Shown: piece after piece, positions 1 to 64,000 of the stretch
How positions within the stretch are numbered: position 1 is the stretch's first letter
Layout: every line of letters starts with the position of its first letter
From: an uncultured Gammaproteobacteria bacterium
GTDB lineage: Bacteria; Patescibacteriota; Microgenomatia; UBA12405
DNA: 64,000 nt
Assembly (NCBI GenBank): GCA_964408995.1
Contig: CAYPBP010000003.1
Location: forward strand, 14,803 to 78,802
Direction: 5' to 3'
The notes under the pieces: model-generated
What the model was told of the DNA's origin: nothing
What the model saw: the letters and a program-made list of their open reading frames with translations, nothing else
Databases searched by the model: none
Made by a program: the position numbers and the translations under genes

Positions 1-1234
1 TTAATTCTTCAAAACTAACCAATTTTTGATCAGTGGTGTTTAGGTTTTTAAGCATGATTTGGTTGTTTTTAGCTTCATCTGTACCGATTATGGCTAAATA
101 GGGGATATCTAGACTGATGGCATATTTAATTTGTTTACTTAATTTATCATCGTCTGGATAAACAATAGAACTAATATTTTGATCACGAAGCTTAGAAACT
201 AAAGCCAAAATGTTATTTTGGGTTTCTGGTCCAAAATTAACCACTAAAATTTTGGTTTTTGATTGATTAATTTCTGGTAATAGATTTAATTCTTGAATTA
301 CATCAACAACTCGTTCAAATCCAAAAGCAAAACCAACAGCAGGAATGCTTGGTCCGCCAAGAGTGGAAATTAAATTATCGTAACGACCACCACCACCAAT
401 GGATCCAATTTTTGGCTCCGAGACATTTACTTCAAAAATAGTGCCAGTGTAATAATCACAACCACGGACAAGAGTTGGATCAAAGACATAACTGTCGTCT
501 GGTAAATTCATGGCTTTTAAATTGGCAAAAACTTGCTCTAAAAATTCGTCTGGTTTAGCATTTTTTATGTTGTCAAAGAGGTTCTTGATTTGGGTTTCTG
601 ATAGACCTTTAGAAATGAGTTCATTTTTTACTCCATCTTGACCGATTTTGTCGATTTTATCGAGACTTTGAAGAGTAGAGTTTTGGTCATTTTCAATGCC
701 ACTTTTGGCTAAAATGTCGAATAAAACTTGACGACTATTGACTTTTATAATGGCATTTTTGAAATTTAATTTTTTAGTGCCAGTGTAAATTATGGAAATA
801 ATTTCGGCGTCGGCAATAGGGGATGAAGATCCAAAAATATCAATATCGCATTGGACGAATTCTCGATAACGACCTCTTTGAGTGTTTTCAGCTCGCCAAA
901 CTGGTTGAACTTGATAACGCTTAAAAGGAAGTTGGATTTCGTTTGAGTACATGGCTAAAACTTTGGCGGCAGGCACAGTTAAGTCATAACGAAGCCCGAT
1001 TTCTCGGTCGCCATTATCTTTAAAGAAATAGCCTAATTTATCGTCAGTTTCGTTGCTGTATTTGCCTTTTAAAACTGAAGCATATTCCAAAGCTGGGGTT
1101 TCTAGAGGTAGAAATCCAAAATTTTCAAAAATCTCAGTTAGAGTGTTTTTGACAAAGTTTCGAGTTGCCATTTCTTTTGGCATAAAATCTCTAAAACCCT
1201 TTAATGTTTGTGGTTTAATATTTGATTGATTCAT
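1..1234 (-). CDS. hisS: histidine--tRNA ligase; partial, the C-terminal end runs off the window start
   Basis: Minus-strand translation from ATG at 1234..1232 reads MNQSNIKPQTLKGFRDFMPKE... and later ...GSIGGGGRYDNLIS (class II aaRS motif 3, HisRS-like); no stop before position 1; absent from ORF track because truncated. Confidence 0.75.
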   Translation of the reverse strand, partial: MNQSNIKPQTLKGFRDFMPKEMATRNFVKNTLTEIFENFGFLPLETPALEYASVLKGKYSNETDDKLGYFFKDNGDREIGLRYDLTVPAAKVLAMYSNEIQLPFKRYQVQPVWRAENTQRGRYREFVQCDIDIFGSSSPIADAEIISIIYTGTKKLNFKNAIIKVNSRQVLFDILAKSGIENDQNSTLQSLDKIDKIGQDGVKNELISKGLSETQIKNLFDNIKNAKPDEFLEQVFANLKAMNLPDDSYVFDPTLVRGCDYYTGTIFEVNVSEPKIGSIGGGGRYDNLISTLGGPSIPAVGFAFGFERVVDVIQELNLLPEINQSKTKILVVNFGPETQNNILALVSKLRDQNISSIVYPDDDKLSKQIKYAISLDIPYLAIIGTDEAKNNQIMLKNLNTTDQKLVSFEEL

Positions 1235-1680
1235 AGTTGAATTTTAACATTTAATAAATCGTTTATATTACTAACCTGAAGTATGCCTATTTTTATTTTT
1301 CCAAAATAAACAAATGATATTTTGGCATTTTTGGCTGTTAAATAATCTTTTTTAGTATTACCAAGATAATAGATTTTAGATGGATTTATTAATTTGGTTA
1401 AATTATTAATTGCCTTTGGATTGGGTTTTTTAGGTAAATTATTATTGGCAGTAATTATTAATTCATTTCTAAATAAATTTTTAGATAAATTTAATTTTTT
1501 GAAAATATTTGTAGTTTCTGCTTTAGTGGCACCAGTAAATAAAGCAAAAATAAAATTTTTCTTTTGAAGTTTATATAAACTATCTAAAGATCCGTTTAAA
1601 ACAGGAGGTCTCATTTTTTTAACAAGTGTTCCTTGTAGATCAAAAATTAATAATTTTTTATTTGTCATAAAGATTCCCAC
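1231..1680 (-). CDS. HAD-superfamily hydrolase
   Basis: N-terminal LLIFDLQGTL matches HAD motif I (DxDGTL-like); small size typical of HAD phosphatases. Confidence 0.5.
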   Translation of the reverse strand: MGIFMTNKKLLIFDLQGTLVKKMRPPVLNGSLDSLYKLQKKNFIFALFTGATKAETTNIFKKLNLSKNLFRNELIITANNNLPKKPNPKAINNLTKLINPSKIYYLGNTKKDYLTAKNAKISFVYFGKIKIGILQVSNINDLLNVKIQL

Positions 1681-2969
1681 TTAATAGGTAAATTATAACC
1701 AGAGTCATTAATCATTGGATTAGTTGAATAAGTAGCTAGGATACCAGCAATTTCATTTCCAATTATCCAAATATTAAGTTTTTCAAATAATTTTTCTGGA
1801 CAAGTAATTATTTTAGTTTTTGTATTAATACATACTATGTCTTTGGTTTCAGAATAAGTAGTTGGTTGAAATACATAATTTTTAAAATTTTCTAAATCTG
1901 GAAAATTATTTTCTTTAAATATTTGAACTCCTTTAAGTGATTCTGATCGTATTGGTTTTACAATGAATTCCACATTTTTTGGTGGTGAATTAGTGGTTTT
2001 AACAAACAAATCTGGTCTTTTTTGACTTATATCTATTAAGGTATCTTTTTGATCAAAAGAATCAAGTTGAATTGGTGAAAGAATTAATCCATTTTTTTGA
2101 GCAATTTTAATCTTGTTAATACTAGATATTTCTTCTTCATTGGCCATAGAAAAAGATCCATTTAAATAAACCATTGAAACATCGACTCCTTTAACAGTAA
2201 GAGAGTTGTTTTCATTTAACGCAACATCTCTTATAGATGATATTTGGATATTATCAAAAAAAGAAGTTGATGATAAATAATTAGCAAAACCAAACATTTC
2301 ATCTTTTTTACAGCCATTTGAGGACCGACAATATAATAGAGCAATTTTTTTATTTTTTGTATTCAATTTACTTAAATTTTCAGTTATTAATTTTGTTGGA
2401 GTTTTTTCATTTGATGAATTTTGAATATTATAAACTTCATTAAATGATTGAAGTGCTCCAATGTTGTCAATCCAACATGGGTTTATTTCTATTATTCTTA
2501 TAGAATTATCCTTTTGTCTAATAGCATCAATTCTAGCCATGGGGATACCATTTGATATATTTGATTCATCAATTGAATTTGTAAAACCCCATATGATTTG
2601 AGGTAAATCTGATGGTATTTTAATAGAATCTGGATAGTAATTTTTATTTTTAGGAAAAGCAAAATTAAAAACGTAGTCACCGTAACTACATTTTCTTTCT
2701 TTTAGTCCAGTCCAAACTTGTGATGCTTTTTCTAAAATATTAACATCTAAATTATCAGGATTTGATAATTTATCTACTATTTTTTGTTATTCTTGAACAC
2801 GCCAACTTGCTTGACGAGTACATATTTCTTTAAGTAAATTTTGTTGTTTTGGGCTTATTGTTTCTCTTAATTGACAAATATATGGATCTGTTGGAATAGA
2901 CTCTTGTTGAGACAATGTCTTTTTTAAATCTATAAATTGATTAACTGTTGGATATATTATTTCTTTCAT
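1665..2969 (-). pseudogene. ATP-grasp / glutathionylspermidine-synthase-like protein interrupted by an in-frame TAA (ORFs 2787..2969 and 1665..2540 are in the same frame)
   Basis: Stop of ORF 2787..2969 (TAA at 2787-2789) is followed by 82 stop-free codons in the same frame running into the M of ORF 1665..2540; ARIDAI...IEINPCW resembles the GspS/ATP-grasp core. Confidence 0.4.
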
Positions 2970-3242
2970 AATTTTATTTTTTAATTTTTAACAAATAATC
3001 TCGCATTAGCGGGATTTCTATATATAGAAACACTAAAAATCCCCGCGGGGAGCGGGGATTTGTAAGTTTAATAAAATTGTTTTCAGGCGGCCAAAAACCC
3101 CGCGGATTTGACAGCCACGGTATGTCGATGGTTTAAAATATTTATTTTTAATTTCATTTTATTTTGTTTAAGTAAATATATCCTTATAATTTAGGATAAT
3201 CTGTTCCGCTACGCGGAACAGATCTTTAATAAAACTTACTTA

Positions 3243-3320
3243 TGGGGTGGTATACCGGACTTGAACCGGCAACCTCAGCTTTCACAGAGCTGCGCTCTAA
3301 CCAATTGAGCTAATACCACC
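3243..3320 (-). tRNA. tRNA-His (anticodon GTG) with encoded G-1 and 3' CCA
   Basis: Cloverleaf readable by eye: acceptor GTGGTAT/ATACCAC, D-arm GCTC-AATTGGTTA-GAGC, anticodon loop CTGTGAA, T-loop TTCAAGT, discriminator C, extra 5' G. Confidence 0.85.
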
Positions 3321-3580
3321 ATATATTTGGTTAATATGGTCTAACCAATTGACCTGCCCGCAGTTCCTAAGCAACAGCTTTTGCAGGCGGGGCTAATACC
3401 ACCATGTATTGTTAATTATATCTGATTATTTTGCCTTGCGGTTGCGGGTAATTTTGGTATAAAAAACCCGCCGGTTGGCGGGAAACAGACATGTTTAAAC
3501 CACCAACCTTAAAAGTTAGTGTGATGATGGTTTGAGATTAAACATGTTTTAATCATTGGTGGTATTGTATCATAAATAGT

Positions 3581-4303
3581 ATGAATATAAAAAAAATAAA
3601 AGTTGGGGTTTGGATTTTGGAAATTGATTTAGATGGTGGGAGAATTGTTAGTTTGAAAAAGAGTGACGAACTAGTATTGGGTACTTTTCAAAGGATTGAT
3701 GAAAAAAAAGGAAATACCCATGTTTGTGTGCCTAATTTTGGTGAAGAAGGAATGGAAAAATATGAGTTACCATTTCATGGACCATCTAGAAATGAAGAAT
3801 GGATTTTGGTTGAAGAAACAGAAAATAAACTTAAAATAAGTTATGAGTTTAGAGCTACAGAGAAATATCTAAGTAATCTATTAATAGAACAAGAGTTTAA
3901 TTTAGAAAATGGGTTTAACCATAAAGTGACGGTTAAAAATATTGGTGGGAAAGATGTACCAGTTAATGTGGCAATTCATAATTATTGGGTAGTAAACAAT
4001 GGTTGGTTAGGTTTACGAATTAATGATGTTGATGTTGGTCAGATTGTTAAAGATGATGATTATTTTGACGTTGGAAGTGAAAATATAATTTTATTTCCGG
4101 ATTCTAGAAAATTTAATTTTAATTTGAAAGGTTTTAATTGTGTGAGGTTATGGACTGGAAGGAAAGGGGAAGGAAAGAATATTGTTTATGATGAGAGCTA
4201 CGTTTGTATTGAACCAGCAATAGGGCAAAATGGTTTTTTTGAAAGTGAAGAGAGTATTTTGAAAGTGGGAGAAACTAGAGAGGTGGAACAAACTATATTT
4301 TAG
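3581..4303 (+). CDS. aldose 1-epimerase (galactose mutarotase-like) family protein
   Basis: PFHGPSRNEEW and C-terminal CIEP motifs typical of the aldose-1-epimerase fold. Confidence 0.5.
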   Translation: MNIKKIKVGVWILEIDLDGGRIVSLKKSDELVLGTFQRIDEKKGNTHVCVPNFGEEGMEKYELPFHGPSRNEEWILVEETENKLKISYEFRATEKYLSNLLIEQEFNLENGFNHKVTVKNIGGKDVPVNVAIHNYWVVNNGWLGLRINDVDVGQIVKDDDYFDVGSENIILFPDSRKFNFNLKGFNCVRLWTGRKGEGKNIVYDESYVCIEPAIGQNGFFESEESILKVGETREVEQTIF

Positions 4304-4962
4304 TTTTGGGGGGTGTCAGTGTCAAAGGTAATTATTTTTGAAACGTAGAAAGTTTTGGCAATTTTAGTATCTGGTTTTATTACAACAATTATTTTTTGAC
4401 CTGATTTGAGCTTATCCATAGTTAAATTATTATTGTTTTTATCTACTATTTCAGTTTTATCATCAGTTTTAATTTGATATTGAGCTTCTTTGTTTTTTAT
4501 AGGAATTAAGACAAAGATGGGGGATGATTTAGAAATATCAACGATTTTTCCTAAAATTATTTCATTTTTGTTTTCAATAGTTTTTAGGTCAGTAATAACA
4601 ATTCTTTTAGCTTCAAAAGTATCTGCAGTTAGATAACCCATAGCTAAAATATCTTGTCCAGCTTTAATGTTTTCTATTTTTGTTTTATTTTTTTTGGTAT
4701 CTATAAAGACAGTATCAAGGGTGAAACTGATAGTTTTAGTTTCATTTTTATGATTTAGAGTAATTTGAGTATCGTCGATTTTGGTAATAGTGCCAATGAT
4801 TGATCTTGGAATAGTTGAATCTATTAATACTTTTTCTCCACTAACTTTTTGTTTAACTTTATCTAGGATAACTTGAGTTTTATCAGTAACAGTGGTGGCT
4901 TCTTGTGAAAATGAAGTATTAGGGAATATTAAAGAAAGAAAGAGAAATAAAAATAAATACAT
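4300..4962 (-). CDS. secreted hypothetical protein (signal peptide)
   Basis: N-terminal MYLFLFLFLSLIFPNTSFSQE signal-like segment; no recognisable domain. Confidence 0.4.
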   Translation of the reverse strand: MYLFLFLFLSLIFPNTSFSQEATTVTDKTQVILDKVKQKVSGEKVLIDSTIPRSIIGTITKIDDTQITLNHKNETKTISFTLDTVFIDTKKNKTKIENIKAGQDILAMGYLTADTFEAKRIVITDLKTIENKNEIILGKIVDISKSSPIFVLIPIKNKEAQYQIKTDDKTEIVDKNNNNLTMDKLKSGQKIIVVIKPDTKIAKTFYVSKIITFDTDTPQN

Positions 4963-4963
4963 A

Positions 4964-5446
4964 TTATATTTTAGCAGTTGAATAAGTAAGATTTAATTCG
5001 ATTTGTTCTTGATTATCTTCAGCATCGATACTATTAATTTTAATTAAGTTTATACCACTATCAAGTTCGATGTTGATACTGAAAGTACCATTGGCATTAG
5101 ATTTACTATTAAAAGTTTTACTGGGAGTGGAAATAATAATTAAACTGTTGGCTTTACTTTCTCCTTTTATGGTTACTTTGGAATTGGAGACAACACTATT
5201 ATTTTCTGGAGAATTAACAACTATTGAAGTTTTGGTTGATGATATAGATTGATTTGGCAAAGCAGAATTATCTACATCATTCGTTTCGGTAGACATTTGA
5301 ATTTCGGTGATAGTTGGAGTTGGAGAGACTTCAATACTGGCTTGGTTATTAGTGTTCTTGCTTTTATTGAGAGCAAAAAAAGCTCCGGTAACACCAAATC
5401 CTAAAATTGCCCCTAGAGTGATAGCTAAAAATAATTCTTTTATCAT
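4964..5446 (-). CDS. membrane-anchored Ser/Thr-rich surface protein, hypothetical
   Basis: N-terminal TM helix followed by S/T/N-rich low-complexity region. Confidence 0.4.
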   Translation of the reverse strand: MIKELFLAITLGAILGFGVTGAFFALNKSKNTNNQASIEVSPTPTITEIQMSTETNDVDNSALPNQSISSTKTSIVVNSPENNSVVSNSKVTIKGESKANSLIIISTPSKTFNSKSNANGTFSINIELDSGINLIKINSIDAEDNQEQIELNLTYSTAKI

Positions 5447-6082
5447 TTGACTATCTTAAATGATATCACAAATAATCAAAAGTTGATGATAGAATTAGAT
5501 TATATGGAAATTAAAGTTTTAGAAAATCAATCAATTTATTTTAAAGGTAAAAAAGAGAATGTCTTTGTTAATCCAAACGAGGGTGACAGAGAAGATTCTA
5601 AATATCCTTCCAGAATTTTTTTATTTACAGCTGAAAAATATGATGGAATGGGTTTTGAAGGAGACAAGATTTTAATCAGAGCTCCAGGTGAGTATGAAGT
5701 TGGTGGAGTAGAAATAAATGGTTATAATGCTGGAAATGAAAATACAATTTATGTTTTTAATCTTGACGGGATTAAGGTAGTGGTCTTGGGTGAGCTAGAA
5801 GAAGCTTTGAGTGATAAAAGAATTGAAAAAATAGATTCAGCTGATGTTTTACTCGCTCCAGTTTTAATTAAAGATAGTGCTAGTGGCAAATTGGTTTTAG
5901 ATTGGGCTAAAAAATGGGGAGTTAATTATCTAATTCCAATGGGTTACGATAAAGATAAGACTATTCTAGATAATTTTTTAGATCAAGCTGATCAAGAAGG
6001 ATTAGAAGCAATTGAAAGCTTGAAAGTTGACAAAGATGATTTGCCAGATGGCTTAGAGATAAAAGTATTAAAAAAGGTATAA
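5447..6082 (+). CDS. hypothetical protein, MBL-fold-like (COG2220-like layout) but contains no histidine
   Basis: GDKILI...DVLLAPV...YLIPMGY resembles beta-lactamase-fold hydrolases, yet the sequence has zero His, so it is probably non-catalytic. Confidence 0.3.
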   Translation: MTILNDITNNQKLMIELDYMEIKVLENQSIYFKGKKENVFVNPNEGDREDSKYPSRIFLFTAEKYDGMGFEGDKILIRAPGEYEVGGVEINGYNAGNENTIYVFNLDGIKVVVLGELEEALSDKRIEKIDSADVLLAPVLIKDSASGKLVLDWAKKWGVNYLIPMGYDKDKTILDNFLDQADQEGLEAIESLKVDKDDLPDGLEIKVLKKV

Positions 6083-6089
6083 TACAGCT

Positions 6090-7397
6090 ATGACCACAGA
6101 AGCAATCAGATTGCCGCCTAGCTCTGAAGAAGCTGAAGTTTGCGTATTAGGATCGATTTTAATTGATAATGATGCGGTTTTAGCAGTATCCGAATTTTTA
6201 AGACCAGAACATTTTTATAATTCAAATTATTCCAAGATTTATGAAGCTATGATGAAGCTTTATGAAGACAGGATGCCGATTGATATAGTGACAGTATCGG
6301 AAAAATTAAAAGAACTTAAAGTTTTAAAAAATATTGGGGGAAAAGGGTTTTTAACTAGATTAGCATCAGAAGTGCCAACATCAGCTAATGTGGAAAGTTA
6401 TGGACATATTATTAAATCTTTGTCAGCTAAAAGAGAATTAATTTCGGCGGCTGGAAGAATTAGTGAAAAATCTTTTGATCCAAGTACTCCTGCTGATCAA
6501 TTATTAGATATGGCAGAGCAGGAGATTTTTTCTTTGTCTCAAAGACATTTAAAATCTATTCCAACTTCTTTAAAAGAAGTTTTAACAGCTAGTTTTGATA
6601 GGTTAGATGAATTGCAGAAATTAGGAACTGGTCTTAGGGGAATTCCAAGTGGTTTTAAGGGTTTGGATAATATTTTGGCAGGTATGCAGGATAGTAATTT
6701 ATTAATTTTGGCAGCACGACCAGGGGTAGGTAAAACAGCTTTTGGATTGAATATTGCTCGCTATGTGGCAGTTGAAAAGAAATTACCAGTTTGTGTCTTT
6801 TCTTTGGAAATGAGTAAAGAAGAATTAGTTGATCGTTTGTTGGTAAGGCAAGGATTAATAGATGCTTGGAAATTAAAGACTGGTCAATTATCAACTAATG
6901 ACTTTGATGCCTTATCTGAAGCTATGGGAGTATTAGCTGAGGCTCCACTTTATATTGATGATACTCCAGGCATGACAGTAACTGAATTGAGAACAAAAGC
7001 TAGAAGGCTTCAAGTTGATAAAGGTATCAAATTGATTGTGGTTGATTATTTGCAATTAATGCATGGAAGTACTAGAGATAATCGAGTTCAAGAAGTGTCA
7101 GAAATTTCTCAGGGATTAAAAAATTTAGCTCGTGAATTAAAAGTTCCAATTTTAGCACTAGCTCAATTATCTAGGGCCATGGAGGCTAGGGGGGGAAAGC
7201 CAAGATTGTCAGATTTAAGAGAATCGGGAAGTATTGAACAAGATGCTGATGTGGTTTTCTTTCTCTCAAGAGAGGATGAAGAAGTTAGAGAATTGGTGAC
7301 TTGTAGTATTGAAAAACACCGAAATGGTCCAACAGGTAGTTTTAATTTGTATTTCAACGGTAAACAGGTGAGTTTCTTTGATGTAGAGAAGAAATAA
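6090..7397 (+). CDS. dnaB: replicative DNA helicase DnaB
   Basis: N-terminal DnaB domain (EAEVCVLGSILID), Walker A ARPGVGKTAFGLNIA, SLEMS, DYLQLM motifs. Confidence 0.95.
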   Translation: MTTEAIRLPPSSEEAEVCVLGSILIDNDAVLAVSEFLRPEHFYNSNYSKIYEAMMKLYEDRMPIDIVTVSEKLKELKVLKNIGGKGFLTRLASEVPTSANVESYGHIIKSLSAKRELISAAGRISEKSFDPSTPADQLLDMAEQEIFSLSQRHLKSIPTSLKEVLTASFDRLDELQKLGTGLRGIPSGFKGLDNILAGMQDSNLLILAARPGVGKTAFGLNIARYVAVEKKLPVCVFSLEMSKEELVDRLLVRQGLIDAWKLKTGQLSTNDFDALSEAMGVLAEAPLYIDDTPGMTVTELRTKARRLQVDKGIKLIVVDYLQLMHGSTRDNRVQEVSEISQGLKNLARELKVPILALAQLSRAMEARGGKPRLSDLRESGSIEQDADVVFFLSREDEEVRELVTCSIEKHRNGPTGSFNLYFNGKQVSFFDVEKK

Positions 7398-7420
7398 TTG
7401 TGAGATAATATCTTTACTTC

Positions 7421-7504
7421 GCCGGAGTGGTGGAATTGGTAGACACGCACGACTCAAAATCGTGTGATAGCGATATCATGGGGGTTCGATTCCCTCCTTC
7501 GGCA
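7421..7504 (+). tRNA. tRNA-Leu (anticodon CAA), long variable arm, CCA not encoded
   Basis: Acceptor GCCGGAG/CTTCGGC (one G-U), anticodon loop CTCAAAA, extended variable arm, T-loop TTCGATT. Confidence 0.8.
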
Positions 7505-7538
7505 CATAAATAAGAATCTAATAATGGTAAAATAGATT

Positions 7539-8195
7539 ATGAGCTTAGGAATATTAAGAATCTTTGGAATAATACTTTTTGCTTATTTAACATGGAGAAA
7601 TTTGAGAGAAAATTACGAAGAGAATGAAGTGGTAAGCTATTCATGGATAGCCTTACTTAGTTTTTTTGTGGGTGGTAGAATTATTTACGGATTGGCTAAT
7701 TTTGGAGTTTGGAATGATAGTTGGTTGAGTTGGTTTTCGGTATGGGATAAACCAGGTATGAGTTATGTTGGTGGATTTATGGTTTTGATTTTGGTTAACT
7801 TTATTTTTTCTAAAGTAAACAGTTGGAAGTTTTTTCCTTTTTGTGAAGATAGTTTAGGTAATATTTTGATTTTCTTGGGATTTTTAATGGGGGATGAGTT
7901 TTTAAGAACAAAATTTGATTTTAAAGTTGGAATTTATTTATTGTTTGTAGTGCTGTCGTTTTTATTTTTGAAACTGATGAAGAATAAATATAGATCTTTT
8001 GTTTGGTATAAGAGTGGTAAAAAAGGTTTTGCTTTTTTGGCAACTTGCTTTTTGTTTTTCTTAATTCTTGGATTTTTGGGTTTATATTTTAAGATGGCTT
8101 TGGTTTATTCGGTTTTATATTGGATTGTCGGTTTGATTTCTTTAATTGGATTGTGTATCTTAGGTGAAGTTTTTAATTTTTTAAAAGGGAAATAA
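7539..8195 (+). CDS. lgt: prolipoprotein diacylglyceryl transferase (short form)
   Basis: FFVGGRIIYGL and VWDKPGMSYVGG match Lgt signature blocks (GGRIGY / WDGGMSFHGG); polytopic membrane protein; adjacent to lspA. Confidence 0.6.
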   Translation: MSLGILRIFGIILFAYLTWRNLRENYEENEVVSYSWIALLSFFVGGRIIYGLANFGVWNDSWLSWFSVWDKPGMSYVGGFMVLILVNFIFSKVNSWKFFPFCEDSLGNILIFLGFLMGDEFLRTKFDFKVGIYLLFVVLSFLFLKLMKNKYRSFVWYKSGKKGFAFLATCFLFFLILGFLGLYFKMALVYSVLYWIVGLISLIGLCILGEVFNFLKGK

Positions 8196-8196
8196 T

Positions 8197-8574
8197 ATGA
8201 AAAAAGAAGAAGTATCTTTAAATTTACCAGCCAGATTATTATCACCAATAAAAGAATTTTTGGAGAAACAATTAGTTTTTCTTAAAAGACAAAAAAAACA
8301 ACTTAAAAAAAATGATCCTTTTTTGTTTGAAGAAAGAGCTAGTGAAAATTCTTTTGAAGAAGATTTAGATGAACAAATTGGCCATTTCGATAACGAGATT
8401 CAAGTTAAATTTTTAAGCAAGCAAATTGCTCAAATGAGAACTGCGTTAACCAGAATGAAAATTGGTAAATATGGTGTTTGTGAAAAATGTGGAGTTATAA
8501 TTGACACTGATAGATTGGCTATTAAACCAGACGCAACTACTTGTATCAAGTGTAGCAAAGAAAGCGAATCTTAG
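8197..8574 (+). CDS. DksA/TraR-family C4 zinc-finger protein
   Basis: C-terminal CEKCGVIID...CIKC four-Cys finger preceded by a coiled-coil region. Confidence 0.7.
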   Translation: MKKEEVSLNLPARLLSPIKEFLEKQLVFLKRQKKQLKKNDPFLFEERASENSFEEDLDEQIGHFDNEIQVKFLSKQIAQMRTALTRMKIGKYGVCEKCGVIIDTDRLAIKPDATTCIKCSKESES

Positions 8575-8935
8575 TGAAATGATAGTAAAAAACTATGGTA
8601 TAAGTTTTGGTATAAATGGGAGTTTTTTTATATTTTTGAGTATTATTTTTGTTCTATTGTTTTTAGTTTTAACTTTAAAGGAATGGGGCGGTCCCGCCAA
8701 AAGTTTCGCCCACCGACAGCGTTGCAGTCTTGGCGGGCAAGCATTTAGGCGGGCAGGTTTTGGTCTAATTTTTATTGGTGGTTTTTTGAATTTAATTGAA
8801 AGAATGGTTTTGGGATATGTCAGAGATTATTGGAATTTTTTGGGATTGGGACTTTACAATAATATTAATGATTGGATAATTGGAGTAGGAGTATTAATTT
8901 GTTTAATAAATCTTTTATGCAAGAAGTCAAAATAA
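8501..8935 (+). CDS. lspA: lipoprotein signal peptidase II, carrying an in-frame GC-rich insertion (8688-8765)
   Basis: NYGISFGING (N.GaAFG box) and GGFLNLIERMVLGYVRDYWNF (GG..N..DR / VvDF box); start ambiguous, overlaps the dksA-like gene in another frame. Confidence 0.6.
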   Translation: MTLIDWLLNQTQLLVSSVAKKANLSEMIVKNYGISFGINGSFFIFLSIIFVLLFLVLTLKEWGGPAKSFAHRQRCSLGGQAFRRAGFGLIFIGGFLNLIERMVLGYVRDYWNFLGLGLYNNINDWIIGVGVLICLINLLCKKSK

Positions 8936-9606
8936 TTTTTGAAGACGATGATTTGTTGGTAGTAGAAAAACCAGCAATGATGACCACAACTAAAGAGAAA
9001 AAAGGGGAAGAAGGGACTTTAGAGGATTATATTAGAAAGATAAGACCAAACAACTTATCTAGAAATGGAATTGTTCATAGGTTAGACAAGGGGACTTCTG
9101 GGTTAATTTTAATAGCGAAAAATGAAGCGGCGCTTTTGAATTTTAAAAAACAATTTAAAGAAAGAAAGGTGGTTAAAAAGTATTATTGTTTAGTTTCAGG
9201 AGATGTTTCTTTTGAAGGTAAAGTAGATATGCCAATTGGTAGATCGAAATATAGTTTTGCTAAGTTTGGGGTTAATATTGATGGTAAAAAGGCATTAACT
9301 GAGTTTAGTGTGGTTAAAAAATATAAAAAAGATAATAAAGTTTACAGTCTTTTAGAGGTTAATTTAAAAACTGGAAGAACTCACCAAATTAGAGTTCATT
9401 TGAGTTATTTAAGATGGCCACTATTAGGAGATTTGGTTTATGGTGGAGAAGTTTTGCAAGACAGAACCGGTGTAGTCTTGAAAAGACCATTTTTACATGC
9501 TTATCAGATGATTTTTAAACATCCAGTTAGTAATAAAGAAATTAAGTTAGAAATTGATTTAGCAAGTGATTTAAGAGAATTACTTAAAAAATATGAGGAA
9601 TTATAA
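8872..9606 (+). CDS. RluA-family pseudouridine synthase (probable start at ATG 8917)
   Basis: HRLDKGTSGLILIAKN catalytic motif; LLVVEKPAMM N-terminal block. Confidence 0.8.
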   Translation: MDNWSRSINLFNKSFMQEVKIIFEDDDLLVVEKPAMMTTTKEKKGEEGTLEDYIRKIRPNNLSRNGIVHRLDKGTSGLILIAKNEAALLNFKKQFKERKVVKKYYCLVSGDVSFEGKVDMPIGRSKYSFAKFGVNIDGKKALTEFSVVKKYKKDNKVYSLLEVNLKTGRTHQIRVHLSYLRWPLLGDLVYGGEVLQDRTGVVLKRPFLHAYQMIFKHPVSNKEIKLEIDLASDLRELLKKYEEL

Positions 9607-10450
9607 AATATTAAAAACAATAGATTCTAATTTATTATTAGGATTGTTAGTTTTATTTTTATTATTATTTTTAATTTTATTGAGTTTTGCTCTCCACAGA
9701 GATAAGGATGAAAAGATAGATCATAAATTAGGTATACTGGCCAATGATGGAATGGCTTTGGTGTCGATTTCCAAAGATAGAAAAATGATTAATGTTTTGA
9801 ATTTGGATAAAGAAACTGAAGTTTGGATACCAGGTGGAATGTCTTGGTATAAAAATACTAAAGTAAAAAATATATTAGAACAGGAAAAAAAGATAACTTT
9901 GGCAAAAGATGTTTTTTGGTATAATTTTGGTTTTTTTGTGGATAAAGTTTTGATTTTAGAGTCGGTTGATGACTGGAGAGATAATTTTGTTTTAATTAAA
10001 AATTTGGGTCCTTTTAATTGGATTTGGTATAAATTTAATTACGGAAAGATGTTGTTAAATCCGGCTAAAATAGCTGGAAAATTAGATGAAAAACATTCTA
10101 CTTTAGATGAAATAATGGTGAGAGATTTTTCTGAAAGTAAATTGAATTATGAAGAATTAAGATTATCGGTTTTTAACTGTACTAATCAGAGTGGAATGGC
10201 TGCTTTTATATCAAAAAGATTAGAATGGTCAGGTTTTTCGGTAATATCAGCTGATAATAATGATGAAAAAATTGAAAAATGTTTAGTTATCTATGGTAAT
10301 AAAACTGATCTAAGTTATGGTTTCAGAATGGTTAATAAACTTTTTGATTGTGATAAAAAATATAATGAAAATTTAAATGAAAATGAATTAGAATTATATT
10401 TTGGAGATAGTTTAGCTTCAATGATAAAATACTCTAGTTATTCAAAATAA
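9593..10450 (+). CDS. LytR-CpsA-Psr (LCP) family protein with LytR_C-like C-terminal domain
   Basis: N-terminal TM, LCP-like core (LVSISKDRKMINVLNLDKETEVWIPGG), C-terminal CTNQSGMAAFISKRLEWSGFSV. Confidence 0.45.
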   Translation: MRNYKILKTIDSNLLLGLLVLFLLLFLILLSFALHRDKDEKIDHKLGILANDGMALVSISKDRKMINVLNLDKETEVWIPGGMSWYKNTKVKNILEQEKKITLAKDVFWYNFGFFVDKVLILESVDDWRDNFVLIKNLGPFNWIWYKFNYGKMLLNPAKIAGKLDEKHSTLDEIMVRDFSESKLNYEELRLSVFNCTNQSGMAAFISKRLEWSGFSVISADNNDEKIEKCLVIYGNKTDLSYGFRMVNKLFDCDKKYNENLNENELELYFGDSLASMIKYSSYSK

Positions 10451-10457
10451 AACATTT

Positions 10458-11168
10458 ATGTCAGGTCATTCAAAATGGTCAAATATTAAAAATAGGAAAG
10501 GAGCTCAAGACAAGAAAAGAAGTGAAGCTTTTACTAAGATTTCAAAGAATATTTTAACAGCAATTCGATTGGGTGGAAATGCTAATCCAGAAGCTAACTT
10601 AGGTTTAAAAATAGCGATCGAAAAGGCAAGAGAGAGTAATATGCCAAAGGAAAATATTGATAGGTTAATAGCTCGTTTTGAAGAAAGAAAAGCCAATTTA
10701 GTAGCCTCAACATTGGAAGGATATGGTCCTTTTGGAGTGCCAATTGTAATTGATATAGAAACAGATAATAGAAATAGAATTTTGGGTGAGATAAAATTAA
10801 TTTTTAGAAATTATGGTGGTAGTTTAGGTGAAAGTAATTCAGTGATGTTTCAGTTTAAAAGAGTAGGGGAGGTAGAATTGGAAGACGAAATAACAGAAGA
10901 AAAAGAATTGGATTTAATTGATGCTGGAGCAATTGATTTTGAAGATAAAGTTGTTTTGGTAGAAAGTACTAATTTAACTAATTTTGTTAAAGAATTAGAA
11001 AAAGGGGAGTTAAAAGTGCTTAGATCGGAACTGGTTTTAAGAGCAGATAATCCAATTATGCTTAATTCTGAGGAAGAAGTTGGTAAAATTTTAGATATGG
11101 TTGAAGAATTGGAAGAAAATGATGATGTTGTAAACGTTTTTGCAGGATTCGATTATAAAAAGGTATAA
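10458..11168 (+). CDS. yebC: YebC/PmpR-family transcriptional regulator
   Basis: MSGHSKWSNIKNRKGAQDKKRSEAFTK is the YebC N-terminal signature. Confidence 0.9.
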   Translation: MSGHSKWSNIKNRKGAQDKKRSEAFTKISKNILTAIRLGGNANPEANLGLKIAIEKARESNMPKENIDRLIARFEERKANLVASTLEGYGPFGVPIVIDIETDNRNRILGEIKLIFRNYGGSLGESNSVMFQFKRVGEVELEDEITEEKELDLIDAGAIDFEDKVVLVESTNLTNFVKELEKGELKVLRSELVLRADNPIMLNSEEEVGKILDMVEELEENDDVVNVFAGFDYKKV

Positions 11169-11964
11169 TTTATCAATGTCAAAAAGGTTAAAATATTTTA
11201 TTTCATCTTTATTAGCAACAATTGGTTTTTATTTTTTCTTGTCTTTACCATATGAATCTCATTATTATGGATTATTAGTAGGAATAGTTTTAGTAATTTT
11301 TTGTTTTTGGTTTGGTCTGGGAATTGTTTTTGATAAAAGTATTTATGTTAGGTTAATGTCGATTGTAATGCCAGTAGCTTTTTTTATTGGTTTTGCTTTG
11401 TTTGCAACATTATTGCCACAGAATTTTTTCTTAACTTTTTTGTATAGTTTATTCTTTGGATTTATAAGTTATGCTATGTTTTTGGTAGAAAATGTATTTT
11501 TGGTGGCAATTGGGTTTAGAACGCCACCACTTTATAGGTCTGCTTATACTGTTGGATTAATATTAATTTTATTATCATCATTCTTTTTGTTTAATAGTCT
11601 TTTTTCATTCAAGTTTATTTATTGGTTAAATGGATTATTAATTTTTGTTATATCAAGTGTACTCTTTTTATATATTTATTTTAGTGTAACTATCGAGTTA
11701 CCTGATGATGGAAAAGATAAAAATGTTTGGTATTATGTTTTAGTTCCATCACTTTTGGTATCAGAAATGGCTTTAATTTTAAGTTTTTGGCCATTGGGTA
11801 TTTTTAAATCATCTATTTATTTAGTGATGACGGTTTATGTTTTAAGTGGAATTTTACATGCCGAATTAAGAGATAGGTTGTTTAAAAAGACTTGGTTAGT
11901 TTCAATTTGGGTTGGCGTGGCAACTATATTAGGAATAGTTTCAACTGGAATTTTTATAAATTAA
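11140..11964 (+). CDS. polytopic membrane protein, hypothetical
   Basis: Eight or more hydrophobic helices; no motif recognised. Confidence 0.4.
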   Translation: MQDSIIKRYNLSMSKRLKYFISSLLATIGFYFFLSLPYESHYYGLLVGIVLVIFCFWFGLGIVFDKSIYVRLMSIVMPVAFFIGFALFATLLPQNFFLTFLYSLFFGFISYAMFLVENVFLVAIGFRTPPLYRSAYTVGLILILLSSFFLFNSLFSFKFIYWLNGLLIFVISSVLFLYIYFSVTIELPDDGKDKNVWYYVLVPSLLVSEMALILSFWPLGIFKSSIYLVMTVYVLSGILHAELRDRLFKKTWLVSIWVGVATILGIVSTGIFIN

Positions 11965-11966
11965 TC

Positions 11967-12917
11967 TTATTGGATTGAAGTGATAGCAACAGTGGTGACA
12001 ATATCTTCAACACTGCAACCCCTTGAAAGGTCATTGATTGGTTTTTTAATACCTTGAGTTAATGGTCCATAGGCGTTGGCATTAGCAATTCTTTCGACTA
12101 GTTTATAAGAAATATTACCAGAATTAAGATCAGGGAAAATTAAAATATTAGCTTTACCTTTAATAGAATTTCCAGGGAGTTTTTTATCACAAATATGAGG
12201 GACTAAAGCAGCATCAGCTTGAATATCACCTTCGATCATTAAATTAGGATTTTCTTTACGAATTAAATTAACTGCAAGTCTAACTTTATCAACAGATTCA
12301 CCTTTAGCACTACTATTAGTTGAATAAGAAAGCATGGCAATTTTTGGTATTTTATTAGTTATAAGTTTAAAAGAATTGGCTGTTTCTATGGCAATTTGAG
12401 CTAACTCCTCTGAGTTTGGATCAACATTTAAACCACAATCAGCAAAGAACAATAAACCATTTTCTCCTACATCTTTATTTTTTGTTTCCATAATAAAAAA
12501 ACTGGAAACTAATTTTGAATTTTCTTTGGTTTTAATAATTTGAAGAGCTGGTTTAAGAGTATCCATGGTAGTGTGGGTGGCTCCGGCAACCATACCATCG
12601 GCTAAGCCTGAATAAATCATCATGGTACCAAAATAGATAGGGTCTTTGACTAATTTTTGAGCTTCATTTAAAGTTAATCCTTTTTCTTTTCTAATTTCAA
12701 AAAGAGTATTAGCAAATTGATCAAGAAGAGGGGAAATCTCTGGATTAATATCGCAATCTGGGTTTGGTCCAAGAATTATTAGATTGGCTATTTTTTGATC
12801 ACGAATAATTTTAGCAGCTTTTATAATTCTATCGTCAGTGCCTTCTGGAAGAACTATTTTTTTATAATTAGCTTTTGCTTGATTGTATATTTTTTCAATA
12901 ATTGTGTTGGTGTCCAT
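11967..12917 (-). CDS. pta: phosphate acetyl/butyryltransferase
   Basis: Pta family blocks (MIYSGLADGMVAG, SYSTNSSAKGESVDKV, C-terminal SRGCSVEDIV). Confidence 0.8.
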   Translation of the reverse strand: MDTNTIIEKIYNQAKANYKKIVLPEGTDDRIIKAAKIIRDQKIANLIILGPNPDCDINPEISPLLDQFANTLFEIRKEKGLTLNEAQKLVKDPIYFGTMMIYSGLADGMVAGATHTTMDTLKPALQIIKTKENSKLVSSFFIMETKNKDVGENGLLFFADCGLNVDPNSEELAQIAIETANSFKLITNKIPKIAMLSYSTNSSAKGESVDKVRLAVNLIRKENPNLMIEGDIQADAALVPHICDKKLPGNSIKGKANILIFPDLNSGNISYKLVERIANANAYGPLTQGIKKPINDLSRGCSVEDIVTTVAITSIQ

Positions 12918-12978
12918 AAGTCTATATTTTAAGGTGATTGTTTAAAAAAGGCAATAAAGATATAATCTCAATTAAGAA

Positions 12979-14739
12979 ATGAAGGATAATACCAAAAAAA
13001 CACTAAAATACTTTTGGGAAGTTATGCGCAACTATAAGTTGTCAGGGCTTTTGTTGGTATTGTCTATAATAATAGCCAAAGTAATAGATTCATTTCTGCC
13101 TTTGTATTTTAAGACTTTTTTTAATATTCTAACTGGTGATCAAGATAAAGATTTAATTATTAAAGGATTGTTGTCAATTTTATTGACGGTTGCGATCTTA
13201 AAGCTATTAAGATGGTTTTTTTGGAGAGTATCGGCTTTTTCTTTAAATTATTTTGAATCACGAATAATGGCTGATTTGAGTAAAAAATGTTTTGTCTATT
13301 TACATAGACATTCTTTTGCCTATTTTTCTAATAATTTTACTGGTTCTTTGGTAAAAAAGACAAAGAGTTTTGTTAGTGCTTTTGAGGTTTTAGCGGATCA
13401 ACTTTTTTGGGAATTAATACCTGCTTTTGTAAGCATATCAATTATTACTTTGGTTTTAGCTAGAGTAAATATTTTTTTGGGACTAATAATGTTGATTTGG
13501 ACTATTTTGTTTTTATTGATTAATTGGATTTTTACTAAACATAAACTTAAATATGACCTTCAAAGAAGTGAATCAGAGACAAGAACAAGTAGTTTTTTGG
13601 CGGATACCATAACTAATAATACTAATATTAAATTATTCAATGGTTACAATAATGAAGATTGTGGATATTCTGATTTGGCAGAAGATTTACATCAGTTAAG
13701 AAAATTTACTTGGAACATGAGTGCTAAGTTTTATGGTTTACAATCATTTTTATTATTGATATTAGAAATAGGAATATATTATTTTGCAATTGGTCTTTGG
13801 AAAGAAAATATTTTAACCGTAGGTGATTTTGTTTTGATACAGACTTATATTTTAGTGGTGGTAATGATGGTTTGGGATTTTGGCAGAATCATAATGAAAA
13901 TATATGAGAAGTTGGCTGAAGCTGAAGAAATGACTATTATTTTTAATACTCCACATGAAATTGTAGATGCTAAAGATGCTTTTAAATTAAAAATAACTAA
14001 GGGTGAAGTTTATTTTGATAATATTTCTTTTGCTTATGAGAAGGAAGAAAATGTGATAGATAATTTTAGTCTTAAAATAAAGCCAAAGGAAACGGTGGCA
14101 ATAGTTGGGATATCTGGTGCTGGAAAAACTACTTTAACTAAATTATTATTAAGACTTTTTGATGTTCAAAAAGGGAAAATATTAATTGATGGTCAAGACA
14201 TTTCCAAGGTTACACAGGAAAGTCTTAGAGATAATGTAAGTTTGGTACCTCAAGATCCGGTTTTATTCCATAGAAGTTTGATGGAAAATATTAGATATGG
14301 AAAACCAGAAGCAAGTGATGAAGAGGTGATTGAAGCGGCAAAATTAGCTCATTGTGATGAATTTATTTCGAAATTGGAGAAAGGTTATGCTACTTTTGTT
14401 GGTGAAAGGGGAATTAAACTTTCTGGTGGTGAAAGGCAAAGAGTGGCTATTGCTAGGGCAATTTTGAAAAATCCACCAATATTGATAATGGATGAAGCCA
14501 CTTCAAGTTTAGATTCTGAATCAGAGAAATTTATTCAAGATTCTTTAGATGAATTAATTAAGAATAAAACTGTGATTATAATTGCTCATAGGTTATCGAC
14601 AATTAAAAAAGTGGATAGAATTGTAGTGATAGATAATAAAAAGATAGTAGAGGATGGAACTCATAGTAAGTTAATTAAATTAAAAGAGGGAATTTATAAT
14701 AAGTTGTGGGATATACAGGTTGGGGGATTTATAAAATAG
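12979..14739 (+). CDS. ABC exporter, fused permease/ATPase (MsbA-like)
   Basis: Six-TM N-terminal domain, Walker A GISGAGKTT, signature LSGGERQRVAIARA, Walker B ILIMDEATS. Confidence 0.9.
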   Translation: MKDNTKKTLKYFWEVMRNYKLSGLLLVLSIIIAKVIDSFLPLYFKTFFNILTGDQDKDLIIKGLLSILLTVAILKLLRWFFWRVSAFSLNYFESRIMADLSKKCFVYLHRHSFAYFSNNFTGSLVKKTKSFVSAFEVLADQLFWELIPAFVSISIITLVLARVNIFLGLIMLIWTILFLLINWIFTKHKLKYDLQRSESETRTSSFLADTITNNTNIKLFNGYNNEDCGYSDLAEDLHQLRKFTWNMSAKFYGLQSFLLLILEIGIYYFAIGLWKENILTVGDFVLIQTYILVVVMMVWDFGRIIMKIYEKLAEAEEMTIIFNTPHEIVDAKDAFKLKITKGEVYFDNISFAYEKEENVIDNFSLKIKPKETVAIVGISGAGKTTLTKLLLRLFDVQKGKILIDGQDISKVTQESLRDNVSLVPQDPVLFHRSLMENIRYGKPEASDEEVIEAAKLAHCDEFISKLEKGYATFVGERGIKLSGGERQRVAIARAILKNPPILIMDEATSSLDSESEKFIQDSLDELIKNKTVIIIAHRLSTIKKVDRIVVIDNKKIVEDGTHSKLIKLKEGIYNKLWDIQVGGFIK

Positions 14740-14798
14740 GTCCCAACAGAAGTTTAATGTGTTGGTGGTAGAATAGCGTAGATATTAGTTAATGTAAT

Positions 14799-15254
14799 AT
14801 GATAAATATTGAGAGAATTGGTCCAAGAGAAGGAATAATTAATAAATTACCACTATTACCAAACGAAAGAGGGGAAAATCATTTTAAAAAAGGAAGTAGT
14901 GTGGTTTATTTTCAAAATAATGAAGATGATCAGAGTATTTTTATGGCTGGTAGGGTAGAAAAAGTATGGAGGGATGACCCAGAAGACAAATTGAAGATAA
15001 GGGTTCATCTTTATGATAAAGCTGCTAATGGAACTAATAGCGTTACTCTAAACGTAGAAAGTACTTCTTTATTGCTTTTTGGTGAATTTAAATCTTTTAA
15101 AAAAAATACAAATCTAGCTAAAAAATGGTTAAAAGATTTTAGAGAGTTATTAGATATTAAAGATTCTTTTGTAAAATCTTCACTTGAAGGATATGATAAT
15201 AATTTTATTAATACATTGAAGAATAAAAAATTAGTAACTGGGTTCCAAGTTTAG
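14799..15254 (+). CDS. hypothetical protein
   Basis: ORF only; lies just upstream of the recombinase-associated non-coding region. Confidence 0.3.
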   Translation: MINIERIGPREGIINKLPLLPNERGENHFKKGSSVVYFQNNEDDQSIFMAGRVEKVWRDDPEDKLKIRVHLYDKAANGTNSVTLNVESTSLLLFGEFKSFKKNTNLAKKWLKDFRELLDIKDSFVKSSLEGYDNNFINTLKNKKLVTGFQV

Positions 15255-15469
15255 TCAGAATCTATAAGTATATTGGAAGTATAGGTATAATTTGTTGTGA
15301 ATTTAATTTTTTGAAGGGGAGTTGGGGATTAGGATTTAGGTTGTAGATGGTAGATTGTAGATTAGGATTTAGGTCGTATAGATGGTAGATCATAGATGGT
15401 TAATTTAGGTTTAATTAGCTTTGTTTTTAATAAAAAAAATGGTGACATGTAGGTAGGGCAGAGGGGAGT

Positions 15470-15525
15470 ATCCTATAATATTCAACATCCTATAATATTT
15501 TCACGAAATATCCTATAGTTTTCAC
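15470..15525. repeat. three direct ~17-bp repeats (ATCCTATAATATT..CAC), iteron/arm-site-like
   Basis: atcctataatattcaac / atcctataatattttcac / atcctatagttttcac in tandem; CCTATAGT also occurs at 17058-17068 and 17221-17231, flanking the recombinase gene. Confidence 0.6.
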
Positions 15526-16113
15526 AGAGCAGGTGATACAGTATGATATAGTCTATGTGGAAAACCTGGATTTGGTCGAGTGTATCAGAGTGAACCCTCC
15601 AAGAGGGAGGGATAAGGGTTAATTAAGAGAAATAAATATATGACAAACAATTAATTAATGATAAATAACCCTTAGGGGTGAGAAGTGTTTTATTCCTATC
15701 TCCTGGCAGAAGGAGGTTCAATTTGCTATGTCGCACAATGTATCTTTTGCGACACTGTTTAACAATTTAGGCAGGGGGAGACCTCTTTTGAAATTCAATT
15801 TCCAATTTTTAATTTCCAATTTTTAATCACTTAAGTTTTTGTATATTTCTTTATTTATTTAATTATTAGTAATTCTTCTTTTCCCTCTTTTGTCTTATTA
15901 ATTTTTAATTGGGTTAAAATTTGGGGGCTTGACTCCCCTATATGGTTTTAGGGAGGAGATTTAATTGATTGTGCCTAAAGATAGGCAAAATGAACCTAAA
16001 ACGTCACTAGAGGCCCTAGAATCGATTTTTATAAAATTGCCGATTACTTTTAAGTCTTATTTCAAAAATTATTGGATATGTCGCTTAAAATTGATAACAT
16101 GGTAAGATAATTT

Positions 16114-17049
16114 ATGGAAAATGATTTAAATGTTTTAGTAAGAAGATTTTTAGAGCATTTGGAAATTGAGAAAAATTGTTCAAAATTGACAATAAGAAAT
16201 TACCAACATTATTTAGATGTTTTAATGCATTTTTTAGCAAATGATAATAAAGACAAAAAAATTACTATAGATAATATAACATCAGATGTGGTTAGGCGAT
16301 TTCGGTTATTTTTAGCACGCCAGAAGGGTACTTTGGGAGAAATGAAATTGGTAACCCAAGGATATTATGTGATTGCTCTAAGATCATTTTTAAAATGGTT
16401 AATTAAAAATGATGTAAAAGCTTTACAACCAGAAAAGCTAGATGTGCCTAAGACTCGGGATCATTCTCTTAAATTTTTGGATTCTGATCAAATGGATAGA
16501 CTTTTAGTGCAACCACTTCCCTCTTCAAATAATGGTTTTAGAGACAGAGCTATTTTAGAACTTTTATTTTCAACTGGATTGCGTGTTTCTGAACTAGTTC
16601 GTTTGGATCGTGATCAAATTAATTTAAAAACTAGGGAGTTTGGAGTGATTGGTAAAGGAGGCCGATCGAGAGTGGTATTTATCTCCAAACAAGCAGCTGA
16701 CCATGTCGCAAAATATTTGATGAGTCGAGAGGATAAATATAAACCATTGTTTATAAGATTACTTAGACCTAACGAAATCCCAATTAACGATGAGGCAGTT
16801 AGATTGACACCAAGATCAATTCAAAGATTGGTAAAACACTATGTAAAAACAGCTAACTTACCAGTGGAGGCAACTCCTCATACTTTAAGACATTCAATGG
16901 CAACTGATTTATTAAGATCGGGGGCTGATTTAAGATCTGTTCAAGAACTTTTGGGTCATAAAAACATTGCTACAACTCAAATTTACACTCATATAACTGA
17001 TGCCAGATTAAGAGAAGTTCATGAAAAATTTCACTCTGGAAACAAATAA
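16114..17049 (+). CDS. tyrosine site-specific recombinase, XerC/XerD-like
   Basis: C-terminal catalytic block HTLRHSMATDLLRSGADLRSVQELLGHKNIATTQIYTHI (R..H..R..Y); N-terminal SAM-like domain. Confidence 0.85.
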   Translation: MENDLNVLVRRFLEHLEIEKNCSKLTIRNYQHYLDVLMHFLANDNKDKKITIDNITSDVVRRFRLFLARQKGTLGEMKLVTQGYYVIALRSFLKWLIKNDVKALQPEKLDVPKTRDHSLKFLDSDQMDRLLVQPLPSSNNGFRDRAILELLFSTGLRVSELVRLDRDQINLKTREFGVIGKGGRSRVVFISKQAADHVAKYLMSREDKYKPLFIRLLRPNEIPINDEAVRLTPRSIQRLVKHYVKTANLPVEATPHTLRHSMATDLLRSGADLRSVQELLGHKNIATTQIYTHITDARLREVHEKFHSGNK

Positions 17050-17237
17050 GTACTAATACCCTATAGTGACGCTAAATTACCAATAATTAGTCCCCTTCTA
17101 TTTTTATTTATTTTTTTGTTAAAATGGTGTGTTTTTATCCCTAAATTAGGACAAAAATTAAAATATGTCTCATGTTAGCAATCTTTTGTTGTTACTGCTA
17201 ATTATGCTTATTTAATACACACCCTATAGTATCAGTA

Positions 17238-19901
17238 TTACTCCCCTGCTTTGGTTGCTTTTTTATCTTCTGAATCTATTTCGTTTTTACTGATAATAGT
17301 CATAGCATTTACTTTATCATCAGTTGATTTGAAACGCATTAGAATTACACCTTTAGTGTTGCGACTTAGAGTTGGAATATTTTTTAAAGGAAGTTTAATA
17401 GTGATAGCTTTTTTGGAGACTAAGACAACTTGATCATCATTTTCGGAGACAACTTGGGCGGCAGCAATATTTCCATTTTTAGGACTAAGATTGGCGACTT
17501 TAATACCGATACCACCACGTTTTTGAGATGGGTACAGATAAACATCGGTTCTTTTACCAACACCATTTTCAGTGACAATCATAAGATGCCTAAAAGTGCC
17601 TTTCTGTTTTTTGTCTATGAGGCTTGGAACAACAGCTATACCGACTAAAGTGTCACCTTCTTTTAATAAAATACCACGGACTCCTCGGGTTTGTCGGCCC
17701 ATTGGTCGACAATCTTTTTCGTCAAAACGGATACATTTACCATGGCTGGTTATCAAAAATATTTGATTGTCACCTTCAGTTAATTTAGCCCAAATTAATT
17801 GATCATCAGCATCAAGCTTGATGGCAGCTAAACCACTTTGACGGATATTTTTAAACTTATCAATAGAAGTTTTTTTAACAACACCTTTTTTGGTGGCTAA
17901 TAAAATGAATTTGGCTGGGGTGTTTTTACTAATTGGTAAAATTGTTTGGACAGTTTCTCCTTGAATGATATTAATTAGATTAACTACAGCTTGACCTTTG
18001 GCTTGTCTGGTACCTTCTTGAATATCCCAAACTTTGGTTTTAAAGACTCGACCTTTGTTGGTGAAGAAAAGAAGATCATCGTGGGTTTCTACTGAAAGCA
18101 TACATTCTATTTCGTCTTCATTTTTAGTAGTCATACCAACTACACCAACACCACCACGTTTTTGAGTGTGATAAGTTTCTTTAGTGACTCTTTTTATATA
18201 ACCAGTTTTGGTTAAGGCGACTAAAACGGCTTCGTTTGGAACCAAATCTTCTTCACTAAAATCATCTAGACCTTTGGCATAAATTTTAGTTTTTCGATTA
18301 TCACCATATTTTTCCATGATTTCTTTATTTTCTTGTTTAAGAACAGCAGTCATTACTTCTGGTTTGGTAATAATATCGGTTAAATAGGCAATGGTTTTTT
18401 CAATTTCATTATATTCATCATCAAGTTTTTGACGTTCAAGACCGGAAAGTTTTTTAAGTTGCATTTCAAGAATAGCTTGAGCTTGAAGATCTGTGAATCC
18501 GAATTTTTCCATTAATTTGCCTTTTGGATCTTCGTCTGGTTTGGTATTGCGAATAGTTTTAATAACTTCTTCAATAACATCAAGAGCTTTTTTGAGACCT
18601 TCTAAAATATGAGCTCGCATTAAATCACCTTTAAGATCAAAAATGGTACGTCGACGGACAATGTTTTCTCGATGACGAAGGAAAAGAAGTAATATTTGAC
18701 GTAAGTTTAGAGTTTGAGGAACACCACCAACTAAAGCTAATATATTGGCAGAATAGGAAGATTGGAGAGGAGTGTATTTAAAAATTTTATTTAAAATAGA
18801 TTTTGGTTTGCCAATTTTTTTGATTTCAATTACAACCCTAATACCATGACGATCAGATTCATCACGAAGATCAGAAATACCAATTATTTTTTTGTCACGA
18901 ACTAAATCAGCGATTTTTTTGACTAATTCAGCTTTGTTGACTTGATATGGTAATTCGGTGATAATAATTCTAATTTTTCCAGATTTGGTTTCTTCAATGT
19001 TGGTTTTACCACGAACAATAAATTTACCACGACCAGTGGTGTACATTTCAACAATTCCGGTTTTACCGTATATTTCACCAGCGGTTGGGAAATCTGGTCC
19101 TTGAACAAATTTAACTAAATCTTCAACAGTAGCGCTGGTTTCAAAAATGAAATGTTCTTTGGCTAATTCAAAAGCTGGTCTTAAAACCATTTCTTGAGTA
19201 TTTTTTGGAGCCAAAAGATTATTTAATTCAACTTCAGCTTCAATTTTTTCCAAACGACTATTATCTAAAATAAAATCGATAGCTCCACATAGTTCTTTTA
19301 AATTGTGGGGAGGAATACGAGTGGCCATACCGACAGCAATACCGTCAGCACCATTTAAAAGTAAAGTTGGAATTTTGGTTGGAAGAACAGATGGTTCTTT
19401 TTCGGTAGCATCAAAATTATCAACCATATCAACTGTTTCTTTATTAATATCAGCCACTATTTCAGTGGTTATTTTATCCATTTTGACTTCAGTGTAACGC
19501 ATAGCGGCTGGAGGATCGCCATCAATTGAACCGAAATTTCCTTGACCTTTGATTAGGGTGTAACGCATGGAAAAATCTTGAGCCAAACGGACAAGAGCAC
19601 CATAGACAGACATGTCACCGTGTGGGTGGTATTTACCTAAAACATCACCGACAACTTTAGCTGATTTACAAGTTTTACCACCACTGCCAAGACCCATTTT
19701 GTCCATATCGAAAATTATGCGGCGGTGAACTGGTTTAAGACCATCTCTTACATCAGGTAAGGCTCGAGAAACGATGACAGACATAGCATAGTCAAGATAT
19801 GAGGTTTCCATCTCTTGAACAATGTCAACATCCATGATGTTACCAATGTTAGAATTGTTTCGGTTGTTGTCGTTGACAATAGTATTTTTTTCTTCAGTCA
19901 T
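17238..19901 (-). CDS. gyrA: DNA gyrase subunit A
   Basis: [12 protein letters not shown], active-site Tyr region, C-terminal beta-pinwheel repeats. Confidence 0.95.
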
Positions 19902-19907
19902 ATTAAA

Positions 19908-21854
<1,947 letters not shown>

Positions 21855-21963
21855 TTAATTCTAACAGAGTAAAATTAGCTTTACAATAAGCAAATTATGC
21901 GTATCTTTAGGATAAATTTTTTAGTAAAAATTTACTAAAATTGCGTGGAAATAATGCCTTATT

Positions 21964-22506
21964 TTAGGCCTTTTTAGACCTTAATTTAGACACAACATCA
22001 AAACTGATGACAGAAGTGGCAACTAAAACGTTTAAAGATATATTTATCCCAAACATAGGTATTTCTACTACTTTATCAACTAAATTTAAAATGTCTTTTG
22101 AGACACCAAAATTTTCACTGCCAGCAATTATGGCAACTTTTGAATTATATTTGGCACTTTGATAGTTGATACTGTCTTTGGTTTGTTCACAAGCAATGAT
22201 TTGATAACCTTCTTTTTTGAGTTTTTCAACACATTCTTTGGTGCTTTGATATTGTTCCCATGAAACCCATTTCCAAGTACCAATAGAAGCACGGTGAATT
22301 TTAATATTTGGTGGAGTGACAACTGAGCCACAAAGACAAATTTTTTCAACAGCTAGGGCATCAGCTAGTCTAAAAAAGGATCCGATATTGTAGGTGTCTA
22401 AAACATTGTCTAAAACTAAAACAATTGGATTGCGTTTAATTTCCTTTTGTAATTTTTCCGACTTCCCTACCTTACTTTTTCGTAATTGGTGTGAGTTTAG
22501 TTTCAT
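21964..22506 (-). CDS. SpoU/TrmH-family RNA 2'-O-methyltransferase (start taken at internal Met MKLNSHQ)
   Basis: LVLDNVLDTYNIGSFFRLADALAVEKICLCG SpoU motif; the upstream part of the track ORF overlaps a terminator hairpin, so the internal start is preferred. Confidence 0.65.
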   Translation of the reverse strand: MKLNSHQLRKSKVGKSEKLQKEIKRNPIVLVLDNVLDTYNIGSFFRLADALAVEKICLCGSVVTPPNIKIHRASIGTWKWVSWEQYQSTKECVEKLKKEGYQIIACEQTKDSINYQSAKYNSKVAIIAGSENFGVSKDILNLVDKVVEIPMFGINISLNVLVATSVISFDVVSKLRSKKA

Positions 22507-22520
22507 AAAAGAAATTATAT

Positions 22521-22547
22521 CAAAAAACCCCGCAAACGCGGGGTTTT
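22521..22547 (-). terminator. intrinsic terminator (CCCCGC-GTTT-GCGGGG stem-loop followed by a T-run) after the DsbA-like gene
   Basis: aaccccgcaaacgcggggtt flanked by A-run upstream and T-run downstream, 18 nt after the stop at 22565. Confidence 0.6.
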
Positions 22548-22564
22548 TGTTAATTACAAAAAAC

Positions 22565-23671
22565 TTAGTTACAGCTAGGATCGGCGGCGGCGGGAGCAGC
22601 GGCGGCACCTGCAGCAGTTGGAGTGACAGCGGCAGGTTTTTCTAGACTCTTTTTACATTCTTTTGGAGCATTTTTGAAAGTACTACAAAGAGCTTCTTTG
22701 ATAACATCTTGGTTTCTTGTTTGACTTAAAGCATAAACTTTGTTGCCAATTTTAATGTTTTGATCGGTAGCATCAGTACCAAGCTCTGGAGGGAATGGTT
22801 TATCACCAATCATTAAAGTAGGTGAACCTTGAATTTGATACTTAGTAGTATCAGCAATTTCTTTTTCAATTAAGATACCAGCTTCTTTATTGAAACATTC
22901 AGTGATTTTGTTGGTATCTAAACCGGCTTTTTTAGCTTGTTCTTCCCAACAAGTGTCAGCATTGGTTGAAGTACAGTTTTCGTTGACGTTACCGATGAAA
23001 TCCCACCAAAGTTTTTTGTCGGTGGCCTGATTATAAGCACAAATTTCTCGAACATGTTGATTAGCCTCAACTCGGCCATTAAGAGCTGAATAAAGATTAT
23101 TGCCTATCTTTAGGTATGATTTTTCATCATTACAAGCTTTTTCTCCAACAACAGCTTGAGTTACCATAGCAGCAATTTGTTGTTTACAATCAGCTATATC
23201 TTTAAGTTGACCTTGACTTTGAGCAACATATTCAGCGCACTTATTTGGATCATAAGGAATAGTATATCTAGTTTTACAATATGTAGCTAAATTACCTTCG
23301 ATCTTGTCAAAGATATAACGAGGTCTGATATCTACTTTGTTTCCTAAAAGATCAAAAACTGGTCTTAGGGTGTCTTCTATATCATTACCATAAGGACAGA
23401 AACTCATTACATAAAAATCTAATTGAGGTTTGTCTACTTTAGTAGGAGTAAAAATATTTTTAGTAGTTAATTTAGTAGGGGTTATTTTATATTTAACTTT
23501 CATTAAAATAACTCCAGTAATTAAGGAGGCACTAGCTAATAATAAAGAAAAAATAAGAGCCCAAATAAGAGGGACACTTATAGACTTTTTGCAAATTGAA
23601 CAGTTAAGCCCTTTTTTTACTGTTTTCTTTTTGGTTTCAACTTCTTTTTTAATGATTTTTTTCTTTGGCAT
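22565..23671 (-). CDS. membrane-anchored DsbA-like thioredoxin-fold protein with Ala/Pro-rich C-terminus
   Basis: N-terminal TM; FYVMSFCPYGND resembles the DsbA CPYC active site but reads CPYG; C-terminal PAAVTPTAAGAAAAPAAADP encoded by a GC-rich stretch. Confidence 0.5.
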   Translation of the reverse strand: MPKKKIIKKEVETKKKTVKKGLNCSICKKSISVPLIWALIFSLLLASASLITGVILMKVKYKITPTKLTTKNIFTPTKVDKPQLDFYVMSFCPYGNDIEDTLRPVFDLLGNKVDIRPRYIFDKIEGNLATYCKTRYTIPYDPNKCAEYVAQSQGQLKDIADCKQQIAAMVTQAVVGEKACNDEKSYLKIGNNLYSALNGRVEANQHVREICAYNQATDKKLWWDFIGNVNENCTSTNADTCWEEQAKKAGLDTNKITECFNKEAGILIEKEIADTTKYQIQGSPTLMIGDKPFPPELGTDATDQNIKIGNKVYALSQTRNQDVIKEALCSTFKNAPKECKKSLEKPAAVTPTAAGAAAAPAAADPSCN

Positions 23672-23696
23672 ATTTATTTAATTATTAATTATTAAT

Positions 23697-23888
23697 TTAT
23701 TTTTTAATATTGATTGCTCCAACAGGACAAGCATCAATTGCTGACTTTATATTATCATTAATTTCTTGTGGTTGTTTTTTTACTTTGGCTTTATAAATGG
23801 AATTATCCATTTCAAAAGTTTCTGGATCCATTATGGGGCAAGTGTTACAACCAATGCATTTGTTTTGATCGATTATTATTTTAGACAT
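23697..23888 (-). CDS. 4Fe-4S ferredoxin (small)
   Basis: CIGCNTCP ... CPVGAI cysteine pattern. Confidence 0.7.
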   Translation of the reverse strand: MSKIIIDQNKCIGCNTCPIMDPETFEMDNSIYKAKVKKQPQEINDNIKSAIDACPVGAINIKK

Positions 23889-23951
23889 GCTTTTATATTA
23901 CCTAATTTAGTTATTATGTCAATAACAACAAGATTGATATAATAAGAATCT

Positions 23952-24953
23952 ATGGATATTAAAAGCAAAATTAATAATTTAGAAAATCACCAACTCTTTT
24001 TAAGAGTTAAAAGATTGTCTGGTCTTTTTTTGAGAAAAAATGATTTTGTAGAAGTTGATAATCCCCTGCTTTCGCCTAAACTAATCCCTGAATCTTATTT
24101 AGAAATTTTTGAGACAAAAAATTGTTATAAACAAGATGATCAAAAGATGTATTTGATTCCATCTCCAGAATTATTTTTAAAAAGATTGATTTCTAAAGGG
24201 ATTGGTAATTGTTATTTTTTGGGAAAAGTATTTAGAAATAATGAGCCAGTAGAAAAAAAACATTCTTATGAATTTACAATGCTTGAGTTTTACCGAGTTG
24301 GTGCTGATTATTTTGATGTAGCTAATGATGTAATGAATTTACTTAGATTTTTAGCCAAAAAAATATTTAATAAAAATGAGATTGAATATCAAGGTAAAAA
24401 AATAAGTTTAGATAGTTATGAAAAAATTACAGTATCAGAGGCTTTTTTGAAATATGCTGGTATTAGTGAAATTTTTGATCATAAAGAGTTTTTTAAACAA
24501 GCAGAAAAAAAAGGTTACAGAGTTTCTGGTTTAGATTATATTGATTTGTGGTCTCAGATTTATGGAATTGAAGTTGAAGCAAATTTGGGGAAAAATGGGC
24601 AAGTTACTTTTATTTATGATTATCCAAAAGAATTAGCAGCAATTACTAAAATTAATGATTTAGGAATTGCTCAGAGGTTTGAGTTTTATATTGAAGGAAT
24701 AGAATTGGGAAATTGTGGTAATGAAGGAGTGGATATTGATGAATATAAAGAGAGATTTTATAAAGATATAGAAATTCGTAAAAAATTAGATTTAATTGAC
24801 TATTCTCCTGATGTAGATTTTATTTCTGTTTTAGAAAAATTACCAAAATGTGCTGGTATTGCCATTGGGATGGACAGACTAGCAATGATTTTTGCCAATC
24901 AATTAAGTATTTCCGATTTACAATTAATTTCAATTCTGCAAAGCAGAAATTAA
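23952..24953 (+). CDS. epmA: EF-P (R)-beta-lysine ligase (truncated class II LysRS paralog EpmA/PoxA)
   Basis: SPELFLKRLISKGIGNCYFLGKVFRNNEP...HSYEFTMLEFYR and GIAIGMDRLAMIF align block-for-block with E. coli EpmA; ~330 aa, no anticodon-binding domain. Confidence 0.75.
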   Translation: MDIKSKINNLENHQLFLRVKRLSGLFLRKNDFVEVDNPLLSPKLIPESYLEIFETKNCYKQDDQKMYLIPSPELFLKRLISKGIGNCYFLGKVFRNNEPVEKKHSYEFTMLEFYRVGADYFDVANDVMNLLRFLAKKIFNKNEIEYQGKKISLDSYEKITVSEAFLKYAGISEIFDHKEFFKQAEKKGYRVSGLDYIDLWSQIYGIEVEANLGKNGQVTFIYDYPKELAAITKINDLGIAQRFEFYIEGIELGNCGNEGVDIDEYKERFYKDIEIRKKLDLIDYSPDVDFISVLEKLPKCAGIAIGMDRLAMIFANQLSISDLQLISILQSRN

Positions 24954-24957
24954 TACT

Positions 24958-25776
24958 ATGAATGATATATTCCAAGAAGATAAGTTTACACCAGTTAAAG
25001 GTTTAATTAGAAGGTATACGGATCGGGTTTTAATGGAATTAACTTTAAAATGTCCAGTTGAATGTGAATTCTGTTATCGAAAATGGAAAAAAGAAGAATG
25101 TAGAAAAGAATTGACTAAAAAAGATATTGACAATATGTTTGATTATATTATTAAAAATAAAAATATTAATGAAATTATTTTGTCTGGTGGTGAACCATTA
25201 ATAGTGCTGAATTTAATGGAATATGTTTTTGAAAAAGTTAGACTTTTAGATCAAATTAGAATTATTAGAATTCATACTAGAGCTCCAATAACAGCTCCAA
25301 AACTAGTTTCTAAAAGATTTTTAGATATTTTGAAATATAAGAATAATAATAAGATAGTTTACTTGTCACTTCATGTGAATCATATTAATGAGATTAACAA
25401 AGAAGTTGAAATGGCTATAAAAAAAATTAGGCAAACTGGAGTAATTTTATATTCACAATCGGTTTTGTTAAAAGATTTTAATGATTCAATTACTGATTTA
25501 AAAAATCTTTTTGGTAAATTAATTGAATTAGGAGTGCGGCCATATAATATTTATCAATGTAACAAAATTAAAGGCTTGGAAAAATATATGGTTCCAACTA
25601 AAAAAGCAGTAGGAATAATGACTGAGTTAAGAAAAACAATTTCTGGTTTTTGTTGCCCTAATTTAATAATAGATGTGCCAGGTAATGCTAATAAAATAGT
25701 GGCTCCTTTATTTTTTTGGGAAGTAAAGTTAGATTATCTTTTTGACTTTAGCGGTAATAAGGTTGAGATTGGTTAA
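24958..25776 (+). CDS. epmB: KamA-family radical SAM lysine 2,3-aminomutase (EF-P modification)
   Basis: CPVECEFCYRKW (CxxxCxxC radical-SAM cluster in the KamA arrangement); immediately downstream of epmA. Confidence 0.7.
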   Translation: MNDIFQEDKFTPVKGLIRRYTDRVLMELTLKCPVECEFCYRKWKKEECRKELTKKDIDNMFDYIIKNKNINEIILSGGEPLIVLNLMEYVFEKVRLLDQIRIIRIHTRAPITAPKLVSKRFLDILKYKNNNKIVYLSLHVNHINEINKEVEMAIKKIRQTGVILYSQSVLLKDFNDSITDLKNLFGKLIELGVRPYNIYQCNKIKGLEKYMVPTKKAVGIMTELRKTISGFCCPNLIIDVPGNANKIVAPLFFWEVKLDYLFDFSGNKVEIG

Positions 25777-26269
25777 TAATATTTTTATTTGTTTCTAAAA
25801 ACTCCCCTGCTAAAATAATGGCTTTTAATAGCATATTAACTCTATCTTCAGCTTGTTGTCTGTTTAAATTTTCTGATATATTGGGGAAATAATGAAAAAT
25901 TTCATTTCTGCCAAATTTCCAAGCAGTCCATAATTTTTCAGCTAATTCTTCACCACTTTCATGAATATCAGCTAATTTTTGATAAACAGAAAATCTTTTA
26001 TATCTTAGAGATGGGTTTAAAGTTTTGCCAACACGAAAACGTTCGCTTTCATAATCTTCATTACTAATGATATCTATTTTAAGAAAGAAATCTTTTAAAA
26101 AACCTTCATATGCTTTAGCAATTGGAGCTACAAAAAAAGCATAATCATGGATATGGTCATCCAAGTCAAATATATTTAAAATAGTTTCAACATCAGTTAA
26201 CAGATTTTTTTGGTTTTGACTTAAAAACTTTTTCGCATCTTCAAAAAGTTTAGTTGATGACATTATCAT
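25748..26269 (-). CDS. hypothetical protein with a possible HEPN-like Rx4H motif
   Basis: GRNEIFHYF (R-x4-H) in C-terminal half; otherwise unrecognised. Confidence 0.3.
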   Translation of the reverse strand: MIMSSTKLFEDAKKFLSQNQKNLLTDVETILNIFDLDDHIHDYAFFVAPIAKAYEGFLKDFFLKIDIISNEDYESERFRVGKTLNPSLRYKRFSVYQKLADIHESGEELAEKLWTAWKFGRNEIFHYFPNISENLNRQQAEDRVNMLLKAIILAGEFLETNKNIINQSQPYYR

Positions 26270-26829
26270 ATTTTAGATTTTACAAAAAGGAATAGAAAAA
26301 TAAAAAAGAAAAAGGTAAAAACTATTAGATATTTTTTAAGAAATTTTACAGGTAGTTGATTTTCTTCTCTAGCAAAGAGCCAATCTTGGAGGAATTTGGG
26401 ATTTTCTAAATAATCTTTTATTTCATCAACAAGAAGATGTAAATTAATAGATAAAAGAAAGGCTAAAACTAAAACATTTGAATATAAAGTAAAAATAAAT
26501 AAAGAAATTAAATTAAGGCTAATTTGAAAAAAATAATGATGGAAAATTAAATTGTTATGACTTTTTCCAGCTAGTCTGATTAGTTTATAAATAGATTTAA
26601 AATCTTTTTTTTGAAAAGTTGATCTAACTATGCGACTTTCATCGGTGTTTGGTTTTCTAAAAAACCAATAAATTATATGATCGATGTCTAGAAAAAAAGT
26701 GCCTAACATAATTCCAAAAAACAAAAGCAATATTTCTTTACTAGAAATTCCAAAAATAACCCAAATTATTGAGATAAATAAAAAAAGTATAAAACTTGGT
26801 AATAGGTGAAAAAGAAAATCTTGTTTCAT
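26266..26829 (-). CDS. membrane protein, hypothetical (possibly YdjM/DUF457-like membrane hydrolase)
   Basis: Four to five TM helices with conserved His (LDIDHII, IFHHYFF, HLLVDE); 4-nt overlap with the upstream gene. Confidence 0.3.
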   Translation of the reverse strand: MKQDFLFHLLPSFILFLFISIIWVIFGISSKEILLLFFGIMLGTFFLDIDHIIYWFFRKPNTDESRIVRSTFQKKDFKSIYKLIRLAGKSHNNLIFHHYFFQISLNLISLFIFTLYSNVLVLAFLLSINLHLLVDEIKDYLENPKFLQDWLFAREENQLPVKFLKKYLIVFTFFFFIFLFLFVKSKI

Positions 26830-26853
26830 TTATTAATGATAACAAAAATAAAA

Positions 26854-28071
26854 CTACTCGTATCGAAGGGCTTCGATTGGGGAAAGCTTGGAGGCCTTGT
26901 TAGCTGGAGCGACTCCAAAAATAATACCAACAGCAGAAGATACTCCAAAAGCTATTATTATTGATGAAATAGTGATTTTGGCGGGAAAGAAATTGTTAAT
27001 AGCAATTGTGCCAAGACCACCCAAAATAATACCAACTAATCCACCAAGGCAAGACAAAATAATGGCTTCAATTAGAAATTGAACTAAAATAGCTCTTGGG
27101 TAGGCACCAATGGCTTTTCTAAGTCCTATTTCTTTAGTTCTTTCTGTAACCGAAACCAACATAATATTCATAATACCAACACCTCCAACAATCAAAGAAA
27201 TGGCAGCAATACCAGTAAGAGCAATTGTAAGAGTGTTGATAATGGCATTGATAGAGCTTAAGAGTTGAGAACTATCAAAAACAGAAAAATCATCGACACC
27301 ATATCTTTCAAGCATTATATTAATGATTTCTTTTTTAGTTGATTCAATTACATCTTTGTTTTGGGCTTTAACAACAATACTATTAATGTTTTCGTTTCCA
27401 GCAAGACTGGAAATGACGGTTAGTGGACCGTAAGCTTGATCATCTATACTTGGTCCACCCATTGAAGCACCTTTTTTATCTACAACCCCTATAACTTTTA
27501 AACTTTTTCCTTTGACGATTACTTTTTTACCAAGAGCATTTGATTTTGGGAAAAGAGTTTGGGCAACTTTATGGCCCAAAACAATAACTGGAGTTTTCTT
27601 GTCATTTTCTTCTTTGGTAAACCAACGACCGTTACCCTCAGATGGAAGTAAATTATTGTTTTTGCCGAATTCTTCTGTGGAACCATCAATTTCTATTTGT
27701 TTTTTTATAGCTTGGTTTGATTTGATGTCAGCAAAAGTAGCATTGACTGGCATTACAATAGAATTTTTTAATTTTCGATTAAGATTGTTTATATCTTTTT
27801 GAGTAAAGCTAGAAGTCATTACAAAACCACCTTGAGCAAAACCACCATCATTATTAAAGACTTTTCCTGGGGTAACAAAAATTGAATTAGCACCAAGACT
27901 TTCAAATTGTTGAGTGACATAGTCTTTAAGACCATTACCAATTGAAGTTAATAAAATAACTGAAGTGACACCAATAATAATTCCAAGAGAAGTTAATATA
28001 GTTCGACTTTTATTCTTTAAAATAGATCTAAAACTAGATTTTAGAAGATCATTAAATGACGGTTTAAGCAT
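26854..28071 (-). CDS. ABC transporter permease, MacB/FtsX-like
   Basis: N-terminal TM, large periplasmic MacB-like domain, C-terminal FtsX 3-TM bundle. Confidence 0.85.
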   Translation of the reverse strand: MLKPSFNDLLKSSFRSILKNKSRTILTSLGIIIGVTSVILLTSIGNGLKDYVTQQFESLGANSIFVTPGKVFNNDGGFAQGGFVMTSSFTQKDINNLNRKLKNSIVMPVNATFADIKSNQAIKKQIEIDGSTEEFGKNNNLLPSEGNGRWFTKEENDKKTPVIVLGHKVAQTLFPKSNALGKKVIVKGKSLKVIGVVDKKGASMGGPSIDDQAYGPLTVISSLAGNENINSIVVKAQNKDVIESTKKEIINIMLERYGVDDFSVFDSSQLLSSINAIINTLTIALTGIAAISLIVGGVGIMNIMLVSVTERTKEIGLRKAIGAYPRAILVQFLIEAIILSCLGGLVGIILGGLGTIAINNFFPAKITISSIIIAFGVSSAVGIIFGVAPANKASKLSPIEALRYE

Positions 28072-28777
28072 TTTTATCCTCCACTATTTTTCCATCTTTA
28101 ATAATAATAGTTCGATTCGCTTGTTTGGCTAAATCCATATCATGGGTAACTAAAACAATAGTTCTTCCCTCTTTTTCGTTTAATTGGTGGAAAAATTTCA
28201 TAATTTCAATTCCAGATTTACTGTCTAAATTACCAGTTGGTTCGTCGGCTAGAATAATTTGAGGATTATTAATTAGGGCTCTAGCGATAGCAACTCGTTG
28301 TTGTTGACCACCAGAAAGTTGAGCTGGAGTATTTGAAGTTTTGTCTTGAAGTCCAACCTTAATTAACATATCTAATGCCATTTGATTACGGTCTTTTTTG
28401 GGAACATCAGAATATAAAAGTGGCAGTAAAACATTTTCTAAAGATGAAGTTTTGGCTAATAAATTAAATTGTTGGAAAACAAAACCAAGAGTTATATTTC
28501 TTATTTGAGCTAGCTCATGTTCTTGGAGTTTAGAAATATCTTTACCATTTAAAAGAACCTCACCTGAAGTTGGGTTATCTAACAAACCAATTATATGCAT
28601 TAAAGTTGATTTACCAGAACCAGAAGGGCCAGTTATAGAAACAAATTCACCTTGATGTATTTTTACACTAATATTATCGAGAGCATTAAAAGAATTAATT
28701 CCAGTAATGTAAGTTTTGGTAACTTTTTTTAATTCTAAAATAACCTTAGAATTATTTTGAGATAACAATTTGGTCAT
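28064..28777 (-). CDS. ABC transporter ATP-binding protein (MacB/LolD type)
   Basis: Walker A GPSGSGKST, LSGGQQQRVAIARAL, Walker B ILADEPTGNLD. Confidence 0.9.
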   Translation of the reverse strand: MTKLLSQNNSKVILELKKVTKTYITGINSFNALDNISVKIHQGEFVSITGPSGSGKSTLMHIIGLLDNPTSGEVLLNGKDISKLQEHELAQIRNITLGFVFQQFNLLAKTSSLENVLLPLLYSDVPKKDRNQMALDMLIKVGLQDKTSNTPAQLSGGQQQRVAIARALINNPQIILADEPTGNLDSKSGIEIMKFFHQLNEKEGRTIVLVTHDMDLAKQANRTIIIKDGKIVEDKNA

Positions 28778-29870
28778 TTTCAGAAAGTCCTTCTAAAACT
28801 TCAACAATAGTATCAGTTTCAATTCCAGTTTTAATATATTTTTTAGTTAGTTCTGGTTTTTCTGTTTCTTTAACTAAAACATAAACTTTATCACCATCTT
28901 GGTGTAAAGTATTAATTGGAATGGTTAGAGCATTTTCGACTTCTTTTAGAGAAATAACAGCATCACCATCCATTCCGATTCGGTATTGAAGATTATCATT
29001 TTCTTTTGGAAGGCTAAATCTGACCTCGTAAACAGTACTAGATTCACCTTTGGCTGGGATAAAAGAAATATAATCTATTTTAGATTCAAAGAATTTATCT
29101 GAAAAACTATCAATTTTAATAGTGGTTTTATCCCCTATTTTTATTTTAGGAACATCTTCTTGATCAATTTTTGATTGAAAATAAATGCTGTTTGGATCAA
29201 TAATAGAGAAAGTAGCTGTGGCAGGAGAGATATTTATACCACTGCTTGGTTGTTCAATGTTGGTAACAATACCAGCAATTGGAGTTATTAAAGTGGCATA
29301 TTTAATGGTTAAATCTTGAAGTTCATAATTTATGACTGAATTATCTAAAGTATTTTGTGATCTGACCAAAATTCTTTTCATCTCATCAGTAAGAGTTAGA
29401 CTATCTTTTTCAGTTTTATAATCGTCTTGAGTGTCATCAAAAGTAGCTAATGCAGATCGGTAATTATTGAAATCAATTTGGAGTCGTTTCTTTAATTCTT
29501 CTTTGTTAAGAGAAGCAATAGCTTGATATTTTCTAACTTTATCCCCTACTTTGACACCAACCCAAGCTAGTTGACCACTGGTTTGAAAACGAAGATCAGT
29601 CTTAAGATTGGCGTCGATTGATCCAGCAAGAGTTATTTCGTCTTTAATAGTTTGTCTTATTGGGGTTATTAGTTTTTCTTTTTTGGTATCTAACTTAGTT
29701 TTTTCACTAGAGTTTGATTGAGCTCTAATTTTAATAAAACCAAAAATTAAAACAAAAGCTACGGTGATAATAATAATTTTTTTGAAGTGTTTTTTAAGAA
29801 ACGGCATATCGTTTGTATTATACTCTAAAATTAAGCTAATTTCTCTTTTTTTAATTCTTTTATTTTCCAC
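28752..29870 (-). CDS. HlyD/MacA-family periplasmic adaptor (membrane fusion protein)
   Basis: N-terminal TM, coiled-coil, beta-barrel layout; operon with the ABC ATPase and permease. Confidence 0.65.
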   Translation of the reverse strand: MENKRIKKREISLILEYNTNDMPFLKKHFKKIIIITVAFVLIFGFIKIRAQSNSSEKTKLDTKKEKLITPIRQTIKDEITLAGSIDANLKTDLRFQTSGQLAWVGVKVGDKVRKYQAIASLNKEELKKRLQIDFNNYRSALATFDDTQDDYKTEKDSLTLTDEMKRILVRSQNTLDNSVINYELQDLTIKYATLITPIAGIVTNIEQPSSGINISPATATFSIIDPNSIYFQSKIDQEDVPKIKIGDKTTIKIDSFSDKFFESKIDYISFIPAKGESSTVYEVRFSLPKENDNLQYRIGMDGDAVISLKEVENALTIPINTLHQDGDKVYVLVKETEKPELTKKYIKTGIETDTIVEVLEGLSENDQIVISK

Positions 29871-30127
29871 ATAAAAAGTTTATACGGAGTTTCAATGGTG
29901 CCTTTATTTTGATCTTTAACAAAATATCTGGCTTTTTCCAAAATTTCTCGGTCTAAATTTTTGGCAAGACGAATATAAATAGCTCTGCCTTTCCAATCAT
30001 CTAATTCTTTGGCAAGTTCGAGGCCATAAGCTTGATATTCGTTTTTAACGTATTTTTTCCTTTTAGCTAAAGTTTCTTTAAACTTAGTAAACTGTTCTCC
30101 GATTAAACTAATTTGTTGATTTTTCAT
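29831..30127 (-). CDS. hypothetical small protein
   Basis: ORF overlapping both neighbours in an operon. Confidence 0.3.
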   Translation of the reverse strand: MKNQQISLIGEQFTKFKETLAKRKKYVKNEYQAYGLELAKELDDWKGRAIYIRLAKNLDREILEKARYFVKDQNKGTIETPYKLFMWKIKELKKEKLA

Positions 30128-31643
30128 TATTTTTTAAATACAAAATGTAGGCCTGGCCATCAGTTAAAAATTTATTGCCACTTTTTTTGGTGACGTAAGT
30201 TAAACCAGTTAAATCGATTTTTTCAACTGATTTAATAAAGCCATTTTGCTGGAGTTCGTTTTTTAATCTTTCCCTTTGTTTGTCAACAATTAATTCGGTA
30301 GTGTGAATTGGCATAATTATATTGAACTTAGTTTTTACTTTTTCATCAAAATGAGCAGTGCCAAGCCAGACTGATTGATTATCGGGAGTGATAAATGAAG
30401 TTTCCCAAATATGAATATGTTGTCTGGCAGTTGGTTCTTTTAGATCTGGTTTGCCAAAACCAAAATCATTTGGTTTAGTGTTCCAAAAAACTGGTAAACC
30501 AGGGGTGTTGTAATAGGAGTTTTTATTTATTAAGGATTTGATAATTTTTATAGTATTTTTAAATCCTATTGGGTCTAACAAATACCAACCAGAATCAATA
30601 AAAGCTTTATTTAAAGTTTCTTTGTTGGCAACGATAATGAAATTAATTGGTTCGGCTGGACTGCCAGTTATATTTTCACTTATTTTTGGCAAAGTTTCGA
30701 ATAATTTATTATCAATATCTTCTGAGTTGATCATAGTTTTTGGAATTAAAATTTGAGAACTTTCTTTAAGTGGGTGATTTTTATAGAAATTGTAAGTAAA
30801 AATAAAAAATAAAATTAAAAGTAACACAGTAATTTGAGTAATAGTTTTATGTTTTAGTTTTGGAACTATTGTTACTGGGTGAAATTTGTTTTTAATATTG
30901 TTGGCAGTAATAATAATTGATAACCAAGCTAGACCTGAAGCATAACTAGCTAAAACATCTGATGGCCAATGGGCTCCAAGATAAATTCGAGAAAAACCAA
31001 TTAGAATTATTAAAACAGACCCAAAAAACAAAATTATTTTTTTTAGATTTTTTTTCTTTAGGCTTTTAAAAATAAAAAAAGTAATTAAGCCATAAAAAGC
31101 AATAGCGGCAAAAGTGTGACCACTAGGGAAACTATAACTAGTCTCAGCAACAAGAGCTTCACTAAGTGGAGGGCGAGGTCTTTCTATTATGTTTTTAATA
31201 ATCCAAACAAATAATTGACCAAAAATAACGGAAACTAGTAATGATTTTAAATAAGACCATTTATTGAGTAAAAATAAAATAATTAAAGAAAAAATAACTG
31301 CTACTGTTATGACTTCACCTTTGGCAAGATGAGTTATAAAAAGCATTAATTCGTTAATATACGATTTACGATATTGACTAACTAGGTTGATTATTCGAAG
31401 ATCGGCTTTGATTAAAGTTTCTTGGCCAATGTAATCTTGGATAATGCCAAAAAATAAGAAAACAAAGAACAAGGTAAATAAAGTACCAATAGTTAAATAA
31501 AGTCCATATTTTTCATTGGGGGTAAGGCGTTTTTTAATAAATTGAAAAAAATGAGGATGTTTAGAAATTATTTTTCTGACTTCAGGATCGTTTCTAACTC
31601 CATGATGAGTGGACTTAACAATTGATTTAATAATTTTTTTCAT
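30108..31643 (-). CDS. PAP2-family phosphatase fused to a C-terminal LssY-like domain
   Basis: KxxxxxxRP ... SFPSGHT ... SRIYLGAHWPSDV (PAP2 motifs I-III) within six TM helices; long soluble C-terminal domain. Confidence 0.7.
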   Translation of the reverse strand: MKKIIKSIVKSTHHGVRNDPEVRKIISKHPHFFQFIKKRLTPNEKYGLYLTIGTLFTLFFVFLFFGIIQDYIGQETLIKADLRIINLVSQYRKSYINELMLFITHLAKGEVITVAVIFSLIILFLLNKWSYLKSLLVSVIFGQLFVWIIKNIIERPRPPLSEALVAETSYSFPSGHTFAAIAFYGLITFFIFKSLKKKNLKKIILFFGSVLIILIGFSRIYLGAHWPSDVLASYASGLAWLSIIITANNIKNKFHPVTIVPKLKHKTITQITVLLLILFFIFTYNFYKNHPLKESSQILIPKTMINSEDIDNKLFETLPKISENITGSPAEPINFIIVANKETLNKAFIDSGWYLLDPIGFKNTIKIIKSLINKNSYYNTPGLPVFWNTKPNDFGFGKPDLKEPTARQHIHIWETSFITPDNQSVWLGTAHFDEKVKTKFNIIMPIHTTELIVDKQRERLKNELQQNGFIKSVEKIDLTGLTYVTKKSGNKFLTDGQAYILYLKNNEKSTN

Positions 31644-31699
31644 CTTTAAATTATAGCAATAATAAAGTAATCCTTATTTAAGATCTCAGATTTCAGTTT

Positions 31700-32260
31700 T
31701 CAGATCTCAGTTATTTTAGATATTTCAGTAAATATTTTAGGAATGAGAGAATCGATTATTATTTTTTCTTCTGAGGTAAAAGGTAGTAAAACATAGTCTT
31801 CAACTGGAATATTATCTGAAGCTTTACTAATACCAACCCTGATTCTATTAAACTGTTGAGTGTTTAAGTTTTCAATAATCGATTTAATACCATTATGACC
31901 AGCTGGTCCTCTATCAAATTGAATTTTAAAATCCCCTACAGGTAAATCTAAATCATCATGGATAATATAAATATCTTGGGGAGAAATTTTATAGAATTTG
32001 GTAATTTTTTGGACAGATAGACCGGAGTTGTTCATATATTCGGTAGTAATGCCGATTAAAATCTTATTGTTGAATTTTGTAGAGACGCCAGATCTGGCGT
32101 CTCTACATGGAAGTTCCGAAAGTTGGGCTGATAATTTAGGAATTTTTTTCAATTCCAAATTTTGTTTTTTTAAAAAATCAATAACAATTTTTTGACCCAA
32201 ATTATGACGAGTGTTTTCATATTTTTTATCTGGATTACCAAGACCAATAATTAATTTCAT
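31700..32260 (-). CDS. pth: peptidyl-tRNA hydrolase with an in-frame palindromic insertion (32079-32106)
   Basis: MKLIIGLGNPDKKYENTRHNLG, HDDLDLPVG, GHNGIKSI Pth motifs; extra ~11 aa (PCRDARSGVST) relative to E. coli Pth is encoded by gtagagacgccagatctggcgtctctac. Confidence 0.85.
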   Translation of the reverse strand: MKLIIGLGNPDKKYENTRHNLGQKIVIDFLKKQNLELKKIPKLSAQLSELPCRDARSGVSTKFNNKILIGITTEYMNNSGLSVQKITKFYKISPQDIYIIHDDLDLPVGDFKIQFDRGPAGHNGIKSIIENLNTQQFNRIRVGISKASDNIPVEDYVLLPFTSEEKIIIDSLIPKIFTEISKITEI

Positions 32261-32288
32261 ATCTTTATTTTAACAGGTCTAATAATAT

Positions 32289-32318
32289 AGATACGCCCCG
32301 CAGCTGCGGGGCGTATCT
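32289..32318. repeat. perfect 30-bp GC-rich palindrome (AGATACGCCCCGCAGCTGCGGGGCGTATCT) between ligA and pth
   Basis: Self-complementary by eye; member of the CCCCGC-N4-GCGGGG hairpin family. Confidence 0.8.
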
Positions 32319-32430
32319 AATAAATTATCTATTAAGACACTATTTTATATATATAGATACTATATGATATAAAATGATTCCCTAAGGATAGGGAAAAGTT
32401 AGAAAAGTGGTCTTTTTAGCACTGTTGCTA

Positions 32431-34422
32431 CTAGACTGCTAATGATTCAAACTCTACTTCTGAAATTATTTTTGTGCCGAACTTTTGAGCATTTAAAAAT
32501 TTACTAGAATTTGATTGAGTTTCATTAGTAATTAAATAGTCAGTATTTTTAGAAACAGATGAAACAACTTGTCCGCCAAGAGAAATAAGTTGATCTTCTA
32601 TTTCTTTTCGAGGACGACTTAAATTTCCAGTAATGGCAAATGTAAGGTTGTTTAATTTAAAATTTCCAATTTCTAATTTCGAATCTTTAATTGTGACTTG
32701 AGAAAAAATAGATTCTAACCATTCTTTTCGAGCATCAATCCCCTCCTTTATTTTTTTAGCTAAAGTTATTTGAAAACCGGGAAGTGATTCTAATTTATTA
32801 ACAGTTAAATCCAAAATTTTTTCTTTGGTATCGAAAGCGGCGCTAATTAATTGTTGAATTCGTTTACCACTAAAATTAGGGATGCTGGCAGCGGTCAGAA
32901 TTTGTTTTAAAGTTAGATTTTTTTTATCTTGAATTTGTTTAATAATATTTTGACCTGATTTTTGACCAAGTCCAGCTAGATTAATAAAATTATCGATTGT
33001 AAGTTTATAAAAATCACCAGGAAGTCTAATTAAATTGGCTTGATGGAGTTTTTCAATGGTTTTGTCAGAGATGCCTTTGATTTCCAAAACGTCACAAAAG
33101 AGTTTTAGGGATCCAAGAATTTGGGCGGGACAGTTTTGAAGGTTAGGACATTTTAAAAATTTGGATTGGACGATTAATAAGGCTCCACAAGAAGGACAAT
33201 TGGTTGGAGCAATGATATGACCTGTGGTTACTTTATTAACAACATGATCTATATGAGGAATAACATCACCACGGCGACTGATTTCGACAATGTCATTAAT
33301 ATTAATATTTTTTTCTTTAATTAAATCGTAGTTGGCTAGAGAGGCAAAAGTAATGATAGCTCCAGAGATTTCAATTGGATCGACTTGGGCTACCGGAGTA
33401 ATCATACCAAGTGGCCCAACTTGCCAATCAATTGAGGCAATTCTGGTTTGACTAGTTCTGGCGGGAAATTTGTAAGCAATCTGACCTTTTGGTCGATTAT
33501 TCTTTACACCCAACTGGTGTTGAATTTTTTGATCATTAATTTTGATAACTAAACCATCTATTTCAAATGGATAACTAAGACGAGTTTCAATTAAGAATTT
33601 TTGATAAATTTCTTCAATTTGATCAAAGTTTTGACAAACAAAAGTTTCAACAGCAGTGAAACCAAGCGATTTTAAAAGATTTATTTTATCTAGCTCTGTA
33701 GAGACGTTCTGCAGAACGTCTCTACAGAATAAATCAACAGAAATAAGATAGCAGTATTCGCTGAATTTTCCATCTAATCTTTGAGAAATACCTGAAACAG
33801 CGTTTCGCGAATTACTGTAGAAATCCTCTGTCCCTCCCGCAGCTGCGGGAGGGACATCTCCCTTAACAGGGCGACTTTTTATAATAGAATTTAATTTTTG
33901 GAAATCTTGTTCTAACATAACAATTTCACAACGAATTGAGCCAGTAAAATCATCTTTAAATTTAGGGACAAAGTTTTTCATTTTAACTACATTTTGAGTT
34001 ATGACATCTCCTATTTGACCATCACCTCTGGTGATGGCTTCGACAAATTGACCATTTTGATAAATCATTTCTAAAGAAATACCGTCACATTTTGGTTGGA
34101 CAATAAATTCAGTATTAGTAGGGATTTTTTTTAATTCAAAATAATGGATGAGATCTTTTATATTATTCACTTTGTTTTGAGAGCCCATGGGCATGGAATG
34201 CTTTTTTTTATCAAAACCAGTGTTGAAGTTTTTATGACCAGCTTTGGTAAAAATCCTGTGATAAGGCATTTTTTGACGCAAAATCTCTTCGAGAGTGTCG
34301 TAAGTGGCATCAGACATAATTGGTTTGCCACTGGTGTAATAGACTTTTTTAGCTTCCATTAAAAGCTCGCCAAGTTTTTCGGGAGTGATGGTTTGAAGGT
34401 CGATAGAATCGAGAGTGATCAT
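32431..34422 (-). CDS. ligA: NAD-dependent DNA ligase with two in-frame palindromic insertions
   Basis: KCDG adenylation motif, OB, Zn-finger (CPSCGALL), HhH and BRCT regions; insertions at 33697-33728 and 33828-33876. Confidence 0.9.
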   Translation of the reverse strand: MITLDSIDLQTITPEKLGELLMEAKKVYYTSGKPIMSDATYDTLEEILRQKMPYHRIFTKAGHKNFNTGFDKKKHSMPMGSQNKVNNIKDLIHYFELKKIPTNTEFIVQPKCDGISLEMIYQNGQFVEAITRGDGQIGDVITQNVVKMKNFVPKFKDDFTGSIRCEIVMLEQDFQKLNSIIKSRPVKGDVPPAAAGGTEDFYSNSRNAVSGISQRLDGKFSEYCYLISVDLFCRDVLQNVSTELDKINLLKSLGFTAVETFVCQNFDQIEEIYQKFLIETRLSYPFEIDGLVIKINDQKIQHQLGVKNNRPKGQIAYKFPARTSQTRIASIDWQVGPLGMITPVAQVDPIEISGAIITFASLANYDLIKEKNININDIVEISRRGDVIPHIDHVVNKVTTGHIIAPTNCPSCGALLIVQSKFLKCPNLQNCPAQILGSLKLFCDVLEIKGISDKTIEKLHQANLIRLPGDFYKLTIDNFINLAGLGQKSGQNIIKQIQDKKNLTLKQILTAASIPNFSGKRIQQLISAAFDTKEKILDLTVNKLESLPGFQITLAKKIKEGIDARKEWLESIFSQVTIKDSKLEIGNFKLNNLTFAITGNLSRPRKEIEDQLISLGGQVVSSVSKNTDYLITNETQSNSSKFLNAQKFGTKIISEVEFESLAV

Positions 34423-34440
34423 GCTTAATTATAAAGCATT

Positions 34441-34923
34441 TTAGGTTAGTATTTTTTGAGCCATTTCATGGCAAAGACTATTGGCTTTATTTCCCATATT
34501 ATGGAAAGAGTGTTCTTGTTGACTATACTCGTGAACATCTGCTCCTAATAAATCTAGGTGTTGTTCGACAAGATATCGAGATGTTTCGTAAGCAATAATA
34601 TAATCTTGATCTTTTTGGGGTATTTTTTCGTTAATTAAAATAAAATTTGTATTTGTTGTTTCAGCAACAACTAAAATTCCTAAATTTTTATCACATTTAT
34701 CAAGGTTACAAGTTACAACTTGTACATTTAAAGAATTAGCAAATTCTGTTGGGTTTATAGATCCATTTAATTTTTTATAATTTTCTATTGTTTGATTAAG
34801 TATTGTTCTGATTTCTTCAGATTCTGAACTTAGTCTTTGATCAATTAATGTTTGTCGATCTACTTTTTTTAAAGTATCTATATTTACCCTTTCAGGCTTA
34901 TATTTTCTTCTTTCTATTGGCAT
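34441..34923 (-). CDS. hypothetical protein
   Basis: ORF only; downstream of the Fic gene. Confidence 0.3.
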   Translation of the reverse strand: MPIERRKYKPERVNIDTLKKVDRQTLIDQRLSSESEEIRTILNQTIENYKKLNGSINPTEFANSLNVQVVTCNLDKCDKNLGILVVAETTNTNFILINEKIPQKDQDYIIAYETSRYLVEQHLDLLGADVHEYSQQEHSFHNMGNKANSLCHEMAQKILT

Positions 34924-34988
34924 AAAAATTAGTTATTTATAATTTGGGCTATTTTAGCATAAAAGATAATAAGGGTTTTTAAGTTAAT

Positions 34989-36122
34989 TTAAGCGTTGGT
35001 GATGCAATAATAGGCGCCTTTGGTAGAACCACGTTTTTCAACTGCACCACTGTCGATTAGTTTTTTAAGATCACGCCAAATAGTGTCATCAGAAACCATA
35101 GGAAGAAGTTGTTGAGCATCAGGCATTCTAAGTCCTCCAAATTGTTGCATATATTCAACTAATTTAATTTGTCGTTCTGTTAAGTGAAGTTGTTTACCAC
35201 CAAGTTTTTGTTTTAATTTAATATCACGAGAGAGAGATTGAACTTTAGCTTTAACACGGGATAATTCAATAGCTAAAGCTTCGGTAAAATAATTAATCCA
35301 ATTGGTCATATCTCGTTTGAAAATATCTGTTGAAAGTTCGTGAGTGGTTTGAAGAGTATTGTAATAACTTTCGGCATTGCGATCAAAATATTCTTCAAGA
35401 GAAAAAAGACGACGAATGTCATAACCTTCAACATAAAGAGGTAACATAGCAAAAGCACGACTGACACGACCATTGCCTTCAACAAAAGGATGGATGGCAA
35501 CTAAAATATATTGAGAAATAGCTGCTCTGATGGCAGGATGGATTTCCAAAGATGATGGACTTTTGAGCCAATCAATAAAATCAGCAATTAAATATGGAAC
35601 TTCAACGGCTGGTGGTGGTCGGTGAGCAATTTCACCAGTACGAGTATTTTTTAAGACAACTTGTTGATGACGATATTTACCACAATCTTCCTCTGGTATA
35701 ATTTTATCGGTGGTTAATTCGTGAATTCTTTTAATAATAGTTTCACTGTAAAAAAATGGCCTATTTTCGTCTTTTCCAGAAACGGGTACAACTTTTTCTT
35801 CTGGAAGGGGCATGTTGGCATCGTATAAAGACCATAATTCTTCTAGATAAGAAACAACATTTCGATAGTTAATGACTTCTTGAATGTCGCGTTCAGTGGC
35901 AGTGATTTTTTGACCCTCGACTAATTTGGCTACTTCTTGAAAAGTTAGATCATTTCCTTCAATTCTGGTACCAAAATGGACAGTTCTAATAATGGCTTCT
36001 TGTTGAAATTGTTTTTCGTAAGCAGGGATTAGTGGTGCTTCATCAATAACAGCTTTGGCACCTTCAATGGTACCAATATTTTTTAAAATCTGATTATTGA
36101 TTGAAAAGATGGGGTAAAACAT
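34989..36122 (-). CDS. Fic/DOC-family protein (AMPylator-type) with C-terminal winged-helix-like domain
   Basis: HPFVEGNGRVSRAF Fic motif; N-terminal TRIEGN resembles the autoinhibitory helix motif. Confidence 0.9.
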   Translation of the reverse strand: MFYPIFSINNQILKNIGTIEGAKAVIDEAPLIPAYEKQFQQEAIIRTVHFGTRIEGNDLTFQEVAKLVEGQKITATERDIQEVINYRNVVSYLEELWSLYDANMPLPEEKVVPVSGKDENRPFFYSETIIKRIHELTTDKIIPEEDCGKYRHQQVVLKNTRTGEIAHRPPPAVEVPYLIADFIDWLKSPSSLEIHPAIRAAISQYILVAIHPFVEGNGRVSRAFAMLPLYVEGYDIRRLFSLEEYFDRNAESYYNTLQTTHELSTDIFKRDMTNWINYFTEALAIELSRVKAKVQSLSRDIKLKQKLGGKQLHLTERQIKLVEYMQQFGGLRMPDAQQLLPMVSDDTIWRDLKKLIDSGAVEKRGSTKGAYYCITNA

Positions 36123-36187
36123 CTAAGAAGGATTATAACACTTTTTTGAAAATTGATAAGGGGAAAGTGCGGGAATTAAAGCTTCCT

Positions 36188-36296
36188 GTTCACCCGCAAT
36201 TGCGGATGAACTTCCTCCCTTAAAAAAGGAGAAAATAAAATTCTCCCTTTGTTAAGGGGAGATGTCGATCCCGCCGTTGCGGGAGAGACAGAGAGG
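36188..36296. repeat. cluster of four GC-rich hairpin repeats
   Basis: ccgcaattgcgg; cctcccttaaaaaaggag; tctccctttgttaaggggaga; tcccgccgttgcggga. Confidence 0.7.
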
Positions 36297-36298
36297 TT

Positions 36299-36943
36299 TT
36301 AACTTAGAAATATATAGTCTAAAGCGCTTTTGGGATCGACGTTGGCATTTATCATTTGAATAGCTTTGATTATTTTTTCAATAGTTTCTTTGGTCTTTAA
36401 ATTTGGTTTTTGAATGAGTTCCTGCTGATAAAGATAAAGTTCATTTTCGAGCATGGGTAAAATTTCTTCTTTGTTTTTGCCTAATTTTTCGGATAAAGTT
36501 AAGTCTTTAGTTAAGTTGCCGGTGATTTCAATTTGTTTTTTATTTTTGTGTGAGTCGTGCCTCGCCCCTGCAAGTTTAACGGTTTGACATCGGGAAATAA
36601 TGGTTTGAAGAATACTTTTAGTTTTATTAGTGCTTAGAATAATATAATTATTTTCTCCTGGTTCTTCGAGATTTTTCAGTAAAGCATTTTGAGATTCATT
36701 GTTAAGGTTTTGAGCTTCTAAGATAATTATTACTTTGTTTTGATGAGAAAATGGTTTTTGGGAAAGAAAACTGTTGATTTGACGAACTTGATCTATCCCC
36801 CACCCTGAATTTTCATCTATTAATAAAATGTCGGGGTTATTTTGATTAAATTGATGGTCTAAAGTGGCGCAAATTTGATCAATTTTTTGATTGATGGAAT
36901 CTTTACTTTTACCGATAATTAAGGTTGATGGAAATAGATTCAT
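36299..36943 (-). CDS. holB: DNA polymerase III delta' subunit-like (short)
   Basis: ALLKNLEEPGENNYIIL and TIISRCQ motifs. Confidence 0.65.
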   Translation of the reverse strand: MNLFPSTLIIGKSKDSINQKIDQICATLDHQFNQNNPDILLIDENSGWGIDQVRQINSFLSQKPFSHQNKVIIILEAQNLNNESQNALLKNLEEPGENNYIILSTNKTKSILQTIISRCQTVKLAGARHDSHKNKKQIEITGNLTKDLTLSEKLGKNKEEILPMLENELYLYQQELIQKPNLKTKETIEKIIKAIQMINANVDPKSALDYIFLS

Positions 36944-36964
36944 AATGTATGATGATTATATACT

Positions 36965-38704
36965 ATGAATGATGCTGCCTCAAAAATATACAAGAACTTA
37001 AAGGATGTTCTTTTAGAACAGGGTTTTATTACGCCTGAGAAAGCAGAAGAAATTAATTTAAGACAATTAAAAACTGGAGAAAGTGAAGAAGAAACTATCA
37101 AAGCTTTGAGGTTAGTAACAGATATTGATTTTGTTAAAGCAAAAGCTTTATTTTTAAGAGTTCCTTTTGTTGATTTAGAAAATATTGCTTTTTCACCAGA
37201 ATCTTTAGCTTTGATACCGGAAAGTGTGGCTCAAAAGTATAAAGTAGTCCCCTATAAGTTAGATACAAAAAACAAAACTCTGTTTGTATCGATGGCAAAT
37301 CCTTTGGATTTAGAGACAATTGAATTTTTAGAGAAAAAAACAAATTACAAAATTAGTGTAACCATATCTTTAGAAAAACAAATTGTTAGTTATATTAATG
37401 AAAAATATATAAGAGAAAAAAATATAACTTCAGAGGTAACTCGAGCTTTAGATGAAAGAAAAGTTGAAGAAAAAAATTTAAGGATGGCCGAAGAAAAAAT
37501 AGCAGTAGAAGCTCCGGTGGCAAAAATAGTGAATACTATCTTAGAATATGCAGTTAAATCTCGATCTTCTGATGTTCATATTGAGCCACAAGAAGAAAGT
37601 GTTCGAATTAGATACAGAATTGATGGTATTTTACAGGAAAAATATTTATTACCTAGAAACGTTCAAGATGCTGTTGTGTCGAGAATCAAGATTTTGTCAA
37701 ATTTAAAAATTGACGAAAAAAGAGTACCCCAAGATGGTCGTTTTTTCTTTTCAACTGATGGTAGAGATGTTGATTTGCGAATTTCAACTTTACCAACAAC
37801 TTATGGTGAGAAAGTGGTTATGCGTTTACTTAATAAATCTCAAAAAGTGCCAACTTTACAGGATTTAGGTTTAAGAGGTTTGGCTTTAAAAAATTTAATG
37901 AGTTCGATCCAAAGACCCCATGGAATTATTATTGTTTGTGGTCCAACTGGTTCTGGTAAAACAACTACTTTGTATTCAGTTTTAGATTTGGTAGCAACTT
38001 CTAGAGTTAATGTGGTAACTGTTGAAGATCCAGTGGAATATCAGATGAAAGGAATAAATCAAGTTCAGGTAAATGTTCAAGCTGGTTTGACTTTTTCTTC
38101 AGCTTTAAGATCGTTTTTACGCCAAGATCCAAACATTATCATGGTTGGAGAAATTCGTGACCAAGAGACTGCCGAATTGGCAGTGAACGCAGCTTTAACT
38201 GGTCATTTAGTTTTTTCCACTTTGCATACAAACGATGCTTCTGGTGTGCCTCCTCGACTTTTAGATTTGGGAGTAGAACCATTTTTATTAACTTCTTCTT
38301 TAAATTGTGTGGTTGGTCAAAGAGTATTGCGAAAAGTTTGCAAAGATTGTGTGACAGAAATGGAAATACCTAGAGAACAATTAGATGAAATAAAAAGTAC
38401 TCTAGGTCCTATCTTTAATATGCTTGAAGACAAATTCAAAAAAGATGGTAAAAGTTTAACTATACCTAAAGTTGTTGGTTGTGAAAAATGTAATAACACT
38501 GGTTATTTAGGTAGAATTGCTATTTATGAGGTGATGCCTATTACAGAAAAAATAAGTAAACTAATTGTTGAAAAAGCAGCGGCTTCTGATATTCAAAGAT
38601 TAGCTATGGAAGAAGGAATGTTGACTATGAAACAAGATGGATATGTAAAAGTTTTAGAAGGAGTAACTAGTTTAGACGAAGTTATTAGAGTTGCACAATA
38701 CTAA
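36965..38704 (+). CDS. pilB: type IV pilus assembly ATPase PilB (GspE family)
   Basis: N-terminal T2SSE_N domain, Walker A GPTGSGKTTT, Asp box, His box, tetracysteine CxxC...CxxC. Confidence 0.9.
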   Translation: MNDAASKIYKNLKDVLLEQGFITPEKAEEINLRQLKTGESEEETIKALRLVTDIDFVKAKALFLRVPFVDLENIAFSPESLALIPESVAQKYKVVPYKLDTKNKTLFVSMANPLDLETIEFLEKKTNYKISVTISLEKQIVSYINEKYIREKNITSEVTRALDERKVEEKNLRMAEEKIAVEAPVAKIVNTILEYAVKSRSSDVHIEPQEESVRIRYRIDGILQEKYLLPRNVQDAVVSRIKILSNLKIDEKRVPQDGRFFFSTDGRDVDLRISTLPTTYGEKVVMRLLNKSQKVPTLQDLGLRGLALKNLMSSIQRPHGIIIVCGPTGSGKTTTLYSVLDLVATSRVNVVTVEDPVEYQMKGINQVQVNVQAGLTFSSALRSFLRQDPNIIMVGEIRDQETAELAVNAALTGHLVFSTLHTNDASGVPPRLLDLGVEPFLLTSSLNCVVGQRVLRKVCKDCVTEMEIPREQLDEIKSTLGPIFNMLEDKFKKDGKSLTIPKVVGCEKCNNTGYLGRIAIYEVMPITEKISKLIVEKAAASDIQRLAMEEGMLTMKQDGYVKVLEGVTSLDEVIRVAQY

Positions 38705-38710
38705 ATTAAT

Positions 38711-38746
38711 AATTAGGTCGTAGATGTTAGATCGTAGATAAAATAT
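38711..38746. repeat. TAGATCG-type direct-repeat element after the pilB stop
   Basis: aattaggtcgtagatgttagatcgtagataaaa; related copies at 45107-45150, 53614-53652 and 15338-15405. Confidence 0.7.
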
Positions 38747-38765
38747 AAATTAAAAATAAACAAAA

Positions 38766-39833
38766 ATGAATACAAAAATGGAAGAAATTTTAAAATTTGC
38801 TGTAGAAAAAGGAGCATCTGATGTGCATTTGATTTCGAATGTGCCACCGAAAATTAGAGTCAGTGGAGATTTGTTAAATGTAGTTGGATTTGAAGAAGCT
38901 AATAGTGATTTAAATAATGCAATGGTTTTGTCTTTGTTGAGCGAAGAACAGTTAAAAGTTTTTAGTAAAGATAAGGAATTAGATTTTTCTTTTGAAGCGG
39001 TTGGAGTTCGTTTTAGAGCTAATGTTTATTTACAAAAAGATAATCCAGCTTGTGCTTTGAGATTAATTTCTTCTAAAATACCAGAATTTGAAGATTTGAA
39101 TATTCCAGAAGTTTTAAAAACTTTTACAAAATATAAACAAGGTTTTGTTTTGGTTACTGGTCCAACTGGTCATGGAAAGTCAACAACAGTAGCGGCTATG
39201 TTGGAATTAATTAATAGGGATATAGGTGGACATATTTTAACTATAGAAGATCCAGTTGAGTATTTATTCCAACCACAAAAAGCAATTATATCTCAACGAG
39301 AAATAGGGGGAGATTCTAATGACTTTGATTTGTCTTTAAGATCTGCTTTGAGACAAGATCCAAATGTGGTTTTTTTAGGAGAAATGAGAGATTTAACCTC
39401 AACATCTGCAGCCTTAACAATTGCTGAAACTGGTCATTTAGTATTTTCTGTTTTACACACTAATTCAGCAGCTCAAACAATAGATAGAATTATTGATATT
39501 TTCCCAGCAGAATCTAAAGATCAAATTCGGGTTCAATTATCAACAGTGATTACGGCAATTGTATCTCAGAGGTTAGTTCCAGCAATCGCTGGAGGTAGAA
39601 TTCCAGTTTTTGAAATTTTAGTGGCAACACCAGCAGTTAGAAATGTTATCAGAGAAGGAAAATCATTTATGATTGATAACATTATTCAAACTAGTTCTGA
39701 TGTAGGAATGGTAAGTTTTGATACTTATTTAGCTAAACTGGTTTTAGCTGGCAAAATTACAGAAGAAGTGGCTATTAGTTATTCTACTAACCAAGTTGAG
39801 TTACAAAACAAACTAAGACGTCAAAAAATATGA
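38766..39833 (+). CDS. pilT: twitching-motility retraction ATPase PilT
   Basis: GPTGHGKSTT Walker A, PilT-family Asp/His boxes, ~355 aa. Confidence 0.9.
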   Translation: MNTKMEEILKFAVEKGASDVHLISNVPPKIRVSGDLLNVVGFEEANSDLNNAMVLSLLSEEQLKVFSKDKELDFSFEAVGVRFRANVYLQKDNPACALRLISSKIPEFEDLNIPEVLKTFTKYKQGFVLVTGPTGHGKSTTVAAMLELINRDIGGHILTIEDPVEYLFQPQKAIISQREIGGDSNDFDLSLRSALRQDPNVVFLGEMRDLTSTSAALTIAETGHLVFSVLHTNSAAQTIDRIIDIFPAESKDQIRVQLSTVITAIVSQRLVPAIAGGRIPVFEILVATPAVRNVIREGKSFMIDNIIQTSSDVGMVSFDTYLAKLVLAGKITEEVAISYSTNQVELQNKLRRQKI

Positions 39834-41041
39834 CGAAATTTTTTTATAAGGCTAAAGATTGGAACGGTAAAATGATTAAGGGATTTTTGGATTCCGAAAA
39901 TGAAAAGAATGCTTTGGAATCGATTAGAGCTGGAGGATTGATTACTTTATCAATAAAAGCGGAAAATAATTCTATTTTTTTAGAAATTTATAAAAAACTT
40001 TTTTCAAGAATTAGATTAAAAGAAATCGCAAATTTTACCAGACAATTATCAACTATGATGACGGCTGGTTTGGCTTTGACTGATACTTTATCTTTATTAA
40101 AAAATCAAACAGAGAGAACAGGTTTGATGTTTGAAGTTTTAGATTATACTTTGTCTACTGTTCAAGGTGGCCATTCTTTGGCTGATGGTTTGGGAAAATA
40201 TAAAAAACATTTTGGAGAGGCTTATATTGCTTCTGTTGAAGCTGGTGAAGAAGGAGGGGTGTTGGAAGAAGTAATGTCAAAACTGGCTGATAGTTTGGAA
40301 AAACAAAATGATTTTAATAGTAAAGTTAAAGGAGCCATGATTTATCCAATAATAGTAGTAGTGGGAATGATAGCGGTGGTAATAATTATGATGGTTTTTG
40401 TGATTCCTAAATTAATAGGTTTATATGCTGACTTTGATGCTAAGATGCCTGCTTCAACTCAGATTTTGATGGGTATATCTGGTCTTATGGTTAAATTTTG
40501 GTTTTTAATTCCATTTTTAATTGTTGGTCTTTTTGCAGTTTTTAAGGTTGGTAATAAGAATGCTAATTTTAGGCTTAAAAAAGATAGTTTGAAGCTAAAA
40601 ATTCCAATTATTGGGATTTTAACTCAAAAAACTATTTTGGCATCAACAATCAGAACAATGTCAATGCTTTTATCAGCAGGTATTCCTTTGGTTGAAGCTT
40701 TGAAAATTATATCGAGTGTGGCTGGAAATGAGCTTTATCGAGGGTCTTATCTAAAAATAGCTGAGAGGGTGGAAAAAGGTTTTAGCATTGCTAATTCATT
40801 TGAAGAGACTGGTATTTTTCCAGTCTTAGTTAATCAGATGGTGGCGACTGGAGAATCAACTGGAAAATTGGATAGTGTTTTATTAAAATTGGCTGATTAT
40901 TTTTCAAATGAGGCAGAACAATCAGTAAAATCTTTAACTTCGGCAATAGAGCCAATAATTATGATTGTGTTGGGTTTGGGGGTGGCTTTTTTGGTGGTGG
41001 CAGTTTTGATGCCAATTTATAATTTGACTTCAAGTATGTAG
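39830..41041 (+). CDS. pilC: type IV pilus inner-membrane platform protein PilC (GspF family)
   Basis: Duplicated GspF domains, three TM segments, translationally coupled to pilT. Confidence 0.9.
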   Translation: MTKFFYKAKDWNGKMIKGFLDSENEKNALESIRAGGLITLSIKAENNSIFLEIYKKLFSRIRLKEIANFTRQLSTMMTAGLALTDTLSLLKNQTERTGLMFEVLDYTLSTVQGGHSLADGLGKYKKHFGEAYIASVEAGEEGGVLEEVMSKLADSLEKQNDFNSKVKGAMIYPIIVVVGMIAVVIIMMVFVIPKLIGLYADFDAKMPASTQILMGISGLMVKFWFLIPFLIVGLFAVFKVGNKNANFRLKKDSLKLKIPIIGILTQKTILASTIRTMSMLLSAGIPLVEALKIISSVAGNELYRGSYLKIAERVEKGFSIANSFEETGIFPVLVNQMVATGESTGKLDSVLLKLADYFSNEAEQSVKSLTSAIEPIIMIVLGLGVAFLVVAVLMPIYNLTSSM

Positions 41042-41110
41042 TCTAGCTCTTGACAGGCCAATTTTATTGGTGAATAATGAATTAATACAATTTAATATTT
41101 ATTAAAAAAA

Positions 41111-41884
41111 ATGATGAAACTACTAAAAATCCTTCGACAAGCTCAGGATAAACAAAACGGCTTTACTCTGGTGGAGCTTTTAATTGTTATTGCTTTGATT
41201 GCAATTTTATCAGTTGCAGTTTTGGCAACTATCAATCCAATTGAGCAATCAAATAAAGCTCGAGATGCTAAATTCAAAAACGATGCGGCTGAAGTTTTAA
41301 ATGCTTATGAAAGATATTATGCTTCTCAGAATAATTATCCATGGAATGGAGCTACAGGTGAAAATAAAGCTCTAGAAGGTCAAGCAAATATAGCTTTTGT
41401 TTCAACAGATTTTAGATTTGGTGTTTTAACAGAAGATAATGATAATGGTTTATTAATTTCAACTTCTGAATTAAAAAGTTCATTTGCAGGAAAAGAACCT
41501 TTTGTTTTTGATGGTGATTCCGAAGTTGATCTTGAAAGTAATAATGCAATGTATGTTTTTAATGGTGATTCTACTTATGTTTGTTTTTGTCCAAAAGCTA
41601 AGGCGAATAGAGTTGATACTGTTGGTGCTAGTTTAAAATGTCTTAGGGATGTAAATATAAAAAATGGAGAATTATCTAATAATGCAAAGCTTTTTGATGT
41701 TGGTACTGATACTTGTGTACAAGCTGCATCACCAACAGATGTGAATAGTCCTAATTTTTGTAATCTAGATGACACTGATCATGTATATGCTAATATGATG
41801 TGTGTACCAGAAGGTAGGACAGGGGAGGCAGCAGCACCAACACCAGCAACACCAGCAACACCAGAAACACCAGCAACACCATAA
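41111..41884 (+). CDS. type IV pilin (probable major pilin) with 17-aa leader and Pro/Thr-rich C-terminal repeat
   Basis: MMKLLKILRQAQDKQNG|FTLVELLIVIALIAIL prepilin signal; C-terminal PTPATPATPETPATP. Confidence 0.85.
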   Translation: MMKLLKILRQAQDKQNGFTLVELLIVIALIAILSVAVLATINPIEQSNKARDAKFKNDAAEVLNAYERYYASQNNYPWNGATGENKALEGQANIAFVSTDFRFGVLTEDNDNGLLISTSELKSSFAGKEPFVFDGDSEVDLESNNAMYVFNGDSTYVCFCPKAKANRVDTVGASLKCLRDVNIKNGELSNNAKLFDVGTDTCVQAASPTDVNSPNFCNLDDTDHVYANMMCVPEGRTGEAAAPTPATPATPETPATP

Positions 41885-41922
41885 TAGTATTTCGTCTTTA
41901 ATTTTTAGAGAGATTTTTGAAA

Positions 41923-41958
41923 CCCCTCTTCGAATCAAATCGGAGAGGGGTTTTTTTT
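41923..41958 (+). terminator. intrinsic terminator after the major pilin gene
   Basis: cccctcttcgaatcaaatcggagagggg stem-loop followed by an 8-T run. Confidence 0.7.
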
Positions 41959-42262
41959 GAAACCCAATCTCCCTCTACCCCCTCTTTCATCCTTCGACAA
42001 GCTCAGGACAAGCGCGAGGGGGGGGAAATCAAAACCTCTCTGTTCCCCGCATCCGCGGGGAACATCTCCCCTTAAAAAAGGGAGGGGTTAAAATATGTTT
42101 CTAACTAAAACCAATTTGTTGTAGTTTTAATATCTATTTGATAGAATATCTTTGATCTTGATGATCTTAAATAAGCTAAATCCCTCCAGTTCTGTAATAG
42201 GACCTGGAGGTTTTTTTTGGCCATAGGCCAATCAGTCTTTGACTGATATTATTTAATTAACT

Positions 42263-42805
42263 ATGAAAAGAATTTTAACAATAATTGATGGGAGTAATTT
42301 TTATCATGGGAGTAAACGTCTTTGTCCAGAAGTTCATTTAACGAACTTTAAATATCGAGAATTGATTGAGGGAATGATTGGCCAAAAAAATATAACAATA
42401 TTATATTGCGTTGGAGAAATTAAAAGAGAAAATAATGATAAAAAATCTGAGTGGATGTATGCTCAGCAACAGTCTTTGTTTTACAATTTGGAGAAACAGA
42501 ATATCAGAATCTTTAAAGGTTTTATGTTAAAGAGTGATGGTAAATTTCACGAGAAAGGTGTTGATGTTCGAATTGCTGTGGAAGTTTTGAAGGGAGCATT
42601 AAAAGATGAATATGACAAATGTCTTTTATTTACTTCAGATACTGATATTATTCCAGCAATTATAGAAGCTATAAAAGTTAAAAAAGAAATAATTTATGCT
42701 GGATTTGAGAATAAACTGAGTAGAGCTATGATTAGAAATTGTTCGGATACATTGATAATAAAATCAAAATTAATTAGAAAAGTGAATAGATTTGATAAAA
42801 AATAA
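42263..42805 (+). CDS. NYN-domain (LabA-like) protein
   Basis: ILTIIDGSNFYHGS N-terminal NYN/PIN-like signature. Confidence 0.55.
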   Translation: MKRILTIIDGSNFYHGSKRLCPEVHLTNFKYRELIEGMIGQKNITILYCVGEIKRENNDKKSEWMYAQQQSLFYNLEKQNIRIFKGFMLKSDGKFHEKGVDVRIAVEVLKGALKDEYDKCLLFTSDTDIIPAIIEAIKVKKEIIYAGFENKLSRAMIRNCSDTLIIKSKLIRKVNRFDKK

Positions 42806-42808
42806 ATT

Positions 42809-43621
42809 ATGGATTTTTTTGTTTTATTTATTATTTTTGTTTTAGGGTTGTGTTTTGGAAGTTTTGTAAATATGCTTGTCTATCGAACTGCTGTGCGGTA
42901 CGAAATTTTTAATTCGAAATTTGAAATTTTAAAAAATAAAGAAAAAAGATCGTTTTGTGATTATTGTGGTAAGCAATTAAATTGGTATGAAAATATTCCA
43001 GTCTTTTCTTGGTTGATACAAAAAGGTAAAACTAGTTGCTGTCATAAAAAATTGCCAGTCTCCTACCCTGTTGTGGAATTATTAACTGGTTTTTTATTTT
43101 TAGTTTATGGAATAATAATGGCGCCCCGCGGAGGCGGGGCGCCATTACAAATGGGATTAGGTTTAATCATTATTATTTTGTTGGTATTTAGTGCAGTGTT
43201 CGATTGGAAATATATGATTTTGCCTGATTTTTCAACAGGAATATTAGTCTCTAGTGCGCTGGTACTTTGGTTCTCTAGATATTTTGGTGAATGGAATTAT
43301 TTATTGTCGGCATTAGTGGCCAGTGGATTTTTGTTAATTTTAAATTTGATTACCAAAGGTGAAGGAATGGGTATGGGAGATGTAAAGTTGGCTGTTTTTA
43401 TGGGGTTATTTTTGGGATATCCTAATATAATAGTGGCTTTTTATGTGGCTTTTATACTTGGAGCAATTGTGGGAATTATTTTAATGATTTTCAAAAAAGC
43501 CAAGAAAAAAAGCCAGATTCCATTTGGTCCTTTTTTGATTTTAGGAACATTGGTGGCATGGATTTTTGGAAATAATATTATTAATTTAGTATTTAAAACC
43601 TACCCCTTTCCCCTCCCTTAA
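42809..43621 (+). CDS. pilD: prepilin peptidase (A24 family) with an in-frame palindromic insertion (43120-43143)
   Basis: N-terminal Cys tetrad (CDYCG...SCCHK), catalytic Asp regions (DFSTGIL, GMGMGDVKLAVFMG); APRGGGAP encoded by ggcgccccgcggaggcggggcgcc. Confidence 0.85.
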   Translation: MDFFVLFIIFVLGLCFGSFVNMLVYRTAVRYEIFNSKFEILKNKEKRSFCDYCGKQLNWYENIPVFSWLIQKGKTSCCHKKLPVSYPVVELLTGFLFLVYGIIMAPRGGGAPLQMGLGLIIIILLVFSAVFDWKYMILPDFSTGILVSSALVLWFSRYFGEWNYLLSALVASGFLLILNLITKGEGMGMGDVKLAVFMGLFLGYPNIIVAFYVAFILGAIVGIILMIFKKAKKKSQIPFGPFLILGTLVAWIFGNNIINLVFKTYPFPLP

Positions 43622-43653
43622 AAAAGGAGGGGTAAAATAAGATAGAATTAATT

Positions 43654-44103
43654 ATGAAAAAGTCTGGTTTTACATTAGTTGAGATTTTGATAGTCATTAC
43701 TATAATTGCTATTTTTGGAGTGATGGCAATTGGGATTTTTAATGCTAGTGGAATACAAAATAAGGCTAGAGACGCTCAAAGGAAGAAAGATTTAAATAGA
43801 ATTAAAGTGGCTTTTGAAGAATACTTTAATGACAATGGAAGTTATCCTGATGGAATTACTGGTTGGAATATAAGGTCGAATTGCGGAAAAAGTATTTCGA
43901 GTTTTTCATATTTAAATCCTTGGCCTTGTGACCCAACTGGTCAACCTTATAAAATAATTGTTGAAATTAAACCTAACAGATTTATGGTTGGAGCTATGTT
44001 GGAATATAAAAAGGATAAAGATATTATTAATGGTACTGGACTTGGTGTTAATTATGGAGTGTCAAGCTCAAATATTTTATGGAATAAATTTAATGTTTAT
44101 TAA
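43654..44103 (+). CDS. type IV pilin-like protein (short leader)
   Basis: MKKSG|FTLVEILIVITIIAIF. Confidence 0.8.
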   Translation: MKKSGFTLVEILIVITIIAIFGVMAIGIFNASGIQNKARDAQRKKDLNRIKVAFEEYFNDNGSYPDGITGWNIRSNCGKSISSFSYLNPWPCDPTGQPYKIIVEIKPNRFMVGAMLEYKKDKDIINGTGLGVNYGVSSSNILWNKFNVY

Positions 44104-44113
44104 TATAAATAAT

Positions 44114-44623
44114 ATGAAAAAAATAAAAAAGATTCAAAATTCAAATCAAAACCCACCCACCCTGCGGGTACCCTCCCTTGAAAAGGGAGGGATAAATTTT
44201 ATTGAAATTTTAATAATAATAGTATCGGTGTTTGTTTTATCTTTTATAACTTACAAACAATTTGCTTTAGCAAAGGCAAAATCTAGAGATTTACAAAGAA
44301 GATCGGATTTACACGAATTTTCTAAAGTAATTAAAATGTACCAAGTCGATTATGGAAAGTTGCCTAGTGATGAATTGATCAATAGTCTTTGGGGAACAAA
44401 GTTTGTTGATATAGATTATGTTTATGCAGCTTCAGTACCAAAAGAAAAATATGGAAATAAAGAATATTGTTATCAAGCTTCAGCTGATGGATCTTATTTT
44501 AAGATGATGGCTGAGTTTGAAAATAAAAAAGATGAAGATTGTAAAAAAGAGGGACAGTTGTGCGGTGGGATTAAATATTGTTATACTGATATTGTCTATA
44601 TTAATCCTGAACAAGAGAATTAG
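44114..44623 (+). CDS. type IV pilin-like protein with extended leader containing a hairpin repeat
   Basis: MKKIKKIQNSNQNPPTLRVPSLEKGG|INFIEILIIIV; the leader is encoded by acccacccaccctgcgggtaccctcccttgaaaagggaggg; the track ORF 43958 start is spurious upstream extension. Confidence 0.7.
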   Translation: MKKIKKIQNSNQNPPTLRVPSLEKGGINFIEILIIIVSVFVLSFITYKQFALAKAKSRDLQRRSDLHEFSKVIKMYQVDYGKLPSDELINSLWGTKFVDIDYVYAASVPKEKYGNKEYCYQASADGSYFKMMAEFENKKDEDCKKEGQLCGGIKYCYTDIVYINPEQEN

Positions 44624-44661
44624 TTAGATAAATAGATAAGTAGTTTATTAGATAATTAGAA

Positions 44662-45108
44662 ATGATTAATAAAATTAAAAAAATCCTTCGACAAGCTCAG
44701 GACAGGGGTTTTACCTTGGTGGAGTTATTAGTGGTGATTTCTATTATTGCTGTTTTGGCGGCAGTATTAATGGCTAATTTTATGGGAGCTAGAGAGAGAG
44801 CTAGAGATGCTAAAAAAATTCAAGATTTATATGCTTTAAAAAGTGCTTTGAGAATGTATTATAACGACAATCAAAGATATCCTGGAGTATCTGATGATAC
44901 AAATTTTAATTTAACTGCTGATATTGGTTCTAGTTATATGACATCTATTGTTGGTATTGGTTATACGTATCAAAGAAAAAATAATGGAGATGGATTTCTT
45001 TTAAGAGTTGGTCTTGAATCTGGAGCTGGAAATGAAGATATTGAATCACAAGAAAAATGTGGTGTTACTTCTCCTGTTAATAAGATTTTTGCAGTATGCG
45101 CAAACTAA
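44662..45108 (+). CDS. type IV pilin-like protein
   Basis: MINKIKKILRQAQDRG|FTLVELLVVISIIAVL. Confidence 0.85.
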   Translation: MINKIKKILRQAQDRGFTLVELLVVISIIAVLAAVLMANFMGARERARDAKKIQDLYALKSALRMYYNDNQRYPGVSDDTNFNLTADIGSSYMTSIVGIGYTYQRKNNGDGFLLRVGLESGAGNEDIESQEKCGVTSPVNKIFAVCAN

Positions 45109-45154
45109 ATTAGATCGTCGATGATAGATCGTAGATCGTAGATAAAAAATAAAA

Positions 45155-45646
45155 ATGATTAAAAAAATTAAAAAAATCCTTCGACAAGCTCAGGACAGGG
45201 CTGGTTTTACGTTGGTGGAGTTACTAGTAGTGATTGCTATAATTTCGATTTTGACGGTTGTTTCATTGTCTTCTTATACTAGTGCTCAAATAAAAGCTAG
45301 AGATTCTCAAAGAAAATCGGATTTAGAAGCGGTGTCTAAGGCATTGATGATGTATTACAACGATGAGGGTAAATTTCCTGATTCTTTTACTTTTGGGGAT
45401 GAAAGTGTGGGTTTTACTGGTGCTGATGGTATTGTTTATATGAGGAAAACACCTATAGACCCAAAAGATAGTCCTCCTTATGTTTATATTTACAAACGTT
45501 CTCTTGATGAGAAATCGTTTAATCTTTTTGCTGATTTGGAAAATAAAAAAGATTTGCAATGTAAAACAACTCCTCTATGGAATGTAAATGGAAAAACTTA
45601 TTGTTACGGAATCTCAAGCCCAAACGCAACTGTCAAAAACTGGTGA
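45155..45646 (+). CDS. type IV pilin-like protein
   Basis: MIKKIKKILRQAQDRAG|FTLVELLVVIAIISIL. Confidence 0.85.
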   Translation: MIKKIKKILRQAQDRAGFTLVELLVVIAIISILTVVSLSSYTSAQIKARDSQRKSDLEAVSKALMMYYNDEGKFPDSFTFGDESVGFTGADGIVYMRKTPIDPKDSPPYVYIYKRSLDEKSFNLFADLENKKDLQCKTTPLWNVNGKTYCYGISSPNATVKNW

Positions 45647-45704
45647 TAAAATTTTAGTTTTTACAGATTAGATTTTTTATTTTTAAAATAATGTAGAATT
45701 AATT

Positions 45705-46142
45705 ATGAAAAAAAATAAAAATGTTTCGGGTTTTACTCTTTTTGAGCTTTTGGTGAGTATTTCTATTATTGGAATATTGACAGCCTTGGCGTCGGTGGCT
45801 TTTTCGGGAGCACAAAAAAAAGCTAGAGATGCTAGAAGAATGCAGGATGTAAGAGCAATTCAAACAGCGGCGGAACAGTTTTATTCACAAAGCCCTACAT
45901 ATTCTTATCCAACTGTTGGTTATACAGTTGGAACTGTTTGGGTTTCTGGAACTGGCACTACTGTTTTAGCAAGTTATCCAATTGATCCTAAAGGTGTTGA
46001 ATATAGTTGTAGTTCATGTACTTTAAGTAGTTATTGTGTTTGTACTGATACTGAAGATGATAGTAAAAATGCTAATTCTGGTAATAATTGTGATTTTTCA
46101 GCAGTAACAAAAACTCATTTTTGTGTTAAAAATCAACAATAA
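45705..46142 (+). CDS. type IV pilin-like protein
   Basis: MKKNKNVSG|FTLFELLVSISIIGIL. Confidence 0.8.
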   Translation: MKKNKNVSGFTLFELLVSISIIGILTALASVAFSGAQKKARDARRMQDVRAIQTAAEQFYSQSPTYSYPTVGYTVGTVWVSGTGTTVLASYPIDPKGVEYSCSSCTLSSYCVCTDTEDDSKNANSGNNCDFSAVTKTHFCVKNQQ

Positions 46143-46192
46143 TTTAAAACCTCTCTAAATCTCCCCTTAAAAAAGGGAGACTTTAAAAAAAT

Positions 46193-46687
46193 ATGAATAA
46201 TATAAATAAAATAAAACCACCCACAGCTAAAGCCCGCCTGCATCGACTGGATCGAAGACATTGCGGGCAGGCAGTTATGGCGGTCAGAGGATTTACATTA
46301 ATTGAGTTGATTGTGGCGGTGACAATTATTAGTATTTTAACTGTGGTGGGATTGGTTAGTTTTACTGGAACAAACAAAAAAGCTAGAGATAGTCGAAGAA
46401 TGGCTGATTTGGAGAATATTAGAATGGCATTGGAACTTTATCGACAAGGGACTGGAAATACATATCCAACTGCTAGTGCTTTGCCTAGTAGTTTGGTATC
46501 AACTTATATTGAAAAAATACCTGTAGGACCTAAAAATGAAAGTTATTCATATACTAAGATAACTGGTTATACCTATCGTATTTGTGCTCGCGTTGAGGAT
46601 GTGGGTTCTACTAGTGCTGATGTTAGTGGTTGTACAGTGGCATTACCTACTGGTTATGTTGGTTATTATAAGGTGACAAATCCATGA
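46193..46687 (+). CDS. type IV pilin-like protein with long hairpin-encoded leader (alternative start at Met 46250)
   Basis: MNNINKIKPPTAKARLHRLDRRHCGQAVMAVRG|FTLIELIVAVTIISIL. Confidence 0.7.
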   Translation: MNNINKIKPPTAKARLHRLDRRHCGQAVMAVRGFTLIELIVAVTIISILTVVGLVSFTGTNKKARDSRRMADLENIRMALELYRQGTGNTYPTASALPSSLVSTYIEKIPVGPKNESYSYTKITGYTYRICARVEDVGSTSADVSGCTVALPTGYVGYYKVTNP

Positions 46688-47193
46688 AAAATCAAAACCC
46701 TTTGGTACTTCGTACCACCTTTCCCTTGACAGGGCACTTTAATTCTAATTTTGGTTTTACTTTAATTGAATTGTTGGTGGCGATAACTATTGGATCGATT
46801 TTGATTGGTTTGGCTTCAGTATCTCTAAATGGATTTAATGAACAACAAAAAGTGAAAGCAGTCAAACAAGAAGTACTGTCTAATTTAAGATTGGCTAGAA
46901 ACTATGCCATTACTGGTCAGCTTCCAAACACGGCCAATAAGGTGGTAGTAACAATAAATAGTGAAGGTTTAATGGTGATAGGTTTTCAAAATGCTTCTAA
47001 TAATTCTGTTGGAACTCCTAAGTTTTCTAAAGATATTACTCCTAAGGGAGTTGGTGTTACTTTTAGTAATCAAGTTAAGTTTAGTGTGACTGATGGTCGA
47101 TCGATTCTTGGTAATATTTTAATTACTATTGCTGGAGGTGACTCGACAGAAGAAACAATTAATATTGAAGGATCAGGATTAATTTATGAATAA
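46684..47193 (+). CDS. pseudopilin (minor pilin) with hairpin-encoded leader
   Basis: MKNQNPLVLRTTFPLTGHFNSNFG|FTLIELLVAITIGS; ATGA overlap with the previous gene. Confidence 0.75.
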   Translation: MKNQNPLVLRTTFPLTGHFNSNFGFTLIELLVAITIGSILIGLASVSLNGFNEQQKVKAVKQEVLSNLRLARNYAITGQLPNTANKVVVTINSEGLMVIGFQNASNNSVGTPKFSKDITPKGVGVTFSNQVKFSVTDGRSILGNILITIAGGDSTEETINIEGSGLIYE

Positions 47194-47614
47194 TAGAAAA
47201 ACCCCTCTAAATCTCCCCTTGACAAGGGAGACTTTAAATCAAAATAGGAAATTAAATGGTCAAAGTTTGATTGATGTAATTTTTTCAATAGGAATATTGG
47301 TTTTGGTTTTGACTGGAGTTTTGGTTTTGATTGTTAGTACTGCTAAACTTAAAACAATAGATTCAAAAAGAAGTAAAGCAGTTGAAATGTCTCAAAGATT
47401 GATTGAACAAGAAATTAAAAAAGCAAAAGATAACCCTTCTCTTTTTTGGACATTTCCAAAACTTCCTTACTCTGCTTCAACTGGTGGTTATAATTATGTT
47501 ATTAATTATGATTGTAATAGTGATAAAAGTAAGTGTAATGGTGTTTTTACTATATCTTGGGGTGATGGTGAATCGTTATCAGTTGAAAGACTTTTTTTGA
47601 AAACTGGAATATAA
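47186..47614 (+). CDS. pseudopilin-like protein with hairpin-encoded leader
   Basis: MNNRKTPLNLPLTRETLNQNRKLNG|QSLIDVIFSIGILVLVL (Asp at +5). Confidence 0.6.
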   Translation: MNNRKTPLNLPLTRETLNQNRKLNGQSLIDVIFSIGILVLVLTGVLVLIVSTAKLKTIDSKRSKAVEMSQRLIEQEIKKAKDNPSLFWTFPKLPYSASTGGYNYVINYDCNSDKSKCNGVFTISWGDGESLSVERLFLKTGI

Positions 47615-47665
47615 ATTAGATTATTAGATAAATAGATAAATAGATAAATAGATAAATAGATAAAT

Positions 47666-48238
47666 ATGAAAAAAAATAAAAAAAATTCAATCTCCCTAAA
47701 TCCCTCTTTCACAAGAGGGACTTGTAAACAGAAAGGTTTTACTTTGATTGAGATTTTGGTGGTGGTGGCGGTGGTAGGATTTATTGTGCTATCGATAAGT
47801 AGATTAATGTCTGGGGTTTTTAGTTCTCAAAATAAAAATAAAGCAATAGATAAAATTGATCAAAGTGGAAGTTGGGTTTTAAATGAACTAAAAAAGAATA
47901 TTTTAAATGCCAATAGTGATGGAGGAAATTTTATTTGTCCATCAAGTGGGATTGGAACGTCAATTTCAATAATTAGTAATAAAGATTTACAAGAAACTAT
48001 ACTTTCTTGTAGTGGTAATAAAATTTCTTCTTATTCGGCTACAAGAAAGGAGACCATAGTTCTTTTTGAAAAAAATAATGATTTAGAGTTGGTCAATTGT
48101 AGTGGTTTTATAAGATGCGAAGTCCCCTATTCTAAATTATCGAGTGTTAGATTTACTTTTACCCTAAAGGCGGGAGTTAGTACTTTATCAAGTGGAACAA
48201 CCAGACCTTTTTTAATGGATGTAGTATTGAGGGATTGA
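47666..48238 (+). CDS. pseudopilin-like protein with hairpin-encoded leader
   Basis: MKKNKKNSISLNPSFTRGTCKQKG|FTLIEILVVVAVVGFIV. Confidence 0.75.
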   Translation: MKKNKKNSISLNPSFTRGTCKQKGFTLIEILVVVAVVGFIVLSISRLMSGVFSSQNKNKAIDKIDQSGSWVLNELKKNILNANSDGGNFICPSSGIGTSISIISNKDLQETILSCSGNKISSYSATRKETIVLFEKNNDLELVNCSGFIRCEVPYSKLSSVRFTFTLKAGVSTLSSGTTRPFLMDVVLRD

Positions 48239-48240
48239 GA

Positions 48241-48505
48241 AATCCAATCTTCCCCTTTTTGATTCAATCTCCTCTTGTCCCGACAAGTCGGGACTTTCCC
48301 CTCTTTAACACGAGGGGAGATATAATTTAACTTTTCAATCTTCCCCTTTTTGATTCAATCTCCTCTTGTTGGCAAAGCCAATTTTCCCCTCTTTAACACG
48401 AGGGGAGATATAAATTATATTTTCAATCTTCCCCCTTTTTGATTCAATCTCCTCTTGTTGGCAAAGCCAACTTTCCCCTCTTTAACACGAGGGGAGATAT
48501 AATTT
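48241..48505. repeat. three tandem copies of an ~88-bp compound-hairpin unit (fourth partial copy at 56846-56908)
   Basis: Unit = tcaatcttcccctttttgattcaatctcctcttg + (gtcccgacaagtcgggac | ttggcaaagccaa) + ttttcccctctttaacacgaggggagatataa, contiguous with no spacers. Confidence 0.85.
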
Positions 48506-48509
48506 TTTA

Positions 48510-48905
48510 ATGAAAAAAATAATTGATTTTGAAGTGATAAACTCTAAAAGAAATTGTGTTCGATATCAAAATAGTTTGACTTTTATGTCTCAGAGAAATA
48601 GAAAAAATATGACTGAGGCAGAAAAAATAATTTGGGGTAAACTTTTATTAAGAGATAAAACTGGTTACCGATTTTTAAGACAAAAACCAATAGATAGATT
48701 TATTTTTGACTTTTATTGTCCAAAATTATTATTAGTAATTGAAATTGATGGCGGTTCACATATTAAAAAGAAAGGGACTGATGAATTGAGAGATAAGTTT
48801 TTGAAACAAATTGGAATTACTACAATCAGATTTACTAATGATGAAGTGATAAATAATATTGAAATTGTAAAAAAGAAAATTAATGAATTAACTCCCCTCT
48901 TGTGA
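48510..48905 (+). CDS. DUF559 endonuclease-domain protein (Vsr/restriction-endonuclease-like fold)
   Basis: IIWGKLLLRDKTGYRFLRQKPI...FIFDFYCPKLLLVIEIDGGSH matches the DUF559 family. Confidence 0.75.
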   Translation: MKKIIDFEVINSKRNCVRYQNSLTFMSQRNRKNMTEAEKIIWGKLLLRDKTGYRFLRQKPIDRFIFDFYCPKLLLVIEIDGGSHIKKKGTDELRDKFLKQIGITTIRFTNDEVINNIEIVKKKINELTPLL

Positions 48906-49001
48906 AAGAGGGGTTAGGGGGAGATTGGAATGATGGTTGTTGTTTTTTTTGATTTAAGATATATAATCCTCTTTAGATTATAGGTTATTTAAAAAATTAA
49001 A

Positions 49002-49907
49002 ATGAGTGCTAAAGAAAGAATTATTGCTGGAGTTATGACAGGTGCAATGGCTTTTACCATGGCTAGTTGCCAGATTGAAGGACAAGAACCAACAAATGTT
49101 AATACTACTTCTATTTCAACAGAAACTACTACAAATCCTGATTTAAAGGATGTGGCGCCAGAGAGATTGGAATTTACTAAGGATTTTTTAAATCTTTATG
49201 ATGAAAGTTCTAAAAGTGGTCATCCTGGTTTTGATAAAATTAAAGATTTTATTAGCCGAGACCAAATTATTAAATATGGCGAAACCGGAGAAACAGGTCA
49301 AAATTTATCGATAATTAAACATAATGATGGAAGTCCTGCTATAGCTTTGGTTAATTGTAGCGATAATGTGACCAATGTTTTTAAAGATATGGTTAATAAT
49401 ATGAGTGAATATGATGAAGATTTTCTTAAAATAATAACTGACAATGGTATGGTGGCTTTTATGGTTAATAGATTCCTTGATGAGGGTAATACTTTTTTCT
49501 TTAATAAGAGTGGATTAGTGGTTTCGAACTTAAAAGACCAAAATACTAAATATTTAGCTTTAGAAAGACCAGTATTGACTGAAAGTTTTGGAATTAAAAT
49601 GCATCAGATAGGTGGTGATTATAAAAAATATGCTGGTTTTATTAAAGAGCAACTATCAAGTGATTGTTGGTGGAATTTATATAAAAAAAATGGACAAAAA
49701 TTTTGTCAAGTGAATTCAGCTACTAGTTATATGGTGGCTAAAGATTTTTATGGTAAATGGTATGCTCCAGAATCTTTAAAGGATGAAAAAATACAAAATT
49801 TAATTAATGAAGCTAGAAAATTGGTTTCGCTTTTTGGGGGTAATGAAGGAGAAATTTTGAAAAATGTTGAAGATAGACCTGACTTCACTGGTGAAGAAAA
49901 TTTTTAG
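49002..49907 (+). CDS. putative lipoprotein, hypothetical
   Basis: Signal peptide ending in lipobox-like TMASC. Confidence 0.45.
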   Translation: MSAKERIIAGVMTGAMAFTMASCQIEGQEPTNVNTTSISTETTTNPDLKDVAPERLEFTKDFLNLYDESSKSGHPGFDKIKDFISRDQIIKYGETGETGQNLSIIKHNDGSPAIALVNCSDNVTNVFKDMVNNMSEYDEDFLKIITDNGMVAFMVNRFLDEGNTFFFNKSGLVVSNLKDQNTKYLALERPVLTESFGIKMHQIGGDYKKYAGFIKEQLSSDCWWNLYKKNGQKFCQVNSATSYMVAKDFYGKWYAPESLKDEKIQNLINEARKLVSLFGGNEGEILKNVEDRPDFTGEENF

Positions 49908-49950
49908 AAAATAGTTGATTTTTTCTGTTGATAGTATATAGTTTTACTAA

Positions 49951-51120
49951 ATGAATGAATCTGGTAAAAAATTTGATTGGGGTTTATGGTTGTCTTTGGT
50001 GGTGATTGTTGGTGGAATAGTTTTTTTAGTTTTCATGGGATTTAAACTTGGTATTTTTAGTAAATTTTTGAACAATTCTACAAAGCAGAATGATGTTACC
50101 ACATTGGAAACAAAATATTGTGCTTATGCCAAAAAAACTTTAGATTGGATGGATAAGAAAAGAACAGCAGATGGAAAATATGCTTTTTCTGTTGGTTGTG
50201 ATAAGGAAAAAAAAGAATGTGCTAGGTTGATTGGAATTGGACCAGTTGGACACAACGACTTGCCAATTTTGTGGTCTAGGTATAAATATTTTCTGAAAAC
50301 AAAAGATCAAAGCCAACTTTTGGTTATTAAAAAAGATATTGATATTTATTTTAAACAATTAGATTTAATGCCAATCAAAAATCTTTTTTGGAATTGTCGA
50401 ATTTTGACTGAAATGAGAGATGAAAAAATATTAGGAGTTGATTATGTTAAAAAATTAGATAGTCTTTGCAAAACTAGTCAGTATCTAGATACTGACAATG
50501 TGGTAACTGGTAATAATGAACAAAAAAAGGTAATTGTAGATTTACCTTATCTTGATGGAGGGGTTTTGTCTAATAAAGATTTAGATAAATTTAAAAAAGA
50601 TAAAAAGATTGATGGTAAATATTTTTTTCATGTGACTTATCCTAGTGACTTTGTGGCTAGATACAAAACTTGGGGTGATAAAATTGATTTGGATTTGGCT
50701 AATGCTTATTTTAATAAATTAATGATTGAATATTATTTAGGTCCTAAATATTTTTTGCCACAAGATAAATGTTTGCTAGCAATTTCTTCACTAGATTTAT
50801 ATTCAGTAAATAAAGATGAAAGATATTTGTTTTGGGCTAAAAGGATCCATCAGTATTTTTTTAAAGATATAATTGAACAAGATGCAAAAATCCCAGAATG
50901 TGCTTTGTTAAATAGAGAATTGAGTAGATATGATAGTAGCAAAGATTATAAAATAATCCAAAACCAACTGTTAGATTTTTTTATTGATAATTATTGGGAT
51001 GGAGATGATGGTAAAAATAAAATAAGTGGTGATAATGGTTTTTTTCAAATTATTAAAAACTTTGTTCCACAAAAATATTTTAAAGAAAATGCTTTAATAG
51101 TTAATCTTTTATGTCCATAA
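49951..51120 (+). CDS. membrane-anchored hypothetical protein
   Basis: Single N-terminal TM; no motif recognised. Confidence 0.35.
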   Translation: MNESGKKFDWGLWLSLVVIVGGIVFLVFMGFKLGIFSKFLNNSTKQNDVTTLETKYCAYAKKTLDWMDKKRTADGKYAFSVGCDKEKKECARLIGIGPVGHNDLPILWSRYKYFLKTKDQSQLLVIKKDIDIYFKQLDLMPIKNLFWNCRILTEMRDEKILGVDYVKKLDSLCKTSQYLDTDNVVTGNNEQKKVIVDLPYLDGGVLSNKDLDKFKKDKKIDGKYFFHVTYPSDFVARYKTWGDKIDLDLANAYFNKLMIEYYLGPKYFLPQDKCLLAISSLDLYSVNKDERYLFWAKRIHQYFFKDIIEQDAKIPECALLNRELSRYDSSKDYKIIQNQLLDFFIDNYWDGDDGKNKISGDNGFFQIIKNFVPQKYFKENALIVNLLCP

Positions 51121-53615
51121 TTTTTCGAATTTTTATTGTTTTAGTTTTATTTTTAAATAGTTATAAATCTGTTATGGCTGTTGATAATTGTCAGAATTAT
51201 AGTAGCTTTAGACAATGTGTTATGGATGCAAGTTCTTGTCTAGGTTCTTGGTTTCCTGCTGGTTACAGTGATTACTGTAATAGCCATTTTTATCCTTATT
51301 CGTATTGTTGTAAAAAGGCTGATCCTCCTACTCCTACTCCTACTACTCCTACTACTCCTACTTGTTCTTCTTTAGGTGGAAGTTGTGTTAACGGTGATGG
51401 TAGTGTCTATTGTACTGGTAATGGTGGAAGTATAATAACAGGGTCGTGTTCAAGTGGTACTACTTGTTGTGACTTTTCGCAACGTACCGCTGAATGTTAT
51501 TATGACTCAGAGTGTCCTGGTGATTGTGGAAAATGTATTAAGCCTACTAGTGATCCTTATGATAATTACTGTGGAACTGAATCACCTCAAAAGGGTTGGG
51601 ATGCTATTTGTGGAACATCAAATGGTGGATCAAGTTGTTCTGCTCCAACAAGTAATAGATGTCCTTATGGAAATTTAGTCTGGATAGATAAGGTTGGTAG
51701 TGATGGTACTTTTAATTGGAGATGTGAAGGCGGTGATGGAATTTGTGGTGGAAACGCTGGAAATACTGCTTATTGTTCTTCTTATAAAATTCCCTCTTCA
51801 ATTGGTGCTAGTGGACAATGTGGTTATCCGGTTGGTGTTAATGAATGTTTTGATAGTAGGACATATCCAACTTGTAAAAATGGAAATTTAAATATCATTG
51901 ATGATGGTTCTAGTGGCGACAATTGGGTTGATTGGACTTGTTCTGGAACTGCTGGTGATTGTGGAGGAGGTAATGGAGCGACTGTTGGTTGTTCTCACCA
52001 TGTGGCATATACAGTTAATGGTGCTTGTCTTAATAATGGTGGTTGGTTTGAAGGTCAACCTCCTAACCCTTGTTCTACTGGTACTGTTACTTGGATCGAT
52101 AGTAATGCTAACCCAACAGATTATACTTATGATTGGAGTTGTAATGGTGTTTGTGGTGGAAGTAGTCCTACTTGTTATTCTCATAAAAATACTAGACCAA
52201 TTTTTCAAAATATAGCAATTAAAAATACAAGTGGAGTTAGTGTTGGTAGTGAACTGTATCAAAGTAACTACTATAATCATATTTGTGAAACAGGTTTTGG
52301 TGGAACTACAGCCAGATTTGAAGTTACTTATACTGATGCTGAAGCTGGTGGTTATCGTGGTAGTGATATTGATTGGATCAAATTACAAATTGGATCAGAA
52401 GAGTTTACTACTACTAATTATTCACGTTCTGGTCAAAATACTACAGCTATCTTTGATATTAATTTATCTCAAGTTTCTGCGCGTGATGTCCAACGTATTT
52501 GGGTTAAGGCTAAGGGTTATAATTTACCCGAGAATGGTCATATTGGAACTAATAGATATTTCAAGTTTTGGGATTGTAAGGTGGCAGTGACTGGGTCTAT
52601 TTATGACAGTAGTGGTGTTGATCCTATTAAATGTAACGTATATCCCTATCCAGGTTTTACTAAACTAATTACTTCGGCTGCTAATTTTAGAAGTTTGAGT
52701 TTTAATTCTTCTAGTGGTAATAAGGCAATGTCTGTTAGTTTTCCAAGTCCAAATTATTCCAGTGGTAGTAATAAATTGGTTTGGGGTGAAACTTACACTA
52801 GCTATTCATTCAATAGTAGTGATATATTGATGGAAGTTGACCCTAATTTTATGCACTTTAGAAGAAATGGGACATCTTGTATAGGCCCTATTTTTGAATT
52901 AAATAGAGCAAATGTTGATCCTTATGTTTCGTCAGTAGGAATTACTATTGATTTTACTGGAGTGGTTGATCAGGATCCATGGTGGAGAGTTGAAAATGGT
53001 GGAGTTTCTAGTAATATTAGAATTAATAACCGAGTACCAGTGACTTGTACGAGCAATTGTAAGGCTAGTACCACTGGTTTAGTTTCGTCTGTAAGTATTA
53101 ACAATACTGGTCGTAGTAATGATTCAGCTTTTTCTTGGCATTATAAAGGCGTAGAGGCAAAATTGGCTAATACTAATTATGGTTATGACTATTTTTATAA
53201 TAATTATTTTGTTAAAAATGGAATTGGATTGATGGCTGATAGTATGAGTGAAATTGGAACTAGTGGTGTATATTTTGTTGATGATAATTTGAATATTAAT
53301 AGTAATAATGCTATTGCTTCTAATAAATCTTTGATGATTGTTGTTAATGGTGATATTAATGTTTCGAAGGATGTTACTCAGGTTAATGGCATTTTGGTGG
53401 CTAAAAATATTGGGGCTACTGGTCTAAATAACAGTCCTTTAGTTTTTAATGGTAGTCTTTATGCTGAGAATACTATTGATTTGTCTCGCGGTTTTAAAAC
53501 CAAAAGAAATAATAATCTTAATCCAGCCGTTAGAGTTGTTTATAATCCAGCAATGATTTTCAAGCTACCACCTGAGACATCAAAAATTTTAACTAATTAT
53601 AAATGGGGAAACTAA
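51111..53615 (+). CDS. large secreted Cys-rich protein with internal repeat modules; candidate pilus-associated adhesin
   Basis: Signal peptide; PPTPTPTTPTTPT linker; three W..(D/W)..C.G..G.CGG modules; embedded in the pilus locus; internal opposite/alternate-frame ORFs in the track are spurious. Confidence 0.5.
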   Translation: MSIIFRIFIVLVLFLNSYKSVMAVDNCQNYSSFRQCVMDASSCLGSWFPAGYSDYCNSHFYPYSYCCKKADPPTPTPTTPTTPTCSSLGGSCVNGDGSVYCTGNGGSIITGSCSSGTTCCDFSQRTAECYYDSECPGDCGKCIKPTSDPYDNYCGTESPQKGWDAICGTSNGGSSCSAPTSNRCPYGNLVWIDKVGSDGTFNWRCEGGDGICGGNAGNTAYCSSYKIPSSIGASGQCGYPVGVNECFDSRTYPTCKNGNLNIIDDGSSGDNWVDWTCSGTAGDCGGGNGATVGCSHHVAYTVNGACLNNGGWFEGQPPNPCSTGTVTWIDSNANPTDYTYDWSCNGVCGGSSPTCYSHKNTRPIFQNIAIKNTSGVSVGSELYQSNYYNHICETGFGGTTARFEVTYTDAEAGGYRGSDIDWIKLQIGSEEFTTTNYSRSGQNTTAIFDINLSQVSARDVQRIWVKAKGYNLPENGHIGTNRYFKFWDCKVAVTGSIYDSSGVDPIKCNVYPYPGFTKLITSAANFRSLSFNSSSGNKAMSVSFPSPNYSSGSNKLVWGETYTSYSFNSSDILMEVDPNFMHFRRNGTSCIGPIFELNRANVDPYVSSVGITIDFTGVVDQDPWWRVENGGVSSNIRINNRVPVTCTSNCKASTTGLVSSVSINNTGRSNDSAFSWHYKGVEAKLANTNYGYDYFYNNYFVKNGIGLMADSMSEIGTSGVYFVDDNLNINSNNAIASNKSLMIVVNGDINVSKDVTQVNGILVAKNIGATGLNNSPLVFNGSLYAENTIDLSRGFKTKRNNNLNPAVRVVYNPAMIFKLPPETSKILTNYKWGN

Positions 53616-53660
53616 ATTAGGTCGTAGATCTTAGATCGTCGATCGTAGAAAAATAAAAAA

Positions 53661-54470
53661 ATGAAAAATAAAAAAACAAACCCTCTGTCCCGACAAGTCG
53701 GGACATCTCCCTTGACAGGGCGAATTAATTCTAAAAGTGGGCAGGTGGCAGTTATTGTTTTGTTAGTTTCAGCAGTGGTTTTGACACTTGGATTATCTAC
53801 TTCTCGTAAATCAATTACTGATATTAAAGTCAATACTGATGAAGAATCATTAAAGAATGCTTTTAACATGGCTGAATCGGCTATTAATAACTATCTTGAC
53901 AGTGGTAGTCAAGTTTATACTGGCTCTGGTGATAATTATAGTGGTAATGTCACTAAAACAAATATAGGAGGTGCTAATAGTTTATCTTCTGAAGGTTTGG
54001 TTTCGCCCAACTCAAGTCAATTATTTTGGTTGGTTAACCATAATGCAAATGGTAGTATAGGGACTACTTATTATTCAGGAAATATTAATTCTATAAGTTC
54101 TAGTGAAAATAACGTGGCCTTAAAAATCGATTATTTTTATATTCAAGGTGGTGCTTATAAGGTTGATAGATATGCTTGCCAATATTTTGGTTTTAGTTCT
54201 ACTAAATCTTTAGGTTTCGATAGTCCTTGTTCTTCTTTTTCTCTAAATTATGTAAGTGGTAAAAAATCTTTATTACTTTCAATTACTCCTATTGGGTTGG
54301 CTACTAAATTAACTTTAAATGGAAGTTCTCCTTTTCCAGTTCAAGGAGAAGAATTGACTTCTGTGGGTACTGCTAATAATGGAGTTAAAACTCAAATTAA
54401 AGCTAGAAATTTGTATCAGATCCCTTCTTTTTTGACAGAAGCGGTGGTGGCTAGAAACATTATTAAGTAA
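53661..54470 (+). CDS. pilin-like / pilus-associated protein with hairpin-encoded leader
   Basis: MKNKKTNPLSRQVGTSPLTGRINSKSG|QVAVIVLLVSAVVL hydrophobic pilin-like N-terminus (no Glu at +5). Confidence 0.55.
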   Translation: MKNKKTNPLSRQVGTSPLTGRINSKSGQVAVIVLLVSAVVLTLGLSTSRKSITDIKVNTDEESLKNAFNMAESAINNYLDSGSQVYTGSGDNYSGNVTKTNIGGANSLSSEGLVSPNSSQLFWLVNHNANGSIGTTYYSGNINSISSSENNVALKIDYFYIQGGAYKVDRYACQYFGFSSTKSLGFDSPCSSFSLNYVSGKKSLLLSITPIGLATKLTLNGSSPFPVQGEELTSVGTANNGVKTQIKARNLYQIPSFLTEAVVARNIIK

Positions 54471-54510
54471 TAACTTGAGTCTATCTTAAAAAATCTATAT
54501 ACTTGATACT

Positions 54511-55536
54511 ATGAGTAGCATATTGGGAATTGATATTGGTAAAAGTACGGTAAAAATTGCCTGTATTTCTGATTACAATTCAAAAATTATTTTAGAAACA
54601 CTTGGTGAGAGTAGGATACCAAAATTTGAAAACATAGAAGATAATAATGATAAATTTCTAAATGAGGTTGGGAACATAATAAAAAAAATGCTCAATGACT
54701 TGAAAATAAAGAACAAGCAGGCAGTGGTAAGTTTGTCAGAAAATGAAGTTATTAGTCGACTGGTTAGATTACCTCCTTTAAAAGATAGTGAAATAATGGA
54801 TGCTTTAAAATTTGAGGCAGAAACTTTTATCCCTTTTCCCTTGGAAGAAGTGGCTATAGATTATGAAATAATTGAAAGAGATGATAATGGTAAATTAACT
54901 GTATTTGTAATTGCAGCTAGAAATGAATTGATTAATAGTTATATTAAATTATTTAAATCAATTGGAATAGAGTTGTTAGCATTGGAATCCCCTGCTATTT
55001 CCTTAAGAAGAGTTTTGCAATTAAATATGCCAATGGTGGAAAGGGTGGTAGTAGTTGATATAGGAGAGAAATATTCTGATATTTTTAGTATTAACAAAAA
55101 TAATGTTTATTTTGCTAGATCTTTGTCGGTTGGAGGTGAATCTTTGACTAGAGCCATTTCTTTGAACTTAAATTTGGATATGGCGTCGGCCGAGGAGTAT
55201 AAAAAAGCTTATGGTATTAAAGAAATGGAATTGGAAGGTAAAATAAGAAATTCAATTATGCCAATTTTTAATGATATAGGTGAAGAAATTAGAAAAACTT
55301 TGTCTTTGTTTGTTGAAGATGTGGGAAAGAGTGCTGATCTTTTAGTTTTGACTGGTGGTGGAGCCAATATGCCAGGTATAGCCGAAGAGTTGGCAAAAAT
55401 TTTAGGTCTAGAGGTTCAAGTTTTACAACCTTTTGCTAAAATAGATACTACCAAATCTCAATTTGGTTATAATCTAAATATAGATGGTTGTAAGTTTTCA
55501 TTAGCGGTTGGTTTGGCTTTAAGGGGTCTAGTATGA
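54511..55536 (+). CDS. pilM: type IV pilus assembly protein PilM (actin-like ATPase fold)
   Basis: ILGIDIGKSTVKIA N-terminus and overall PilM/FtsA-like architecture. Confidence 0.85.
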   Translation: MSSILGIDIGKSTVKIACISDYNSKIILETLGESRIPKFENIEDNNDKFLNEVGNIIKKMLNDLKIKNKQAVVSLSENEVISRLVRLPPLKDSEIMDALKFEAETFIPFPLEEVAIDYEIIERDDNGKLTVFVIAARNELINSYIKLFKSIGIELLALESPAISLRRVLQLNMPMVERVVVVDIGEKYSDIFSINKNNVYFARSLSVGGESLTRAISLNLNLDMASAEEYKKAYGIKEMELEGKIRNSIMPIFNDIGEEIRKTLSLFVEDVGKSADLLVLTGGGANMPGIAEELAKILGLEVQVLQPFAKIDTTKSQFGYNLNIDGCKFSLAVGLALRGLV

Positions 55537-56075
55537 AACAAGATTTAAATCTTTTACCATCGGTAGCTAAGTTTCAGGCAGCTAAGGTTAAATTAAAAAA
55601 GAAAATAATCTTTTTTAGCACTATATTTTTGGCTATTTGGGTTTTTTTATTAGTGGTGGTTTTTGTTTGGTTGGGAATAAACAATATATTACTAACCAGA
55701 GCTAAGAAAAATAATACAATGGTTTTAGATCAATACAAATCTTTGGTTACTAATGTGGTTTTATCTAAAAAAAACAAACATCAAGCTAAGATAGTAGGAA
55801 GTGTTTTAAGTAAAAGGTTTGAATATGGAGCTTCAATTGAAAAAATAATTAATTTATTTTCTGGGGCTATAATTCTTGAAGATTTTAAAATTGCAGATAA
55901 AAAACATTTTGTTTTAAATGGAAAAGTTAATGATGGATCTGAATTTATCCAAGTTGAAGAAATGATTAGGGATATTAATTTAGGATTGATGCCTGATTTT
56001 AAATCAGCCAAGTTAAGTAACATTTCTATAAAAGATAATGTTTGGATATTTGAAATGGGGGTTGATCTAATATGA
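55533..56075 (+). CDS. pilN: PilN-like protein
   Basis: DLNLLP motif followed by a single TM; coupled to pilM. Confidence 0.65.
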   Translation: MKQDLNLLPSVAKFQAAKVKLKKKIIFFSTIFLAIWVFLLVVVFVWLGINNILLTRAKKNNTMVLDQYKSLVTNVVLSKKNKHQAKIVGSVLSKRFEYGASIEKIINLFSGAIILEDFKIADKKHFVLNGKVNDGSEFIQVEEMIRDINLGLMPDFKSAKLSNISIKDNVWIFEMGVDLI

Positions 56076-56842
56076 AAAAAAATAATTTTTTTGACTTAAA
56101 ATTACCAGATAAAATTTTTGGTTTAGATAAATCTTTTTTAGGTCTTTTTTTAATTCCTTTAGCTTTATTTTTATTATTTTTAATTAGTTTAAGATTAATT
56201 TTGATTCCTAAAATGAATGATATCTCCACTATTAGTGCAGAAATTAAGAGGATAAAAACTAATACTACTAAAATTAAAGAGCAAAATGCTTATTTAGCTA
56301 ACTTAGATCAAGCAGAGTTGGAAAGAAATGCAAGTTATTTAGACAGTGCTGTTTTGAAAGATAAAAAGTCTTATTTGTTGGTTGGGATAATCAGATCAGT
56401 GGCAAATCGATTTAATTATCAAATTGATAGTTTTTCTTTAACACCTGGAGAAATAAAGAGCGATGAATCTTCTAAAATTATCAAATCGGGGGATGCAATC
56501 AGATTGCCAATAAATTTAACTTTATCTGGGCCAAAAGAAGAAAGTTTAAATCTAATTTTAGAATTAGAAAAAACATTACCTATTTTATTTATTGATAAAT
56601 TTGAAAAGAAAGATTCTAAAAATTTGTCTCAAATTAGTTTGACAATTTCTTCTTATTATCTAGAGTCTAATCTAAATGTAGAAGCAAATAATATTGCCTT
56701 AAGTGATCTAATTTTATCGAAAGAAGAATTGGCTTTAATTAGTAGGATAAGTGGTTTTACTAAAATAGAAAACAATACGCTTGATGTGGGAACATCGGTA
56801 AATTTTAAAGAATACCAGAGAGAAAATCCGTTTAGTTTGTAA
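56072..56842 (+). CDS. pilO: PilO-like protein
   Basis: N-terminal TM plus coiled-coil; position after pilN. Confidence 0.45.
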   Translation: MKKNNFFDLKLPDKIFGLDKSFLGLFLIPLALFLLFLISLRLILIPKMNDISTISAEIKRIKTNTTKIKEQNAYLANLDQAELERNASYLDSAVLKDKKSYLLVGIIRSVANRFNYQIDSFSLTPGEIKSDESSKIIKSGDAIRLPINLTLSGPKEESLNLILELEKTLPILFIDKFEKKDSKNLSQISLTISSYYLESNLNVEANNIALSDLILSKEELALISRISGFTKIENNTLDVGTSVNFKEYQRENPFSL

Positions 56843-56926
56843 AAACTCAATCTCCCCTTGTTGGCAAAGCCAACTTTCCCCTCTTTAACACGAGGGGAAG
56901 ATAATTTTGATGAAATGGGGAATTTT

Positions 56927-57166
56927 TTATTCTTTAATCTTGAGTAAGAAACGGGTGGTGGGATAAGAGAGATTTAAAATAGATCGGACAGATTTGATTA
57001 TTTTTCCTTCTTTTCCAATTATTTTTCCAATTATTTCGGTTGGAGCATCAATTTCAAAAGTAATTAAACCATTATCTTGGGAATCAGTTATAACAATATC
57101 TTTGGCTTCAGTTTCAGGAATGATATTGGTAATAATGTGCTCTAGGGTATCTTTTATAGTGTTCAT
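56927..57166 (-). CDS. khpA: KH-domain RNA-binding protein (YlqC/KhpA family)
   Basis: IIGKIIGKEGKIIKSVR KH GxxG loop; located directly downstream of rpsP. Confidence 0.75.
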   Translation of the reverse strand: MNTIKDTLEHIITNIIPETEAKDIVITDSQDNGLITFEIDAPTEIIGKIIGKEGKIIKSVRSILNLSYPTTRFLLKIKE

Positions 57167-57168
57167 GA

Positions 57169-57618
57169 TTAGGCTTCAGTTTCTTCAGTTTTAACTTCTT
57201 CAGTTGTTTCTTCTGGTTTAGTTTCTTCAGCAACTTCTTCGGTTTTAGTTTCTTCGATTATTTCTTCAGTTTTGACATCTTCGACAACTTCCTCGTTTTT
57301 GGTTTCTATAACTGCTTCAGTTTCAGTAACTTCTTCAGCTGGTTTTTCAACTTTAACTTCTTTTGGAGCTTTTACTTTTATTTTTTTAGGATATTTGTCT
57401 GGATTTAGAAGTTTATCGACACCGTCAGTGAGCTTAGCACCTTTTTTTTGCCAATCAGCTAGTTTTTCTTTGTTAATCTCTAAAGCTTTTGTTTGGGGTG
57501 TATAAAAGCCTAAATCATCGATGATTGGACCGTTTAATTTACTTCGGTCTTGAGCGATGACTATTCTATAAGTAATTTGATGGATTTTGCCACGAGGAGC
57601 AAGTTTAATTTTTAGCAT
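57169..57618 (-). CDS. rpsP: 30S ribosomal protein S16 with acidic Glu/Thr-rich C-terminal extension
   Basis: MLKIKLAPRGKIHQITYRIVIAQDRSKLNG S16 N-terminus; ~60-aa E/T/K-rich tail. Confidence 0.9.
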   Translation of the reverse strand: MLKIKLAPRGKIHQITYRIVIAQDRSKLNGPIIDDLGFYTPQTKALEINKEKLADWQKKGAKLTDGVDKLLNPDKYPKKIKVKAPKEVKVEKPAEEVTETEAVIETKNEEVVEDVKTEEIIEETKTEEVAEETKPEETTEEVKTEETEA

Positions 57619-57626
57619 ATGGTGGA

Positions 57627-58328
57627 TTATACAAGATTATTAAGTATTTTGGTAGCTTTAATTGAAGCATCTTCTTCAGCTTTCTGTTTTGAGTTGCCAA
57701 TACCTGTGGCAATTAACTCTTCACCAAGGAAAACTGCGACTTCAAAATTCTTTTGATGATCTGGGCCAGATTCACCCATTGTTTGGTATTTTGGGGTGAT
57801 TCCCCTCTTTGATTGGGCTATTTCTTGAAAAACACTTTTAGGATCTTTATAGATTTTTTTAGAAGATAAATCAGAAATACTTTTGTTTAAAACTTTTTCT
57901 AAAAAGTTAAAAGCAGGAGTGGTGCCACCATCTAGATAAATTGCTCCAAGAACAGATTCAAAAGTATCGGCTAAGATCGATGGATTGTTTCTGCCACCAT
58001 GTCTTTCTTCACCTTTTGATAACAAGACAAAATCAGATAAACATATATTACTGGATATTAAGGCTAAATTTTGGGTGCAGACGATTAAAGCGCGAAGATT
58101 AGTTAAATCTCCTTCATCAAATTGAGGAAATTGATGAAATAATTTATCAGAAATCCAAAATTCAAGAATAGAGTCACCCAAAAATTCGTAGGTTTCGTTT
58201 GAAGGTAAATGTTGATCCCTGTGTTCGTTAATATAAGAACGGTGAGTTAGAGCATGCGTTAGTTTTTCTTTGTCTTTAAAAACATAACCAATTTTAGTTT
58301 GTAGTTCGTCAAGATTGTTGTTCATCAT
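57627..58328 (-). CDS. rnc: ribonuclease III
   Basis: YEFLGDSILE signature plus C-terminal dsRBD. Confidence 0.9.
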   Translation of the reverse strand: MMNNNLDELQTKIGYVFKDKEKLTHALTHRSYINEHRDQHLPSNETYEFLGDSILEFWISDKLFHQFPQFDEGDLTNLRALIVCTQNLALISSNICLSDFVLLSKGEERHGGRNNPSILADTFESVLGAIYLDGGTTPAFNFLEKVLNKSISDLSSKKIYKDPKSVFQEIAQSKRGITPKYQTMGESGPDHQKNFEVAVFLGEELIATGIGNSKQKAEEDASIKATKILNNLV

Positions 58329-58707
58329 TTATATTAACATCTAGCTTTGATTTTTTAATAACAGTGCCAATAACTCCATTAACAAAAGAGGAGCTAGTTT
58401 CAGTGCCATATTCTTTGGCAATTTCAACTGCTTCATCAATAACTACTTTTGGTGGATTTTTTTTGAGATAAAATAATTCCCAGAAAGTATAGCGCAGAAC
58501 ACTTAAATCAATTTTATTGATTTTATCTATTGGCCATTTTGGAGCACTTTCGGAAATGAGTTTGTCAATTTCTGGAACATATTTAACAATTTCATCGAAT
58601 TCTTCAGTTTTTGTTTCGATACCGCCACAGCCCCAAGCAAATAAAGCTTGGACGTTTTTAATTCTTTTTAAATGACGTGGGTCAAATTTGTTTTTCACTG
58701 TTTGCAA
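58309..58707 (-). CDS. nusB: transcription antitermination factor NusB (TTG start)
   Basis: Arg-rich N-terminal helix (RHLKRIKNVQALF) and C-terminal FVNGVIG; the first codon on the sequence is TTG. Confidence 0.75.
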   Translation of the reverse strand: MQTVKNKFDPRHLKRIKNVQALFAWGCGGIETKTEEFDEIVKYVPEIDKLISESAPKWPIDKINKIDLSVLRYTFWELFYLKKNPPKVVIDEAVEIAKEYGTETSSSFVNGVIGTVIKKSKLDVNINDEQQS

Positions 58708-58847
58708 TTAGAACATTCAAAGCCAACTAACTTTGGTTGACCACAATGTTTACAATTTAGAGTTTTGGCTATTTTAGGGCCAGTTTGAGAGGCTCTTCGT
58801 TTGCCTTGTCGGCGACTAGAGGGCCAGTGTTTTGGTAATGCTGTCAT
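58695..58847 (-). CDS. rpmF: 50S ribosomal protein L32 (not in ORF track; 50 aa)
   Basis: Minus-strand translation MTALPKHWPSSRRQGKRRASQ...CKHCGQPKLVGFECSNCKQ with L32 N-terminus and CxxC...CxxC zinc ribbon; stop overlaps the nusB start. Confidence 0.8.
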   Translation of the reverse strand: MTALPKHWPSSRRQGKRRASQTGPKIAKTLNCKHCGQPKLVGFECSNCKQ

Positions 58848-58891
58848 ATAGGTAGTATTGTACCAGAAAAACTAATGATTTTTAGGGTTGA

Positions 58892-60901
58892 TTAATTATT
58901 TATAGTAGTATCGGAAGTGAGGTTTTCGGAAGTGATTTGAGAAAAGTTGAAATCTGGATAATTTTTGATTAATTCTTTTAATATTTCTTGTCCTAGGCTG
59001 ATTAATTTAGTATCGGAAAAACTGGCAATTTTTAAAGATGGGAAACCATGTTGAATGGTGGAAAAAGCTTCCCCTGGTCCCCTGTTTTTCAAATCATATT
59101 CGGCAATTTTTAGACCGTCATTATTTTTTTCTAAGAAATTTAGACGATCAATTGCTTTTTGATTATTTGATTCGGTGAAAAAATAACAATAACTTTGTTG
59201 GTGTCCTCGGCCGACTCGACCTCGAAGTTGATGAAGCCCCGCCAGACCAAATCTGTCGGCTGATTGAATAATAATTATGGATGAATTGGGGATATCAACT
59301 CCGACTTCAATTATAGGAGTGGTGACTAAAATATTTATTTCGTTATTTTGGAATTTTTTAATAATTTTTTGTCTAGCTTCTGTTTTAATTTTGCCATGAA
59401 TTAGGTCTAATTTTAGATTGGGAAAAATTTCTTTGGATAAAAATTCAAATTCTTTGATAGCTGACTTAACACTGGCCATAGATTCGGAAATATCGATGAA
59501 GGGACAAACAATAAAAGCTTGGCAATTAGTTTTTTTGATTTCAGTTTCAATCCATTTGTAGCAATTGGATTTTTTATGATCGGGAACTAAAAAAGTTTTA
59601 ATTTGAAGTCGATTTTGAGGTAAAGACGTGATGGTGGAAATATCGAGATTGCCAAGAATGGTTAAACTGATGGTTCTTGGGATTGGAGTGGCGGTCATGG
59701 TTAAGCAATGAGGAATTTTTTTAGATGAGCCTAAGAAAGATCTTTGTTTGACTCCAAATTTGTGTTGTTCGTCGATAATTAGTAAAGAAACTTTGTTTTT
59801 AATTTGAATTTTTTGATAAATAATAGCGTGGGTGCTGATAATTATGGCATTTTTGGGTATTTTTTTAATATCAACTTTTTTGGATCCAGTTAAAAGAAAA
59901 ATAGGAATGTCTAAATCTTTTAATATTTCTTGAAAACTTTGGTAGTGTTGTTGGGCTAAAATTTCGGTGGGAGCGACTAAAACTGACAGTTGATTGTTTA
60001 AATGAGTTAGATAACAAGCAATTAGAGCAACAATAGTTTTGCCGGAGCCAACATCGCCTTGAAGAAGTCGATTCATAACTTGTTTTGGATTAGTTAAATC
60101 CGAAAATATTTCTGATATGACTTTGGTCTGGGAATCAGTTAGTTTGTAAGGTAGGGAATTAATTAGATCTTTAATTTTTTTATCAATAATTTTTGTAATT
60201 TTAATTTTACTTTTAGGAATTTTTTTAAGCCAATCTTTTTTAGAAAGATAGGATTTTATTTGAAGTGATAAAAGTTCTTCTGTGGCTAATCTATTTTTGG
60301 CTTGGGTCAAAATTTGAGAATTTTTTGGGAAATGGATTTGACTAAGAGCAGTTTTTAAATCTAGAAGATTGAATTTTTTAATTAGAGTTAGAGGTAAAGT
60401 TTCTTTGATTGGTTTTAGTAAATTATCCATTTGAGTTTGAATAATTTTTCGAAACCATTTTGAAGTAAGACCGTTAGTTTCTGGATAGATAGGAATTATT
60501 TGACCAGTGTTATGTTGGCCATATTCTGGAGAAATAATAGTTCTTTTATTTAAATAAAGAGAGACAGTGCCAGCAAAACTAAGGATCTCCCCTGTTTTGA
60601 TGCTTTGGGATAAATAAGGTTGATTAAACCAAATTAACTCTATTTTGCCTGTATTATCGGCAATAATAGCTTTTTGTAGGTTTTTACCATTTCGAGTGTA
60701 GATGTTTTTGAAATCTAAAACTTTACCAGTAATGGTGACATTAGTATTTTCAATAATAGAGTTTATGTTGACAGAATGGGAAAAATCGATATAACGATTG
60801 GGGAAATGATAGAGTAAATCTTGGGGTAAATTTATATTTAGACGTTTTAATTTATCAAGAGTTTTAGAACCAATGCCTGGAATTTGAGAAAGGCTATCCA
60901 T
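58892..60901 (-). CDS. recG: ATP-dependent DNA helicase RecG
   Basis: N-terminal wedge/OB domain, Walker A DVGSGKTIVAL, DEQHKFGV, helicase C-terminal domain. Confidence 0.85.
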   Translation of the reverse strand: MDSLSQIPGIGSKTLDKLKRLNINLPQDLLYHFPNRYIDFSHSVNINSIIENTNVTITGKVLDFKNIYTRNGKNLQKAIIADNTGKIELIWFNQPYLSQSIKTGEILSFAGTVSLYLNKRTIISPEYGQHNTGQIIPIYPETNGLTSKWFRKIIQTQMDNLLKPIKETLPLTLIKKFNLLDLKTALSQIHFPKNSQILTQAKNRLATEELLSLQIKSYLSKKDWLKKIPKSKIKITKIIDKKIKDLINSLPYKLTDSQTKVISEIFSDLTNPKQVMNRLLQGDVGSGKTIVALIACYLTHLNNQLSVLVAPTEILAQQHYQSFQEILKDLDIPIFLLTGSKKVDIKKIPKNAIIISTHAIIYQKIQIKNKVSLLIIDEQHKFGVKQRSFLGSSKKIPHCLTMTATPIPRTISLTILGNLDISTITSLPQNRLQIKTFLVPDHKKSNCYKWIETEIKKTNCQAFIVCPFIDISESMASVKSAIKEFEFLSKEIFPNLKLDLIHGKIKTEARQKIIKKFQNNEINILVTTPIIEVGVDIPNSSIIIIQSADRFGLAGLHQLRGRVGRGHQQSYCYFFTESNNQKAIDRLNFLEKNNDGLKIAEYDLKNRGPGEAFSTIQHGFPSLKIASFSDTKLISLGQEILKELIKNYPDFNFSQITSENLTSDTTINN

Positions 60902-60919
60902 AAGTTATGATAACAAAGA

Positions 60920-60968
60920 AAAAACCCTTTGGTACTTCGTACCACCTTTCCCTTGACAGGGCACTTTT
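60920..60968. repeat. hairpin repeat near-identical to the one in the pilin leader at 46695-46740
   Basis: aaaccctttggtacttcgtaccacctttcccttgacagggcactt present at both loci. Confidence 0.85.
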
Positions 60969-61130
60969 CTTTTTAGTTTTCGGGTTTAGTTTGGGTCAAC
61001 ATATTTTGTTTTTATGTTATGATTAGTTTATGAGAATTAAAGGTAAAACAATTCAAAAAACTATTTTAATAGTTGCCATGGTGGCATTGTTGATGTCTAG
61101 CTTAATAGCTCCTTTAATGGTTTTAATAAG

Positions 61131-63764
61131 ATGAGAAGAAGTTCTATTGTTAAATTAAATAGGTTAAAAACCAATATTAGGAAAATGATTGGTTTTGATG
61201 ATAAAAATTTTTGGTTTAATTTTTTCAGATTGTCTTTAATTTTATTAGCAGTTGGCTCAGTTGTTTTATTGTTTTTATTTATTTGGTTTTCAAAGGACTT
61301 ACCAAACCCATCTAAAGTAGTTAGAAGAGATGGTTATTCAAGCAAAGTTTATGATAGGAATGGTACCCCTATTTTTGATATTTATGACCAAGCTAGAAGA
61401 GATCCAGTGGCTTTTTTGGATATTCCTGATTATTTAAAGAAAGCAACAATAGCAGTGGAAGATAAAGATTTTTATAAACATAAAGGATTTGATCCTTTAA
61501 CTCCATTTAGAATTATTAAGAATTTATTTTATTTTGGAAAAGTAACCGGTGGTTCGACATTGACTCAACAATTAACTAGAAATGTTTTATTAACAACAGA
61601 AAGATCTTTAACTCGAAAAATTAAAGAGATAATTTTGTCGATTCAGATTGATGCAAAATATAGTAAAGATGAGATTTTGTCGATGTATTTAAACGAGGCT
61701 CCTTATGGAGGTGCTTCTTGGGGAGTTGGACCAGCATCAGAGCAATATTTTGGCAAAAAAGTCAATAAACTAAATTTAGTTGAGTCTGTAATTTTAGCTG
61801 GAATGCCTCAATTACCTAGTGTTTATTCTCCTTATTCAAAAACACCTACTGCTTATATAAATAGAACTAACCATGTTTTAAACAGAATGGTGGAAGATAG
61901 TTATATAAGTAAGGAGTTGGCCAAAGATACAATGGAACAGGTTAAAAACTATAAATTTGTTAGTAGTAACTCAACTACAAAAGCTCCTCATTTTGTTTTT
62001 TGGATAAAAGATTTATTGTCAGAAAAATATGGTGAATCAGTAGTTGAAGGTGGTGGTTTAAAAATTACTACGACTTTAGATTTAGAATTACAAGATAAAG
62101 TTCAATCGATAGTTACTGAAGAAATTGATAAGTCTGAGAGTTTAGGTATTAGTAATGGAGCGGCTTTAGTTTTGGATCCAGTTAATGGTCAAGTTTTATC
62201 GATGGTTGGTTCGAGAGATTATTTTTCAACCAAAACTGATGGTAACTTTAATGTGGTAACCCAAGCCTTAAGACAACCAGGTTCAGCTATTAAACCAGTG
62301 ACTTATTTGGCTGGTCTTAAAAAAGGAATGACAGCGGCAACTATGATTATGGATACTCCGGTTACTTTTCCTGGAAGTGGTGGCCAGCCAAATTATAATC
62401 CACAAAATTATACTGGTAAATTTTATGGACCAATGTCTTTTAGGAATTCTTTGGGTAATTCACAAAATATCCCAGCAGTCAAAGTTTTAGCCACTGTTGG
62501 GGTGGAAAACATGTTGAAATTGGCTAATGATATGGGTTTATCTACATTAGCTCCAACAAAAGAGAATTTGAATAGATTTGGACTTTCAGTTACTTTGGGT
62601 GGTGGTGAAGTTAAAATGATTGATTTGGCTTCGGCTTATACAGCTTTTGCAAATGGTGGAACAAGTATGAAGCCAATTGGAATTTTAAAAGTTGAAGATA
62701 AAAATGGTAGAGTTTTGGAGGAATATAAAGCTCCTGATGGTAAAAAAGTAATGACACCACAAGAAGCCTTTATTATTTCTAATATTTTGTCAGATAATAG
62801 TGCTCGTGAATTAACATTTGGAGCAGTTAATGGTTTACAGGTTTCGGGATATCAAGTGGCGGTTAAAACAGGAACGACCAATGATAAAAAAGATAACTGG
62901 GCAATTGGTTGGACTCCAAATTTGTTGAGTGTGGTTTGGGTGGGAAATAATAACAACACTCCAATGGGGAAAATTGCTTCTGGTGTGTCTGGAGCTACTC
63001 CAATTTGGAAAAGAATAATGGTTTCTGCTTTACCAAAAAGGCCCAAGCAAGATTTTTCAATTCCAGACAAGATTGTAAATCTTGATGTTGATGCTTTGTC
63101 AGGATATATGGCTCATGATGGTTTTACTTCTAAAAAAGAATATTTTATTGATGGAACTCAACCATCAATACCAGATCCAATTCATTTGAATCTTAAAATT
63201 TGCAAAGGAGGAGTTAGTGGTTTGGCAACTTTAGAAGATGTGGCTAATAATAATTACGATACAAAGGAATTTATTAAACTTAAAGAAGATGATCCGGTGT
63301 CTAGAGATGGTAAAAATAGATGGCAAGAAGGTATTGATAAATGGATAGCTAGCCAACCTGATAATGGCAAATATTTTCCTCCTGAAAATTATTGTAAAGA
63401 TGGTGGCTCGATAATTGTATCGATAGATAGTCCTAAGAATGAATCAACGGTTTCCAAACAATTTGATATTAAAATTAATGTTAATGCTTTGAAAAAAGTT
63501 AAAGAAGTTAAGCTTTGGATTGATGGAAAAGAAAAAAAGATTTGGTCTGAAAAACCTTATGAGATTACTATAAATGATTTGACTGATGGCCCTCATACGA
63601 TTAAGGTTAGAGCGACTGATATTGATGGAAATAGTCAGGAAAGAGAGGTAAAAATTGGAGTTAATACTCCTTGGAATCCAAGTCCGACTTTGGTTGGTTC
63701 TACTTTGGGAATTGGTGCTACTAATAGTGAAATAGGTGAAACAGATACTGATACTGATGATTAG
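61131..63764 (+). CDS. class A penicillin-binding protein (glycosyltransferase + transpeptidase) with C-terminal extension
   Basis: GT51 motifs (EDKDFYKHKGFD, GGSTLTQQLTRN), transpeptidase SAIKP / SLGN / KTGTT; N-terminal TM; extra ~150-aa C-terminal beta-rich domain. Confidence 0.9.
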   Translation: MRRSSIVKLNRLKTNIRKMIGFDDKNFWFNFFRLSLILLAVGSVVLLFLFIWFSKDLPNPSKVVRRDGYSSKVYDRNGTPIFDIYDQARRDPVAFLDIPDYLKKATIAVEDKDFYKHKGFDPLTPFRIIKNLFYFGKVTGGSTLTQQLTRNVLLTTERSLTRKIKEIILSIQIDAKYSKDEILSMYLNEAPYGGASWGVGPASEQYFGKKVNKLNLVESVILAGMPQLPSVYSPYSKTPTAYINRTNHVLNRMVEDSYISKELAKDTMEQVKNYKFVSSNSTTKAPHFVFWIKDLLSEKYGESVVEGGGLKITTTLDLELQDKVQSIVTEEIDKSESLGISNGAALVLDPVNGQVLSMVGSRDYFSTKTDGNFNVVTQALRQPGSAIKPVTYLAGLKKGMTAATMIMDTPVTFPGSGGQPNYNPQNYTGKFYGPMSFRNSLGNSQNIPAVKVLATVGVENMLKLANDMGLSTLAPTKENLNRFGLSVTLGGGEVKMIDLASAYTAFANGGTSMKPIGILKVEDKNGRVLEEYKAPDGKKVMTPQEAFIISNILSDNSARELTFGAVNGLQVSGYQVAVKTGTTNDKKDNWAIGWTPNLLSVVWVGNNNNTPMGKIASGVSGATPIWKRIMVSALPKRPKQDFSIPDKIVNLDVDALSGYMAHDGFTSKKEYFIDGTQPSIPDPIHLNLKICKGGVSGLATLEDVANNNYDTKEFIKLKEDDPVSRDGKNRWQEGIDKWIASQPDNGKYFPPENYCKDGGSIIVSIDSPKNESTVSKQFDIKINVNALKKVKEVKLWIDGKEKKIWSEKPYEITINDLTDGPHTIKVRATDIDGNSQEREVKIGVNTPWNPSPTLVGSTLGIGATNSEIGETDTDTDD

Positions 63765-64000
63765 TCCCTAAAGATAGGTAAAAGTAGATTTTATTAGCTA
63801 TTTAGCAGTCTAGTGTCTTGTCTGCTAGTGTGTATTGTGTGTGTATGTTTAAAAAGTAATTTAATTTAAATTTACAGAAAAGTTCAAATTAAATTGAAAG
63901 TTTTTAAGTGTAGTTGTTTAGCTTTTTTATCATCTAAATTAAAGTAAGAGGCTTGGAAGGTATAGCGATACTTGTCGGTTTTTGGATCATGATAAATATC

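Follow-up and report, generated by a model that had tools for sequence, protein, structure and literature searches.

The closest described counterparts of the repeats analysed here are the GTAG- and CGTC-tagged REP super-families, which are associated with RayT (RAYT) tyrosine transposases (Di Nocera et al. 2013, PMC3733652; Bertels and Rainey 2011, PMC3116915). A RayT gene with copies of its REP on either side is called a REPtron, and RayT binds the REP in single-stranded form and cuts it at the GTAG foot. The GTAG (or GTRG) tetranucleotide of a REP is placed at one end, outside base pairing, and intragenic in-frame REPs are described for Opitutus terrae, Thauera and R. conorii, where genes of replication and repair and a DNA ligase are notable hosts (PMC3733652). 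Rickettsia palindromic elements (RPEs; Ogata et al. 2000), which are present in frame within genes, are summarised in PMC10969869 and PMC3733652, and the latter treats the short RPE-4 and RPE-6 as REPs of the CGTC type. The small dispersed repeats (SDRs) of heterocyst-forming cyanobacteria are mobile repeats of 21-27 nt found in Nostocales, with the reports cited in PMC3116915 and PMC5861425 confined to Nostocaceae. In-frame intragenic REPs are already known, and the CPR occurrence presented here is an extension to a new bacterial lineage. The remark in the first-pass annotation that such elements have not been described for CPR-type genomes agrees with the literature searched, the coverage of which was incomplete.

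The DNA analysed is a stretch of 64,000 nt (the window) with an overall GC content of 31%. The source names of 120 LigA homologues assign it to Candidatus Shapirobacteria (CPR/Patescibacteria). With an arm length of 14 bp or more, five perfect inverted repeats were present, against 0.07 expected from dinucleotide shuffles of the window; a threshold of 12 bp likewise gave five, against 0.23 expected. The folding z-scores of the palindromes ranged from -5.5 to -8, and the palindrome sequences quoted in the first-pass annotation were all present at the positions given there. The window is part of an ultra-small Candidatus Shapirobacteria genome that contains several short GC-rich palindromic repeat families, and at least two main families, F1 and F2, are present in the window itself (Table 1). 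The open reading frames of pth, ligA and pilD, whose identities were confirmed with Pfam, continue straight across the palindromes. Besides F1, F2 and F3 (the second hairpin of F2 alone) there are further GC hairpins, GGCGCCCCGC... and GGGCG...CGCCC. Several GC hairpins are followed by T-runs and are terminator-like. An Rfam scan of the window detected two tRNAs and no other family, and a mobile-element domain was absent from ten further window ORFs examined.

Table 1. Positions of host genes and palindromic elements in the window.
Feature	Position	Strand	Remarks
pth, peptidyl-tRNA hydrolase, host gene	31700..32260	-	Pfam PF01195, E = 6e-49
F1 palindrome in pth, GTAGAGACG-CCAGATCTGG-CGTCTCTAC plus T/A flanks	32078..32107		read as CRDARSGVST; z = -8.0
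Perfect 32-bp palindrome TAGATACGCCCCGCAGCTGCGGGGCGTATCTA	32288..32319		intergenic, between pth and ligA
ligA, NAD-dependent DNA ligase, host gene	32431..34422	-	Pfam and PDB matches
F1 palindrome in ligA site B, GTAGAGACG-TTCTGCAGAA-CGTCTCTAC	33695..33728		read as CRDVLQNVST; z = -6.9
F2 double hairpin in ligA site A, cctct-GTCCCTCCCGCAGCTGCGGGAGGGAC-ATCTCCCTTAACAGGGCGAC	33825..33875	+	antisense to ligA; 51 nt = 17 codons; z = -5.5
F2-like copy, first of inverted intergenic pair	36184..36233	+	repeat comparison, folding
F2 copy, second of inverted intergenic pair	36241..36300	-	repeat comparison
F2 copy, intergenic	42031..42087	+	z = -5.8
pilD, prepilin peptidase, host gene	42809..43621	+	Pfam PF06750 and PF01478
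Palindrome TAATGGCGCCCCGCGGAGGCGGGGCGCCATTA in pilD	43116..43147		read as MAPRGGGAPL; z = -7.2
Degenerate F2-like copy, intergenic	44148..44191	+	overlaps ORF 43958-44623 as called; see text
F3 copy, aaaacctctctaa-ATCTCCCCTTAAAAAAGGGAGAC	46146..46181	+	just upstream of pilin-like gene
F3 copy	47197..47232	+	upstream of pilin-like gene
F2-like copy, intergenic	48267..48319	+	repeat comparison
F2 copy, tail ATCTCCCTTGACAGGGCGA almost as in the ligA copy	53678..53723	+	at or before start of ORF 53661-54470
GC-rich patch in lspA	8676..8765	+	repeat; no clean hairpin, fold z = -0.4

F1 is a perfect palindrome of 28-30 bp in which a self-complementary core of 10-11 nt is enclosed by the arms GTAGAGACG and CGTCTCTAC (GTAGAGACG-N10-CGTCTCTAC). 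The cores of ten nucleotides were perfect palindromes in 77 of 109 cases, the central base pair was complementary in 88% against 25% by chance, and pairing often reached 1-3 nt beyond the arms. Hairpin stability alone fails to explain this symmetry through the centre, which is not a property of classical REPs. One reading frame of F1 contains TAG, and this holds for both strands. Two copies are present in the window and 17 in 399 kb of Shapirobacteria DNA. Beyond this lineage F1 was found on 99 viral contigs and, in all, at more than 120 genome loci belonging to about ten phyla, and it is frequent in Nostocales. Partial duplications adjoin some of the copies (L019, L045, L062, L079 and L097).

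The F1 copy in pth (TGTAGAGACGCCAGATCTGGCGTCTCTACA) is missing in 21 syntenic orthologues. Comparison with these bore out the estimate that about 11 aa had been added to Pth, and PDB sequences aligned to the protein showed a gap of 9-11 aa facing ELPCRDARSGV. Among 120 homologues F1 was found in three, with a different core in each. In locus L254, F1 occupies the same place in pth with another core, and is flanked by A/T where the window has T/A. In the AF2 model the insert forms the turn of a beta-hairpin between strands 45-50 and 67-72, and the insert block has a pLDDT of 55. The exact pth palindrome, GTAGAGACGCCAGATCTGGCGTCTCTAC (28 nt), recurs base for base in site A of ligA in L135 and L144. 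It is read there in another frame, as VETPDLASL, versus CRDARSGVST in pth of the window.

The ligA gene contains two inserts. The F1 copy (TCTGTAGAGACGTTCTGCAGAACGTCTCTACAGA), in which the symmetry reaches outward to TCT/AGA, is located in a loop that joins strand 225-232 to helix 243-252 in the AF2 model. Its peptide, CRDVLQNVST, is common to at least ten orthologues among the matches listed, and others have different cores or frames. At the second insert, an F2 copy that contains TGTCCCTCCCGCAGCTGCGGGAGGGACA plus ATCTCCCTTAACAGGGCGAC, AF2 places residues 185-199 between two helices with pLDDT below 50. Additions of roughly 13 and 18 aa had been proposed for these two inserts. The value for the double hairpin held (+17 aa; 23 residues versus a mode of 6), but the one for F1 did not: the palindrome encodes about 10 aa, yet the loop of 11 residues exceeds the modal orthologue, with 9, by only about 2 aa.

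Loop lengths, measured by alignment columns in 121 Shapirobacteria LigA proteins, showed that three loops vary in the presence or absence of inserts. Site A has a modal linker of 6 aa in 66 of the 121 proteins and is longer by at least 5 aa in 42; the same excess was observed for site B in 20 and for site C in 23, and 57 of the 121 carry at least one insert. The same loops are filled by unrelated insert families in different orthologues, and both open frames of F1 are used (RD..VS in 15 homologues, VET..ASL in 14). L135 and L144, with 87% identity between their ligA genes, carry the core variant CATCATGATG at different places in ligA, and the alleles of a further site, D, are of roughly equal length whether or not they contain F1. 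The close relatives compared (L135 with L144, and the window with L254) differ by replacement of a longer stretch or of the entire core and not by simple insertion. These comparisons yielded neither a clean pair of empty and filled sites nor a readable target-site duplication.

The pilD palindrome had been described as an in-frame addition in a loop, and the open reading frame of pilD does run through it. A homologous element, GACGCCCCGCAGTGGCGGGGCGTC, is present in pilD of L126, a copy of F1 occupies the loop in L125, and the loop is AT-rich and variable in the remaining orthologues. The GC-rich patch in lspA had been regarded as the same kind of element. It is indeed a repeat, agreeing at 26 of 27 nt with an insert that is nested in the L129 ligA gene, but its folding score does not identify it as a palindrome. 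LspA gave no match to solved structures.

F2 is a double hairpin of 50-55 nt with about nine copies in the window, and 18 members of the family, intergenic as well as intragenic, cluster across loci. Four intergenic clusters had been assigned to the same sequence families as the intragenic elements. This was correct for 36188-36296 and 41989-42089, which belong to the double-hairpin family of ligA, but not for the other two: the palindrome at 32288-32319 has only the CGCCCCGC/GCGGGGCG core in common with the pilD element, and 3037-3061 resembles an ordinary terminator hairpin. The degenerate copy at 44148-44191 is counted as intergenic because alignments of ORF 43958-44623 with its homologues begin only at aa 72-82.

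A link between F1 and a transposase was found in Bacteroidota. In L017 a RayT gene is located between two flanking F1 copies, in L016, L056 and L081 F1 is present inside the RayT gene, and in L001 a RayT fragment adjoins an F1 copy. The F1-linked proteins match the NCBIfam REP-associated tyrosine transposase (E = 1e-15) and PDB 4er8, TnpA-REP. Their homologues are named RayT by JGI; the F1 peptide is present in 85 of the best 120 database homologues, and those of the 120 that have an organism name are Bacteroidota. Judged from these gene arrangements and protein matches, the partner of F1 in Bacteroidota is a predicted RayT (Y1/HuH) transposase. No RayT was found beside F1 in the cyanobacterial or viral loci, and no parent IS of the elements was seen. 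A 1.86-kb unit between inverted F1 copies on several viral contigs was considered as a composite element and rejected, as it is a capsid gene, shared by related phages, whose flanking spacers hold F1 hairpins.

F1 resembles the REP/RayT system in several respects. Its size and its many dispersed copies fit a palindromic repeat that measures 20-40 bp and has GTAG at an end, there are many sub-variants with complementary stem changes, Cyanobacteria, Chloroflexi and Planctomycetes are among the distant phyla reached, and repeat copies flank a RayT gene, in the case of F1 in the Bacteroidota locus L017. There are also clear differences. The GTAG of F1 pairs with CTAC at the opposite end and thus forms part of the stem on both strands, whereas the REP tag is unpaired and at one end only; and F1 is a loop-less perfect palindrome. 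F1 has the same 9-bp arms in different phyla, whereas most REP families do not extend beyond one species or genus. REPs are mostly extragenic and downstream of ORFs, whereas F1 in Shapirobacteria is mostly intragenic (15 of 17 F1-type copies are within long ORFs, a share biased by a sample centred on ligA). Searches for a RayT or IS200-like gene with tblastn, a 4-sequence HMM and a 120-sequence HMM were negative for the window and for the 425 kb of Shapirobacteria DNA covered (window, L060 and L121-L154). Finally, F2 and F3 have neither a GTAG nor a CGTC tag. Literature matches to F1 9-mers and 11-mers were only primer coincidences, and F1 is not among the sequences printed in the supplements of PMC3733652.

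The other systems were compared by description. As in Rickettsia, selfish palindromes are present in the reduced AT-rich genome of a host-dependent bacterium, are in frame in unrelated housekeeping genes (here pth, ligA with two inserts, and pilD), all in low-pLDDT loops, and add peptide segments that are compatible with the fold. The phylum is different, however, and RPE-1 type elements are about 100-150 bp long with a conserved peptide of their own, whereas the units here measure 28-55 bp and the same F1 DNA yields CRD..VST or VET..ASL according to frame. The match to RPEs suggested in the first-pass annotation applies to the in-frame behaviour; the elements are far shorter than RPE-1 and are closer to REPs. 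SDRs are likewise very small mobile repeats, and F1 is abundant in exactly Nostocales genomes, but F1 is found in about ten phyla and on viral contigs and SDRs only in Nostocaceae. Elhai and colleagues reportedly described in 2008 (Genome Res 18:1484) eight SDR consensus sequences of 21-27 nt, the families being said to have conserved flanks and a variable hairpin-forming core and to be able to sit inside genes. F1 could be identical to an SDR family or to GTAG-12. The GC clusters of yeast mitochondria and byp elements are short GC-rich hairpins that spread in a very AT-rich genome and are tolerated inside coding genes; in Magnusiomyces mitochondria the ribosome skips the byp elements. In these traits they are like the present elements, but they are organellar and unrelated in sequence, and the frame and stop constraints observed here indicate normal translation. 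A MITE has terminal inverted repeats and a target-site duplication and derives from a parent IS; in the present case the whole element is inverted repeat.

Together, these results make it likely that the elements behave like REP or MITE-type selfish DNA that colonises the Shapirobacteria genome and is kept at in-frame loop positions by selection. The proposal that they are selfish repeats tolerated as in-frame peptide insertions, as in Rickettsia, is supported by orthologues, recurrence and loop positions alike. Orthologues with the same residues but no palindrome were not encountered, most of them being without the segment altogether; the motifs recur beyond these genes, both as the pth palindrome in other ligA genes and as a double hairpin between and within genes; and the inserts fall in low-confidence loops of the AlphaFold models of LigA and Pth. 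Copies would land or be exchanged anywhere, and selection would retain only those that spare the gene. The intragenic copies retained would be those in surface loops that preserve the frame and avoid the one containing a stop. Intact frames suggest that such copies are translated, as short and mostly disordered peptides that may well be neutral. A RayT-like enzyme supplied in trans may have moved the copies in Shapirobacteria, each in the form of a single-stranded hairpin.

The palindromes can also be viewed as products of host replication errors, made in place and not mobile at all: template switching or fold-back priming at quasi-palindromes would perfect inverted repeats that were imperfect and lengthen them. 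This would account for the symmetry that crosses the would-be loop, for its outward growth by variable complementary bases (TCT/AGA in ligA, and T/A in pth of the window versus A/T in L254), for the partial duplications beside copies and for the equal length of the site D alleles. Such an origin cannot, however, provide about ten phyla and the viral contigs with identical 9-bp arms GTAGAGACG, nor place one 28-mer in pth and, in another genome, in ligA, and it leaves the RayT link unexplained. We therefore regard it as quite improbable, although template switching may be a secondary process that keeps copies symmetric. A broader proposal, which we consider doubtful, is that F1 is more than one further REP family and forms a class of its own, found throughout bacteria and in viruses: ultra-small (28-30 bp) loop-less palindromes whose 9-bp arms are invariant and whose cores, always self-complementary, can be freely exchanged. 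Such elements would spread, or be renewed at existing copies, in a self-templated manner (fold-back or strand-swap) and would habitually be in frame in their own RayT. In CPR, with no RayT resident in the genome, they would persist and be turned over within essential genes, the mobilising activity coming from a different enzyme or, in trans, from a host or a phage.

It seems very unlikely that the elements are kept for the benefit of the host, whether as RNA pause, stabiliser or processing hairpins, terminators, ribosome-binding-site modules or adaptive surface loops. In the window, the intergenic F2 and F3 copies are all in sense orientation and precede pilin-like genes of the plus strand, with GGGAGA some 12 nt ahead of the ATG, several GC hairpins with T-runs are terminator-like, the same loops are struck repeatedly, and PMC3733652 holds that many REPs act as RNA elements. 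Against this, each insert is missing from most LigA, Pth and PilD orthologues, a single DNA sequence gives unrelated peptides in two frames, the insert peptides are predicted to be disordered, and the F2 copy in ligA is antisense to its host gene. That the segments are not translated, being excised from the transcript or bypassed during translation in the manner of a mini-intron or byp element, or that they are assembly artefacts, is exceedingly improbable. CPR genomes are known for introns (bioRxiv 10.1101/2025.07.03.662931), and hairpins of this composition recall the mitochondrial elements mentioned above. All intragenic copies are nevertheless in frame and stop-free, insert lengths are whole codons, none of the intact copies of ligA, pth and pilD that were examined uses the TAG frame of F1, the Rfam scan showed only tRNAs, and the same inserts are present in independent assemblies from JGI, ENA, NCBI and Logan. 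Readings as intein, intron, CRISPR or artefact were ruled out by size, frame constraints and this recurrence.

CPR/Patescibacteria genomes are regarded as streamlined, and the selfish-repeat reading implies that essential genes for DNA ligase, Pth and prepilin peptidase have repeatedly been invaded by selfish hairpin DNA. This would constitute a second, independent case of the Rickettsia phenomenon, and many of the odd lineage-specific insertions in CPR proteins may be explained by such elements, so that gene callers and structure and phylogeny pipelines should allow for insert segments. The loops of LigA, with sites that are filled, empty or filled anew, provide a natural series in which REP-like movement and protein tolerance could be studied. 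With the same arms in about ten phyla, a RayT partner and a copy inside RayT itself, F1 would be a convenient test of RayT specificity and of the spread of REPs between phyla.

The window has a GC content of 31%, and the GC-rich sequences quoted in the first-pass annotation were all found where it had placed them. Its claim that the host genes are read straight through the palindromes also held: no interruption was detected in the host ORFs, whose gene identities are backed by Pfam. Perfect inverted repeats whose arms reach 14 bp or more occur 5 times in the window, where dinucleotide shuffles give 0.07, and the single-strand folding z-scores of the palindromes range from -5.5 to -8. An Rfam search of the window returned two tRNAs and nothing else.

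Palindromic elements and repeat families of the window
Feature	Position	Context
Perfect palindrome, 30 bp	32078-32107	inside pth ORF (31700-32260, minus)
Perfect palindrome, 34 bp	33695-33728	inside ligA (32431-34422, minus)
Perfect palindrome, 28 bp, plus second small hairpin	33825-33875	inside ligA
Perfect palindrome, 32 bp	32288-32319	between pth and ligA
Hairpin, 14-bp stem	43116-43147	inside pilD
F1: GTAGAGACG + 10-11 nt core + CGTCTCTAC		
F2: double hairpin cctct-GTyCCC..GGGrAC-ATCTCCCCTTrAnAAGGGAGA		
F2 copy, 51 nt (17 codons)		ligA site A (the feature at 33825-33875), antisense to ligA
F2 copies, inverted pair	36184-36233 and 36241-36300	
F2 copies, others	42031-42087; 48267-48319; 53678-53723	intergenic, pilin-gene region
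F3: second hairpin of F2 alone	46146-46181; 47197-47232	intergenic, pilin-gene region
Predicted junction peptide of an insert: ...LPCRDARSGVSTK...		

Three families of short GC-rich hairpin repeats, F1, F2 and F3, were distinguished; in relatives F1 has the variant GTAGGGrAC...GTyCCCTAC. When all GC islands in 399 kb of Shapirobacteria DNA were clustered, the largest non-orthologous cluster was F2/F3, whose 18 members are spread over spacers, ligA (sites A, B and C) and other ORFs. The five intergenic F2/F3 copies of the pilin-gene region all point the same way as the plus-strand genes downstream of them, and at two copies GGGAGA, the 3' arm, is found about 12 nt ahead of an ATG; these copies might also serve as signals for translation initiation or processing. 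Beside the tRNA-His gene (3243-3319, minus), positions 3320-3410 hold a duplicate of the first ~28 nt of the tRNA, split by a 40-nt GC hairpin, CCTGCCCGCAGTTCCTAAGCAACAGCTTTTGCAGGCGGGG, which may be an integration-site remnant or another hairpin insertion.

The annotation had also taken the palindromes for extra segments relative to orthologues, and this is what the alignments show. The closest LigA homologues are named Candidatus Shapirobacteria by their sources (best match 79% identical). Among 121 aligned sequences (the window protein and 120 homologues), three LigA loops, sites A, B and C, differ by presence or absence, and 57 orthologues carry at least one insert. At site A, ahead of YSNSRNAVSG, a 6-aa linker is found in 66 sequences; 42 exceed this by 5 aa or more, and the linker of the window has 23 aa. 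The modal length at site B is 9 aa, with 11 aa in 19 sequences including the window and an excess of at least 5 aa in 20, and site C, ahead of the KxDG motif, has 9 aa in 96 sequences and is longer in 23, being empty in the window. For comparison at the DNA level, a metagenome scan yielded 34 related ligA loci together with their flanking DNA (L121-L154). In codon alignments each extra segment is a GC-rich hairpin amid AT-rich gene sequence, and one and the same loop is occupied in different lineages by unrelated hairpin families.

At site A, two of these loci (L135 and L144) carry GTAGAGACGCCAGATCTGGCGTCTCTAC, which is identical base for base to the palindrome in pth of the window. It is read as VETPDLASL in their ligA, versus CRDARSGVST in pth. 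This sharing of one palindrome by non-orthologous positions in pth and ligA is the decisive case for insertion. Both stop-free frames of F1 are used (RD..VS in 15 LigA homologues, VET..ASL in 14); the third contains TAG on both strands. Site A inserts are nested in L125 and L129, where an F2 copy is itself invaded by more small GC hairpins, and reach 36 aa. The linker that leads into the BRCT domain (window about 32660-32710, aa 575-590) is a fourth hot spot (site D; L125, L126, L130, L143, L135), with F1 at one identical codon (aaT GTA GAG ACG) in four lineages with four different cores; alleles that do not carry F1, that of the window included, are AT-rich low-complexity or tandem-repeat sequences of about equal length.

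In pth, the palindrome is missing from 21 syntenic orthologues; of 120 homologues just 3 have it, and their cores all differ. An orthologous F1 insertion in another locus (L254, 9839-9868) has 9-bp arms identical to those of the window, but the cores are wholly different, each self-complementary (CCCCGCGGGG versus CCAGATCTGG in the window), and the outer bases are complementary-swapped (A..T in L254, T..A in the window), which suggests replacement, not point mutation. The pilD loop contains a homologous element with complementary changes in L126 and an F1 copy in L125, and is AT-rich in other orthologues; the pilD element and the palindrome at 32288 have the core CGCCCCGC in common. The GC patch in lspA, likewise proposed as a palindromic element, is a repeat, since it matches a piece nested in the L129 ligA insert at 26 of 27 nt, but it forms no significant hairpin (z = -0.4); no match to the lspA product was found among solved structures.

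That the insertions would fall in loops agrees with the structural data. PDB alignments have gaps opposite the pth and ligA site A inserts. In AlphaFold models built on the LigA and Pth homologue alignments, LigA residues 185-199 (site A) lie between two helices with pLDDT below 50, site B is a loop joining a strand to a helix, and the Pth insert is predicted to lie in a beta-hairpin turn (block pLDDT 55; model mean 92).

A scan with one genome per species gave at least 120 F1 loci. Those listed belong to Cyanobacteria (mainly Nostocales), Bacteroidota, Chloroflexota, Acidobacteriota, Planctomycetota, Omnitrophota, Ignavibacteriales, Cloacimonadota, Binatia, Methylococcales and one Patescibacteria genome, and F1 is also present in 99 viral contigs (IMG/VR, L155-L253). 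In one group of related phages, the capsid gene region lies between two F1 copies in inverted orientation, spaced 1856 nt apart (e.g. L158, 559-587 and 2415-2443). At eight Nostoc loci (L008, L014, L020, L027, L073, L102, L109, L117) the left flank ga(a/t)ccct and the right flank attc are common to many copies, which suggests that cyanobacterial F1 sits within a larger repeated unit.

Clustering of ORFs around F1 loci gave one family at the palindrome in four Bacteroidota loci (L016, L017, L056, L081), and tblastn located a fragment of such a gene adjoining the palindrome in L001. This family matches NCBIfam NF047646, REP-associated tyrosine transposase (RayT), with E = 1e-15, below the equivalog cut-off, matches Pfam Y1_Tnp weakly, and matches the solved E. 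coli TnpA-REP (PDB 4er8); homologues are named 'REP element-mobilizing transposase RayT' by JGI. In L017 the gene lies between two F1 copies, the REPtron arrangement. Moreover, in 85 of 120 homologues (a Bacteroidota clade; P0123-P0239), including those of L016, L056 and L081, F1 is itself translated in-frame within RayT, as RRDAMHCVST or VETQCIASL, at about aa 100-135 between the HuH and Tyr motifs. From the identity of the linked family, the REPtron and the copies inside RayT, we conclude that F1 is a REP-type element with a RayT partner, in line with the GTAG super-family of REPs described by Di Nocera et al. (PMC3733652). F1 departs from the REP definition both in its paired GTAG...CTAC and in having no loop; classical REPs are imperfect, whereas F1 is symmetric through its centre. 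In contrast to that definition, F1 in Shapirobacteria is mostly intragenic, in a sample biased towards ligA. In-frame palindromic repeats have precedents in Rickettsia, cyanobacteria and several REP-rich bacteria: intragenic in-frame REPs are on record, above all in genes for replication and repair and in a DNA ligase of Opitutus terrae, and Rickettsia RPE-4 and RPE-6 have been equated with CGTC-type REPs (PMC3733652). Nothing was found in the literature examined tying REP, RAYT or REPIN to Patescibacteria, on which a 2024 MITE review is silent.

The elements are repeated, polymorphic among orthologues, and common to non-orthologous sites and to different genomes; they are read in either stop-free frame and confined to loops. 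The possibility that the segments are bypassed, spliced out or artefacts is excluded by the frame and stop constraints on the inserts, their whole-codon lengths and their recurrence in independent assemblies. A clean empty site was not found: between L135 and L144, whose ligA genes are 87% identical, a stretch of roughly 50 nt is replaced at site D, and the window and L254 differ in pth by a swap of core and outer bases. These two cases suggest that copies already in place are exchanged or renewed, and do not look like simple insertion. The F1 arms are constant and 144 copies have 90 different cores, nearly all self-complementary; of the 109 cores that are ten nt long, 77 are palindromic without a mismatch, and the two central bases complement each other in 88%, versus 25% by chance. 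Hairpins require a loop, so this symmetry is not accounted for by stability; it may stem from template switching or a fold-back step in propagation. Symmetry running through the centre would also fit palindromes made by the host itself, a process that may act alongside mobility but leaves the invariant arms unexplained. Some intergenic copies may serve a host function, given F2/F3 copies sense-oriented upstream of pilin-like genes and some terminator-like hairpins; such a function does not account for intragenic copies absent from most orthologues.

We favor mobility, in which the elements would move as single-stranded hairpins via a RayT-like enzyme, although searches of the window and of 425 kb of Shapirobacteria DNA turned up no RayT, which speaks against this mechanism, as do the failure to find a clean empty site and the core swap in pth. 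Selection would purge every copy that breaks frame or fold, and the peptides encoded by the copies that are kept would be neutral.

What the first reader, a model, noticed from the sequence alone, without database searches (positions are those of the whole stretch)
41111..54470. Eleven pilin/pseudopilin paralogs whose prepilin leader peptides are built from hairpin repeats
The locus carries 11 genes with a G|FTL(I/V)EL class III signal. Only two have the canonical short leader (MKKSG|F at 43654 and MKKNKNVSG|F at 45705). The others have 14-35-aa leaders, and the extra leader sequence is encoded by members of the same GC-rich hairpin families found intergenically. Examples are 44151-44193, 46232-46274, 46695-46740, 47197-47240, 47685-47725 and 53678-53726; the last contains gtcccgacaagtcgggac, which also occurs in the 48241 tandem array. 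The 46695 element recurs almost verbatim in the recG/PBP intergenic region (60920-60968). Leaders are removed by PilD, so they may be a permissive landing site. Alternatively, the mRNA hairpins placed just 3' of the start codon could regulate translation of individual pilins.
Basis: partly seen in the sequence, partly recalled or inferred. Interest (0 to 1): 0.85.

Follow-up and report, generated by a model that had tools for sequence, protein, structure and literature searches.

The report
Palindromic repeats inside prepilin leader peptides
In this tiny-genome (CPR, Shapirobacteria-like) bacterium, short GC-rich repeats that litter the DNA between genes have also landed, in frame, inside the throw-away leader peptides of nine of eleven pilus-subunit genes; this is a striking new setting for a known kind of selfish DNA rather than a new kind of system.

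Summary
The locus is a type IV pilus cluster (PilB/T/C, PilD, PilM/N/O) with 11 pilin-like genes. Eight are canonical and three are atypical. Two have short leaders and nine have 16-33 aa leaders.

In all nine, the extra codons match repeat modules found between genes in the same window (for example 45/45 nt identical between 46696-46740 and 60923-60967). Six of the inserts fold as hairpins. The three 'LRQAQD' inserts do not.

Syntenic clusters in related Shapirobacteria genomes carry 4-10 aa Lys/Asn-rich leaders at the same genes. The same ATG and both flanks align around the insert. The inserts are therefore lineage-specific, lie inside the ancestral leader and must be translated. Only gene 46193 has a possible downstream ATG.

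Related genomes carry other repeat modules in other pilin leaders, roughly in step with their local density of GC-rich palindromes. The same kinds of repeat also sit in frame in Pth, LigA, LspA and PilD.

Best reading: REP/RPE-like selfish palindromes survive where the protein tolerates them, and the cytoplasmic, cleaved leader tolerates them about as well as non-coding DNA. A regulatory role for the mRNA hairpins is not excluded, and cleavage by PilD is untested. I class it as a new variant of a known kind, of moderate interest.

The parts
41111..41884 (+). Probable major pilin (group A). Leader MMKLLKILRQAQDKQNG|FTLVELL (17 aa). Repeat module at 41129-41148.
   Evidence: Pfam N_methyl. The module is 20/20 nt identical to intergenic 41989-42008. 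Orthologs have 10-aa leaders. A promoter-like site at 41050-41078 has hexamers that also appear in the L001 ortholog upstream sequence (read). Strong hairpins followed by T-runs lie downstream.
43654..44103 (+). Pilin (group B) with a short leader, MKKSG|F. No insert. Internal control.
44114..44623 (+). Atypical pseudopilin (group C). Leader MKKIKKIQNSNQNPPTLRVPSLEKGG|INFIEIL. Double-hairpin insert at about 44150-44191; the 3' arm (GGA GGG) encodes Gly-2 and Gly-1.
   Evidence: Fold -19.9 kcal/mol. Orthologs in L004 and L006 read MKKG|F; those in L001, L002 and L008 lack the Gly. The same peptide module occurs in P0061 and P0014.
44662..45108 (+). Pilin (group D). Leader MINKIKKILRQAQDRG|F. 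Non-hairpin repeat module at 44683-44704.
   Evidence: 22/22 nt identical to 41989-42010. Fold -2.5 kcal/mol, z +0.9.
45155..45646 (+). Pilin (group E). Leader MIKKIKKILRQAQDRAG|F. Module at 45176-45197.
   Evidence: Among 113 homologs the modal leader is 9-12 aa.
45705..46142 (+). Pilin (group F) with a short leader, MKKNKNVSG|F. No insert here, but its orthologs in L001, L003, L004 and L008 do carry inserts.
46193..46687 (+). Pilin (group G). 33-aa leader with a long imperfect hairpin insert at about 46217-46274. A second in-frame ATG at 46277 would give the leader MAVRG.
   Evidence: Fold -26.5 kcal/mol, with the 46277 AUG inside the paired region. The upstream ATG and its hairpin context are homologous to the starts in L001, L003 and L008.
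46684..47193 (+). Minor pilin (group H). Leader MKNQNPLVLRTTFPLTGHFNSNFG|F. 45-nt insert at 46696-46740.
   Evidence: 45/45 nt identical to 60923-60967. The L001 ortholog leader, MKNKKNNFG, is 15 codons shorter and aligns on both flanks.
47186..47614 (+). Pilin-like protein (group I), G|QSLIDVI. Leader MNNRKTPLNLPLTRETLNQNRKLNG. Insert at about 47198-47238 or slightly beyond.
   Evidence: 90% identity over 42 nt to intergenic 46146-46187. The L001 ortholog reads MNNNKG with the same start context. The peptide PLNLPLTRETL recurs in other genomes' group E and group C pilins.
47666..48238 (+). Minor pilin (group J). Leader MKKNKKNSISLNPSFTRGTCKQKG|F. Hairpin insert at about 47687-47726.
   Evidence: 18/18 nt identical to 48895-48912. 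Fold -11.3 kcal/mol. Orthologs have 4-9 aa leaders.
53661..54470 (+). Atypical pilin-like protein (group K), G|QVAVIVLL, no Glu5. Leader MKNKKTNPLSRQVGTSPLTGRINSKSG. Composite double-hairpin insert at about 53679-53724.
   Evidence: 19/19 nt to 48276-48294 and 23/24 nt to 33851-33874. Fold -21.2 kcal/mol. The L003 ortholog leader reads M(EM)VINKNNKG. The same composite peptide occurs in P0084.
42809..43621 (+). Prepilin peptidase PilD. It carries a 14-bp-stem palindrome at 43116-43147 in a variable loop, and its C-terminus is extended by a hairpin at 43603-43632.
   Evidence: Pfam A24_N_bact plus Peptidase_A24. In the alignment D132 and D191 are invariant, the loop varies in length, and the window protein runs 8-9 aa beyond its orthologs. 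Hairpins.
41960..42090 (+). Intergenic mosaic of repeat modules. The LRQAQD module is nested in the loop of a CCCCCTC/GAGGGGG hairpin, followed by a variable hairpin plus the ATCTCCCCTT...AAGGGAGGGG core.
   Evidence: Sequence; matches.
46146..46187 (+). Intergenic core hairpin directly upstream of gene 46193. The same position is occupied in L001, L003 and L008.
48245..48502 (+). Tandem array of 2.9 copies of an 89-nt composite unit (variable hairpin plus TCCCCTCTTTAACACGAGGGGA). The first unit holds GTCCCGACAAGTCGGGAC, which is shared with the leader of 53661.
   Evidence: TRF; repeats.
60921..60979 (+). Intergenic copy of the element found in the leader of 46684.
33824..33874 (-). In-frame composite palindrome inside NAD-dependent DNA ligase (aa about 183-200, including KGDVPPAAAGGTED). 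It has the same architecture as the leader insert of 53661, on the opposite strand. A second, GTAG-tagged palindrome lies at 33687-33721.
32074..32103 (-). GTAG-tagged palindrome (GTAGAGACGCCAGATCTGGCGTCTCTAC) in frame inside peptidyl-tRNA hydrolase. It adds 9 aa.
   Evidence: A 9-residue gap against PDB 3nea; translation.
8679..8763 (+). 85-nt GC-rich element in frame inside a probable signal peptidase II, identified from my reading of its motifs only (peptide KEWGGPAKSFAHRQRCSLGGQAFRRAG).
   Evidence: The related peptide GHAKSFAFRRAG forms a pilin leader in P0089.

Best explanation
The inserts are copies of short, GC-rich, mostly palindromic repeat modules of the REP / small-MITE type. They behave like Rickettsia palindromic elements. 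They proliferate in this AT-rich (about 31% GC), gene-dense genome and persist only where they do no harm.

Shown:
- The modules occur between genes, at gene ends, in a few protein loops and, at about the same density as in intergenic DNA, inside the leader-coding part of the prepilin genes.
- The inserts lie inside the ancestral Lys/Asn-rich leader, downstream of the ancestral ATG and upstream of Gly-1.
- They keep the reading frame, contain no stop codon, and are absent from orthologs in related genomes.

Inferred:
- The ribosome translates through the insert.
- The enlarged leader stays in the cytoplasm and is cut off by PilD, so the mature pilin is unchanged and the insertion is close to neutral.
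- The A-rich DNA of the leader (AAA/AAT codons) resembles the A-rich sites next to which intergenic copies sit (AAAA|CC...), so leaders may also present the preferred target.
- Each hairpin starts at least 19 nt after the AUG, leaving the unstructured A-rich start region free. This probably matters in a genome whose start codons show no enrichment for Shine-Dalgarno pairing.
For: Insertion inside the leader. Window and L001 align on both sides of the insert for genes 46684, 47186 and 47666, with the same ATG context. Leader lengths in seven syntenic loci (L001-L006, L008) are mostly 4-10 aa.

Lineage-specific and recurrent. Inserts are in 9 genes in the window, 4 each in L001 and L003, 3 in L008, about 1 each in L004 and L005, and none in L002 or L006. 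They sit in different paralogs and use different modules. For the six loci nearest the window in GC content the counts rise with the local density of GC-rich palindromes: 0.06-0.11/kb in the loci with no inserts, 0.31/kb in L004, and 0.46-0.54/kb in L001 and L003. L005 does not fit (0.48/kb but about one insert, at 40% GC), and L008 was not measured.

One pilin across many genomes. Of 113 homologs of the group E pilin, the modal leader is 9-12 aa, and about 20 carry long leaders built from the same peptide modules.

Same families as extragenic copies. 45/45, 22/22, 19/19 and 18/18 nt identities and 90% over 42 nt.

Same behaviour elsewhere in proteins. Pth has a clean 9-aa insertion. LigA, LspA and a PilD loop and its C-terminus also carry in-frame palindromes.

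Density. 6/kb in leaders, 2.2/kb intergenic, 0.14/kb in other coding DNA.

No alternative start. There is no in-frame ATG or GTG after the insert except at 46277; the only other candidates are TTG codons inside the insert in 46684, 47186 and 53661.

PilD is intact.

Literature. Natural leaders of 6-26 aa are processed, the leader is cytoplasmic, and Gly-1 is the critical residue (PMC4471445). In-frame palindromic repeats are known in Rickettsia (PMC10969869). Intragenic REPs, including ones at N-termini and in DNA ligase, are known (PMC3733652).
Against: - No experiment shows that the long leaders are translated or cleaved.
- Leaders of 24-33 aa exceed those documented for type IVa-like pilins (up to about 18 aa, PMC4471445).
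- I found no mobilising enzyme, and no target-site duplication or terminal inverted repeat could be established, so 'mobile' rests on copy identity and presence/absence patterns.
- In the window/L001/L003/L008 subclade, gene D carries an insert in 4 of 4 genomes, and genes C, E and F each in 3 of 4. This could mean positive selection for a structured or long leader rather than mere tolerance.
- The core hairpin upstream of gene 46193 holds its position in four genomes.
- Hairpin modules with a TTGACA loop are read almost always in one of their two open frames (my own count). Simple neutrality does not explain this.
Confidence: 0.7

Rival explanations
1. The hairpins are kept because they act in the mRNA. 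Placed just inside each cistron of a long pilin operon, they would set translation rate, block exonucleases or direct processing, and so tune the ratio of major to minor pilins. The leader is simply where such a signal can be encoded without changing the mature protein.
For: Six inserts form stable stem-loops. All of them start at least 19 nt after the AUG, so they would not block initiation. Some paralogs carry an insert in nearly every genome of the subclade, although with different modules. The intergenic core hairpin upstream of 46193 is retained at the same position in four genomes. The core arms resemble SD and anti-SD sequences (CTCCCC / GGGGAG). REPs are known to stabilise upstream mRNA (established knowledge; discussed in PMC3733652).
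Against: Three of the nine inserts, including the one in the probable major pilin, do not fold. Orthologs in L002 and L006 run the same gene set with no inserts at all. The module type at a given gene differs between genomes. The same modules sit in Pth, LigA and LspA, where no such role is apparent. Start codons in this genome show no enrichment for SD pairing, which weakens the SD/anti-SD idea. Only one leader hairpin scores as terminator-like, and weakly.
Confidence: 0.15
2. The long leaders are an annotation illusion. Translation starts downstream of the hairpins, which would then be 5'-UTR or intercistronic elements.
For: Gene 46193 has an in-frame ATG at 46277 that would give a normal 5-aa leader, MAVRG. 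REPs at predicted N-termini are often extragenic through misannotation (PMC3733652). TTG codons occur in frame inside the inserts of 46684, 47186 and 53661.
Against: Eight of the nine genes have no ATG or GTG between the insert and Gly-1. A prepilin needs a leader ending in Gly, so a start after the insert is not available. The upstream ATG with its Lys/Asn codons is homologous to the start of insert-free orthologs. The TTGs lie within the inserted element, three of the four in hairpin loops. The 46277 AUG is inside the predicted stem. All inserts are in frame and free of stop codons.
Confidence: 0.07
3. The insert-bearing pilin genes are decaying. The long leaders block membrane insertion or cleavage, and the genes are on their way to loss.
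For: Group C orthologs in L001, L002 and L008 have lost the Gly-1. CPR genomes are reductive (established knowledge).
Against: All eleven ORFs are full length, syntenic and 45-60% identical to their orthologs, with intact hydrophobic helices. Every insert preserves the frame. The probable major pilin is also affected, and it keeps a promoter-like site and terminator-like hairpins.
Confidence: 0.05

Closest known systems
Rickettsia palindromic elements (RPEs; Ogata et al. 2000 and 2002, as summarised in PMC10969869)
   Same: Palindromic repeats in a reduced, AT-rich genome. They insert in frame into many unrelated protein-coding genes, are translated, and are tolerated because they fall in permissive parts of the protein. 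The same families also occur between genes.
   Different: RPEs are about 100-150 bp and are described from Rickettsia. The elements here are 20-60 nt modules, often mosaics of two small hairpins, in a CPR bacterium. Most in-frame copies in this window sit in one class of site, the cleaved prepilin leader, a site those sources do not mention.
Intragenic REPs (GTAG- and CGTC-tagged palindromes; Di Nocera et al. 2013, PMC3733652) and REP mosaics (BIMEs, from my own knowledge)
   Same: 20-40 bp GC-rich stem-loop repeats, mostly extragenic and often clustered or combined. Some lie inside genes, including DNA ligase and ORF N-termini. The Pth and LigA palindromes here carry the GTAG...CTAC tag.
   Different: The leader modules lack the GTAG or CGTC tag. 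No RAYT transposase was identified. In that paper N-terminal REPs were mostly put down to misannotated starts. Here the need for a leader ending in Gly-1, and the lack of a downstream ATG or GVG start, make translation of the repeat hard to avoid.
GC-cluster and 'byp' hairpin elements of yeast mitochondrial genomes (from my own knowledge, not checked here)
   Same: GC-rich hairpin elements spreading in a very AT-rich genome and landing inside coding sequences.
   Different: Byp elements are skipped by the ribosome and need not be in frame. All inserts here are in frame and stop-free, which points to ordinary translation.
Naturally long prepilin leaders (type IVb pilins, Flp; 15-30 aa; PMC4471445)
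   Same: They show that prepilin peptidases can process leaders as long as those seen here, and that leader sequence is only loosely constrained apart from Gly-1.
   Different: Those leaders are family traits. Here the length comes from recent, lineage-specific repeat insertions into pilins whose orthologs have 4-10 aa leaders.

Membership tests
Type IV pilin / class III signal peptide | Hydrophilic leader ending in Gly, followed by about 20 hydrophobic residues with Glu at +5. | tested here: met
   Met for 8 genes (G|F[TS]L.E). 44114 reads G|INFIE. 47186 has Asp5, where its orthologs have Glu5. 53661 has no acidic residue at +5.
Type IV pilin / class III signal peptide | Match to the N-terminal methylation motif model above its curated cut-off (Pfam PF07963 / TIGR02532). 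| tested here: met
   8 of 11 pass. 44114, 47186 and 53661 do not.
Type IV pilin / class III signal peptide | Encoded alongside a prepilin peptidase and the pilus assembly machinery. | tested here: met
   PilD, PilC (T2SSF) and PilM have Pfam hits. The neighbours I labelled PilB/PilT and PilN/PilO have syntenic relatives in the other loci, but I did not test those four family names.
Type IV pilin / class III signal peptide | Leader actually removed by the prepilin peptidase. | not testable with these tools
   Needs biochemistry or proteomics.
REP elements (GTAG/CGTC-tagged; PMC3733652) | Short (20-40 bp) GC-rich palindrome present in many dispersed, mainly extragenic copies. | tested here: met
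   29 perfect GC-rich hairpins against about 2 in shuffles, 17 of them intergenic. Families. Three of the nine leader inserts are not palindromic.
REP elements (GTAG/CGTC-tagged; PMC3733652) | GTAG or CGTC tetranucleotide tag at one end of the palindrome. | tested here: not met
   The leader modules begin GTCCCG, TCTCCC, CCCTCC or GGTAC. Only the Pth and LigA palindromes (32074-32103, 33687-33721) carry GTAG...CTAC.
REP elements (GTAG/CGTC-tagged; PMC3733652) | Association with a RAYT (IS200-like tyrosine transposase). | not tested
   Only 20 ORFs of the window (the pilus locus plus LigA) were scanned against Pfam, and none was a transposase. The rest of the genome is not in the window.
Rickettsia palindromic elements | In-frame insertion of a palindromic repeat into conserved protein-coding genes, with insert-free homologs elsewhere. 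| tested here: met
   Pilin leaders, Pth, LigA.
Rickettsia palindromic elements | Element of about 100-150 bp belonging to the described RPE families of Rickettsia. | tested here: not met
   The inserts are 20-69 nt and the host is a Shapirobacteria-like CPR genome. Sequence similarity to RPE families was not examined.
MITE | Terminal inverted repeats and a target-site duplication. | tested here: inconclusive
   Copies are bracketed by A-runs on the left (AAAA|CC) and CTTTAAA-like sequence on the right. The two identical 45-nt copies share no clear duplication beyond A/T runs.
Intrinsic terminator | GC-rich stem-loop followed directly by a U-run. | tested here: not met
   Among the six hairpin-type leader inserts, the scan flags two stems (44171-44191 and 46703-46717) and only the first has a T-rich tail, interrupted. 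It also flags a weak 5-bp stem at 45187-45202, in a leader whose insert does not fold. Strong hairpins followed by T-runs do exist after gene 41111, at about 41918-41958 and 42183-42215.

The most novel reading that the evidence does not exclude
The leader-embedded hairpins have been co-opted. Each pilin cistron would carry its own exchangeable RNA stem-loop just inside the coding region, setting its translation or transcript stability and hence pilus subunit stoichiometry. The cleaved leader would serve as the one place in a gene-dense CPR genome where such cis-regulatory RNA can be written into coding sequence at no cost to the protein. A weaker version: the repeats actively target prepilin 5' ends rather than merely surviving there.
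Probability: 0.12. Interest if true: 0.75.

Novelty: new variant of a known kind. Interest (0 to 1): 0.55.

Why it matters
It gives a clean natural example of where selfish DNA can persist in a streamlined genome that has about 12% non-coding DNA. A peptide that is made and then thrown away behaves like intergenic space.

Because a prepilin needs a leader ending in Gly-1, these cases supply unusually strong internal evidence that N-terminal repeat insertions are translated rather than misannotated. The literature on intragenic REPs left that point open.

There are practical consequences. Gene callers and pilin classifiers that rely on leader length will mislabel CPR pilins. These natural variants also say how much leader length and sequence a prepilin peptidase tolerates.

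If the hairpins proved to be regulatory, it would be a new way of tuning pilus composition in organisms whose pili are thought to be central to attaching to a host.

Tried and rejected
- Shine-Dalgarno check of the starts. It was uninformative. Annotated starts in this window pair with the anti-SD no better than random positions (median -0.1 against -2.1 kcal/mol), so I judged starts by orthology instead.
- Exact look-up of two window proteins in the contig collection found nothing, although an identical protein exists in the protein database (P0001, NCBI, 96.5-kb contig). The source genome is therefore identified only by its relatives (Candidatus Shapirobacteria).
- Rfam. Only two tRNAs in the window, and nothing at the repeats or at the widespread 17-mer.
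- Metagenome scan for CCTTCGACAAGCTCAGG. It returned 134 matches in 120 loci, and none sat in front of a pilin motif. The LRQAQD leader is therefore a local use of a very widespread motif, not a general pilin feature.
- Intrinsic-terminator reading of the leader hairpins. The T-runs are poor.
- Programmed frameshifting (A-run plus downstream hairpin). Rejected by inspection: the spacing is wrong and a shift would abort the pilin.
- Ribosomal bypassing as in 'byp' elements. Rejected, because every insert is in frame and stop-free.
- TIGR-like guide array for 48245-48502. Only 2.9 units, built from the same hairpin modules, so I treat it as a repeat cluster.
- Target-site duplication for the 45-nt element. 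Not resolvable.
- The PilD palindrome as a net insertion. The loop is only 1-3 aa longer than in L001, L002 and L004, and L001 has a different palindrome at the same spot. Its origin is unclear.

Full report
**What is there**

The window is AT-rich (about 30-34% GC). Its closest relatives around the prepilin peptidase gene are metagenome-assembled genomes, most of them labelled Candidatus Shapirobacteria, of the Candidate Phyla Radiation (PilD 55-67% identical for six loci and 34% for the seventh).

Positions 36965-56842 form a type IV pilus locus. PilC (T2SSF), PilD (A24_N_bact plus Peptidase_A24) and PilM are supported by Pfam hits. I labelled the neighbouring ORFs PilB/PilT and PilN/PilO without testing those names; they have syntenic relatives in the other loci.

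Eleven pilin-like ORFs start at 41111, 43654, 44114, 44662, 45155, 45705, 46193, 46684, 47186, 47666 and 53661.
- Eight pass the Pfam N_methyl model.
- 44114 (G|INFIEIL) has only sub-threshold GspG-like matches.
- 47186 (G|QSLIDVI) has Asp where its orthologs in L002, L003 and L005 have Glu5.
- 53661 (G|QVAVIVLL) matches nothing.

**Leaders**

Two genes have short leaders: MKKSG and MKKNKNVSG. The other nine have 16-33 residues.

In every long leader the extra codons correspond to a GC-rich segment that recurs outside the leaders:
- 46696-46740 is 45/45 nt identical to intergenic 60923-60967.
- The 'LRQAQD' segment of 41111, 44662 and 45155 is 20-22 nt identical to 41989-42010.
- 47198-47238 is 90% identical over 42 nt to 46146-46187.
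- 47702-47719 equals 48895-48912.
- The 53661 insert combines a hairpin identical to 48276-48294 with a second hairpin that is 23/24 identical to 33851-33874. That last copy lies inside the DNA ligase gene.
- The insert of 44114 matches only weakly (19/21 nt, E 0.04).
- The insert of 46193 matches only through its two stem arms (3353-3391).

Perfect GC-rich hairpins are far more frequent than chance: 29 in the window against about 2 in shuffles.

**Are they hairpins?**

Six of them are. Predicted energies are -19.9 kcal/mol (44114), -26.5 (46193) and -21.2 (53661), and about -10 to -11 for 46684, 47186 and 47666.

The three LRQAQD leaders are not hairpins (-2.5 to -6 kcal/mol, no better than shuffles). 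That module is a 17-22 nt motif. In its intergenic copy it sits in the loop of another hairpin.

The modules look combinatorial. A core hairpin, (A/T)TCTCCC(C)TT-loop-AAGGG(A)G, is often preceded by a second, variable GC-rich hairpin (GTCCCGAC.., GTTCCCCGC.., GTCCCTCCCGC.., GTTGGC..). The whole is usually entered from an A-run (AAAA|CC).

**Are the inserts inside the coding leader?**

Syntenic clusters in L001-L006 and L008 contain the same paralogs in the same order. Their leaders are mostly 4-10 residues, rich in Lys and Asn.

For genes 46684, 47186 and 47666, the window and L001 align on both sides of the insert:
- The ATG context is the same (for example caggattaatttATGaataat against caggtttaatttATGaacaat).
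- The first codons are the same.
- The last few codons before GGT-TTT are the same.

For 46684 the length difference from L001 is exactly 15 codons. That equals the 45-nt block shared with the intergenic copy.

No in-frame ATG or GTG lies between the insert and Gly-1 in eight of the nine genes. The only other candidates are TTG codons inside the inserted element (46684, 47186, 53661; three of the four in hairpin loops).

Gene 46193 has an ATG at 46277 that would give the leader MAVRG. That AUG lies inside the predicted stem. The upstream ATG is the one homologous to the starts in L001, L003 and L008.

A Shine-Dalgarno test could not help. Start codons in this window show no enrichment for SD pairing.

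A prepilin requires a leader ending in Gly (PMC4471445), and all nine inserts are in frame and stop-free. The simplest conclusion is that they are translated.

**Distribution in relatives**

Inserts are lineage-specific and recurrent.

| Genome | Pilin genes with a leader insert |
|---|---|
| Window | 9 |
| L001 | 4 |
| L003 | 4 |
| L008 | 3 |
| L004 | 1 |
| L005 | 1-2 |
| L002 | 0 |
| L006 | 0 |

They fall in different paralogs and use different modules. The short-leader gene 45705 of the window has insert-bearing orthologs in L001, L003, L004 and L008.

For most loci the counts rise with the local density of GC-rich palindromes: 0.06-0.11/kb in the two insert-free loci, 0.31/kb in L004, and 0.46-0.54/kb in L001 and L003. 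L005 does not fit, with 0.48/kb but only one or two inserts, in a locus of higher GC content. L008 was not measured.

Among 113 database homologs of one pilin (group E), the modal leader is 9-12 residues. About twenty have long leaders built from the same peptide modules seen in the window's other pilins: PLNLPLTRETL, NPPTLRxPSLEKGG, LRQAQD/GER and NPLSRQVGTSPLTGR.

**Not only pilins**

The same kinds of palindrome sit in frame in other genes:
- Peptidyl-tRNA hydrolase: a clean 9-residue insertion against PDB 3nea.
- NAD-dependent DNA ligase: two sites. My reading of the alignment is that KGDVPPAAAGGTED lies just before the conserved NxRNAxxG motif.
- A probable signal peptidase II, which I identified only by reading its motifs.
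- PilD: a variable loop, where L001 has a different palindrome at the same place, and the C-terminus, which a hairpin extends by 8-9 residues.

Perfect-hairpin density is 6/kb in leaders, 2.2/kb in intergenic DNA and 0.14/kb in the remaining coding sequence. With only four perfect hairpins in the leaders, the leader and intergenic densities are not significantly different by my own Poisson estimate.

**Mechanism**

I think these are REP/small-MITE-like selfish palindromes that behave like Rickettsia palindromic elements (PMC10969869) and like the intragenic REPs described earlier, which included copies in DNA ligase and at ORF N-termini (PMC3733652).

They persist where they are harmless. The prepilin leader is cytoplasmic, unstructured and loosely constrained apart from Gly-1, and the peptidase removes it (PMC4471445). 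It therefore tolerates insertions about as well as non-coding DNA does.

Its AAA/AAT-rich DNA also resembles the A-rich junctions next to which other copies sit. All the hairpins begin at least 19 nt after the AUG, so the unstructured start region is untouched.

- Shown: the repeat identity, the position inside the ancestral leader, frame preservation, lineage specificity, and the in-frame copies in other genes.
- Inferred: translation through the insert, cleavage by PilD, near-neutrality, and mobility. I found no transposase and no target-site duplication.

**Rivals**

*A regulatory role for the mRNA hairpins* is not excluded. In its favour, some paralogs carry an insert in nearly every genome of the subclade, and the core hairpin upstream of 46193 is positionally retained in four genomes. 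Against it:
- Three inserts do not fold.
- Two relatives have no inserts at all.
- Module types turn over between genomes.
- Terminator-like features are weak.

*Downstream starts* remain plausible only for 46193.

*Pseudogenisation* is unlikely, given full-length, syntenic and conserved ORFs.

**Verdict**

The finding is a new variant of a known phenomenon. Neither the two repeat papers I consulted nor two literature searches combining CPR bacteria with palindromic repeats or prepilin leaders turned up a report of repeats in a prepilin leader peptide or in CPR genomes, though the library does not cover subscription journals. It is moderately interesting, chiefly as a clean example of selfish DNA hiding in a disposable peptide and as a caution for pilin annotation.

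Noticed in passing
window 41129-41148, 41989-42010, 44683-44704, 45176-45197; loci L009-L128: The 17-mer CCTTCGACAAGCTCAGG (read as LRQAQ in the leaders) is extremely widespread. An exact-match scan of metagenome contigs hit its 120-locus limit, with loci from 33% to 68% GC. In about 31% of matches the flanks add 3 or more base pairs, against about 5% expected, so the motif is often the loop of a hairpin with variable stems. It has no Rfam family, and no paper in the library contains the string.
   Followed up: partly
window 31700-32260 (-), 32431-34422 (-), 8590-8935 (+), 42809-43621 (+): In-frame GC-rich palindromes inside housekeeping genes: Pth (9-aa insertion), LigA (two sites), a probable LspA (27 aa, identified only by reading its motifs), and PilD (a loop palindrome with a 14-bp stem, plus a C-terminal extension encoded by a hairpin arm). 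The Pth palindrome and one of the LigA palindromes are GTAG-tagged, like classical REPs.
   Followed up: partly
window 48245-48502 and 56816-56904: An 89-nt composite unit repeated 2.9 times directly upstream of a DUF559 (Vsr-like endonuclease) gene at 48510-48905, with another hairpin across that gene's stop codon. A related single unit follows the ORF I labelled PilO (56072-56842).
   Followed up: partly
window 42263-42805, 48510-48905; L008 6044-6328: Small nuclease-type genes sit inside the pilus locus next to repeat clusters and are absent from the same positions in relatives. They are an NYN-domain gene between the major pilin and PilD, and a DUF559 gene after pilin 47666. L008 has a GIY-YIG gene after the equivalent pilin. 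Whether any of them mobilises the repeats is unknown.
   Followed up: no
window 44624-44660, 45111-45143, 47611-47666, 53618-53649 (also 38692-38763): Short AT-rich tandem repeats rich in stop codons (TTAGATAA, TAGATCG, ATAAATAG; 4-7 copies) fill the spacers just upstream of several pilin genes. L003 has a similar tract (ttagagcgttagagcg...) upstream of its group E gene. Their function is unknown.
   Followed up: no
whole window: Annotated start codons show no enrichment for Shine-Dalgarno pairing (median -0.1 kcal/mol, against -2.1 at random positions). This suggests largely SD-independent initiation in this genome.
   Followed up: partly
window 44114-44623; L001 3744-4211; L002 11453-11911; L008 2096-2527: The group C pseudopilin has lost the Gly-1 in L001, L002 and L008 (for example MKKKNLIFEIL). 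In the window the Gly-Gly before INFIEIL is encoded by the 3' arm of the inserted hairpin. Whether this protein is processed at all is unclear.
   Followed up: partly
pilin leaders in window, L001, L003, L008 and proteins P0017, P0021, P0028, P0084: Core hairpins with a TTGACA loop have two open frames (LPLTRE-type and PLDKG-type). In leaders they are read almost always in the LPLT frame, roughly 12 to 1 by my count, and the events are not all independent. This is unexplained.
   Followed up: no
window 41050-41078, 41918-41958, 42183-42215, 41838-41881: The probable major pilin gene 41111 has an 11/12 sigma-70-like promoter match whose hexamers also appear in the L001 ortholog's upstream sequence, two strong hairpins followed by T-runs downstream, and a C-terminal PTPATPATPETPATP tail encoded by a 9-nt tandem repeat.
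   Followed up: no
window 51111-53615: An 834-aa Cys-rich protein with a TPTPTTPTTPT linker lies inside the pilus locus, with partial relatives in L001 and L005. It has only a faint DUF7305 hit.
   Followed up: no
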